Counted from the whole stretch's first letter, positions 1 to 57,095 are shown. The stretch: DNA of 57,095 nt, filler included, from Sphacelaria rigidula (GCA_964200075.2; 4 parts of 4 records of this genome joined end to end with filler, not necessarily neighbours in it); one strand, 5' to 3'. Numbers and translations are program-made. Notes: generated by a model from the letters alone, not told the origin.

Positions 1-33
1 CGTTTGTTTGTGTTGGGGGTTTGGGGGGGGGGG

Positions 34-65
<32 letters not shown>

Positions 66-121
66 GGGATATTTGGCAAAAATAACAACAAAATGTATCA
101 TTGTCGTGTCGTGGCGCACAG

Positions 122-262
122 GTGATCAACCGATCGGCGAAGTATAAGAATAGGTATGTCCACAAGCGGGACAGCATGTCCCTGGCCAACCTCACCCTTC
201 AAGAGCTGCAGGCGCAGGTTGATCTAGGACTGATCGTGCATCCGGATTCCGAGGATGAGGAG
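122..262 (+). CDS. Possible isolated internal exon of unknown protein (VINRSAKYKNRY...HPDSEDEE)
   Basis: Bounded by cacag| acceptor and gag|gtac donor; 141 bp, open, phase 0-0. No domain recognised and no partner exons found. Confidence 0.25.
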
Positions 263-879
263 GTACTGCACAAACCCGCAAAACCACACTGGTCGGTTTG
301 TTTTGCTTCTTTTCGCCCTATCTCATGGTTATATATTTATATACATACATTTTAACGATAGTTTTCTTCTCGGATGTCTTTACTTCCATTCGTGTTGTTT
401 GCCTTGGTCATGTTAACGCCTATTCTGTGACCGTGGTTGGATTCCCAACGGATGTGGTAACGATCGACGATCAAGTCAACCGTGCCCACCAGCGAGTCAT
501 GCCACGGTAGAGGTTGTGGAGTTAGACCCAGATGATTATCATCGAGGGGATCCTAAGTTAGGAGCTAGAGAAGGATACGGGGCTAGGACGTTCCCGTTTC
601 AATATTCATTCGAGATATCCCTAGTCCCTTGGAGTGCTCTCATATATTCCATATGTCGCTTTTTGAATGAGATACAACACTCCCGACATTTCAAACCTGA
701 GATATTGCCCGTGCACCCCCACCGTGACATCACTCTAGTGAAGCAGTGGGAACGTCCGGGGGTGAAATCGTTGATGCAGCCTTTGATTGCTGGGCAGTTG
801 TTACGGTCATCGTCATTGAGTGAGTCAAGGTGCCAAGCGGGCGGGCGACGTGTTTGTGAACTTGAGTTGTGAGGTTCAA

Positions 880-1260
880 GTATTTCTTTTCTTTGCTTTT
901 CTTTTCTTTTCTTTTCTTTTCTATTCTGTTCTTCCTTTTTCTTTCCTTGTTCTTTTCCTTTCCTTTTTATTCTCTGTTCGTTTTGTTTTTTTTCGTTTCC
1001 TTTCGGTTTCCCTTTCCTTTCGTCTTTCTCTTCGTTTTTGTTTTCGTTTTTGTTTTCGTTTTCGTTTTCGTTTTCGTTTTCCTTTTCGTTTTCCTTTTCC
1101 TTTTCTGTTCTGTTATATTGTTTTCTTCTTTTCCTGTTCCTTCTCGCTCCTGCTTCTCAACCTCCTTCGTCTTCATCATCTTCTTTTTCTCGCCTTTAGC
1201 TTCTTTTATTCGCTTGTTCTGTCATTTTCCCTTTCGATATCTTGCCCATTTTTCCCTCTC
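880..1260. repeat. Pyrimidine-rich low-complexity tract with (TTTTCG)n/(TTTTC)n
   Basis: Directly visible simple repeats; overlapping F/K/T-rich ORFs are artefacts. Confidence 0.9.
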
Positions 1261-2098
1261 AAGTTTGCTTCCAGGCTTTAGCAAGCGAGCTTGTGTGTTG
1301 ACGGTCATTTGCCTCCTTTGATCATGAACAGATTCTTAGCGAATCCGTTATTATGCGACAATCAATCGATGACTCAATCGTCCAAGGACTCAAGACCCCC
1401 CCCCCCCCACCCCCCTCACGCCTGGTCCGTCGGTGAATACGTGAGGACGTGGATGGCAGAGAGTGTTACTTGGACGATAAACACTCACATGAATATGCAA
1501 CTGCACGCGGATCTCTCCACCGCCACAAGCGGCCAGTACGACGGACTACACAATGATATATCCATCGAAGACATGAACACGCGGTCGATAGGACGATGGC
1601 GATGGTCGGACATCAAGTTCTCATAATACAGCACGAGCCAGACGTTAACATTTTGTGGCATGGTCGTATTCATTACTCTACTCTTTTTATCATCATTGTT
1701 TTTGTTGCCTCCTGAAGATGGCAGACTCGGGATAGGTATTTTGGGTTTTACAAAAACATGTATGTATTTGGGGCCTCGCTTCCGCAGGGTTCATAGATGA
1801 AAACTTCATATCCAAAATGGTGGGGGTCGGAATAGATGAGCCCCAATCTACCTACCCCCACGGCTTTTTGTATTTTACGATATTGTATGAGTGTGGTTTC
1901 TGCGCAAGGCCTTTCCCACCGATGCCGTGCGGCAGCGGCCGGCCATTTCTTTTTTCTCATTTTTGCCTTTGTCTCTGTCATGCTCTTTCCCTCTTTTTTG
2001 CTTTCATTTCTTCAGTCTACTCTGTATGTTTTTCGCTTCTCTTTTCGTTTTTCTTCAGGGAGGGTCTCCATCTTGTCCTTATTTCGGGTACGTCTATG

Positions 2099-2436
2099 AT
2101 GTGACCACGGCTGGATGACCAGGGGAAAACTTTAAGGATGGCAGTCAATCCATCAGTGTAGCTCTACGAATAACTGCTTCAAATGGAAGATAAGGACTCG
2201 ATTACCGTATGCCAATGCTTAATCGACCAGAAAAAAACTCAGGTGTGCGTCATGCGTTTACATGTTTTCTGTGAGCATATCACGCGATTTGCAGAAAACA
2301 CCGTCGGATAGGAATGAAAAAGTATAACTGAATAGCAAAGAGGCAGGAGACGGAAAGGTTGATATATTGCTATATTGCTATATTGATCGATTGTTGCACT
2401 TCAACTGACCCCCTATGGGTCCAGCCGTGGTCGCAT
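2099..2436. mobile_element. MITE-like element with ~17-bp terminal inverted repeats
   Basis: atgtgaccacggctgga ... tccagccgtggtcgcat; non-coding interior; no TSD resolved. Confidence 0.5.
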
Positions 2437-3479
2437 GAAAGACATACCCAAAAAAAGCAAAATTGATATATTTATATACGAATACACATCAACCATTCGG
2501 CTACCGTCTGAAATTACAAGATCACAATTGGCAGCTAACCTGTAAGTACTGCGGTGCTGCTCTTGCACCATTACTTACCGCTCCCAGCAACGGCGTGTGC
2601 TATTCCGTCCGCAAATAACATAGGGCGAAGAATCTGCGAAAAGCTTCGAGCACACCGACGGAGAAGAACTTATGGCGGCCGAAGGAAAGACAGGAAGGAG
2701 GAAGTAGTTGTACATCAACGGTAGATGCATAGACGCTGCATGTGTGGCACACACGTTATATTAGTACTATCCCACATTATTTGCTCGGCGCAATTTTTTC
2801 CTCCCAACCAACTAGAGATAGGCAGACAAGAGGATAAATGACATGCCGTTTTCTAAATGGCCGAAAGAAGATCCAGGAAATCTGATTGGCCGATATTCCT
2901 TGGTCGAAGGCTGACGTCATCCACGGCCCTTTGGGGCGGAGGGATGTTTGAACATTGATGGCGTCATGCGGTAGCGTTGGTATTTTGTTGAGACTTTCCC
3001 GAATCCCGAAATTCTATGTGGCTTGACGTCACCGAACGAAGTGGCAGGCAGTTTCCGAATTTATTCGAAAAAATTGCTGGTTGCTATAGATTGACAACGT
3101 ACAGATGATGGGCATTAAGTTTAGATGGTCCGTAGTTGTTGTGATCGCACTTTGTTGTCGTCGTCGTTGTCGTTGTCTTCAACCTAGTGTTTCGCGCTCT
3201 ACACACGTGCCCTGTGTTCAGATTATACTGTAGTAGGGACACGTACGTTGTCGACTTGACATTATACCGTAGCGCGGGGGCGTCGGGAACAAATGAGACG
3301 GACGTGAGGTTAAACGTGTACCAGCAGCGTCTCCCTCTCTGTGTAGCACTATGCTGTACAATTGTACGAGCTATAATGTATGTAGATGTAGTTGTTCCAG
3401 TTGCTGTCGTCTATATAGTTGTGAAATGCGAGGAATAAAACACGAGCAAAAAAGAAAGGCTCGGGTTCCTCGTGGCAAA

Positions 3480-3790
3480 AAACTCTTCATTTTCTTCTTC
3501 ATTTTCTTCTTCTTCTTCTTACTCCTCCTTCTCCTCCTACTAATACTATTGTTACTACTATTCTGTTACAATTATTACTATTATTATATTATCATTGTTA
3601 TGATTCTTTACTGCTATTACTGTCATTATCATTATTGGTATCATCATCATGAGTAATATCACCATTACTATTATCATTATCATCATCATTATCAGTACCA
3701 TCATCATTAGTACCATTATAACTATTATCATCATTATTATCTAACCCTTTTTATCATCACCATTATCCCTATCATTACTATCATGATTAT
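3480..3790. repeat. Compound trinucleotide microsatellite (TTC/CTA/TAT/CAT)
   Basis: Directly visible simple repeats. Confidence 0.9.
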
Positions 3791-3909
3791 TGGGTCACTT
3801 CTTATTTGTCGAGAAAATTGCCTTTTTGGTCCTCCTCCATCGTTTTACACCGAAAAGAAGACTACTAGGAGAATGTTAACGCCATGGAATGACTTGCTTT
3901 ACTCGTTAT

Positions 3910-4137
3910 GATCGTTTCAGGGCACCTTTGCGCTTCCCGGTTGCCGAAGGTTCGTTTTTGGCCGGACTTGCAATAACAAACGGTCGAGTTAAAAAATTAA
4001 ATGCCAGTTAACTTTTGAAAAATCAGGGGAGAAACTGACAGTTGTTTTTCGACTTGACCGTTTATGATTGAAAATATAAGTTCAGCCAAAAACAAAACTG
4101 TGGCAACCGAGAAGGGCAAGGGTGCCCTGAAACGATC
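3910..4137. mobile_element. Foldback MITE (~230 bp)
   Basis: Perfect 17-bp TIR gatcgtttcagggcacc/ggtgccctgaaacgatc; imperfect palindromy continues inward (ggttgcc/ggcaacc, tttttggc/gccaaaaa, aaacggtc/gaccgttt). Confidence 0.75.
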
Positions 4138-4643
4138 TCAACGGTTACAGTAGGCCAAGCCATTCCAAGATGTCAACATCCGCCTAGCCCTCTTGTGGGG
4201 TGTAAAACGACGGAGAAGAGCCGAAACCAGCCGGTCATCGAAATTGAGGATGGGACTTTTCATTGAGGACGAGAAACCGGAAAATTGAAGTCTTCGTATC
4301 CAGACCAAATCTTTGACATATGGTCCCATTTCTTCACATACTGGTAGCTATTGACAACTGCTACACGCCCTATAAATTTGGATTTCGATAACCGAATTGT
4401 TGTGGCCCTAGATGAAGAAACAATATTGGGGAATTTGGGTATTCCAATCAGATCACCGAAATTCCCCGAAATTGTTCTTTAACCTAGGACCCGAACATCT
4501 CGGTTATCGAACCCCAAATTTGTACGACCTGTAGTACTTGTTAATAGCTACCAGTAGGTGAAGGAATGGAACCATATTTCGAACATTTGGTGTGGGTACG
4601 AAGATTTTAGTTTTCCGGGTTCTCATCCGTGATGAAAAGCTCC

Positions 4644-6458
4644 AAAGTTGTGTTCTGTAACGTACGGATACGTTCTGTAGGGTATGAGATTCCTCATAGA
4701 ACTTACAGAACTGTCGGGTACCGGTATGAAAGTCTTACGGAGTTTACAGAACTGTCGGGTATCGGTATGAAAGTCTTACAGAAAATACAGAACTTGTCGG
4801 GTACAGTATGGGAGGCTTACCAAAACGCGTTACCGGCAATCGGGTAACTCCGTTAGGGGTTATCCGCCTCTCGGCTTAGGGTAAAGATTTTGTACAGAAT
4901 TCACAGAACAGTCGGGTAAGGGTGTGGGAGGCTCACAGAACTCACAGAAACTGTCGGATAGGATATGGAGGTTGCACAGAAAACCGTACCCTAAACCGTG
5001 TTTCTTATCAAGAGCATACCCGTGCCCCCCGGTAACGGTACGGGAGGCTTACAGAGATTACAGAGCTATCGGGTAAGGGTATGAAAGTCTTGCAGATATT
5101 ACAGAGCTTTCGGGTACCGGTGTGAAAGTCGTACATAAGTCACAGAACAGTCGGGTACCGGTATGGAAATCTTACAGAGTTTACAGAACTGTCGGGTACG
5201 GTGAATACCCGACAAAATACCCTGGGTGTACAGAAAACCGTAACCTACAAAACACGACCCTGGTATTCTCATCACGCCTGTGGTGGGACTTACGTCACTA
5301 TAACAGCGGCGAAATACAGATGGCAGTTCACCAAAACTCTGAACGCGGCTTCACGGGGTTGATAGAGAAAGACTACACGAACAATCGCAGTAGTAGATGT
5401 GCACGGGATCGTCAACATCTATCGGCTTCACGTGCACTCTCAGAGAGCATATGAAAGAAAGCCCTCCGGCATGCGACAAAATCGACGACGGCATTTACGA
5501 CTTTCGGTGGCAGCTCATACTCTGTGCTGGGCATGTCGATAACGGCATGGGGTTAAATGACCACGACACAACCGCCATCAACGTCGATGACGTGCCTCTT
5601 GCTACTTGATCCCCTGGTGGCGCAGATGAACTGTCCCCACTCGAGTCACCACTCGAGTCTGGGGGTGCATGATCCATCCACCTGACGGTCTGCAGGGCTG
5701 CTCATGCTTCGTGTTTCCACTCAACGGTACCTCGTATCCCGTCAGATTCCAAACCAAATAATCTTCGATCATTGAATTATTGTTGGTGTGCATTTTTGAA
5801 TGAAGGAGTTGGGTGGGTTGATCGATGGGAGGTACATGTTCAGGTCATGAGGTTGTGCTTGGATTGAACCTATATCCGTACCTCCCCAAGGTATACACCT
5901 GTGCTTATACCTGCAATCGGGCATATTGATAGCGGTATACCCTAACCCCGGGTAGGAGTATGGGAGGCTTACAGAGCTCGCAGAACTGTCGGGTACCGGT
6001 ACTGGATGAAAGTCTTACAGAAATTAGAGAACTTGTCGGGTACGGTACGGGAGGCTTACAGGAAACCATACTGGCGAATGGGTATTTCTTCAAGAGCATA
6101 CCCGCGCTCCGGGTACGGGTGCACATTCTGTACAGAACTCACAGAACTGTTGGGTAAGGGTGTGGGAGGCTTACAGAACTCACATAAACTGTCGGGTAAG
6201 GTATGGAGGTTGCACAGAAAACCGTACCCGCAATCAAGTATCTTATCAAAAGCGTACTCGTGCCCCCCGGTAACGGTACGGGAGTCTTACAGAGATTACA
6301 GAACTATCGGGTAAGGGTATGAAAGTCTTACAGAGATTACAGAGCTATCGGCTACCGGTGTGAAAGTCGTACAGAAGTCACAGAACTGTCGGGTACGGCA
6401 AATACTCGGCAAAATACCCCCTGAATGCAGAAAACCGCATCCTACAGAACACAACCTT
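4644..6458. mobile_element. Composite MULE/Mutator-like non-autonomous element: two direct-orientation repeat-array units (4644-5261, ~5850-6458) flanking ~590 bp of unrelated sequence
   Basis: Outer TIR aaagttgtgttctgtaa / ctacagaacacaacctt. Flanks gaaaagctcc / aaaaagttcc form an imperfect 9-10-bp TSD. Arrays are built from acagaactgtcgggtaccggtatgaaagtctt-type units. Confidence 0.6.
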
Positions 6459-6487
6459 AAAAAGTTCCATTCTCAGTTACGATGATC

Positions 6488-6837
6488 TGTAAGGAAGGTT
6501 TATTGCGAGAGTAGTCAGAGACCTACGGGGGAGACTGCCGTCCTGATGCCGAAGGCACTCCGAGGCCGGCGATGACTTCCTCTTGTATATGTAGGCAAGA
6601 AGTGGGGTCAGACGAGAAGTGGGCGCCAGGGGCGACCCAGACCTTGGCGGATATTGAACCGTCCTATATTAGGCTCTTCCTGGCATCACCTCAAGTTGTC
6701 TAGTGACATCGGCATCACAGGGTCCTCGGTGATCTGGTCCTCCCGGAACGTCCCTCCTTTGTCCCTGCTTGTGTTGGGTCTGTATACATTTGTGACATCA
6801 GTATCTGATATGTCACTACAAAGAGATATCTCCCACA
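6488..6837. mobile_element. Solo LTR (350 bp)
   Basis: TGT...ACA ends with 4-bp TSD gatc (6484-6487 / 6838-6841); removing it restores the host foldback arm. Confidence 0.65.
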
Positions 6838-6900
6838 GATCGACTGTTTGAAAAGGCACTTTCCAACAAGATTGTTTAAAACAAAAAAGTGGTCTTATTA

Positions 6901-7109
6901 GAGGTACTTTAATCTCGGTGCCCGGTTTCCCGGTTTATTCGCTGGCTCTGGGTTTTGTACTATCTTTTCAAGTGAAAGTGATGGCGAGTCATAGGAGGAT
7001 CTGATCTGGTGGTCAAAGGGTCTCACAATCTAATGAATCGCCATCACTTTCATTTGAAAAAATAAGACAAAACAAACCAGGAAACCGGATACCGAGTTTG
7101 AGATACCTT
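6901..7109. mobile_element. Foldback MITE, gaggtatctcaaactcgg TIR family
   Basis: gaggtactttaatctcggtgcccggtttcc ... ggaaaccggataccgagtttgagatacctt; inner arm aagtgaaagtgatggcga / tcgccatcactttcattt. Confidence 0.65.
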
Positions 7110-8367
7110 TATGACTATCATTATGATCGTTTTTATTTTTACTATCATCATCAATATTATTAGTATCATCATGATCATGATCATAATCATCATAAACATT
7201 TTCTCCTCAATGTTAGATTATTGTCAACATTATTGTTGCTATCATTTTGCACTGTGTTGAAGGATTTATTATTGTCGCAGGGCGGGTATCGTGTGGTATG
7301 TTTTTGTTGACTGATAGATTGGTTGTCGCACACCAGCTTATCCCAGTGTGGCCCAGCCGTTGTCGCAAAAGGGGCGTACCCGAGCTAAACAAAGAGGAGA
7401 GCCGAGCTGAAGAGAAAGAATCGTGGAGAAACAAAGCCATAGAGCAAACGGAATAAAAAAGAGAACACAAATAAATAATACAGAGCAGAAAAGGAAAAGA
7501 AAGGAAACGGAAGGAGGACTGCAGTGTCGTGTTTCAGAAGAGAACTCGACTCACGACTTGATAACGTTTTACCCATACGTCCATCCCAAAAGTAATCGTT
7601 TTCAATGAACACAGTAGGTAGGTACAAATCGGCCTGTTCAGGCTATAATAAGAGTAAGTGGATAATGACACCATAGAGTACCGTACAACACAGGTTGCGC
7701 CCCGGTATGATGCAAAAGTGGGCAAAAAAACATATTGCACGTTTGCTGAAAGGATTGACAATCTCATCTCACTGAGAAATCGGCTTGACTGGTATGCAAA
7801 GAGATATTGGTGCTCTCCTTCGCCTGTGTTCTGACCCTCGTGCTGTGAGTAGATGTTGCTATTCACGCCAGCGACTATCCCATTACTTCGTGGTTGCCGA
7901 TATGAGGTGTCCGAATCGACGTGGTAATGGTTTGAGGAATGCGATATCGATTGGTATACCGTTCATGAAAAGCAACGTCGATACAGTCAATGCGGGGCGC
8001 ATATCTGATAGAGTCGCGCCACATTAGTTGAGCCCAAACTGAGTACGTTTCACTGGTATGACGCCTTGTTCCAGGAGACATAGATGGTGTAGAACGCTAC
8101 CGCTTGGGGCGACTACTCCTGTGGAACGCGACGTCGATACAGACAGTAGCGTCCGGCATGTGACATGCCCACACCAATTAGCCGAACCCGATCATGTGTC
8201 CTCCCTCTTCTCTCTTTCTCCATCTCCCTTTTCTCCATACCCCTTTCTCGACTTTCCTCTAGCGAGTGTTTCCGCGCATTTGCCTGGGGTACGTCAATCT
8301 TGCCGCCACTGCGAAATTCGTACCGGATGCGTGAACTTGGGACACTCACATAAACCGACAAATGGAC

Positions 8368-8635
8368 TGTGACGCCAGCTAGAAGAAGAATTGGTGGATC
8401 ACTGCTGTTGAGGTACTCCCCAGTCTTACGGGCCTCAGTTTCAGCTGTCATCCTTCACAACATTTCATTATCATGGAGTGACGTACCAGGCACCATCCTC
8501 CTAGACACGCCGGGTATCATCCCCGTGTCCCGGTCATTATTCAGAATCCTCCCAAAACCCTCCAGAACCCCTGTGCCCCCAGTCATTATCCAGATCATCA
8601 CTACCAGCTTAATGTAACGGCGTATTATTGTCACA
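8368..8635 (-). repeat. 3' LTR of A1
   Basis: Direct repeat of 12937-13204; about 24 substitutions in 268 bp by eye. Confidence 0.95.
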
Positions 8636-8667
8636 GCACCCCCAAAGCGCGGTGGACGAAAATCGAT

Positions 8668-10693
8668 CAACAAGCTTGACACATAGAAAACGCCAAAACG
8701 ATGATTAAGCCACAACTGAATACCAAACTCACTCGTAATGCGAGCAGCAACGGCACGCGTCACGCGCAATTCACGCAACTCCTTCGTCAGAAATTCCGGA
8801 GCGGCCTCACAAACATCCTTGAAAGTCTCTCACGTACGCTCCTCAACTTCGAAACCAACCCAGTCGACCAATACAATCAACGAACGATCGTTGTTTTCGC
8901 CACTCGGACAATATCAGCGATCTGAAACGGCCCTTGATTGAAAGCATGCTGGGACACGTCCTTAACGTCAGCAGTAACATTAAGCTGCGAGTCTGCACAA
9001 AAACGCAAACGAGCTACATGGGCGGTCTGAACACGAACCGAAACAATATTCTAAATATCAAACACATGCGGGTGGTGAGCACCAACCACTCTCCATGGAC
9101 CAGTCCACGTCGCCATCAAGTTGGGCGTAACGCCCGGATGACGCACGCGTGCATACAAGACATAGTCGCATAGCTAAAAATTCGGCAGTTCCAGCCCCGA
9201 CACTCCTCACGTCTACGCGCACGTTCAGCGGCAACACGTTCCTGCACTTAAACGTGAAAACGTTTTTGCAAGTCCAACAATCCTTGCAATGCACGCTTGA
9301 TTTGAACGTCGTCCAAAACATCACATTTCCATTCCCCCGCCGACGAAGACGCCAGCACCGGGAAAGACGTTCGAGGAGCACGACCAAACATCACGTGGTA
9401 CGACGTACTATCGTAGCGACGACGATACGCTGTACTGAGCGCCCATTGCACCGTAGGTAACACGTCCACCCACTCGGAATCCGCTCTACGCTGCTCGAGA
9501 AGAATAGAGCGAAGAGCACTAAGCACTTCCTTAACCATGCGTTTGGACGTGCCGTTAGACCACGGAGAATACGCCACCGCAAACTGGTGATCAACGCGCA
9601 AAGCCTCTCGTAATCGGGCCAAGTGATCATTCTCAAAATGCGTGGCGGTATCACTCACCCATACACGCGGCACCCCCAAAGGTTTGCACCAATTCAGCAA
9701 AGGTGCAGCCTTCGATTCAGCAGTACACACTGCTACTGGTTCCAGAGACACGAAGTTGCTAAAATCATTCATGATTACCAAAATGTATCGAAACCCAGTA
9801 CTCTCTGACGAATCTTGGGAAGCTAGCGGGCCACTCTTGCCCACGTACAAAAAGACACAATGAACGACTTCATTCGGCATGGTCCCATGAACCGTTTCAC
9901 CGAGCGGGCGGGGAACAACATCGCCCGCCCTCGAGTCAGCGCAGTGAAGACACTGGCGGATAAATTCGCGCACATGAGTTTCTATACCCTGCCGGACAAA
10001 AAACCTTTCCAAGCGCACGAGCGTCGCAGCCACACCAGGATGCCCGGCGTCGCGCATGTGCGCGCATATCATCAGACATACCTGCAACTGCTTGTCAGAA
10101 CTGGGAACCCACAAACCGTTTCGGCCACGCACATGCACACGAAATAGATATTTATTGTCCAAGATAGCAGTACCAAAGTCCGACTCGAAAGATTGCACAC
10201 CCGCATCTTCGGTCCCAAGGTCTTTTCGTTGCGCTTGGCGGACAACAGATTTGGACGTCATTGGGTCATGAAGTTCACCCGGACCATACGCAGCCACAGC
10301 ACGCACAGGCAAAGCCGGAATATTCACCCAACGCGAAAGCAAGTCACCCCACGCGTTACGGTCACCCGAAATATGGCAAATGGAATAACGGTACTGGCCA
10401 AGAATAGCTTTACAATCCTCCAATCGTTGTGTCAATGCCTTCGACACAGACGTAACACACGGTTCCGGGTTCAAGATATACACGAGATATCGGTAATCCG
10501 TGAAAATATGCACGCCATCCCACAAACGATGCTCCAAATGACAAAAAGCGCTCACAATAGCAACACCTTCCTTACCAATTGTGGCCCAACGCAACTGCGA
10601 ACCCTCGAAATTACCATCGAGGAAAGCCAGCGGTTTATGCGTCATATCCTCAACCGGCAAGTGTCTTTGCATTTCAACTTTAGGCACCTGCAT
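8668..10693 (-). pseudogene. A1 RNase H - integrase - chromodomain region (stops/frameshifts after 9248)
   Basis: RNase H motifs HKPLAFL..F..SQLRWATIGKEG, IFTDY, HISGDRNAWGDLLSR. Integrase HHCC (AHMRDAGH...CLHC) and core WVSDTATHF. The C-terminal part aligns to the A2 chromodomain. Confidence 0.9.
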
Positions 10694-11997
10694 GACAAAC
10701 TACCCCAATGGCACTCAGATACATCTGGAAACATTAGCACCTTGCAATCAGGGCGAGGATGGAACAGCGTCACGGCATGAGCCCCCAGATCCTTCGCTGC
10801 CACCCACGCCTGCAGCCTGCCCTCCGTCCACGATGCAGCTTTCTTCGGAGACGCCATACCCGGACTGGATCACCCCGCCTGCATATTCCGTAACACCAAC
10901 CCGAGCGCCAAAAGAGCCACCATGCACAACGTCAACCAACTCGACTTCACTGGATCGTACCACCGCGGCTTTGCCTTCACCGCGGACGCCCCGGGTTTGA
11001 GGTGAACACACATGTGCTCCACGCGTGCAGGGGGGTCACCCCGCAGCGCACGACGAAATGCGTTGACGCGGCGATGCAATATGCCACGCAGGCGCTCCGC
11101 TTTTGAGACGCTGAGGCCTTTCGCCACAGCATCCGTCAAGCTCTCCTCCGGCGCGATCTTCCGAGCGGACTCCTCTTCCGCCGGAACCATGAACATATCC
11201 GGGCCACGCTCTACTAGGCGTTTCACCGCCGCATCCCGCTCCTCGGTCACCTGCCCCCCAGCGTCCTGAAAAGTATCCACCGACAAGCTCACGCGACGAC
11301 TGCCCATAAAGGCGGGCGTCTCCAAGCGCGGACCAGGCGGAGACATCCGCGTCTTCATGGAGTCCAACCACTCATACGGGTCGACTCCAAGATCCTGAAG
11401 CGTCGGCAACCCCAGAGGGATGGCGCCATCCGACCCCGGCATGATCGCAAACGAGATCGGAGGCAACGGCGCCGGCCTCCAGGAAATCGTGCAAGTCAGC
11501 TGCAGCGAAACAGTACGCTCTGTGACGTAAACATGCTGACTCGACGCGGTGACGGCCTGCCGCGCCTCGAGCGAAAACGGCTTGCGGAGTGGCACACCCG
11601 GGGGAAGATGCTTCAACATCTCTACAATTTGTACCGATAGACTCACATGACGCGTCAAGTGAGCGCTAGAATCCCACTTAGCCCAAACCGCAATGGCTCC
11701 ACGCCCCCGTCGATTCGAAAGACACAGCTCCGCAGGAACATGTTCGTGCGCAGACTCCACTGGCAATTTATTTGCCGACCGATGCACCGCTAATCCCACT
11801 TAACGCCACGGCTGCGCAAGCTGTGCAGGCGAAGATGCCCCGGCAGGTTGAAACGGCACCGCCCACGGGTACGACGCCCAGCCAGCAGACCAAGAATTTG
11901 ACGAACCTCCGACTAGCGCATTAGCAGGCGTCGCGCCTAGCGCTGCTGCCGGTGTCGCCACCGGCGCCACCACCGGCGTCGGCGCAGTGTTCGACAC
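10642..11997 (-). pseudogene. A1 aspartic protease plus RT N-terminal stub fused in frame to the RT-connection/RNase H start
   Basis: WDSSAH protease site; IPLGLPTL; then LKPGASAVKAKPRWY...LRNMQAG*SSPGMASPKK joined directly to AASWTEGRLQAW...LFHPRPDCKVLMFPDVS. No YxDD core. Confidence 0.85.
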
Positions 11998-12120
11998 TGT
12001 AGAAGTCGGTCACACCTGCACCGCCCGTTGCGGAGCAGCAGCACCTACGGCGACGCTGGACCCACAACCAGACCCATGCTGACGCCCCCGCCGCCGCCGC
12101 CGCCGCCGTTGCTGCTGCTC

Positions 12121-12625
12121 CTACTGAGGACTCGACTGCGACCCTCCAGCGCCGGAGGATCCGCCGCCGCCACCACCCCGATTACCTCGTCCTTTGCCCT
12201 TGTGCTGACGAAGCTGCTGGCGCGCGGCATGAGATTGCCCCGACTCTCCACCGGAAGACGTTGGGCAATCGCGCGCGTAATGGCCGACCTGGCCATAACA
12301 GTGGCAAGTGCCCGCCGCATGCCCAGCATGCTTTTTGATCGCCGCAACCAATTACGGCGGGGTGATTGTGCCCTTTTAATGTTCCCCACGCGCAAACACT
12401 CTTTGCACATACGTCGGGACTTGTTGAGCCATCGACACTACCTACCTGATGTCTCACTGCATCCTCTGCGTTAGCGTGCTCCACACGCTCTCTGTACTCC
12501 GAGTACTTCGTACAAAAAGTGCGAGATGCACTCTCTCGGTAGCTATCCCTGTATTGGGGAGGTCGCAACGCTCCCCGCATGACCACGTTTGTCACGCTGG
12601 ACGCATCACGCGAGCCGGTCGCCAT
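12121..12625 (-). pseudogene. A1 gag remnant with degenerate zinc knuckle; central gag deleted
   Basis: LRPPQYRDSYRESASRTF...; IKKHAGHAAG joined directly to TCHCYGQVGHYARDC. About 420 bp present in A2 are missing. Confidence 0.85.
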
Positions 12626-12936
12626 AGCTGCAACCGGCTACCTGCGAACATTTTGCAGACCAGCGCACCTTCGCGGATTGCACACTTCCTTGCTTCGTCG
12701 CCGCACCTCATAGTTGTAGGAGCCTCGAAACTCCCGCTGCACGCAGCTTCAGCACGTCTCCAGTCCGGATCAATCACAGGCCAGTCGCCTTTCTGCAGCT
12801 AGCATCAGCTTGAACCCCCTCCACGCGTCCGTGATGCTTCAGATTGTCCCCAGCCGCCAGACTCTCCGCCGAAGTCCTTCCAGCAGGTTTTGCTAGGTAT
12901 TTCTTCTAGCATTAACACTAGCACTTATATCGATAT

Positions 12937-13204
12937 TGTGACGCCAGCCAGAAGAACAACTGGTGGATCACTGCTGTTGAGGGCCTCCCCAGTCTTACTG
13001 GCCTCAGTTTCAGTTGTCAGCCTTCACAAGATTTCATTATCATGGAGTGATCTACCAGGCACCATCCTTCTAGACACGCCGGGTATCATCCCCGTGTCCC
13101 GGTCATGATAAAGAATCCTTCCAGAATCCTCCGGAATCCCTGTGCCCCCAGTCATTATCCAGATCATCACCACCAGCTCAACGTAACGGCGTATTTTTGT
13201 CACA
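12937..13204 (-). repeat. 5' LTR of A1
   Basis: Direct repeat of 8368-8635, followed by TSD ggac. Confidence 0.95.
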
Positions 13205-13701
13205 GGACTCAGGTGACACCGTCGATCATATATCATATCTTTGGGAAATAAGAGATTCACCAAAGTTGTTTCGAAGCCAAAAGTGGAATATTCACAGCAA
13301 CACCGGGGCAACATCCAGCTATGAATCTGTGTGTTGCCAGGAGATATGGCACGCCAACGGCACGCTGGCAAAACTTCGACGTAATGGAAAATAACAAGGT
13401 TGTACGTAGTACCACGCCTTCTTTTCACCTGCCTGCCTGGTCCGGCGAAAACCCGGCGTACTCCACTCTGGCTTTTTAGGGGTGCGAGGCTAATGGTGTA
13501 GTGACCACGGCATGCACTACAACGCGTAATACACCCCTCCTTCTCCACGGGCTGCTTTACCATTCTTGGAGGTTTCCGAGTTGTTGCTGCTGAGTCAACC
13601 TGCTACGAATGTCCTTGATGGCAGGAACACACCACGATTTCTGGGCTTCTGGAGAGGACTGAATATTCGCAATTTACACGCGCAATATCGAACATTTCGA
13701 T

Positions 13702-13916
13702 GTGTGTTGTCGTCCCATCTATTCTGGACGCCGGTCTACACCTTTCGGTATGTGTGGGCGCATCAGCCGGGGTCACACAGGAAGAAGGTCAACACAGGAG
13801 CTTCTCTTTTTTTTTTGTGTATGGCACCCCACCTTTCTTTTGCGGTGCTTGAGTTTTTTTATCGCGAGAGGGGTTCAACAGTCATTTTACCTCGTCGACC
13901 GTTGAGTCGAGTTTGT
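13702..13916 (-). mobile_element. 5'-truncated tRNA-derived SINE copy
   Basis: Reverse complement matches the 3' half of 22329-22688 (tgtgtgaccccggctgatgcgcccac...ccagaatagatgggacgacaac). Confidence 0.8.
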
Positions 13917-14200
13917 TCGAAGGGGTCTGGTTTTTCGATCACGTTTCGAAGACCATCTTGTATGTATATGGCAACCAATCCGTATTTACAATTTTCGAAC
14001 AAATATGAGCATTTCAGCCCCTTTACAGGCGATTTTCTCCCGTGGATTGATTTTTCGGACCCCAGTGCGTTGAGCAATGTTTTTCGACTCCAGCAGCTTG
14101 AGGAAACCAGATCAATTCCCCGATTCTCTGAATAACAACAAATTGTGAGAATTGAGGTTTAACTTCGAGATGAGGCTCAAGCCTAAAACAGTGCTTTCCC

Positions 14201-14300
14201 NNNNNNNNNNNNNNNNNNNNNNNNNNNNNNNNNNNNNNNNNNNNTTAATTAATTAANNNNNNNNNNNNNNNNNNNNNNNNNNNNNNNNNNNNNNNNNNNN
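14201..14300. other. Assembly gap with TTAATTAATTAA spacer
   Basis: 100-bp N run with central six-frame-stop linker. Confidence 0.98.
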
Positions 14301-14670
14301 CGTTTAGACGCCAGACACGTCGTTCCTGACCAGCCTCTTGGTCGTTCTGGAGGCCCGGTCTCAAAAGGGTTAATAGTGTTGTGAAAAAACGCTATTTTGA
14401 ACCCCGACTCACTCACGTCATGTCAGAGGTCACCTGTGGGAGGTGTCTGCGCCTCAGGGTTTTTGTCTGGCTCGGGCTTCAGTCGGCACGCTAAATCTTG
14501 AGCGCTTTTCAGAACCGTCTCATGTCACGATATTCATTACGCATAGCAGGTATTGCACCGCCTGTTGTGTTTCGCGCGTGATAGGCGTAGAGCGTGCACT
14601 CCATCGGCCTCAATGTAGCGATGTAGCCAGCAGTCATGGTTCATAATGCAGTGACAGATGAGTGATCCCG

Positions 14671-14910
14671 CGATGACGCCCCCCCCCTAAAAAAAAAAAA
14701 AAAGTGACTGATTTGAGGTGGCAATATATGCATGCGAATCAAAATGACGAGTTCCAAGCACACTAAGCAGCTCGAAACTCCCATGCTCGGGATTGTTTTG
14801 GCCAGTGTCGCCCATGTGAGGCGTTTCATTCAGTCTAAAATCAGTTATCATGCGCTGTGTGGCCATTTCTTCGTGGCAATTTTGGGCTGGTCTTGGGGGC
14901 GGCAATCGGG
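14671..14910. mobile_element. Diverged copy of the 36393-36643 MITE family
   Basis: Shares ...gccagtgtcgcccatgtgaggcgtttcat...tggccatttcttcgtg...ttttgggctgg with 36393-36643. Confidence 0.6.
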
Positions 14911-15939
14911 GCAACACTCACATTACAATAACCGGCACTACGGCATCGTATACTTCGCATCTCTCTGTTTTTTATGTATTCTGATTGAAACTCGACGCCC
15001 GTATGGACGTCAGACTTGAAAAAGGCCGTGAGTCCATCCAAGGGCATCCAAGGGCCCTATCTGCGGCACCACATGTGCTTTACTAGATTTTGTTTTTGTT
15101 TCTCATCGGAGCTCTTCGAACAGGTTGGAAATTGTCTACCTCCAGGCTGCTTGTGATGATGCACCACATGGAGCACAGCAAACGTGTACTCTTCCCCATT
15201 CCCCAAAAGTTATTGTAAGACAGTCTTGCATCAGGTGGATTTGAGCCATACTGAAACGAAGTAGACGTAGTTGTTCACCATTCCAGGTGAACTCAGGTAG
15301 GTTAATCCCACACCAAACCCTCGTGATTATATGGGGATTGGGGAAAAGTACATATAAAGCAGTCATCATCAAACACTGAGTAAGCGTGATTTTTGTGCCC
15401 TACACAGGACGCTGTGGAAGCTCATAGCCCCTGCACACCACTACAATATGGAGTAGGCGCAAAAATAGCTGGGTTTTGAGCGAACTGTACATAAGCAATA
15501 CCTTCCTGAAGACAACGTCCGATTGTGCGTATAATGGAGGAGCAACAGGTATCCCTTTTCTGCTGGTAAAGCTCTGGGTTATCGAAGGCCTCTGAAGGGC
15601 AGGGAGGGGGAAGTGCTGAGGCCGCGCTTCGTAGGGGCTCTTAGTTCGCTCCTATTTTCCAGGCATATTCGATTATGGGTCTGTGGGGAATGAGCTCCTA
15701 CTCCTTGACCGACCGGACCCCTATTGAATGGTCAGTGTACGTTCTATAGGGTTAGTCGAAACCTTTTTGTCGGTTGAGAAACGACGATAAAGAAAGGACC
15801 GTTACGTGACGCCACGATAGGGGTGCACACTTTTGTTCTCTACTTTGAATTGTCAGGAGCCCTTCATCTCATCCCAAAATGACTCATGACAAATGTGAGA
15901 GTTCAACACGAGTAGGTATATCTCGAGTGAATTCCAATA

Positions 15940-16045
15940 AGGGAATGTCGTGACCCATATTTTTGTGTAGATCCTAACCTCAGGATCCCCTCGAAGAGGA
16001 ACGTCTGGGCCCGTATGTGCAACCCTTACCGTGACATGGCAACTT
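15940..16045 (-). repeat. Dispersed repeat (also 27945-28060 + and 37330-37400 +)
   Basis: Shared core catgccacggta.gg.ttgcaca..tgggcccag. Confidence 0.6.
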
Positions 16046-16418
16046 CGCCACTCAGATGCGGCATTTCATGAGTATTCGTAGCTCATTGGCAGTCACAGTC
16101 GTCGCCGTAAAGCAAATGCAAATGCGGGTGACCGCACCAGCAGTGCATGTAGTCAGTCAAGCGTGTGGGATGATTCCGGCACAAAGGGTATTATGCTGCT
16201 CGAACACGAAAAACGCGCATCCGCCTGAATCGCACGAGTTGCTCGAACCTCAATCTCCAGGCACCCAAGTCGCTCGCCAAACTAAGCAAGTATTGCCTCG
16301 TGCCGGACTTTTTTTGGCGTCGTGTTGTTTCAATCGTGACGACAAGGCACCCGTAAGGCTTGACTTCCGCGCTGGTTGGCGAAGTGTGTCGGGCATGTGT
16401 GCTGAGCATTGGAGGGAC

Positions 16419-16646
16419 GGGACAGATGTAACGTAACGTGATGTAACATGTGGACCTTGAAGCAGTGTCTCTTGGTGTTTTCCATATTTTAAAAAAGGCA
16501 GTTTTTGTGAATTTTTAACGTGACAGGGGACACGTTACATATTCACGAAAACAAGCAGAGTTTTCGTCACATTTGGAAAGCAACACGCAATGTTGGGAGT
16601 CATGCGAAAGACCACACGTTACATCACGTTACGTTACATATGTCCC
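16419..16646. mobile_element. Foldback MITE with (gtaac)n-rich arms
   Basis: gggacagatgtaacgtaacgtgatgtaacatgtgg / ccacacgttacatcacgttacgttacatatgtccc. Confidence 0.7.
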
Positions 16647-18314
16647 ACACAAAAATCAAATCTTACGTAGCGTCAAATGACTCAAAGTTGAGTATTTTCG
16701 AATGTGTCACGTTAAAACGTCACGTGTCATGTATCCCTCCCTGGTATTTTGCTGCCGCAAGATATGACCGTTACCTTAAGATCTTCCTGCGAGAGTGAAA
16801 ATGCGGAAATATTGAGATCCTGTGAAGCATCCAAAACGCCCCGCAAATGACCCTTGTTGGCGGTGTGTTGGACAGTGATTGCCACAACGTACACCAGGGC
16901 CTTCGTGGTGAGGAGAAGAATGTAATAGTAGGCACGTGAGATCGAAAATTTCGCCAAGTGCGAAGAAAGGGAAAAGTTGAAGCAGAATTTCAACGATAAG
17001 CTCAAATTAAGTGTAAACAAATATTTTTCTTCCGCGTTTCCGCTCCCAGTCAAAACTGACCTTCATGACAGCTGGAAAAGTTTTGATGTATATTAATCCG
17101 GCAGGGTTCCCGACGTGACTCGAAATAGCGGAGTGCACTCTCTCTGGCAATTGCGGCACGTATTTTCGTCCGCTATAATGGGATACCGTTCGAGCGGCGA
17201 ATGAAGGAAAAGTATACCCTGGCCTTGTTCAAGCGTGTGAAAAGAAGGTAAAGGTGCTTGAGGTGACCACTACCATACCCTACGATGGCAAAATAACAAG
17301 CTATTCAATGTCCTGACCGCTGCCCGACATATGTGGAGCCTTGTATGTGAATGTATGAACGGTTATATATCCATCACCGATCACACCCACCCTGCCAGTA
17401 AATGATACCGGCGTTCACTGGGTCCGTATCTACCCATAACTACCGACTCGCCCTGTACACATGATACGTGCAGGCTGGTCCCAAGACAAGCACAAGAAGT
17501 TGACCAAAGCGCCCCCCTCCTCGGATAACGCCTTGAAGCAGGCTTCAAGTGGAAAGTCTTACCCCCTCCCGCCCCCTCCAGTTTTGACGTTATGAAAAGT
17601 GACGTATGCTGCTATACATGCACGAACAACCGACCGTATTGAGTTTCGGTCTAAATGTGTGCTGGTGGTCATTATTCAATCTACTGCATGTTGATGTAGT
17701 GACTCGACCCCAGAGATGAGACATGAAGAAGAAGCCCAAATACTTTGCACGCTTGTGCGTCCCATGCGTACAACATTACGCAGAGATTTCAGGTCAGGTA
17801 TCCGAACATAAGGGGGGAGGGGGGCGACCGATTTAAATCCAAAGCTTGGTTTCGTAGCAAGTTCCACACTTGTGCCAGCGTCTAACGGGCAAGTCTAAGC
17901 GACTGTTCATCTCAAGGTGGCGGACACCCGGACAGGTTTCCGAACCCTGCCAGTGCTTGCAGGATCCCTTGTGTGTGCGGTACACCAACTAGACTACAAA
18001 AAGTAAGAAAATTGCGCGCCCTGTATCTGACGGGTCTTGAGTTATGACATGCATGTGCATCTTTCTATCACCAAGATTCGGGCCACGATGTGTGTCCGTC
18101 CGGTTCCGAAGGTCATGTGGGTGTGTTACGCCGTACTATACCTAGTGTATCGACTGTAGCGGTGACGAAGTACTGTATCACGCTTCTTGCTAGCACCGCC
18201 TTGTACACCCTTTCTTTCCACTGATTACACTGTTGTAGCGCTGTATTCGCATCAGCTGCATGTACCGTAACTTGTGGTCCTCTGTTCGTCTGCAACATCA
18301 CGTTCCCTCACCAG

Positions 18315-21237
18315 GCGGGGAAGATGCTTACTTCATTTTGGACCAAGACCTCGGCGTCTTCGATGGGGTGGGTGCATGGGCTGCGAAGGGCCATGACCCA
18401 GGCGTCTTTACAAGGGGTTTCGCCGCAGCTGTTGCAGGTGTGGGGCTGTGATGTACGCGGCTTGCAGTCCATTACAATGCAGTAAAAGTATGTGACGGTA
18501 CTGCTCGGAGTATCTGATAGCATTGTAAGGGAGACCCTGTTTCCCATGTGTTTTGTCGCGCGATCTACACCCAGATTCCGATTGTTGTTCAAGTATAGAT
18601 GCCTAGCGCCCAAGATCATGCAACTATTTGGTTACACGAACTTTTAGTGTGCGTCCACAGTACATCTGTCATGCATGAATGCATTGTGTCCACGTCGTAT
18701 GCAGATTGAGTTTTTCATTGTACATTTCGGTAGCCCACTTGTACGCGGGAGAGCTTTACGCAGCGAAGTCTTGGCACCTGCGTAGCGTTGAAAGCAAGAC
18801 GGAGCCTGGCAACGAATGTACCAACGTTGAGCATACATCTTGCAGCCCAGCTGCACATTTTAGCAGCGGCTGTTTGCTACAGAGTGTACTAGCAGCTGAT
18901 GAAGGTGAAAAGTGCCCAAAAGCTTCGCTCATGGATTCTGCTCGAGGGTCAGCTAGCTCGCTTCAATAATTACTTTTTTGTCTTCGCGGCGCTTTCATGA
19001 CTCCTCGGTATATACCTCGCATCGTCCGCAGCGAATATAACGGCCCAGCGATTAGAAGAAACTGTTGCCCTTAGACGAGCTCGGGACGAAGGCAAAGATA
19101 TCTCGACCCAGCTCCGAATATCACAAGGCGTTGACCTACAGCAGGCTTTGGAGCATGGCGTAGAAAAGGCTCCAGGACTGGGTACCTGTACGGCGTGCGT
19201 GGTGAGCTCGACACCGCAGACCTGGTATCTCCCAATGCTTGGTCGTCCTGTTATACTGACCCGCCCCGCTACTTTGTCGCAAGAAACGGTTGACAATACG
19301 CCAAGACCCTAGAGCCAACCCCAAGCCTGAGCAGACCGTAGACATGCGTTCGTCAAGTATCTGAAGCTATGATTATAGATGACGTCTACTGATGTAAATA
19401 CCCCTCATCATGTCTCGAAGAGGTCTTGTGTTCGTTCGACGACGCTACCAGCACGCTTCGATGTGAACATCACGGTGGGGTAGATATGTGAACGAAGGAC
19501 ACTTATATTATGATCGGGAAATAGGAAAAGCAGCGTTCTGTTATGCTATTTCAATTTTTGTTCATGAAGCAGACGGATTGACCTCTCAACGAATGACCGC
19601 TCACTAGTTGAAAACGACATGTCCGCTTGTGGAAAAAAATATGTGGGGTTTGAGCCCCGGCATGATCGATTATTGTTGGAATCTGGACCGTAAACGGATA
19701 TGCTTGCGAGGGCTGGGCGTCCGAGATCTGTGGCGTGTCCATGGCGGGATTGTTCCGGACCCGGTCTATTTTATCTCTAAAGCGGGCGTTTTAGCCTCCG
19801 AAGCAGTGAAATCTATTGCTTCAGAGGTCTGATTCCCGCTTTAGGAGCTAATGACAAAAAACGCACAAATGCAGAACGAACAACTCGGCCTGGATTAATC
19901 TTTCTTGGCGGTACGCCTTGCAGGTGACATTCGACCCCGCGTACGGAATGCTAAACGGGGCCAATATCGGCGACTCTGGTGCTCTTCTAATCCGGAGGTA
20001 TGTCGGCTATCGTAGGTTGTTGTGACATGTACTCGCACAAAGGGAAGTCTGCACCAGATGATGCGTCGAAGAACTACCCGCATCCATCACGGCACGTCCA
20101 CATCGTCGGCTGCTTCTGTGTCAACACTGTGTGCAAGCTGCCCACAAAGTACACATACGCATGAGCTAATATTTTCGCATGTTCACTTTGGGGGGAGCTA
20201 CGGTCTGCGGTTGAAGCAATGCCAAGATAGCATGACGTCAGGTCCACACCTGCCGGTCATCTATACCCTGAGTTTTATGAAGTCGCTGACCCGTGTCTTG
20301 CATTGTCGTGTGCCCAACCCTTGGCCTGTCAGGGACGTGAGGGGCACCCCGTTTGTTGCCTTGAGGTCAGCCGCACAGAGACATACGTTTAATTTGCCTT
20401 ATCAGCTGGGCACGGGAAGCAGGGACAGAGCATCGGACGCCCAGAACTTCTTGTTTTATGTCAGGTAAGTACCGAGTCCTGTAGCCGGTTGGTCGACCAC
20501 GAGCGTTGGGGGTACTCGGCCTTTTGCGTTGTTGCGCGCATCAACGGCCTCGAAATATCTTGACAACTATATACAGCGGACCCCTTCCTTTTTCTCTCGA
20601 CGGATATTCCTTCCGTGCTTGTACTCTCAGAGATGGGGACGTGGTGATCTTGGCCACCGACGGACTCCTGGACAACATGTACGAGTCGGATATCGTAAAG
20701 TGCATCTCGGAGGTGCGTGGTGAAGCGACGCCGGACACTCGTGCACAGGTTTCGAAACCTCCGTCTGCAGCGGAATTGGCTGGCGCTTTGGCCCGCCGCG
20801 CGTTTGACCTCTCGCGTGATAAGGAACGCGTCACTCCTTGGGAAAATGAAGCAGTGGCGGCTGGAGTTATACCGGCAAGGAAAAAGGCGGAAGCGGAAGA
20901 AGACCACCCGCCAGAGTGGGGATGGAATGTCGGTCAGTGGGGTTCATTGTTGGAGCGATCTTTCTCTTCTGGATTAGCCGGCATTCGAGGGTTTAATGGT
21001 GACGGCGAAGATACAAAAGATCCAGGGAGGGACCGGTTTGCGAAGATGTCTGAAAGCCAAATGGCTGCCTTCCGAGGGGGGAAGACGGACGATATAACGG
21101 TTGTCGTCGCTGTAGTGGGGAGGGTAAGACGAAATCGCAAGCGACCAGTCGAACGAGATTTATTGGCTGACTCCACTCGTGACGAGGCTATCACGACAAG
21201 TGAGTCGAGTGCTCACGCTAGCGCTGACACTCGATGA
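18315..21237 (+). CDS. PP2C/PPM-family protein phosphatase, PPTC7 (PTC7)-like; 5' exon(s) not located
   Basis: Phase-compatible GT-AG exons 18315-18437, 19032-19201, 19924-19997, 20333-20464, 20631-21237. Motifs in the expected order: GGEDA, GVFDGVGAW, GTCTACV, ANIGDSG, QRHTFNLPYQLG, GDVVILATDGLLDN, GGKTDDITVVVA. Confidence 0.92.
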
Positions 21238-22050
21238 CATGGTGGTGGTAACCTATTCTGCCAATAGTTGGGTGTCTTGTTTTGAAACCAGAGCTTGTAC
21301 GTATTTTATTCGAACAATGGACATTAATAGGGGGATGGGGTGTAAAGGTCTCGCGTGCGCGGGTGATTACCTCGGCAGAAAAGTGCTACGATTCGTATGT
21401 ACATAGGAGTACTTCCCTCGGACATTTTGATCCAAAAACGAAAACAGAGCACGAAAAAACGTTGTACAAAGTGGTGTGTCAAGGTGTCGTTGCGATCCTA
21501 TCCTTATGCTCCGCACTCCCATGTCTTGGCTTGGTATCGATGCTTGATCGGCTGGCTACGTAAATAATGCAGAGCCGAGTGGGAAAGGAAGCGGGAGCTG
21601 AGTCTGTGCTAGTGATTGGTCGTCGTGTATGAACTGATGAGCCACAAATGCAACCGTGTGCCGTACACTGATTTCCTGGTTTCGGTACAACAGTAGGTAG
21701 GCAGGCAGGTACTGTAATATAGTGCGTTTGCAGTTGGAGACGTGCAGTATGTAAAGAGATATATCAACGAACTTCAACACACTAGCTTGTGCTTTAAACG
21801 CACCCACAAGGCGATCGTGGATTTGAAACGGAAACCGTATTGTGAGCAAAATGAGGATCTTGGGCGTTTGTCCACGCCGTCGATGAATTAATTCCGTTTC
21901 CCCGCTTCCGTGGCCAAGCCGTCCTATTCTCCACCTCCTCTCAACAAGCACTATGCGAACATAGCTTCTCATGCCGGGAGAGTGCCTGTAGCAACATCAA
22001 GCATCGCTTCCTTTGCTCCGCCGTCTTCGCTGCCTTTCTCGCGCATGCCC

Positions 22051-25000
22051 TCAATTGCTCGCGCGACGACTCGAGTCCACTCCTTGCCCCCGTCGATCCT
22101 CTTTACTACGTTGATTCACACTCCTCTCCACGTCGTCGCTGCTGTCTGAGTCTGAAAGATCGAGCAAGGCGTTACGTAGCCGCTGGCAACGCTTTCCTTG
22201 CCGGGCGGTGGCCCTTTCCACGCAGTTGATTGCCTTGTCACCTAGCTGTTGGAACCACAGCAGCACAACAAACTTTGTGGTTGACTCATCTTTCGACGTT
22301 AAAACCGATGAGAAATATTCAGTATCGTGTCCCCGGTGGCTCAGTTGGTGGCCTCCAAACTTTCTGACGGTTGGATCGTGGGTTCGAATCTCGAAGCAAT
22401 GCGGGATTTTTCTTCACACAATGCCCAACAGTGGAGAGCGACTATGTCGCGGGTGCACAAAATTCGACGTAATGGTCGACGAGTCAAATAAGGGTCCGCT
22501 GAACCCCTCTCGCGATGCAGAGGAAAGGCAAGCACCGCAGGAGGAACGTGGAGAATAAAAGCAAGACAAAAAAGGGAAAACACGTGAGTTGGCTTCCCTA
22601 CTGTGTGACCCTGGCTGTTGCGCCCACATATACCAAAAGGTGAGGATCGGCGTCCAGAATAAATGGGACGGCAACAACAACAACAACACGGATTATGATT
22701 ACTGAATCAAAAGACGGCACTAAGATCGACGCATTGCCAATGTTAGGATAACTTGAACAATAAATCCCCTCCGCAAGCTACTGGCTGAAAGGGTTACAGA
22801 GGTGAGCACTTGAAACGTGAATAAACGGGCGATAGGATGATCCTCAGAAGTTTTGACTTGATGCAATAAAAACACTGACACTGCACGAGTGAGGCGTCAA
22901 CTTTTTCGCCGTATCCTCTTGTATTAACGAAGCTCATTCAAGATATCGAACTTCAAATCCCGTGTCCTCATAACAGGAGTAGTCCAAGGGATCAATCTGT
23001 TGTTTCTCTGCCTTGAAAAAAGTACCTACTGTACTGGTCAGTTGCCCGGTAGTTCCGTTCACAGTGTTTTAGGCGGTAGCGGACTGGTGCTTCAGACGCC
23101 CACCAACACTCCCCAACTTTTATTGATGTACCACGAGAACCACCGAGCTATCCGTGAGCTCTGACTGATAGCTCAGTAGTTGCTGTGATATCTCGATAGC
23201 AGTGGCTGGGTACAATGGTTCTTGTCACATCTTGACCAAAGCTCATGACGAGGCCCGTACAAACTGTCAAGCTCATGGATTCGATTTCACCCCAGGGCAT
23301 TTATCCCTGTAGCCGGTGTCGCTACTATATAGGGTCCATTATCCTTCTTGCCTGGCGTGTGCACCCAACCTTGGCGTGCTCCCATGCACTTCTTGCCAAA
23401 GACGATCAGCCAAGGATGATAACGAGGAAAACGAAACCCCGGGACTAATAATATTATAGCATTTCTTGAAATATCACAGTTACCATTGAGCTAAATTTCC
23501 TCGGGCCAGTCCAAGCTGTTGAGCCTATTGCCCTAGGTAAGAACAAGTACATTGAATATTACATCGTAGCAGCGCTGATCACAGAAATGTCAAATCTGGG
23601 GACGAGTCGGGAGCAGAAATCTACAGACTTGACAGCTTGGACGGTTCCCGGGATTAGCCTTTGTTTAGAGATACAGTATCAGAATAGCCACTGACCTACC
23701 AGTCAGGGCTGGCTGAGTAGCACAGGGGTTACTAAGTAGCGCAGGGGTTAGTTATTGTGAGAGATCGGAACCACCGAAGAAGTAGGCAACGCTTTTCAGC
23801 TGTTCAGCAACAACACCGATGTGCGTTGACCCAATTGTAATTTACTTTTATCCTGAGACTCCAACAACGCTCGGAGCGGCTTATGCGCGAATCGGTTTGA
23901 CACGCGGCGATACTCGCGACAAGGATTTTTTCCACACAGGCGTTGTGTCTCTACCAATAACAGCGATAACGATTGATTGGTTGATCGATTAACTAATTGG
24001 GGCACATTAAGGTTATCATTCACTGATTCACTACGATTCATAACCCAGTCAAAATCCAGTCGTAGTCACGAGATAGACATGCCCAAGGTGAATTAAACGG
24101 AAAGACTCACTCAAGGAAAATCGAGACACGGGAGAGAGGGACAAGACGAAAAGAAAGGAATCAACTAAAAAAACGGATACTACTGTGACGAGATTTTGAA
24201 AATAAATATCAAGGGAAATTAAATTCAAGGGGTATCGTTTGGCTGTTACTGCAGTTGGTACTAGTCTCTACAATAAGAGACATCAGACCACTGCGCATGG
24301 CTTCAGCTGAGGACATCATTCAAAAATCTACGTCGAAACTCCCCGAAAGCCTGGCCGATTGGCGGCGAACTGACGACTGGGCACTGGAAGCGTCACTGCA
24401 CGTATGGTGTTTTTTACAGCGAGATTACCGGGAAAGCGTGTGGGATGGGCATGCACTGACGCGTACTGACGTTAAATCTACGAAACCTCATACTACCCAT
24501 CGCATCTGTCCAAAAGGTACTGTGTAAGGCGGTCCCTGTGCAGACAGATGAGGTTGTTTCAGCGACAAGCCCTGAGAAGGGGTTTCAATACCATCATCAA
24601 GGCAAAGAGAACGGTAAAAGCGAGTTTTTGGATATACTCTTTGCGTCAAGCGGTCTTGTAAGGAGGTCAATGTCTAAAGTAAAGAAAAATCCCGATATCA
24701 GCGGAGCGTCTTTTGCGCTCACGTTATCTTTCACGCTTGGGTCACATCCGGCTTCCATAAGCAGGTAGACAACATCCAAGAACTCTCCAACGGCGGCCAG
24801 GTGAAGGGGTGTCCAACCATTGACGTGTTCCTTGGCATTCAAAGGATCACAATCGCGAACGTGATCTCCATCCGCTTCGTCCACGGTACTTTCTGTATTG
24901 AGATGAAATGTGGATCGGGTGTTTGGAAGAATTTGAGAAATTTGTTGGAAACTTGTGAATGGAAGCGCTTGGGAATAGCTGTGAGCGTGTTGAGATCTAG

Positions 25001-26786
25001 GCAAGAATAAGCATACTAAACCCTACATGATAGCTGCAGCGCTGATTGCAGGTATGATAATACTGGGGTCATATTGGGGTTCGATCTATATGCTAAACAG
25101 GTTGGACGAATCCCAGATAAACTTTCGTTGAGATGCCGCAATACCCACTGAGCTACCAGTCAGCGCTGACTCATGCCTCAGTAGATGGTTGTCATATAAT
25201 ATCTAGAGAACAGCGCAACCAGACAATCCACATATCCGCTCCCAAACAGACTCAATCAACGGGTGTTCCGAGGCCACCTTGCGGCCTGACTAATGGGGTA
25301 ATGTCTTGGAGTATGACATCCACGTAGGGCGGAAACCTAGTCGATGGTAAGATGGTGTAGCACTGAAAAAGGGCAAGGGAACCTCGAATGGATTCTAATC
25401 TGCACCCACGCCTCTCAAACTTTTGAACCTTGAGGTCTAACGGCGAAGCAAGTTACATGGCCAAGATCCAGTACAGCCTAATCGTACACTTCGAGTTTAC
25501 CACGGGGTCCTGTAGATTATAACAAAGACATCAAGGCCTATAAAGTTGTCATTTCGTCTTTGGGGGGGGGGGGGGGGGGGGGGGGTAATCATGATCTTGA
25601 ATGCCGTGGTCAAAGGTCATTGACCTCGCATCCCTACAAAGCCGGTACGTGGCACACGGGGTTTTCGCCGGACCAGGCTCGCAATCACCAAGAGCGAAGC
25701 ACCGTGCCATGTCCGGCGAGTCGTATGAAAAGTGACCTGTATCCTGATAACATTGTTCGACCCGCCGCGTGCTGATTACCTTGCATATGGATAGCAGCCC
25801 CGAAGGAGTTGCTTGATGTTCTGGTGTCGCCACTTCCGGAGACAGCCATGGGTTACACTGCTTCATGAGTGTCTCACCATCAGGGGGGGGAAGGGGGTCC
25901 AGTGAATTTCGTGCGCCCCATGGTGTGGAGTTATCATCCAGTATCCCGTAACGTACATTCGGCACAAACCCCCTACACCGCCCCACACAAACGCAAGCCA
26001 CACACCCCACCGCCGCAAAACTGATGAAAATGAACGTGCCGTAGCATGCCAGACCCGTACTATGCAACGCGTCTCATTCTAACCACCAGGACCCCCACAA
26101 ACCCACCAATTTTCGCTGCTCGTAACCCATGCAGCAAAACACTCGTCATGCTAACGCTTCCTCGCGAGCAAGCCCAGTGCAGGGGAGTCCAGCCATGGTT
26201 GTCAGCCTCCGAGGCGGATCCACCATCTCGCAGCCAACGCGCAAGTGCCCCCGTCTCCCCCTGCATTATCACGCGTGCCGCAGACCTGCGATATTTGGCG
26301 GGCTGGTGTGATATCTCCCATGTACCACTTATACGTACACTGCCCGCCCCAAAACAAGTGGAGATTTTAGCTGCCACATCTGGTAGTACTCCCCGCGATC
26401 CCTCCGGAGTGATTTTGCAACGCATTGGTCAGCATGCAGTGGAAGCAAAGAAACGACACCAACTGTCCGTGGATTGTACCTGTGGGTATTTATTCCTCCG
26501 GTGGAGATCTCTGAAGCCTTTGGGTGACATTTCTGACATTCCTCAACTTACCTTTTCAGGCCCTCCGTCTCATCCTTGCCCTCTCCTTCGCTGCATTGGT
26601 CAACGTCTACGCTAGGACGGCGGCGACGCCTTCTTTCCAGCTTTTGTCTATCCAGGGCTTCTTGTTCCGTCTCTGCGGGGGTGCTTTGCTTCACACACTT
26701 GGCGTCGTCGTACTGCTTCTCTCTCACGTCGACGTCGGCCGTCTCAGCAATTTCGTCCGCATGAGAGGTCGCCAATGGTACGCACG
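22051..26786 (-). CDS. Ankyrin-repeat protein; 5' end uncertain
   Basis: Phase-compatible exons ~26786-26552, 26285-26107, 24892-24723, 22245-22051. Ankyrin motifs ADNHGWTPLHWACSRG and EHVNGWTPLHLAAVGEFLDVVYLLMEAGCDPSVKDN|LGDKAIN. Confidence 0.85.
22329..22688 (+). mobile_element. Full-length tRNA-derived SINE with (CAA)n tail, in an ankyrin-gene intron
   Basis: Head with A box tggctcagttgg and B box ggttcgaatc; body shared with four other copies; tail caacaacaac. Confidence 0.85.
23560..23715 (+). repeat. Old dispersed repeat, second copy at ~25025-25175
   Basis: Shared gcagcgctgat..cag...ctgggg...acag.ttggacg..tccc...ccactga.ctaccagtcag.gctg. Confidence 0.55.
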
Positions 26787-28500
26787 CTGTCTGCCATGCC
26801 ACGAGAATCCACGGGCAGGTAGAAATGAAAAAAATGCGAAAACCGCGCAGGGTAAAATTATGCGTGCACACTTCCCTGAATTGACATTACAACCATCACT
26901 AGTGCAATGCATTGCTTTTGAAGCAAGCGTAGCGAGGACTTGTTTCTCAATATTTCTCCTCCAGCTTCTTCGGATGGTCTGAGCCAATCATCGATGCGCT
27001 ACACGTGGAAATGCCATTTCGGATGACACCCGCAGGTGCGACGAACAGTCAACACTCACCACACACAGGTGGCCACTGGTAAACCTTGTGTGCGCAGCTT
27101 AGGCAAGCCATTCCGTAACTTACGCTATCCGCATTTTGGAGCCCCGGGCGCTAGGGATGCTTTTCACGGGCCAGAATGGGCCTGACATGGTTCTTCGATG
27201 TTTTTATTATCGTAATATCGGTGAAACGTCGGGAACATCAATGATATATCATGTGTGATATGTCAGGAGAATACCATCGAATATCGATGTTTGATGTGTC
27301 ACTCATGCAAGTGACCCGAAGTCAGCGAGGAACACGCAGTCTCGGGTCCCTACGGGCCTGCCATATGTGTCGTGCGTATGCATGTTGTGCATATACACTT
27401 TGCGACCAACCGGATTTGGGAAGTTCACTATTACAATGAAGAGGAAGAAAATAAAATGAAAAAAAGAGCGGATGACCACAAAACGAGCACCGCATGGAAT
27501 TGGTTGGTTTATGAATTCATATGAAGAATTACTACCAGGGCTTCCCACATGGTCTCCCGCCGTACTACCAGTACCCGTCCAGCTCGAAACTACTCAATGT
27601 CACAGAACGGAGGGGATGCGATTTTTGGCATGTCATGACCGCTCCGAGGAGCAGCAGATACCCACCCACCGTAGAGGGTGCAGTACTCCAGCTGAGTGCG
27701 CATTCAAGGTATAAAACAAGGTAAGAAAGGGGTCGTGCCGAAGGTCACAGTTCCCCCTTGCCCGTTCAGGCGCCCTTTCTCCAGGAGGCGACTATCTTTC
27801 TTTTCTTTGAATGGGGATTCGGAATAGTTGCTTCTTGGAGTGGCAACACTAACATTAACAACGTCATCGCCACACACATACCGCGGTTTAAACTTATTCG
27901 TACATAAGCCGTCATCAGCAGCTCTTCTTCCACGTCTCAGGAAAATAACAACAGAGTCATGCCACGGTAGGGGTTGCACATTTGGGCCCAGGCGTTTCTG
28001 ATTGAGGGGCTCCTCAAGACGAGATCTACACAAGAATGTGGATCAGGACATTCCCGTTTCAGAATTAAATCGAGAAAGCCACTGAGAGGACGCGAAAAAT
28101 CACATGCCGATCCAGGGGGCGGCACATATCTCAGTCCAGGCACCCCGCCCTCTTTCCCCTTCTCCCCGGTGTATGGCCTTACAGACACATTTTACGTATG
28201 ATCCAAGAATCACTTTAAAATCAGTATGAAGGTCTCTGCAAACCGCTCCTTAGCTGAAGGAGTATTTCAAAGCACGCAGACAATTACTTTGGGTGAGCTG
28301 ATCTTTTCCGGCTACAGGATGTCGCACGTTTTTCAGAAAATTCCAAAAGCTCAATCACTACCAACAAATTTTTCGTGAAATTGAGAGTGAAAAGCGGTCA
28401 ATTAGTGAATAAGCGTTTCAGTTCCGAAATGTACCTCCACCAGGCCCAATATTCTCTCTGTAGTAGCTTGCCACTGACGTCCTCGATACCCCTGAGTAGA

Positions 28501-28600
28501 NNNNNNNNNNNNNNNNNNNNNNNNNNNNNNNNNNNNNNNNNNNNTTAATTAATTAANNNNNNNNNNNNNNNNNNNNNNNNNNNNNNNNNNNNNNNNNNNN
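28501..28600. other. Assembly gap with TTAATTAATTAA spacer
   Basis: 100-bp N run with linker. Confidence 0.98.
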
Positions 28601-28718
28601 AGGGATTCATGGTGGATGATTAAACGACCAAGGCAAGCAAAAAATGAGTACGCCCCCCCCCCCCCGGCCCTATAATGAGTCCCCCCCCCCCCCCCCACCC
28701 GGCCCTCTCACCCGACAG

Positions 28719-31700
28719 GTCAACAGCATATGTTTCCTCGAGCCGCACCCTGCCTTGGCCACCTGCAACCTTGAGGGAGCCGTTGCTATTTGGCGCATGG
28801 GACTTCCGGAGAGTCGAAACGCTCTTCTCGAGCAATACCACGACGGCGGGAGCAGCGAAGAGTCTGTCCTTCCGCAACCCAACGGTGTCGACCCGAACGC
28901 GGAGTTGGGAACAGCCTGTGACCAGGCCAGAACAGATGCGGCGACGGTACGACCGTGCTCCGCTAACACGTGGCGATGTGTGGCGTTGTTTCACAATAAC
29001 ATGCGCCATCCGCCGCACGAGTTGAGCGGAGACTCGAATCAAGGACGCCCGGTGCCCTCGGCGGTCAACTGCTTGGCGTGGAGCCGTGTTGAGGAGCGCC
29101 TGTTCACTGGAGACACAGACGGCATGGTAAAGGTAAGGCAATCCGGAAAGTGGACGAGAGAGTACTTGCGGGAGTCACTGGTAGTTGTGATTCCGATGGA
29201 CGTTTTGATGGAGCGGTGATCCGAAGTAGCGCTACCGGAGTAGTCGCCACAGGTACTCTCTGCCGATCGCCGTGCTTTGGCGATCCTCGCTCACGTTAGG
29301 CGGGCGTGGTGGAGGTGTGCAGCACAGCGTCGTCCAACTAGAGCTTGTCGACCGTGACGGGCCATCGATTTCTCCTTACCGTTGGTGGTTTCGCGAACTG
29401 ACTGTACAGCTCTCCTAGATGTCGCTGAACCTGAGGGTGTCTCGAGAACACGTGTAATGTAGCAGGCCCAGGTGCATCCGAAGTCTCCGCCCATGCGACC
29501 CTGTCTTGCCGTGCTGCAACGCTCTTCACCGTGTATATCTGAGTGACATCGAACTTTCAAAGTCTCGGGATAGACCGGGGCTTGTCCACTTCAAGCGGTC
29601 GCTGCCCGACGTTGCGTGATTATTTCGGGACTCTTTTTGCGAAAATATTCCTTCCTTCACTCGGTTGTGGGTATGGTGATTTTTTTCGCATTTGGAGCGC
29701 CCTCGCCGCGTTTTTCAACACCTCGCAATCAGGAGGGTAGTTCGTCCGTCAAAGTACGGCATCCGTCAACACTAGTATACAAGCCGTTTCTATGCGCGAC
29801 AGGTATGCAGTTTTGTTTTGTTTTTCTTCACTTTCAGCGTCTCTACTGTGCACAGCAGGTGTGGGACGTGAAGAATGCGTTGACTCGTCCACAGGCGGAT
29901 GTTGACAGCCGCAATGATCGCGACGGCCGGCATCCCCCTCCAGAGCAAGACGCTCGTTCGTCAGTCTCAACTTCATTCGCGGGGCCAGGTTCGTCGAGGA
30001 GTAGCCCGCCCTCATCGTCCAGGAAAGTGTTAGGCGTCGACCAGCGAATGAACACCACTAACCGAGATAGCGGAGCGCCCGAGTGCTCAGGTACGAAGAG
30101 CGCAGCGATGGTTATCTAAACACCACCTCTGGAGATGGTAGAAGTAAAGTCGGAGAAGAAACACCCCATGCTGACGATTCACAATAAAAACATCAACGAT
30201 AGTGCCCCTGTCGACGTACTATGGTGATGACGATGGGAAGGATGAAGCCGCGACGCCTCAACAACCTGCTTTCGGAGGAGCCTCGATGCACTGTAGATAT
30301 CGTGAACCGGGTAGATACCACGAACAGGTTTTGCGGCCATTTCGATTTTATCTGACGGCACAGCGATCGAGTTGCGTTTTTGTATTTTTTGCTGAAAACG
30401 CAGGAAGCACGGGCCAAGGGAACGGGCAGGGTGGCCTCCAAGCGCTGGCGACACCTGCTGAGGATGACAGCGTCATCGATAGCGACGATCGCAACGAAGC
30501 GCTCTCTGAAACGGGGGGACAGCACGACACCGATAGTGAAGCCGAACACACAAGCGACGAGGAAGACGATGACGATGGTGACAGAGGAGCCAGAGGCGGG
30601 GGACAGACAAACGAAGGAACGGCGGTATCTCGACACTGGCGCTCTGCCAAAGACAATAGCTACATCTCTGACTTCGGCGAGGAGAGCATCGACGGGCAAC
30701 TGCTCGGCGACAGGCAAGTCGCGGCGAGGGTTGGGGAACGAGCGGTGGAGAGTAGGACGGTATCAGAAGAGTATTTGCGACCGTGCATTCGACAGTGAAC
30801 AACTGTGGTTCCCGGTTGAAGCGTACGCAACGAGCTGCGATCGCAAGAGTCAAATGCACTCAATCGTTATTTCGCGCGTTGATGCATTGTGACTTGCATG
30901 GTATCTCCAGGTTCGGTCGCGGATTGGGACTTCTCTATATTCGATGCGTGGGTGGTTGGAGGCCGGTGGGGTGGAGTCGGCAAGAAGTTACCACTGTGCG
31001 AATTTTTGAAGGCCACAACATCGCAATCCGCAAAAACACTGACGCTGGCGGCAACGGAGAGGGCAGTAGAGGAGGTGCCAGAGTTGGCGTTCAGGGAACG
31101 TACCGTGAACGAAAACGTGTCGGAGGCAAAACTCGGACTCGCGATAAGGACGAAGGCGTTAAAAATGGCGCGAATCGTGAGTGCGTTGTGGTGGCTACGA
31201 TTACCCCCGACAGACTCGTGAGGTTTTGGTCTACGAAGGGCGTAGCGCTTGGCAACCTGGATCAGGTGAGTAGCAGTAGCAGCAGCAATGTCGCCGTTTG
31301 TAGGCTCAACTCTTGTGACACCTTGGGCCTTTCTATTGAGAACGACATTTTTTTTTACTTTCATCTGTTTCTTGCCTTCCTCTGCGGGCTGTTTGATTTA
31401 TGGGTATGGGTTGTATGCTCCTTGCAATCTGTGACCACGGGTTCGAGAGATCGAGCTAATGTGACGAACATAATTACTACTACTACTACTACTGTTTGTT
31501 ATTATTATGATCATGATCATGATCATAATCATAATCATAATAATCATCACCCCAAATCTGAACAAATAAGCTAAATATGTCCCCCTTTGTGCTGACTCGC
31601 CGTCGTCGTATGTGAATGCGCGCCGTACACTGCAGGAGTTTGCCACCGCCCAGCACCCAGACACGGCAGCGCGACCTCTGGAATCCTGGCGGATGTCTGT

Positions 31701-32097
31701 CGTCTCGAACCAAAGAGGAGACTACCCGTACGTGTTCGAGACTTCTGCTGGCATGGATGGAGTCAATTATCCACGCGGTCGCGACTGTGTCAGTTCCGCT
31801 GCACGTGCTTCGGTCGGTGAAGGCGGCAGCACTATTGGTACAAGCGCCGCGCTTATCGGTGATCGCAACTGTGTACCTGCTGCAGGCCAAATCACATGTG
31901 ACAATCATGGTACTGCGTCTAGTGGGGAACATGACAGTAGTATCAACGGTGATGGCAATACGCCTGGTCATGGCATTGTTGCCGTCGCTGACGCTGGACG
32001 TTTTATATCGTCTACATCATCCATGGCGCGAAAATGGGCGATGAAATATCGCCCTCCAGAAAGTACCAGTTCCTTCTCGACTGCTACTCGGACGTAG
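28719..32097 (+). CDS. WD40-repeat protein (C-terminal part, resembling WDR49/WDR64-type); 5' exons in or beyond the gap
   Basis: Phase-compatible exons 28719-29132, 29859-30090, 30404-30713, 30911-31265, 31636-32097. WD motifs VNSICF..LATCNLEGAVAIW, AVNCLAW..LFTGDTDGMVK|VWD, PDRLVRFWSTKG..LGNLDQ. Confidence 0.8.
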
Positions 32098-33348
32098 TTT
32101 ACCGGCACAACGGATGGGTAGGAGTGGGGACGCCACGACTTATATCCGAGGAGGTACAGCTAGATATTCATAGAGCACTACATAAAGGGGGAACCGAGAG
32201 AAAGGAGTTTTCATATAAACGCTGAAACTGAGAGCGGTGGGTGGTGAGCCTATGCATGCGCGAGCCGACATCAGCTGGTTGCTCACTAACAACAGATCGG
32301 GCATGAATCTAGATATGGCGCCGAAACCAAGCGTCCCTTTGGCGAAAACCTTGCAGTCAGCAGCAGGTTCCAATAACGTTCGCTTCGTGTTGGCTGCTGT
32401 TGCTGCGGTGGGTGCCGACAGCATAAGATGGTCACGAGGCGTCACTACGGGAAGAACAAACTTGTCCGAGTCACTGGTCACTGGAACCAGCCCTACCACA
32501 ATTGCTCGTTCGCGAAGAATTGGCGTCCGTGGGGGCCTCATGTCCGTGCCGGTCTCCGTGACACACGTTTCGAACGGCAGCTTGATAAAGCTCGTATTGG
32601 TAACGGCAGTTGATCTGTTCACCTCATCATTTACTCCTTTGACACTCGTGAAACGTTTCTGACCTCGAAATTACAGTGGAATATCCGGTTGCGACGCGAT
32701 GCCAAAGATGGACGTTTGACCCTTTGACGGCGTGCATAGGCCATCTGTTGAATCGGCTTCAATTTCACATGAAAAACGTATGCATGATCCATACGGACTA
32801 CGGTATACTCTTGCAGCCAACGGGTTAACCTGGGACGTGGGCATACAACGGAACATTCATGCCCGTCTGGGAGGTATACGTCTATCTGGGGCAGGGGCGG
32901 ACAGACGATGCAACACGTCGAAGAAAGAAGCATGCCATCCTGTTACCGTCGAAATACCGTCCGAGATAAAGGAACAGCCGCGTAATATCGCACGGCAGTT
33001 GCACTTTTCAACACCCTACGAGTAGGTCATGGCCCGCGGACACAGTGCATGCTACATGACTTAACATGAAAACAGGTCAGTGACGTTCGATGACACACCG
33101 TAAGTGATATATTGCCCACTTGCCAAATACCCTCGGACGTTGAGACATCAGACGACGCGTACCAGCGTTTGCTTGTGTGTATATTCAGCAGGGGTATTCA
33201 TTTGGGACGTCGATGTCCACCTGAAACGTCCGACTTGGTGATGGTGCGACGTGCTCTATGAAGGCAATGGGGGCTTCAAAACGGACACCAGATGGATGGT
33301 CGAGATGCATGTGGAGGTCCTACACGAAGATCCGGGCAGATATCCCAG

Positions 33349-34149
33349 TGTGTTGTGTTGTGTTGTGTTGTGTCGTCATCCCATCTATTCTGAACGCCAG
33401 TCTATACCTTTCGTTATATGTGGGCACATCAGCCGGGGTCACACAGGAGAAAGGCTACCACAGAAGATTTTTTCTTTACCAAGATTTTCATTTTGTTGTA
33501 GTACTCCGCCTATACCTTCTGCGGTGCTTGCCTTATTTTTGACCGCGCGAGAGAGGTTCAGCAGTCAACACGGAATTTTACAAAATGGAGAAGGATTTTT
33601 TTATTGGGGATGAGAAATCGGAGAATTCAAATCGTCATATCCACACAAAATCTTTGAAATATGGTTCCCTTTCGTCACGTGCTGGTAGCTATCGACAACT
33701 ACTGCACGAAATAACAATTTAAATTTCGATAACCGAAATGCTGGGGTCCTATGTGAAAAACCATTTTCTGGGAATTTCCGTGATCCGATCGGACCCCAAA
33801 GTTGGTTTTTCACCTAGGACTTCATCATTTCGATCATCGAACCCCAAATTTGTATGGCGTAAAGTAATTGTCAATAGCCATTAGCAAGCGAAGAGATGGT
33901 GTGGACACGAAGATTATAATTCTACGGGTTCTCATCTCCAGTAAAAAATCCATCCCGAATTTGTGAAATTCCGTGTTCGTCCATTTCTCTCGTCGACCGT
34001 GAAGTCGAATTTTGTGTACCCACGACGGAGTCGCTCTCCACTGGTGGTATGGTGTGAGAAAAATTCCCAGATCGTGTGACTTCACCGAGGTTCGAACCCA
34101 CGACCCAATCGCCGCAAGGTTTCGAGGTTACCAACAGAGCCACCGGGGC
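33349..34149 (-). mobile_element. tRNA-derived SINE split by a MITE insertion (3' half 33349-33566; head 33978-34149)
   Basis: The two halves join into the same sequence as 22329-22688 and 44654-44993. Confidence 0.85.
33567..33977. mobile_element. Foldback MITE (411 bp) inserted in a SINE
   Basis: TIR aacacggaattttacaaa / tttgtgaaattccgtgtt; imperfect 4-bp TSD agtc/cgtc; interior homologous to 4245-4643. Confidence 0.8.
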
Positions 34150-34489
34150 GACCGGCATAGTGGCCTATTTATTCGGACATGGGATGATGTCCATGATAGG
34201 TACCCACATCAATCTGGGATATTCACGGTCAATTCTAGATGGATATCCCACCAGAGTTGAGGTCCCGAATGGGTACCCCCGAGGGACATGTATCGCAGAT
34301 CAAGCAGAGGGGCGTGGAGGTTGCACGGCAATACAAGGCCGCGTGTTGTTGTTGGGTTCACGATTTCTGCTCATGGAAATCATATCGTTATAAGTGGGTA
34401 GGAATATGTACGAACGCCCCTCAACTATTCCAGTTTGGCACAGAGTGGCGTCTGTCAATTGATGTGCTGGGTGTCGATCCTTGGTGATG

Positions 34490-34595
34490 GAGGTATTTCA
34501 AAATTGAGGTTCCCGGTATATTCAACATAAACTACCGGTACTGCCAATAAATTATACTATTAAATATACCGGGAACCTAAAAATTGAGGTACCTC
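34490..34595. mobile_element. Short MITE, gaggtatctcaaactc TIR family
   Basis: gaggtatttcaaaattgaggttcccggtatatt / aatataccgggaacctaaaaattgaggtacctc. Confidence 0.65.
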
Positions 34596-36392
34596 TGAGG
34601 ATGGGTAGAAAAGATTACGGGAACACCTGACACTTACAGGCTAGTTCACGGGAAAGACCCAAAAAACACTCATCAGCAAAACTTCACGCCGTTTTAGGGA
34701 GTTAGTCCCTGAAATTTTGCGCTAGTGTTCTATGGGCCATTACGCAACTTTTCAATGTTTTTGTTTTACTTCCCTGTGTTTTCACCGTTTTTCGGGGGTC
34801 CCAGTATTTGCGGGGAAACTTCGATCCAGTCCGACCCCCGTAAAATGGTAAAAAAACAAAAACCTCGTTCTCCCCAAAGTTGCGTAATTACCCGTAGAAC
34901 ACCTGAGCAAACTTTGAGGATCTAACTTCTTGAAACGGCGTGAAGTTTTCCGCGTTTATGCGATGAACCCTGTCGTGCCACGGTGAAACCGCAAACTAGC
35001 TCTACCAGATTTCAAGATGAAAATAGCGTTTTTTGGGCCTTCGTTGACATAAACATAAAAATTCAAGCATCAGTTGATCGAATTTGGCCACGAATCTTGG
35101 TAAGGCTCTTCCTTGGATTTGGCGGCGATAGGGCGTTTGCGAAAATATATATATATATATATATCTTAGTGCCGGTTTTCCGGGGTCCCAGAATGGAGAC
35201 GACTTCGAAAAACGACTTGAATCCCGTCAGACTCCCGAAAACCGGTATAAAAGTCAAGAATTAGAAAAACCTCGTTGATCGACAAGTTTGCAATGACTCA
35301 TAGCACATTTGTGCAAAGTTTCAGAGTCCAACTCAGAATAACGGCGTGAAGGTTTGCGCGTTTGTGCCAGGACATCAGCTCGAAACATGCCAACTCGCAA
35401 GTATACATGGTTATAGTATAACAACTGTGATATAGATGGAGGTAGAAACAAGGTCCACACCTTCCCAACTATGATCAGTGTGCTGCAGGCTCGAGTAGGT
35501 GCGCGAACGCACCAGGTGTCCGAGTAAAGCAAGGTGCAAATGCACACGTGCAGATTCACGTGACTGTTGGTCGCAGTAGCAACAAACAAAAGGAGCTCAA
35601 AGGCTTGATATCTTTTTAACTCTCACTGATTATCCCCTTGATCGCCCAGCACACTGTTCTCACCAATGGTAAACAGTAGGAGCAGATGGTCCGGCTCGAA
35701 GGGTAGCTCGAGAGTGAGCGAGGATGCATGGGTACATGCGACGCAACCTATCTGAATTCGGCCCGAGAAGGCGTTTGCCTCCTCGGGGCCAGGGCATGTC
35801 AGCCTGCACACTAATCTTCCCCTGCTAGGATATACCAGCCTGTGCATCAATCTTCCCTAGAACGCAGCCTGTACATCAACATTCCCCAGAAGTTTGGGAG
35901 CATTCCCATGGCTGGATCGAGTGATCTGTGAGCCAACCTGCCCCAAAACTGTCTGAAGGAACAAATAACGCCTCTCTATCTTCCTTCCTCATGACACAAC
36001 GCCGTCTTTGGGTGAGTTTTACGTCAAGGCAAGAAAAACTGTATGAGATTTTCGAGTATCTCGACCAAACTTTGTACATGTGTTCCTTGGACTATCCCGA
36101 GATGCATCATGTTACTCTCTTTTATTTTGAGGCATTCTGCACCGTCTTCCAGGAGTCTTCAGACTGGGACCCCTGAAAGCCGGTCAAGAACGGAGAAACT
36201 TTGAAATCTTGCCAAGAATACAATTTTTCCGTTTGAAGCGTCAATACCTACGAAACTGCCAAGTTTGAGGATGATCTGAAACAATTTTCAACATATATGA
36301 GGGAAAATCGCCACGAGACTCCCTGGGTCTTTCGCACGTATCATGAGTAGAAATTAGACCACGCCAAAACTCCATATCACCGAAACATTACG

Positions 36393-36643
36393 GACACTTT
36401 CTACGATAGCCCCCCCCAAAGAAGTGCATGGTTTTTGGAGGCAAAATCTTCACGTAAATCGAAGTGGGAAAAGCCGAGCACAACGAGCAGCTGGGAATTC
36501 CCACTTGGGTTCGTTCTAGCCAATGTCGCCAATATGAGGCGCTTCATGGAGCCTGAACCCAAACATCAGGCGTCGTATGGCCATTTTTTTCGTGACACTT
36601 TTGGGCTGGTTTTTTTGGGGGGGGGGCTATCGTAGAAAGTGTC
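36393..36643. mobile_element. MITE with GACACTTTCTACGATAGCCC TIR and 4-bp TSD
   Basis: Perfect TIR gacactttctacgatagccccc / ggggctatcgtagaaagtgtc; TSD tacg on both sides. Confidence 0.85.
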
Positions 36644-37406
36644 TACGGTTTCGGGCAATATTCGACCCCGTTGTAACCGTTTTCGAACCTGTTCCTCCCG
36701 GTAGATTCCCGTGATGGCACTTACTACGATTTCAAGCGTGTGGAGATTCGGTGGAAATTGAACTTGGAATTCGTGCTTTCAATCTCAAAACAATTTGAAA
36801 GGCGTTGATTGATCGAGATACGTTTTTGTCCATAGTGCCACCGCTATAGCCGCCTTCAACGAGAACCCGGCCATGTCACCCCCTTCGTCTGTTCATTTCG
36901 ATCAGTATGATACCATGTATGCAATTATGGGTGCATATTGCGGAAGGCGTTTGCTGATTACAGAATTTTGGGTCTTCTACGTGAACCAGTATAGCCTGTA
37001 AGACGGCATGGGACAGAAGGGAAGGGAATGGAGATTGCAGGGCATGCGGCTGAAAAAATGTGCACACGCGCGCGACTTTCTGACACTACGTGCCTTTTTG
37101 TTGTTATTGGTATGTATACACGCAGGGAAAAACTGAAACACCAGGCTGGGCCAGGCTAGGGGGAGGACTGTATACTGTGGGCAATTTTAGCAGCTCACTT
37201 GTTTTAGGCTTTCTTTAGAGTTCTAAATAAATGAATGGTTTGCTACTGGTATCTTACAGCAAGCCTTTTAATACGAATCTTTTGTGTGGAAGGCAACATT
37301 TTGAACTTCACAAAAACGTACTTATGAAAAAACAGGAGAGAGTCATGCCACGGTATGGCTTGCACATTTGGGCCCAGATCGTGAGGCTCCTACAAATAGG
37401 AAGTAA

Positions 37407-37654
37407 TGTGACGCCAGCCAGTGGAGGTACTGTTGGATCGCTCCTGTTGAGGGACCCCCCAGTCTTCCTGGCCTCAGTTTCAGTTGTCAGCCTTTACGAC
37501 ATTCTCATTATTCAGGAGTGCCCTTCCAAGGCACCCACTTAGACACGCCAGGGCATCAACCTAGTGTCCCCGGTCATTATCCAGATCATCACTACGAACG
37601 GTCATTATCCATACCATCACTACCAACTCAACGTAACGGCGTATTTTCATCACA
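37407..37654 (-). repeat. 3' LTR of A2
   Basis: TG...CA ends; direct repeat of 41982-42212. Confidence 0.95.
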
Positions 37655-37686
37655 GCACCCCTAAAGCGCGCTGGACGAACATTTGA

Positions 37687-39361
37687 TCAACAAGCTTGAC
37701 ACATAGAAAACGCCAAAACGAAGAGTAAGTCACCACTGAATACCAAACTCACTCGCGCAGCAACGGCACGAGTCACGCACAATTTACGCAACTCCTTCGT
37801 AGGAAATTCCGGAGCGGCCTCAAAAATGTCCTTGAGAGGCTCCCACGTGCGCTCCTCAACTTCGAAACCAACCCAGTCGACCAACACGATCAACGAACGA
37901 TCATTTGCTTTTGCCACTCGGACAATACCAGCCATCTGAAATTGCCCCTGATTGAAGGCATGCTGGAACACGTCCTTAACGTCAGCCGTAACATTAAGCT
38001 GCAAGTCTACATAAAAACGCAAACGAGCTACATGGGCGGTCTGAACACGACCCGAAACAATGTTCTTAATCTCAAACACGTGCGGGTGGTGAGCAACAAC
38101 CACTCCCCATGGACCAGTCCAAGTCGCCATCAATTTGGGCGTGACACCCGGACGACGCACGCGTGCATACAAGATATGGTCGCCTACCTCAAAATCCGGC
38201 AATTCCAACCCCGACGAGGACCCCTCACGTCTACGCGCACATTCAGCGGCAACACGTTCCTGTACTTGAACGTCGAAATTTTCTTGCAAGTCCAAGACTC
38301 TTTGCACTGCATGCTTAATTTGAACATCGTCCAAAACATCACAATTACATTCCCCCGCCGACGAAGACGCCAGCACCGAGAAAGACGTCCGAGGGGCACG
38401 ACCAAACATCACGTGGTACGGCGTACTATGGTAACGACGACGATACGCTGTATTAAGCGACCATTGCACCGCCAGCAACACGTCCACCCACTCGGAAACT
38501 GCTCTACGCTGCTCGAGAAGAATAGAGCGAAGAGCACGAACTACTTCCTTGACCATGCGTTCGCACGTACCGTTACACCACGGAGAATACGCCCCCGCAA
38601 ACTGGCGACCAACGCGCAAAGCCTCTCGCAATCGGGCCAAGATCGCATTCTTGAAATGCGTGGCGGTATCACTCACCCACAAACGCGGCACCCACAAAGT
38701 TCTGCACCAATTCAGCAAAGATGCAGCGGTCGATTCAGCAGTACACACTGCTACTGGTTCCAGAGCCACAAAGTTGCTCAAATCATCCATGACTACCAAA
38801 ATGTATCGGAACCCAGCATCCTCTGACAAACCTTGGGAAGCTGGCGGGCCACTCTCGCCCACGTACAAGAAGTCAAAATGAACGACTTCATTCGGCGTGG
38901 TCCCATGGACCGTTTCGCCGAGCGGGCGGGGAACAACATCGCCCGCCCTCGAGTTAGCACAGTGAAGACACTGGCAGACAAATTCGCGCACATGAGTTTC
39001 TATCCCCTGCCAGACACAAAACTCTTGCAAGCGCACGAGCGTCGCAGCCACACCACGATGCCGCGTCGCGCATGTGCGCGCAAATCATCAGACGTACCTG
39101 CAACTGCTTGTCAGAACTCGGAATCCACAAAACGTTGCGGTCACGCACATGCACACGAAACAGACCTTCATTGTCCAAGATAGTAGTACCAACGTCCGAC
39201 GCGAAAGATTGCACATCCGCATCTTCGGCCCCAAGGTCTTTTCGTTGGGCTCGGCGGACAACAGATTTGGACGGCATCGAGTCATCAGGTTCACACGGAC
39301 CATTCACAGCCACAGCGCGCACAGGCATTTGAATTTCAACTGTAGGCACCTGCATGACCAA
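37687..39361 (-). pseudogene. A2 integrase with chromodomain (open 37687-39051; frameshift in the HHCC region)
   Basis: VVHFDFL, WVSDTATHF and NGTCE give an intact D,D-35-E. TWTGPW (GPY/F-like). Chromodomain-like VLVDWVGFEVEERTWEPL. Confidence 0.92.
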
Positions 39362-39432
39362 ACTACCCTAAAGACACTCAAATGCATCCAGAAACATCAA
39401 CACTTTACAACCAGGACGAGAATGGAGCGGCG

Positions 39433-41673
39433 TCACGGCATGATCAACCAGATCCTTCGCTGCCGCCCACGCCTGCAGCCTGCAGCCTGCTTCGGAAACG
39501 CCATCTCTAGACTGGACCACCCCGCCTGCAAATTCCGTACTACCAACCCGAGCGCCAAAAGAGCCGCCATGCACAACACAAACCAACTCGACTTCACTGG
39601 ATCGTACCGCCGCGGCTTCGTCTTCGCTGCGGACGCCCCAGGTTTTAGTTGAACACGCATGGGCTCCACGTGCGCAGGGGGGTCACCACGCAGCGCACAT
39701 CGAAAGGCGCTGACGCGGCAATGCAATATGCCGCGCAGGCGCTCCGCTTTTTTGACGCTGAGGCCTTTCGCCACAGCATCCGTCACGCTCTCCTCCAGCG
39801 CGACCTTCCGAGCGGACTCCTCTTCCGCCCGGTCCATGATCATATCCGGGCCGCGCTCTAATAAGCGTTCCACCGTCACATCCCGCTCCTCGGTCACCTG
39901 CTTCCCAGTCTCCTGAAAAGCATCCACCGACAAGTTCACGAGACGACTGCCCGAAAAGGCGGCCGTCTCCAGTTGCGGACCAGGCGGAGACAGCCGCGCC
40001 TTGATAGAACCTTTCAACCGCTCATTCGGGTCGACTCCTAGATCCTGTAGCGTCGGCAGCCCCAGAAGAACAACGCCATCCGACCCTGGCATAATCGCAA
40101 ACGAGATCGGAGGCAACGGCGCCAGCCCCCAAGCAACCTTGAAGGCTAACTGCAACGGAACAGTACGCTCCGTGACTGAAGCATGCTGACCTGACGCGGT
40201 GACTGCCTGCCGCGCCCCGAGCGAAAACGGGATGCGCAGCGGCACACCCGGGAGTTGACGCTCCAGCATCTCAACCATCTGCACCGGCAGAGCAGTGAAA
40301 TGGGCGCCAGAATCCAACACAGACCGAACCACAATGGCTCCGTGCTCCCGTTGATTTGAAAGACACTGCTCCGCCGGGATGTATCTGTAAACAAGCTCCA
40401 CGGGAACTCCTTCCGCTGACCTATGCGTCGCTAATCCCACTTGACGCCACGGCTGCGCAAGCTGCGCAAGCTGCGCAAGCTGCGCAGGCGAAGACGCCCC
40501 GGCAGGTTCAAACGGCACCGCCGGCGGGTACGCCCCCCAGCCAGCAAACCAAGAATTCGGCGACCCTCCGACCACAGGCGTCGCGCCTGGCGCTGCTGCC
40601 GGTGTCGCCGCCGGCGCCACCACCGGCGCCGGTGCAGTGTTCGACTCTGTAGAAGTTGGGCCCACCTGCACCACCCGTTGCGAAGCAAAAGCACCTACGG
40701 CGGCGCCGGACCCAGAGCCAGGCCCATGCTGCTGCTGCTGCTGCTGCGGCTGCTGCTGAGGGCTCGCCAGCGACCCTCGATCGTCGGAGGATCCGCCGCC
40801 ACCACCACGATTACCTCGTATTTTGCCCTTGTGCTGACGATGCTGATAGCGCGCGGCCCTAGACTGCCCAGACTCTCCACCGGAAGACGTTGGTCAATCG
40901 CGCGCGTGATGGCCGACCTGGCCACAGCGGTGGTAAGTAGTACTCGCGACGCGACCAGCCGATTTCGAGCCATGGTTACGCAGAGATTTCGGCGAAGAGA
41001 TGGACGACTGGCCGAACACCTCTATTTTCCGCAACTCCTTGGCCTTGGCCACGACGGTGCCCATCACCAGGTAAGGGTCGTCCTTCCAATCCGTTTGGTG
41101 CTGCAGCTTGACAAGCACGGCTCGCTTGAACTTTTCCGGTGCCAACCCCTCCACCAACGCCTTAGTGATTACTGCTGCCGGGCCGGGGATGAACTCACCA
41201 TCGGGGGAACGATATACTAGTTCCACGTTTGGATTTCCCGTGAAGTACTTCTCCAAACTGGCCAAGATGGGCTCCACACGCTCCAACATCGCTTTCCCCC
41301 GAGAATTCCTTGCGACAGCTTTCGCCACGGCCGCGGACGCTTGGGCCAGATCTACCTCGGCGCCCGCCGCATGCCCAACATGCTTTTTGATCGCCGCAAC
41401 CAATTGCGGCGAGGTGACAGTGCTCTCATTATGTTCCAAACGAGCAAACACTCTCTGTACATGAGTCGGCACTTGTTGAGCCATTGTCACCACCTGATGC
41501 CGCATGGCACCCCCTGCATTAGCGTGCTCCACACGCTTCCTGTATTCCAAATACCTCGTGTAAAAAGTGCGAGATGCACTCTCTGAGTACCTGTCCCCGT
41601 ATCGAGGAGGTCGCAAATTTTCCCGCATGACCACGGGTGTCACGGTGGACGTACCTCGTGAGCCGGTAGCCAT
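39433..41673 (-). pseudogene. A2 gag - protease - RT stub, one reading frame with a single premature stop at 40894-40896
   Basis: ORFs 40894-41673 and 39433-40674 are in the same frame. Knuckle YHRCGQVGHHARD*; protease VLDSGAHF and VVLLGLPTL; RT start PMRVQLKPG...WSSLEMAFPK. Confidence 0.9.
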
Positions 41674-41981
41674 AGCTGTAGCTGTAACCGGCTACCTGCG
41701 AACCTCTGCAGGCCAGCGGGTCTTCTCGAATTGCACTTTCCTTGCTTCGTCGCCGCACATCACAGTCAAAGGAGCCTCCAAACTCCCGCTGCATGCAGCT
41801 TCTGCAAGTCTCCAGCCTGGATCAACCACAGGTCAGCCGCCTTTCTGCAGCCACCACCAGCTTGAACCCCCGTCACGCATCCGTGATGTTGTTCGCAGCT
41901 GCCAGACTCACTCCGCCGAAATCCTTTTCAGCAGATTTCCAGCACAGACACTAACACTAGCACTAGCACCAATATTGATAT

Positions 41982-42212
41982 TGTGACGCCAGCCAGTGGA
42001 GGTACTGTTGGATCGCTCCTGTTGAGGGACCCCCCAGTCTTCCTGGCCTCAGCTTCAGTTGTCAGCCTTTACAACATTCTCATTATTCAGGAGTGCCCTT
42101 CCAAGGCACCCACCTAGACACGCCAGGGCATCAACCTAGTGCCCCCGTTCATTATCCAGATCATCACTACGAACGGTCATTATCCATATCATCACTACCA
42201 ACTCAACGTAAC
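41982..42212 (-). repeat. 5' LTR of A2 (outer end truncated)
   Basis: Matches 37407-37637, then diverges. Confidence 0.92.
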
Positions 42213-42798
42213 CGGTGTCACGCCGAGGATTTTTTTCTTTTTTCTAGTAGTCTTTTGAACGCGTCCGCGAAAAACGGTGAAAAGCGTTGGATGATGGCAA
42301 ATATCCCGATTTCGCAAGCACGGTCCGCACCTGCTGTGCATCCAAGAGCGGCCCAGACAGCATCACCCAGGAGGGAGGAGGAAACGCATGAACAATTAAG
42401 GTACATTCATATATAGACAGAAAGTTCCTCTCGCAAATTGCAATGGCAACAGTGCTGTATGCAACGAGTTAGGGTAGAATCCGTGCAGCTCAGGGTGAAC
42501 ATCACCCCCCTCGCTGAAACCTGACCTCCGGTGTCATTGGAGAACATGGCGCTCGGCCTACACGACTAGGAGAGATACAGAGAAATGTTTCACCATGTGG
42601 ACAACGTAAACTTTCTATTGCAAAAGGTTTCACTGAAATCCATCGGTGCCGTGAAATTAACGACTTGACTGAAGTTGAAAAACGTTTAAATTTTGTTCCG
42701 CACCAGCATATGGGTGCAGTAGAGAGCCCCCTTCCTGCTCTACAAGCTGTTCACCCCAGTACAGAACAAGCGCGTGCAGCACAACACCATGCACCCTA

Positions 42799-42898
42799 NN
42801 NNNNNNNNNNNNNNNNNNNNNNNNNNNNNNNNNNNNNNNNNNTTAATTAATTAANNNNNNNNNNNNNNNNNNNNNNNNNNNNNNNNNNNNNNNNNNNN
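42799..42898. other. Assembly gap with TTAATTAATTAA spacer
   Basis: 100-bp N run with linker. Confidence 0.98.
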
Positions 42899-43393
42899 CC
42901 CAAGATAAGGTGCTAGTCGGAGAGGTGCTAAACTCCGGAAATTGTCCAGGCTGTTCGCGGACATTTTATCGACCATAGGCCATGTTTATTCCTTTCTTTG
43001 GATACGCTTGATACATCCTTGACATGGAGAAATCGTGCGTTAAAGTCACGCCCTCCCTATTCAGACGCCACGTACACCTTCACGCAGCTGACACATCCCG
43101 GGATTTCACCTTTTTTTCGAATGTTTTACAGGCTTACCCTTGAAACCCCGCGAAGGAAGTACTTTCCCGATTTATTTTGCTGACCGCGGGACGTGCCCCC
43201 CTGAGGAAAGTTACACTTCGCCGCCCTCAATGTTCTTGTTGCACTTTGAACCCACGCCCTCCTCCGGATGAGTCCGTGGTCTGAAGAGATCAACTCATCT
43301 CTCCCCTGATTCAATTGAATCACAGCAAAGGGAAAATAAGCACAGATATAGGGAACTGAGGAGAAAACGTGGAAGGGGAGATCTAAGCAGATA

Positions 43394-44083
43394 ACTACGT
43401 AACCACTACAAAAGAAGAAAGTAAGCGTATGGCCGTTAGGGATGCTAAACGGAGGGGTGTTAGCCCCCGAAAAGTGTTCGGGCTTTTCGACCACACGTCA
43501 CCGCCCACAGACCACTCTTGACGGAGGATCCTGAGAAATGGGGCTGAATATTAAGATGAGGTTTAACTTCCGAAGAATGCTTTCCCGACCTAAACTAATT
43601 ACATATGATTTTCATATAAGCGACCTAGCTCCCCCCCGAATCTCCCTTATGGGGGGTTTCGAGGCTTCCGTCCCCCGACAGGGTATGATTGTGCAAACAA
43701 ATCATTATCGGGCGAAAAAGCGGTCCCCTTTTCGCCCCAAAATCGGGGCAAAAATGTGTTTTCGCACATGCCCTCTGCGGGAACGGAAGGCTAGAAAAGA
43801 AATCCTCCAAAATATTTTTATGGAGATCGGAGGGGATGAGGTCGTCCACATATGAAAGTAATATGTCACTACTTTAGGTCAGCAAAGCACTGATTGGAGT
43901 TGAAAGTCATTTTGATGTTCAATTTGGTTCAACCTATTTCTCTCAGGATCCTCTGTAAAGAGTGGTATATGGTCGGTGAGGTATCGTCGAACAGCCCGGA
44001 CACCTTTCGAGGGATAACACCTCCCTCCGTTTAGCATCCCTAACGGTCACGCCTACTTTCTTCTTTCGTAGTGGTTACGTAAG
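43394..44083. mobile_element. Long foldback non-autonomous DNA transposon (~690 bp)
   Basis: tacgtaaccactacaaaagaagaaagta..ccgttagggatgctaaacggagg / cctccgtttagcatccctaacgg..tactttcttctttcgtagtggttacgta; the arms pair for over 200 bp. Confidence 0.85.
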
Positions 44084-44427
44084 TGCAGAGTCAGTGTGTG
44101 TGCTGTTTGTTTTTGCTGGATATAACGGCGAGATACATTCAGCACGCCATTGCTCTCACTGAACACAGTCTACTACATGCTGTTGTTGTTGTGCCTCTGC
44201 TGAGTTGAAAACTCCGGATGTCCGTGGATTGTCAGCCCGTGAAACTGTTTCGAGGCGGCGCTCGATGTCTCAAAGTTTTCGTGACGCCCCTCAGTATTCA
44301 GACGCTACACATACACCTCCACAACGCTGGCACATCCCGGGGTTGAACGTTTTTTTTCAAGTGTCTTTCAAGCTTACCTCAGAACCTGTAGGACTGAGAA
44401 AACTTCCGGTGTGGAGGTGGGTTGCTG

Positions 44428-44511
44428 GGGTATCTCAAACTCGGGGTTCCCGGTATATTTGACTGCAAATTACTGTGAAAGATCCCGCGAACCTCGAGTT
44501 TGAGAAACCCC
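44428..44511. mobile_element. Short MITE, gaggtatctcaaactc TIR family
   Basis: gggtatctcaaactcggggttcccgg / cgcgaacctcgagtttgagaaaccc. Confidence 0.65.
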
Positions 44512-44653
44512 CCCGCTCCTAATAATAACTCGTATCGCACACATCGCCGAGGATCACAGACTTTTTATACTATTTTTTTTTTCTTATTTCGTTCAGAAGT
44601 GTGCGCGGTATGCACGTGGTGGAGATAAGCGGGGATGGTGGTGAGCCAGTCAG

Positions 44654-44993
44654 TGTGTTGTATATCTATTCCTATGTATATCTACAGAGATGGAATTTAT
44701 GTGGGCACATCAGCCGGGGTCACACAGGAGGACGGCAAACATGTTTATATATATTCTTGTACTTTACCATCTTCCTGCGGTGCTTACCTTATTTTTTGTC
44801 GCGAGAGGGGTTCAGCAGTCTCTTTCTCTCGTCGACTCTAGAGTCGAATTTGTGTGTACCCACGACATAGTCGCTCTCAACTGTTGTTGGGCATTGTGCG
44901 AGAAAAAATCCCAGATCGTGTGACTGCACCGAAATTTGAACCCACGACTCAACCATCAGAAGATTCCGAGGTTGCCGACTGAGCCACGGGGGC
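44654..44993 (-). mobile_element. Near full-length tRNA-derived SINE
   Basis: Reverse complement begins gcccccgtggctcagtcgg (A box), ggttcaaat (B box); same body as 22329-22688. Confidence 0.85.
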
Positions 44994-45237
44994 GAACGAC
45001 TCGCAGAATCAAGAATCCACACCCTGGACAATGCATTACAATGTCAAACAGTTCACGGCGTACAGTGTCGACCAATGCGTCTTCAGTGAATACACAAGCA
45101 AAGCAAAACGCTCATGTTGGGAAGGGGCGGTGCCACTGACGTTTGTTTTTGTGGACTGCCAACATGCCAACGTTTATCCGCAATTGTCTTCATTTGAGTG
45201 TGCTTGCAGTATCAATTTTTACAGTACAGATGTTTGT

Positions 45238-45333
45238 CCGTAGTTATCATGATTTGAAAGCGCCGAAGAGTATGTATGCATCTGTGACGAACGGCCCTTG
45301 CCGGTCCACCGCTCTTGGATGGGGTACAGTATG

Positions 45334-45387
<54 letters not shown>

Positions 45388-45496
45388 GTAGTTATCTTGA
45401 TTTGAAAGTTCCGAAAAGTATATATGCATCTGTGAAGAACGGCCCTTGCCGGTCCACCGCTCTTGGATGGGGTATGAGTACACACACACACACACG
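45238..45496 (+). repeat. Head-to-tail dimer of a ~100-bp unit, each ending in (CA)n
   Basis: ccgtagttatc...accgctcttggatggggta...tgagta(ca)n at 45238 and 45386. Confidence 0.85.
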
Positions 45497-46798
45497 CTAG
45501 AACGCACGCATAAGCGAGTGACCATCACCCAGCAGGAGTAACAGCAGCAGTAATGTATCATGGACACGATCACCGCTGAACCCATCGACCGGGTGTTGAA
45601 GACAGCTATCCAACATTACGTTCTTGTGTTAGCTACCCAACGTTACGCTGAACGCATCCTACAAATCCACCGCAGGATACGCGTCAACACTTCTTATTCG
45701 CTTGTCAAACCCCGTGCGGAGCTGCTGCAGCAGCCGGCGCTCGTAGGCACCGTTTGTGCTGTCACGAGACTGTCTGGTGCTGATGTTGCAAAAATACCAA
45801 ACGCCTGTTGCCCAGGCATCACTGTCTGTACGTCAACATGCGTACATCAGTTGCTACAGATTCGGGGAACATCGATTTTCCACGGATCTTCGCTCAGATT
45901 CGTGTGAAACCATTCTGAAATCGTGACGAACGAATGTGAGCCTCCCCGATGTTGCCGAAGTTGGGGTCCGTACAATGCGTTTCCGGATCTGATGTCCCCT
46001 GATCTGCGTACGGATCCGTTTTCGCGACTGCCATACAAATTCTTTGTTCTACATATATGTTGTTGTTGTTGTTGTCGTTGTTAAAAACCGTTCCCATATC
46101 TGCGCGGTACATTCGTCCTTGGCATCTGATGCGGACGCCTTCCGTGGTCACATATATGCAGAGACGGTAAAGCTTGTCAAGTTTGTTCAAGGCTTCGAAA
46201 TCCGTACACGCTGTAGACACCACATTTTTTTGTATTATTGAAAATCGCTTTCCGATGGAAACGGGCGAGAACGTAACCCCTTAGACCGCGAGATCAGTCT
46301 TTCTGGATCATGCATACATTTTTTCACTTGAAATTGATGCCGATTCAACAGAAGTCTAACCTCGCGGTCTAAGGGTCAACAGTGGCGCACTCATACCCGA
46401 AGCGATGATGAAACATATTGGAACATAAAGTACACAACCGCCCGCGGTAGAAGGATATTTTAGGTACAGCACGCCACGCCACAAGGCAAGTGTGTAGTGT
46501 CGATAAGTCGTGACGCATGAAGAGGAGAATGAGCGATAATGTGGACGCAGGAAGGCGGGCGCCGGTCAGGACTGTAGTGAGGGGACGCACCTCCAAGCGC
46601 TGATAGCGGCGAGGGGGGCGATGGATTTGTGACAAAAAAAAGGTGTTTGGTGAATACCGCCCCCGACAGTAAAAATAATCGCGCTCATCTTGGGACAGTG
46701 GGGTGCAAACCCGGAGGAGTAAGCGGGGATTGTGTGAGATATATATCATCGGTCGGCAATCGGTGAGTAACGTGTGGCGTTTTCGTGGATGCAGAAGA

Positions 46799-47236
46799 AA
46801 GCGTGAAGACAGCAGCTGTGGGTGTGATAGTCGGGCTCTGTCCGCGAAGAAAATGTATATCTCGGGCAGTATATCTTGTGATACGCCAGTGCTTGTTCCA
46901 TTTTTGGAAACAGATCGGGTATCGGCATACGTGGTACTACTGTATGTTCCGCATGAAAGTTAAGTGTTGGATCTTTCCTTGGCCTTGTATCCACCAACAG
47001 TACATCTCACGGCCGGGAAATGTGGGCTGCGCCGTGAAGGTACAGTGCTTTTGTCTGTGCCTTTTCGTGTAGTGAAGCGTGAAGACAGTACCTGTGGGTG
47101 TGATAGTCGGGCTCTGCCCGCGAACAGTATATGTCACGGACAGCAGTGAGATGCGCCACTTCTTGTTCAATTTTTCAAAACCTTTTTTTCCAAAACAAAT
47201 CGGGTATCGGCATATGTGATGCTGTTCCGTGAAAGA
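46799..47236 (+). repeat. Direct repeat pair (~160 bp; 46799-46960 and 47075-47236)
   Basis: aagcgtgaagacag..tgtgggtgtgatagtcgggctctg...atcgggtatcggcata..tg..actgt..gttccg..tgaaag occurs twice. Confidence 0.75.
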
Positions 47237-47399
47237 ACAGTTGCACTCTGACCATACTTGTTGGGTGTGATTGTGGTTGGGGAAGTGTAAAATAGTGTTC
47301 CGAGAAGGATCACACGCTTACTTGATTCCAGTATCGAGCGGCGGATCATTTAGCCTAATAATATATAGGATAAATAACAATAACAATAACAACAATAAT

Positions 47400-48412
47400 T
47401 CCGTAAAAACTCGGCCGATTTCTCGCCCGAAAAACTGCGGCCGTAGTAGTACGGCACCTCCAGCGCCAGTAGAAGAACAACACGAACATCGACGATGACG
47501 TATTGCTGCACCCATCATTTTGAACAGTCGAGCGGACTTTGCCGCTACTTCCACGCTTCTCATCAAGCGCTGAGTCACCACAGCATGTAAACATGGTGAA
47601 CAATAACGAAGCAGCACCTCACCAGCTCAACAGCGGTTCTAGAAAAACCGGCATTGTTTCACAATCACAGAAACAACAAGTTTCCATTTTGACCAAGACG
47701 CGCTTGGCCACCAAACGACAATGGCCACAGCGTCTCTTCCTCACGCAGGTCTCACCACATGTTTGACGTCCTTAGACTCCTCTTCTTGAACGCGGCTGGC
47801 CAACCTCGAACCAGCCCTCTCGCAATTCACCCGTCTCAGGTCGTGATTGCGCCGCGTTTTTTGGCAGGCTCTCCTCCGGGCAAGGCAATCCAGCTAGTGA
47901 TCAACCGATCCCGAAGCGCACCCTAGCACTACCTCAGAACTTTCTCGGCTCTACTCTTGCCATCCTCCTTCTGCGCGCTGCAATCTTCCAATAGGCTTCT
48001 TCACTTCAGTTGCCTTGAGTTTGTGTGGCCTGCGCCTCTCTCTCCGCCGCTTCCTACTCCCCTGCTTTTCAACGTGAGCGTCCCCCGCTTTACAGACTGT
48101 GGGGTGCGGCTTCAAAAACCCGATCCAGAAATCGACAAGTTTCCTGAAAAAACGTTGATTTTAGACTTGTCTGAAATCAGCACAAGGTCACAGTGCTGCT
48201 CCAGAGGCTTCTTCCCTGTCAAGAGCTCCAGAGACTCCAAGGCTCAAGAAATTATACAAACAGCAGTCTTCGTTAATCCAGAAGTGACCGGCTCACCTCG
48301 TGTTGCATGCATCATACATCACCGAGTCGACCGATCATACTCGTAGACCCGTTGTCCATCATCCAGCCTACAAACGCCTGCTATGCATTTTCTCGACTGC
48401 AGTCATGTACCT
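47400..48412 (-). mobile_element. Family-B LTR element fragment: truncated 5' LTR (48160-48412), leader and gag start
   Basis: Reverse complement of ~53030-53825; gag start (YYGR.FS.EKSAEFL) shared with 54556-54920 and 56330-56640. Confidence 0.75.
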
Positions 48413-48639
48413 ATCTTTCAAGTAGACACCCCTGCTGCGCATCATCTGAATGACCTCCTGTATAGACATGCCTGAAATCAGAACAAGGTCACAGTGCTGC
48501 TCCAGGGGCTTCCTCCCTGTCACGGGCTTCAGAGACTCAAGACTCAAGCAGTCATATCAACAGCACGTCTAAGTTAATCAGAAGCGACCGGCTCAACCCG
48601 TGTGCAAACATCATTCATCGCGGAGTCCACCGATCATGA

Positions 48640-48855
48640 AAAAAATTCGACTCAACGGTCGACGAGGGAACGGGAGTGCTGAATCCCTCTCGCGATTGAA
48701 AAAAAGGCAGGCACCGCAGAAGAAAGGTAGGGATCTAGAAAATAAATGAAACAGAACTCCTGTGTTGACCTTCCTCTTGTGTGACCCCGGCTGGTGCGCC
48801 CACATACACCGAAAGGTGTAGACCGACGCCCAGAATAGATGGGACGACAACGCAC
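48640..48855 (+). mobile_element. 5'-truncated tRNA-derived SINE inserted into an LTR
   Basis: Matches the 3' half of 22329-22688 and interrupts the family-B LTR. Confidence 0.8.
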
Positions 48856-50983
48856 ACTCTCAGACCCGTTATCCATCAGCCAGCCTGTAAACGCCTGCGA
48901 TGCATTTTCTCCACTGCCGTCACGTACCCAACCACGGTAATGTGGTTGCCCGGAGTCTACAGGACCCCCAAAGCTCGCCTACTACCAACAAGTAGTCAAC
49001 CTAGAGCTTGATAAACTCAGACCTTATTGTTGCCGAAGTCTACCGTCAATTTTCACATAGAGTGGCAATCCCTACCGCAGAATACGATAACAGCCATACA
49101 AGCTTGTCCAATTTCCGAACAACTCGCAAGAGATCCAAAACGTCCATCATGAACACGCACTCACGCTACTTGCATCGCGCAGAGTCACGGAATGATAGCT
49201 GACGCCCAATTCTCAAACCCATGCCCCAAACAAGTCTCCTGACTCCAAACCGGCAAAGAAATCTGAAACGTCAACGAACTTCAAATTCTCAAGCTATTGT
49301 GACGATTCTTCTCTCGATTCGATACCGTTCAACATACAAAATCCTCTTTCGTACGTTCAATACCTGCCTGCGCAACGGGGTGCAACAGTCAAGCAATACA
49401 CCTTAAACTGGAATCAAGTGAGTATCCAACACGTCTAGAACGCAGCTGATCTCTTGCTTGTTCAACTCCGTGAAAACGTATGCATCGCACTCCTCTTTTT
49501 CGTGAAAACGTCAAAGCTTCATTGCCCTACTCAACTCATGAGTATACTGGAAAAAAAAAGCCATGGCTCAGACCGCTTTTCGAGCCATGTATACCAATCC
49601 AACGACTGCAAACGATGCTCGACTTTCGCCATCATTGATCACCTGTAGTGATATCGTTCTCAAACTCGTTTTTACCGATTACATCACAGAAAGCACCCAG
49701 ATATAATATCCCAACTTGGATTCACGACTATTATATTCCATCGCTCGATTAATCGCGATGCAAAATGCAGTTCATATTCCAACATACACACGATCCTTCC
49801 AGACGGAAATGAAATATTCCTTCAAAAGACGTTCGATAGCTAAATATCACTCATCTTCAACCGCAAGAAGCACTCGCGTTCTCCTTGCGCACATACGAGT
49901 CTACGCATTTTGTATGTACTGCTCATTTTAACGCCAACAGTAGCAATCACTATCTCCTAGAGTCAGTACCCACAAACTGCACAAAGAAACTTGAAGACCC
50001 CTCCTGGACTGCTCCGAGGGCTTCCTCCCTCACGAGGGCTTGGAGGTTCCGAGACAGTTGTTGTTCATTAACACACAGTATTCTTTATCGGAAGTGACAT
50101 GCTGCACCTCCTTGATGAACACCCATAATGTCAAGCAGTCATAGTCATACTTCAGAGAAAATCTCATGACCTCATATCGCGATACAAAATCTCATATCCA
50201 AATCTCCCAACCTGCAGCTCCTCATGCATCTGTACGTGTACTAGAGTTGGACTACTCTACAGCACCCCCAAAACTCCGCACTGCTCGAAGTAGAAAGCGA
50301 ATTTGACGAACAGTAGACACCGTCAATCACGTTCATGCTACCTTTGTCCGCCTGTTAGTGAAAAATGACCATGCAATTGCAAAACGCTGAACAACGAATT
50401 TGAACACAACGTCTCAATCGAATTCAGTAAAGTCAATATTTCAGTCAACGGCAAGTTCCAGTCGTGTCATACTCACACAAAGCGAACCCGCCAAGGATAA
50501 TACCATTATGGAGCGTAGCATTCGATCATACCATGCACTCAAAGCTTGATACCGTACTTTGCCGACGAACGTGCCGACGAACGTGCCCGCACCTTTTGAC
50601 TCAGTCTCGACTGACGCAGCTCAGCACAAATATGCGGTGCTCCTTCCAGACGAATGGGCACACTATCCACATTCTCCGTTTTTCAGATGCGAAACACCAT
50701 CCATGTGCTTAGCCAAACACATAGCAAGCCATCAAAAGACGTGCCACAGTCAAAGATCAATGTATTTGCGCATGATTTCCTTCACCTTCAACCTCTGGAA
50801 ACACTCGCGCTATACTTATTCACATGTAAGCCTGCACATTTGGCAGTTTCCGCTCATTTTGACGCCAACAGCATCAATCACCATTTCCTACAGTCAGTGT
50901 GTGTAAACCGCGCAAAGAGGGTTCCTTTTTTCTGCGCGAACAAGAATATTCGAGCTTTATTTCATTCAGCTCACAGCAGTGCG

Positions 50984-51129
50984 GAGTCATCCTACGATAG
51001 GGGGGGGGCTTACTTTGGGCCACTTCTTGCACGAAATTCCAAGTCAAATCATCGTTGGAAGAAGCAACGGTTGCTCGAGCCTTTTTTTTGGTACGATCAA
51101 ATACTGCCCCCCCTATCGTAGAATGACTC
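50984..51129. mobile_element. Short MITE with GAGTCATTCTACGATAG TIR
   Basis: gagtcatcctacgatagggggg / cccccctatcgtagaatgactc. Confidence 0.8.
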
Positions 51130-51168
51130 TGTCGTGAAAACTGCCTTAGTCTAACTCTTCATCAGACA

Positions 51169-51456
51169 TATAGGCTTGTCTGAAATCAGAACAAGGGCAC
51201 AGTGCTGCTCCAGAGGCTTCCTCCCTGTCACGGGCTCCAGAAACTTCAAGACGCAAGCAGTTACACAAACAACAGTCTTCGTTAAACCGGGAGTGACCGG
51301 CAGGCACAACCTCTTATGCAAACACAATACATCACGGAGTCTACCGATCATACTCTCAGACCTGTTACCTATTAACCAGCCTTTAAACGCCTGCTATGTA
51401 TTTTTTCCACTGCAGTCACGTACCAACCAAGGTAACAATGTCGCCCGGAGTCTGTG
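51169..51456 (-). mobile_element. Solo LTR, family B
   Basis: Aligns with 48461-48961 minus the SINE; flanked by 4-bp TSD gaca (51165-51168 / 51457-51460). Confidence 0.75.
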
Positions 51457-51839
51457 GACACCATGAACATCAGTCACACATGCAATGCTAACATGCAGCT
51501 TCTTTGCAGAAATCACATGTATCATGCGTGCCAACCAGAGCAACACAACATACAGATCTAGGAACCACACCACGACCACCTACAATCGTCCTCAAAACGA
51601 TTCAGGCATACCAGTCACAATATACTTCCTCATTTTCAACAAGTAAATACACCAGTACTTGCTCCTTGACATCACCCCACCCGGTGCTCACCACAACATC
51701 AAGCACCTCAGGTAATGCCTTCCGTGTAATTCTCCTGCGCTTCTCCTGCGAACAGCAGCACTCCCACTACAATCTTGTCCACACCGTAGAGTGGCATTTC
51801 CACTCGAACAGTCGCTCCTCGCATCATAGATGCACTCTA

Positions 51840-52401
51840 CGGTGTGAACACCGATTTTCAGGAAAGTAGCTTGGCTTTGCTGCTTGCAATCCTTCACGAA
51901 GTGACCTTTGTCTTCACATGGAAAACAGCTTGGGCCCAGAACTGGCAGTTTCACTGCCAGTGGTCGCTGTTTTCCCACCATTCAGGTGGCGCTTGGACCC
52001 GGAGGTTCGGCGGCCGCTCTTCTGTTTCAGCTGCGGCTGGTGACGGCGCTGTATATCCTCCACTTCTACCGTCTTCCATGCCTTTGCTGCTTCCCAAGCC
52101 GTATCATGCACGAGCCCAGGGTCCTCTTTCCACCCCCCTTCATGTGAAGCATGTTGAGCACTTTTGTCTTGAATTCAGGGGGAAACATGCCGGCGAGCAA
52201 TTGCCGCGTAATTATTTGAGCGGGTCCTGCTTTGAAAGTCTCATCCTCGCGGAACTCGCGCTCGATGCTCGCGTTTTCGACCAAAAACTCCTCCAGGGCA
52301 CCCCAGTGTCCCTCGATTTTACCCATGGCAGCCAACGCCTTCCGCACACCCCGCTGCAGCAACTGAAGGATCGATCTCGGTATCAATTCAATATTTTGCA
52401 T
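51840..52401 (-). pseudogene. Gag (central/C-terminal part) with CCHC zinc knuckle, frameshifted
   Basis: LEEFLVENASIEREFR..GPAQIITRQLLAGMFPPEFK aligns to A2 gag LEKYFTGNPNVELVYR..GPAAVITKALVEGLAPEKFK; knuckle CFPCEDKGHFVKDC. Confidence 0.8.
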
Positions 52402-52576
52402 GTCGGCCTAGTGCCTCTTTTAAATGTTCATCATCGAGTACCGATCCATCAAATATTGTACGTGATTAACACGCGCGAATGTGCTTGGGCACGAGTTCTG
52501 TCACGGTCAATAAAGCGGCCTGTAGACTCCGGGCAACATTGTTACCGTGGTTAGGTAGATGACTGCAGCCGAGAAA

Positions 52577-53032
52577 GACACTTTCTTCGATAGCCCTCCC
52601 CCGAAATGTGCCTGCCTTTGGGAGGCAAAATTTTCACGTGAATCGAAATGGAAAAGGCCGAGCACAACGAGGAGCTGGTATTCCCACGCATGGGTTCGTT
52701 CTCACCGATTTCGCCCATATGAGGCGCTTCAGATAGCCTGAACCCGAACATCAGGCGCTGTATGACCATTTTTTTCGTCACACTCGACATTTTCTGCGAT
52801 AGCCCCCTCCAAAAAGTGCATGGTTTTGGGAGGCAAAATCTCCGCGTATATCGAAATGGGAAAAGCCGAGCACAACGAGTAGCTGAGAATTGCCACGCTT
52901 GGGTTCGTTCTAGCCAATATCGCCAATATGAGGCGCTTCATGCGGCCTGAACTCGAACATCGGGCGCTGTATGGCCATTTTTTTCGTGACGCTTTTAGCT
53001 GGTTTTGGGGAGGGGCTATCGTAGAGAAAGTC
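52577..53032. mobile_element. Dimeric MITE of the 36393-36643 family inserted in an LTR
   Basis: Two tandem internal units under one TIR pair; 4-bp TSD gaaa. Confidence 0.8.
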
Positions 53033-53832
53033 GAAAATACATAGCAAGCACTTATAGGCTTCTTGATGGATAACATATCTGAGCGTATGATTGGTGGACT
53101 TCGTGATATATGATGTTTGCACACGAGATACGTCGGTCACTTCTGGTTGTAACGTAGACTGCTGTTTGTAAAACTGCTTGATTCTTGAGGTCTCTGGAGC
53201 CCGTGACAGGAAGGAAGCCTCTGGAGCAGCACTGTAACCTTGTTCTGATCCCAGACAGGCCTACAATTGACGTTTATTCAGGAAGCATGTCGGTTTCTAT
53301 GGGGTTTGTGAAGCCGCACCTCACAGTCTGTAAAACGGGGTACGCTCAAGTTGAGAAACAGGGGGGGAAAAAGCGGCGGAGAGAGAGGTGCTGGTCATAT
53401 AACCCGAGGCAGCTGAAGTAAAGAAGCCTATTGGACGGATGGCAGCGCGCAGGAGGATGACAGCAGCAAAGCAGAGAAGGTACTGAGGTGGTGCTAGGGT
53501 GCGCTTTGGTATCGGTTGATCCAGCTGGTTTACCCGGAGAGTCTGTCAAAAAAACGCGGCGCAATTACTACCTGAGACGGGAGACTTGCGAGAGGGCTGG
53601 CTCAAGGTTGGCCAGCCGCGTTCAAGAAGAGGAGTCTAAGGACTTCAAACACATGGAGAGACCCGCATGAGGAAGAGGCGCTGTGGCCATTGTCGTTTGG
53701 TGGCCGAGCGCGTCTTGATGTATGGAAACTTGTTTATGTGATTGAGAAACAACGCCGGTTTTTCTGGAACTACTGTTGAGCTGTTGAGGTGCTGCTTTGT
53801 GATTGTTCACGATGTACACATGCCGTGGTGGC

Positions 53833-54090
53833 TGTAGGCCTAGCCACCATTATTACCTAAGGTCAGGGACATTCTAGGTGAAGTTGCGGATCTGATTGCC
53901 GGACTCTGTGATGGGTGACCTCCATAACAAGTAGAGCCGGTTTTGCCACTCTGGTGAAGAGAGGCTATGGCCATGTTCTCCTGTACTATGCTGAGGGTTA
54001 ATACATAAATAACTAAAGCTACTGAAGTCCATGTGCCCATGATGGGAGGAGTCCACATGGCAATCTGATCTTGAGTGACAGGAGTCTATA
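53833..54090 (+). repeat. Putative 5' LTR of a third related family
   Basis: tgtagg...gtctata followed by ataaacg (cf. attgacg after the B LTR), then a leader sharing aagaagaggagtctaagga...tgaggaagaggcg with 53625-53680. No partner LTR seen. Confidence 0.45.
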
Positions 54091-54555
54091 ATAAACGTTG
54101 ATTAAGTCCGCTGACTAGCGGTAGGTCCGCTGAAAAGCAGCTCACACTTCAAGATAGGGAAGTCTGCAGGCCTGATCAGTTTGTAGCAAACAAGACAGCT
54201 CAAGGCGTGTTCACGTCGCGAGGAGTTGAACAAGTAGAGCCGAGGAGGTTCTGAGGCAGTGCTAGGGTAGGCTGTGGTATCGCTCGTGCGAGAGGTGCGG
54301 GGAGTTGACCGACAGCTGGCGATCTCGTGCACGTTCCAGAAAGCGACGAAATTACTACCTGGTGGAGCCAGCGAGAATTGCTTGTTCCACGCTTGGCGAG
54401 GTACGGTCAAGAAGAGGAGTCTAAGGATCTAAAGACGTAGTGAGAATCGCGTGAGGAAGAGGCGTGTGTGGCGTCGTTGCAAGGTGGTACAGCGCATCTC
54501 GGTATAAGGAGAGAGGTTCCTGTGCGAGGGAGGCGACTTCGTTTTTCAAAAAGGC

Positions 54556-55370
54556 GTGTGGAGTGCTGTACTACTGACCGAAATGTACGAGGTGCAGGAG
54601 TATGTCGCGGTGGACGGCCATGTTGGTCGTGCGCCGCAACAATATGTTGTCATCGATGGTCGCGCTGTCCGTGTACAATTTCTGGATATGCCCTACTACG
54701 GTCGCAAGTTCTCAAGTGAAAAATCTGTTCAGTTTCTGCGGAAGTATGAGGACTACTTTCATGAGGTGTACGCAACGAACGAGCGTCAAGTACACTGGCA
54801 TGTTGTTGAGGAGCCAGCGGTCTCCTGACCTCATACCCGCACTTGTCGAGAACTGTCTATGTGACACATTTTTGGATGGTGCGAATGATGTTGGGCAAGA
54901 GAAATTGCTCTTTGCGCTGCGCAAGCACGCATCTTATGCATCGCCGAGTGTGGTGAAAGATAGTGTGCAGGTCGGCGGCGGTGGAGACAGGCACAACAGT
55001 GCACCCGCCGAACGTGCAGTAGGTGCTGTGCGTTTGAAACAACGATACAGGGCAGCTGCTTGCCCTGTGACAGCCGAGAAACATGTGTCTGCCCGAGGGG
55101 ACAGGCACGACAGTGCACCCGCCGAACGTGCAGTAGGGATGCGCGTTTGAAACCACGATACAGGGGAGATGCTTGCACTGAGAAAGCCGAGAAACATGTG
55201 TCTGCCTGAGGGGATAGGCGCGATAGTGGACCCGCTGAACGTGCAGTCAGTGGGGCGCGTCTTAAACCACGATACAGGGCAGCTGTTGACACTATGCAGA
55301 GCGGGAAGGAGACACAGCACGTGTCTGTCAAAGCGGGTATGCATGAGGGCGCGCCGGCCGACAGTTTCAC
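54556..55370 (+). pseudogene. Gag N-terminal domain fused to ~114-bp (38-aa) tandem repeats
   Basis: LDMPYYGRKFSSEKSVQFLRKYEDY...DLIPALVENCL...LLFALRKHA resembles the A2 gag N-terminus. Repeats start at 54987, 55101 and 55214. Confidence 0.7.
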
Positions 55371-56067
55371 GGTAAGCATTGGATTGGATGCTGCTGGTAT
55401 TGTCCAGCTATAGCTTGCGCCCGTTATCGCATACTGCGGTAGGGATTGGCATTCGGTGTGAAAAATGACGGTAGACTTCGGCAACAATGATGTCTGAGTT
55501 CATCAAGCTCTACGTTGACTACTTACTGGTTGGTAGTAAGCGAGCTTTGGGGGTGCTGTAGACTCCGGGTCTGAGAGAATGATCGGTGGACACCGTGATG
55601 TATGATGTTTGTATACGAGGTGCAAGGTTACTTCTGGTTAACGAAAGACTGCTGTTTGTATGACTGCTTGAGTATTGAATTGAAGTCTCTGAAGCCCGTG
55701 ACAGGGAGGAAGCCTCTGGAGCAGCACTCTAACCTTGTTTTGATTCCAGGCAGGTTCACAACTGCAAGAGTGCCGAGGAATTCATTTTTTTTACATTTTG
55801 GCTGATGCACGGATGGGATATGACGGTCCAAGATCCAAACGAGATATAGATATATTTGGGATTTGCTCGGAAACAAGAGTTCGAAAACGAGATCACGAGG
55901 GGTGATCAAAGATGGCGGAGGTCGAGGTCCGTTCTCCGTCGTTGGATTAGTATGCATGACTTGAATAGCGGTTCGAGTCATGACTTTCCTTTGATTGTCT
56001 CAATGACATGGTGTCAAGTTGAGGCATCGAAGCTGTTACGGTGGGGAGGCATGCGCTGCATACATTT

Positions 56068-56640
56068 TTACGGTGTTGCAGAAGCAAGAGACGCCAGACG
56101 CGGACCACCGACTGCACGTTCAGCGGGTGCACTATCGTGCGTGTCCCCTCGGTCAGACACATGTTTCTCGGCTGTCACAGTGCAAGCTGCTGCCCTGTAT
56201 CGTTGTTTCAAACGCGCAGCACCTACTGCACGGTCGGCGGGTGTATTGTCGTGCCTGTCCCCTCGGGCAAACACATGTTTCTCGGCTGTCACAGTGCAAG
56301 CAGCCCCACCGGACGGCGCATGCTTGCGCAACGCGAAAAGTGACTGCTCGTTCTCAACATCATAATCATCCTTCATGAACGTGTCACACAGACATTTCGC
56401 AATATGTTTCGACATGAGCTCAGACAACGGTGCCACCTCAAAGAGGTTTGTCCACCGCGCATTCACCTGATCTACATCTCGCAATTATTGCTAGTATTCA
56501 CGTAAAAACTCGGCCGATTTCTCGCTTGAAAACTTGCGGCCGTAGTACGACATCTTCAGCGCCAGTACAGGAATCTTCGACGATGTTATATTGCTGCGCC
56601 TTATTCATTTCGGTCAGCAGTACAGCACACCACACCGCCT
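56068..56640 (-). pseudogene. Second Gag N-terminus plus 38-aa repeat fusion (inverted)
   Basis: ...APLSELMSKHIAKCLCDTF...LFALRKHA followed in frame by TVTAEKHV.ARGDRHD..PA.RAVGA.RLKQRYRAAAC repeats. Confidence 0.7.
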
Positions 56641-57095
56641 TTTGTGAAACCGAAGTCGCCTCCCACTCACAGGGACAACAACTCTCTCCTTCCACCGAGA
56701 CGCGCTGTACTGTTACGGACGAAATAATGTTGGTCATAGTTTGCCTTTAGTGGTTGTTCACATGCATGTCTCTACTGTACAAGTCGAGTACTAGAGCGAA
56801 CAACAATAGCATTTCGGTCATGCAGGCTACGAGGTTTTGCTAGCTCATGCAAATATAACTTACTTTTACTATTACATATGGTTACACATTTCACCATTCC
56901 GTTTGGCACAGTTCGATTTTACTATCATGTCAACATTCTAGCATCTGCTTGCTGCTGGAATCGAACATCTTACTGTCTCACCGTTACGCTTGAAACAATC
57001 GTAAGCTCACAGCATGTGGGTAAGTCCAACGTAGAATGACACAGGACGAACGTCACGATATGCTTGGTCACAGATCAAGGCCGATTTCTTTTCTC

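Follow-up and report, generated by a model that had tools for sequence, protein, structure and literature searches.

The window, which is the whole 57-kb stretch of Sphacelaria rigidula DNA that was analysed, carries two Ty3/Gypsy elements, A1 and A2, that both lack the reverse transcriptase (RT) region of pol. This raises the question of whether RT was lost once, in an ancestor that continued to insert without it, or whether the two copies acquired the same defect in some other way. A reading made from the sequence alone had proposed an RT-less lineage behind both copies. Our analysis indicates that A1 and A2 are probably separately inserted, decayed members of an RT-less, non-autonomous and helper-dependent subfamily of a single-ORF brown-algal Ty3/Gypsy family.

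Layout of A1 and A2 and the deletion junction

Both elements lie on the minus strand of the window, in the same orientation and 29 kb apart (Table 1). The LTR ends of A1 are TGTGAC..GTCACA, and its LTR pair displayed 91.0% identity (K2P 0.096), against 97.4% (K2P 0.027) for the pair of A2, while the LTRs of A1 and A2 were only 78.8% alike (K2P 0.25), with 20-22-nt indels between them. A TSD was looked for at the ends of A2 and not found, because the outer end of its 5' LTR is altered. Comparison of the flanks of A1 and A2 within the window revealed no collinear similarity, which rules out segmental duplication; the different flanks, LTR subtypes and LTR divergence pointed out by the sequence-only reading were thus confirmed, and the two elements occupy independent loci. 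Conservation across A1, A2 and a third derivative, L008, extends to the LTR ends, to ATATCGATAT and to CGCGCTTTGGGGGTGC. The sequence ATATCGATAT after the 5' LTR is a conserved candidate primer-region sequence.

Table 1. Features of the two elements, in positions of the window
Feature	Position	Strand	Description	Evidence
A1	8368..13204	-	RT-less Ty3/Gypsy element, 4837 bp, older copy	LTR pair, P0002 alignment, LTR K2P 0.096
A1 TSD GGAC	8364..8367 and 13205..13208	.	4-bp duplicate pair bounding the element	
A1 5' LTR	12937..13204	-	end on element strand ..GGCGTCACA, then conserved ATATCGATAT	
A1 3' LTR	8368..8635	-	conserved G-rich tract CGCGCTTTGGGGGTGC (PPT-like) before the LTR, 8636-8660	
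A1 gag remnants	12124..12637	-	CCHC zinc knuckle included	
A1 open stretch, protease and RT start	10873..11799	-	309 aa; closed by in-frame TGA 10870-10872	
A1 deletion junction	10834..10840	-	P0002 residue 721 ends at 10840, 953 starts at 10833; in frame	
A1 RNase H and integrase open stretch	9251..10699	-	483 aa; shifted by one frame relative to the junction stretch by a frameshift near 10697	
A1 C-terminal region	8713..9200	-	chromodomain-like sequence split over two frames	
A2	37407..~42221	-	RT-less element, younger copy; outer end past 42212 approximate	LTR K2P 0.027
A2 5' LTR	41982..42212	-	outer ~17-20 nt altered or missing	
A2 gag-PR-RT-start frame	39436..41691	-	one stop at 40894-40896; passes the junction and ends 17 codons on, out of frame	
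A2 deletion junction	39481..39487	-	join same as A1, then private 16-nt deletion (= A1 10821-10836)	
A2 RNase H core deletion	39327..39328	-	354 nt (118 codons) gone; = A1 10312-10665	
A2 integrase and chromodomain-like open stretch	37690..39084	-	465 aa	
A2 3' LTR	37407..37654	-		

The extent of the loss was established by tblastn against the full-length relative P0002 (1661 aa), in which residues 241-721 aligned to A1 at 12333-10840 and residues 953-998 at 10833-10696, while in A2 residues 2-721 aligned at 41682-39487 and residues 958-1008 at 39481-39329. Since both alignments break after residue 721, residues 722-952 are absent from both copies. Pfam places RVT_1 at 718-871 and RT_RNaseH_2 from 954 of P0002, and the missing part is thus RVT_1 and the thumb, up to the RNase H-like domain; the passage from residue 721 to 953 at the A1 join removes ~229-231 codons in frame. 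No RT remnant was detected elsewhere in the window by tblastn of two RT segments (E<=10, best match E=0.5), nor was any RT found by Pfam on its large ORFs.

On the minus strand the junction of A1 reads ..CCGAAGAAA GCTGCA TCGTGG.., which in a single frame translates as ..SSPGMASPKK-AASWTEGRLQAW.. The DNA of the join is identical in A2, including an Ala codon made by the junction itself, and is followed there by a 16-nt gap with GCA repeats at its bounds, as expected from the later 16-bp deletion at a gca microhomology that had been described. A 24-nt junction pattern matched the window twice, exactly at the A1 and A2 joins, with 0 matches expected. The same RT loss is therefore shared by two insertions, as the sequence-only reading had held.

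Further carriers and the descent of the junction

The junction was also found in other copies. The S. rigidula protein P0068 has the same junction peptide (..FPKE-AASWTEGRL..), and P0067, from the same species, begins AASWTEGRL and continues for 334 aa without a stop, past RNase H and into integrase, so that its sequence makes it probably a further carrier. In addition, contig 26 of run X5, which derives from another copy, bridges the join (10681-10918, 32 differences, with 78 and 150 nt on either side), and the junction sought in the read sets was thus recovered from one of them. Carriers total two full copies, two partial proteins (one of them probable) and one contig. When proteins of similar length were searched with the read-through of the A1 junction as query, the junction was present in 0 of 30 matches, and the best 150 of 347 matches in a representative protein search (E<=1e-3) held no junction beyond the carriers named above. 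No relatives were found in viral contigs, and three MAG records with algal contigs yielded no additional copies. A single junction-pattern match in JGI metagenome contigs (L001) was dismissed as chance, as it was without element similarity by tblastn or blastn.

Read-set evidence consisted of Logan contigs of four runs, in which RT-less and RT-bearing copies are not separated by depth or loose ends, so that these give no ratio of the two. These read sets show the family to be highly repeated: run X1 gave 13133 contig pieces with a summed depth of 5.5e3-2.3e5 against 30 in the flank, a value that is not a copy number. RT-bearing sequence is represented by a loose end at 10834 in run X4, where ..KAIPPE is encoded ahead of SW. 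A low-depth bin at 10460-10623 was also seen in the contigs of the four runs.

Such repetition, together with masked N runs elsewhere in the window, could suggest that assembly of a repeat-rich window collapsed the RT region or left it out. However, the same join is present in two copies of unlike divergence, P0068 is an annotated protein of another assembly record, the X5 contig carries sequence on both sides of the join, and the A1 flank-to-LTR boundary (8000-8410) was reproduced by contigs of three runs with 0, 6 and 3 differences, although one of these runs may be the window's own source sample. We thus regard an assembly artefact as extremely improbable.

Phylogenetic analysis of the protease (22 rows) placed the elements in a clade {A1,(P0049,(P0048,A2))} with support of 98/98, apart from the RT-carrying rows P0001, P0002, P0040 and P0045. 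An exclusive pairing of A1 and A2 was rejected (p-AU 0.0065), P0048 and P0049 nesting between them; of these four rows, A1 and A2 are those in which the RT loss was observed. In the RH-INT tree (14 rows) A1, A2 and P0067 grouped with moderate support (82/81), in a clade sampled without an RT-bearing copy. Both trees thus group A1 and A2 with S. rigidula copies. Every RT-bearing sequence compared was more distant from A1 and A2 than these were from one another, and over the 498 nt ahead of the junction their K2P was 0.138, as against 0.30 to the RT-bearing L002. The two nearest clusters contain intact RT-bearing polyproteins of 1658 and 1661 aa, and the Ectocarpus protein P0010 shares 53% identity with the A1 RH-INT stretch.

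The common orientation of A1 and A2 within one 57-kb window, and the missing TSD and altered LTR end of A2, which are possible in recombinant elements, could be taken to mean that the deletion arose in one copy and was moved by gene conversion or ectopic recombination to the other, 29 kb away, after insertion. Identity between A1 and A2 near the junction (84-89%) was nevertheless not above that of INT (88-92%), and no raised tract indicative of gene conversion was detected around the junction. Furthermore, S. rigidula proteins encoded on other contigs have the junction, as does a divergent contig, and LTRs match far better within an element than between elements, so that spread after insertion is very unlikely.

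A further explanation is that the same deletion was remade repeatedly from RT-bearing masters, through a template-switch hot spot or splicing of genomic RNA, giving copies that were dead on arrival and no self-perpetuating RT-less lineage. Internal deletion derivatives are indeed very frequent in the family (P0038, P0060/P0167, P0074, P0091, P0093, P0098, P0234 and L003/L008), and since the 3' breakpoints of P0091 and P0093 fall within 1-3 codons of the 3' point of A1 and A2, this site may be deletion-prone. Splice-like motifs are also present in relatives, namely TTG|GTAAGC in L002, 18 nt past the 5' point, and a pyrimidine run ending CCCCCAG directly before the 3' point in L004. These motifs, however, predict another join, out of frame or two codons shorter, whereas at the observed breakpoints the DNA of relatives begins GA/AC rather than GT and has no AG end, and splicing as the source of the junction is thereby ruled out. 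Moreover, every carrier has either the Ala codon formed at the join or the peptide 'AAS', the remaining derivatives differ in their 5' points, A1, A2 and P0067 form one clade, and A1 is closer to A2 than either is to the RT-bearing sequences available. Recurrent formation is thus unlikely.

A single loss followed by separate insertion is the reading that we prefer. The deletion came before either insertion, and insertion of copies lacking RT went on repeatedly, because the junction recurs in other copies and A1 and A2 form a clade with S. rigidula copies; the identical join, the TSD that A1 has of its own and the lack of a conversion tract agree with this order of events. Both of these claims of the sequence-only reading were thus upheld.

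Proposed history, coding capacity and selection

We propose that the parent family had a single ORF of gag-PR-RT-RH-INT-chromodomain, its closest named copies being those of S. rigidula, and that one ancestral copy dropped ~230 codons, the loss starting 4 residues into RVT_1 and reaching residue 1 of the RNase H-like domain. This would have been a simple deletion, in which base 1 of an Asp codon met bases 2 and 3 of a Pro codon to make the new Ala codon with the frame kept. Since the RT-less RNA would still have had its LTRs, together with the conserved stretch that follows the 5' LTR and the G-rich one that precedes the 3' LTR, it could have gone on replicating with the RT/RNase H of a relative. 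We infer that an RT-bearing relative supplied these enzymes in trans within the same particle, in which the RT-less RNA would be packaged and reverse-transcribed before integration. The lineage would then have diversified (LTR subtypes ~21% apart, internal K2P ~0.14) and inserted at separate times, A1 earlier and A2 later, with later losses of part of gag in A1 and, in A2, of 16 nt and the RNase H core, and with stops and frameshifts gained by both.

The sequence-only reading had further supposed that Gag-PR-RH-INT-chromodomain is encoded in one frame, which did not hold: neither copy is a single open frame and both are broken, A1 being without ~141 gag codons at 12309/12310 (with A2 as reference). 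The in-frame junction that it reported was retained in part. The A1 join is in frame, but an in-frame TGA (10870-10872) stands 10 codons ahead of it, and A2, from which the RNase H core is absent, loses the frame at the junction. An in-frame join alone has a 1 in 3 chance. With an INT dN/dS of 0.73 (CI 0.49-1.09), and 6 of the 7 indels downstream of the junction shifting the frame, the data do not support the idea that selection has maintained translation of integrase. Frame-keeping indels were in excess in coding sequence (9/16, against 1/16 in non-coding sequence; Fisher p=0.006), but this excess comes from the gag-PR part that precedes the deletion, and triplet repeats account for some of it.

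It is possible, though doubtful, that the lineage is an old, diversified 'RT-only parasite' that borrows only the polymerase, its own Gag-PR and perhaps integrase-chromodomain being under selection. Hints in this direction are that three large deletions (~690, 423 and 354 nt) are all multiples of three, that the RT deletion matches domain boundaries exactly and that P0067 has a long open frame past the junction, together with the indel contrast and an overall dN/dS of 0.56 (CI 0.46-0.69). If true, such a lineage would be semi-autonomous, standing midway between fully autonomous elements and those of the TR-GAG type.

Relation to known elements and significance

Pfam domains of P0002 follow the order RVT_1, RNase H-like, Integrase_H2C2, rve and Chromo, with which A1 and A2 are collinear, minus RT. 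Integrase_H2C2 scored 32.5 and 30.4 bits in the window copies, above the cut-off of 25.5, while rve reached 20.2 and 23.8 bits in these decayed copies, below its cut-off of 32.6. For Chromo, A2 scored 20.1 bits and P0002 19.0, each under the cut-off of 25.1. A1 has TG..CA LTR ends and a TSD, and A2 an LTR pair without a TSD. The RT enzyme is lost, the same deletion is present at separate loci and cis signals are retained; A1 and A2 thus represent an ordinary non-autonomous deletion subfamily of Ty3/Gypsy, of a familiar kind. Identity with TR-GAG elements, which have a gag ORF only, or with LARD or TRIM elements, which are non-coding, was ruled out, as PR, RNase H-like, integrase and chromodomain-like regions are kept.

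The mouse IAP I-delta-1 subtype, in the accessible part of its description (PMC6466679), is comparable in its defined internal deletion, open fusion frame, need for proteins provided in trans by full-length elements and propagation as a recognisable subtype. I-delta-1, however, is a class II endogenous retrovirus from which parts of gag and pol are deleted, and experiments have demonstrated both that it is active and that its fusion protein acts in cis (PMC6466679), whereas A1 and A2, both broken, are algal Ty3/Gypsy elements known from sequence alone that lost RT polymerase and thumb only. The RLG_Cereba/RLG_Quinta and RLG_Sabrina pairs of wheat and TR-GAG elements likewise combine partner-like LTR ends, PBS and PPT with gag coding and long persistence beside the autonomous partner, but in the accessible portions of these reports the derivatives of the wheat pairs and TR-GAG are without RT and INT and have gag only (with an unknown domain in Quinta) (PMC11302176, PMC13570524). 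In the A1/A2 lineage, by contrast, RT was the sole loss to begin with, and PR, RNase H, INT and a chromodomain-like tail were still present.

In sugar beet, 15 of 43 domain-carrying non-autonomous LTR families still have one or more additional POL domains in a partly decayed state (RT, RH, INT or chromodomain), so that partial-pol derivatives are a described category; that study concerns plants at the family level, and its accessible text does not describe a domain-exact RT deletion common to diverged copies (PMC13570524). The chromodomain Gypsy lineages of Ectocarpus are similar in that they are Ty3/Gypsy elements of a brown alga whose integrase is fused to a chromodomain at the C-terminus, and they are placed outside chromoviruses; for A1 and A2, too, the chromovirus label of the sequence-only reading is a tentative one. 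The available part of that paper describes gag-only Copia derivatives and not an RT-less Gypsy subfamily (PMC12477816).

There is ample documentation of defined deletion subtypes spreading in trans, as in IAP I-delta-1, Quinta, Sabrina and TR-GAG, and the present findings leave the knowledge of non-autonomous retroelements unchanged. For brown algae, whose transposon biology is little explored, they provide a clean, datable case of stepwise coding loss, in which RT went first and then RNase H or part of gag, while copying of the family went on throughout. The shared junction is a ready marker with which to trace the RT-less subfamily and its helper.

The junction and the structure of the two elements

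A1 and A2, the two minus-strand RT-less Ty3/Gypsy elements, both aligned by tblastn to P0002, a full-length RT-bearing relative of 1661 aa, until residue 721, and the alignment restarted 6 nt onward at residue 953 (A1) or 958 (A2). Since Pfam placed RVT_1 of P0002 at residues 718-871 and its RNase H-like domain from 954, the loss comprised the entire polymerase domain and thumb, its ends nearly coinciding with domain edges. The DNA of the join was identical between A1 and A2, and a 24-nt pattern spanning it had two matches in the window, the A1 and A2 joins, against a chance expectation of 0. In A1 the join was read in a single frame, ..SSPGMASPKK-AASWTEGRLQAW.., with an in-frame TGA 10 codons upstream, while in A2 a further 16 nt, between GCA repeats, were missing beyond the shared join, and this gap shifted the frame. 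The sequence-only reading had reported the same RT loss at the same join in both copies, the RT start of A1 running in frame into the RNase H region, and a later 16-bp deletion in A2 at a gca microhomology, and on all three points the alignments agreed with it.

RT-bearing DNA gave the geometry of the junction, its 5' point being covered by L002 and its 3' point by L004, two related loci on algal contigs in bacterial MAG records. By this comparison the join was readable as a plain deletion, in which base 1 of the Asp codon after Pro-Lys-Lys was joined to bases 2 and 3 of a Pro codon before Ala-Ser-Trp; the extra Ala made by the fusion was common to all junction carriers. Splicing was considered as the source of the join and rejected: splice-like motifs lie nearby in RT-bearing relatives, but would yield a different join.

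Pfam recognised a gag zinc knuckle, an RNase H-like domain and the zinc-binding and core domains of integrase in A1/A2, with a chromodomain at a sub-threshold score. No RVT domain was found by Pfam on any large open stretch, and RT segments from two close relatives, searched against the window by tblastn at E<=10, gave nothing significant (best match E=0.5). The Gag-PR-RH-INT-chromodomain order previously proposed to lie in one frame was not open throughout in either copy. A1 had an in-frame TGA, several frameshifts and a loss of about 141 gag codons, and A2 a single stop within gag-PR and one more frameshift, besides the 16-nt deletion and the absence of 354 nt of RNase H core; all three large deletions in A1/A2 were multiples of three. 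The outer end of the A2 5' LTR was altered, and no target duplication was found at the ends of that element.

Coordinates of the two elements and of other features of the window
Feature	Position	Strand	Details
A1 element	8368-13204	minus	LTR ends TGTGAC..GTCACA
A1 LTR pair	8368-8635 and 12937-13204	minus	
A1 target duplication	8364-8367 and 13205-13208		GGAC, 4 bp, flanks of A1
A2 element	starts 37407	minus	LTRs 37407-37654 and 41982-42212
Sequence after 5' LTR (A1, A2)	12880-12936 and 41925-41981	minus	conserved palindrome ATATCGATAT (ATATCAATAT in A2)
Host-gene exons between A1 and A2	24600-26428; 28620-29216	minus; plus	ankyrin-repeat and WD40-like stretches (Pfam)
Inverted pair, right window end	47576-48392 vs 53830-53033		820 bp, 82%
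Repeats of the same right-end family	48162-48637, 51171-51424, 53034-53263, 55566-55754		
Weak gag-like matches	52064-52540 and 56317-56556	minus	26-36% similar to P0002 gag part
Dispersed short repeat	13701-13917, 22500-22679, 33365-33478, 44698-44853, 48640-48857	both	~100-220 bp, 75-89% identity
Possible MITE-like repeat	4257-4628 vs 33598-33878	both	~290-bp match, about 75%
Blocks of tandem-like 40-nt units	4679-5259 and 5937-6456		mutually similar, 78-86%
44-nt N runs, three pairs	14201-14300, 28501-28600, 42799-42898		~14.3 kb spacing

Elsewhere the window held host-gene exons and several further repeats. Those at the right end belong to another family, and the dispersed short repeat occupied at least five places. 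The match between 4257-4628 and 33598-33878 may be a palindromic repeat of MITE type, spaced much as A1 and A2 are but not collinear with them. The N runs were read as masked sequence and not as gaps of varied size.

Age of the deletion and its other carriers

The LTR pair of A1 was 91.0% identical (K2P 0.096) and that of A2 97.4% identical (K2P 0.027), whereas A1 and A2 LTRs were 78.8% alike (K2P 0.25), so that LTRs are far closer within each element than between them; no collinear similarity was seen between the A1 and A2 flanks. This bears out the different flanks, different LTR subtypes and approximately 9% and 3% LTR divergences first noted by eye. A1-A2 identity was 84-89% near the junction and 88-92% in integrase, and since the former does not exceed the latter, nothing suggests a conversion tract. 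Over the 498 nt before the junction K2P was 0.138 between A1 and A2, 0.20 to L003 (a deletion derivative) and 0.30 to the RT-bearing L002. With half of each LTR distance taken as post-insertion decay (about 0.06 summed), roughly half of the A1-A2 distance predates insertion; if the deletion had a single origin, this divergence would have accrued in RT-less ancestors.

A 75-aa junction query matched three proteins, of which P0068 of Sphacelaria rigidula carried the join (..FPKE-AASWTEGRLRAW..) and the remaining two had RT-side sequence ahead of SWTE. A second S. rigidula protein, P0067, starts AASWTEGRLQAW and reads on without interruption for 334 aa, crossing RNase H and entering integrase. 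Among 17 WTE-motif proteins, 14 had RT-side sequence upstream and one a different deletion, and 'AAS' occurred only in P0067 and P0068.

Contig sets from four public runs, one of which may be the source sample of the window, were compared with 8000-12900. The A1 flank-to-LTR boundary was recovered in three of them, with 0, 6 and 3 differences. A 240-nt contig of run X5 covered 10681-10918 across the join with 32 differences, and thus comes from another junction-bridging copy, while in run X4 a loose end at 10834 encoded ..KAIPPE ahead of SW, which is RT-bearing sequence. The family was very abundant in these runs, X1 giving 13133 pieces with a summed depth of thousands to hundreds of thousands vs 30 in the flank, though this is not a copy number; nor can RT-less and RT-bearing copies be weighed against each other in contig sets. 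Summed contig depth fell 10-30 fold in 10460-10623, relative to adjacent element bins, in each of the four read sets. This bin lies inside 10296-10623, the RNase H part of A1 that is missing from A2. This stretch may be missing or strongly diverged in most related copies, and on the strength of the depth drop the A2-type form without RNase H could be commoner than the form that bears it.

The closest database proteins were polyproteins of 1658-1661 aa, encoded by a single ORF that runs from gag through PR, RT, RNase H and INT to a chromodomain-like tail. Named relatives were from S. rigidula, Hapterophycus canaliculatus and Ectocarpus, which marks the host as a brown alga. The integrase phylogeny (271 columns), earlier proposed as a check on monophyly, did group A1 and A2 as sisters, with weak support (78/74) and P0001 adjacent. 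An RNase H-integrase tree (334 columns) returned a clade {A1, A2, P0067} at 82/81 within a 98/100 group including P0001. From PR to the RT start (281 columns, 22 rows) the clade was {A1,(P0049,(P0048,A2))} at 98/98, separate from the known RT-carrying rows P0001, P0002, P0040 and P0045. An exclusive A1+A2 pair was rejected in this tree (p-AU 0.0065) because P0048 and P0049, both of S. rigidula, nest between; these proteins end before the junction and may or may not have carried RT.

Internal deletions are frequent among relatives in other assemblies, and many are different. P0074 had lost the RT core at breakpoints differing from those of A1/A2, P0038 and P0098 both lacked RT plus RNase H, and P0060 and P0167 were further internal-deletion relatives. 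P0234 lacked residues 767-1479 and was elsewhere 99.5% identical to P0002, and L008 4982-9129 is a 4.1-kb derivative without residues 736-1569 whose LTRs are 95.5% alike. This frequency makes the A1/A2 finding less exceptional, and together with P0091 and P0093, whose 3' breakpoints lie within 1-3 codons of the A1/A2 point at the WTE motif, it leaves a deletion-prone site behind the junction as a minor rival. The unrelated flanks, distinct LTR pairs, lack of a conversion tract and further carriers support the core inference of the sequence-only reading, a shared old deletion with both insertions later. The short contigs of L002, L003/L008 and L004, which encode this brown-algal retrotransposon family in Myxococcota, Arsenicibacter and Planctomycetota MAG records, look like eukaryotic contamination of those bins.

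Coding constraint

Over 1139 shared codons the A1-A2 dN/dS (Nei-Gojobori) was 0.56 (bootstrap CI 0.46-0.69), with values of 0.47 for gag (CI 0.30-0.72), 0.58 for PR-RT start (CI 0.40-0.86), 0.73 for integrase (CI 0.49-1.09) and 0.41 for the C-terminal part (CI 0.25-0.73). Indels kept the frame in 9/16 cases in coding vs 1/16 in non-coding sequence (Fisher p=0.006), and by side of the junction in 8/9 upstream and 1/7 downstream; two or more upstream indels fell within period-3 or period-9 tandem arrays, where slippage makes in-frame indels. These figures give some indication of past constraint, chiefly on gag-PR. The suggestion that selection had kept integrase translated found no specific support, given its CI reaching 1.09 and the downstream indels.

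A probable non-autonomous subfamily

TR-GAG, LARD or TRIM identity was ruled out, as PR, RNase H, INT and the tail are retained. The subfamily would work like mouse IAP I-delta-1, a non-autonomous subtype whose defined internal deletion leaves an open fusion frame and which is the most active form all the same (PMC6466679), and it resembles the autonomous/non-autonomous pairs of RLG_Cereba/RLG_Quinta and RLG_Sabrina (PMC11302176). Sugar-beet non-autonomous families retain decayed RT, RH, INT or chromodomain remnants, so that partial-pol derivatives are already a described category (PMC13570524), and an Ectocarpus TE study reports brown-algal chromodomain Gypsy lineages as lying outside chromoviruses (PMC12477816). 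A narrow search of main-text literature found no brown-algal Gypsy subfamily described as having lost RT alone.

The LTR ends, ATATCGATAT after the 5' LTR and a G-rich PPT-like tract, CGCGCTTTGGGGGTGC, before the 3' LTR were conserved in A1, A2 and L008. The palindrome after the 5' LTR showed no obvious TGG-starting tRNA primer site. Intact RT-bearing polyproteins in the nearest clusters were 77-85% identical in integrase, and we infer that RT came from a helper element. A1 and A2 are most likely members of an internally deleted, non-autonomous subfamily, whose RT-less RNA would retain these cis signals and would be copied when the RT/RNase H of an RT-bearing relative shares its particle.
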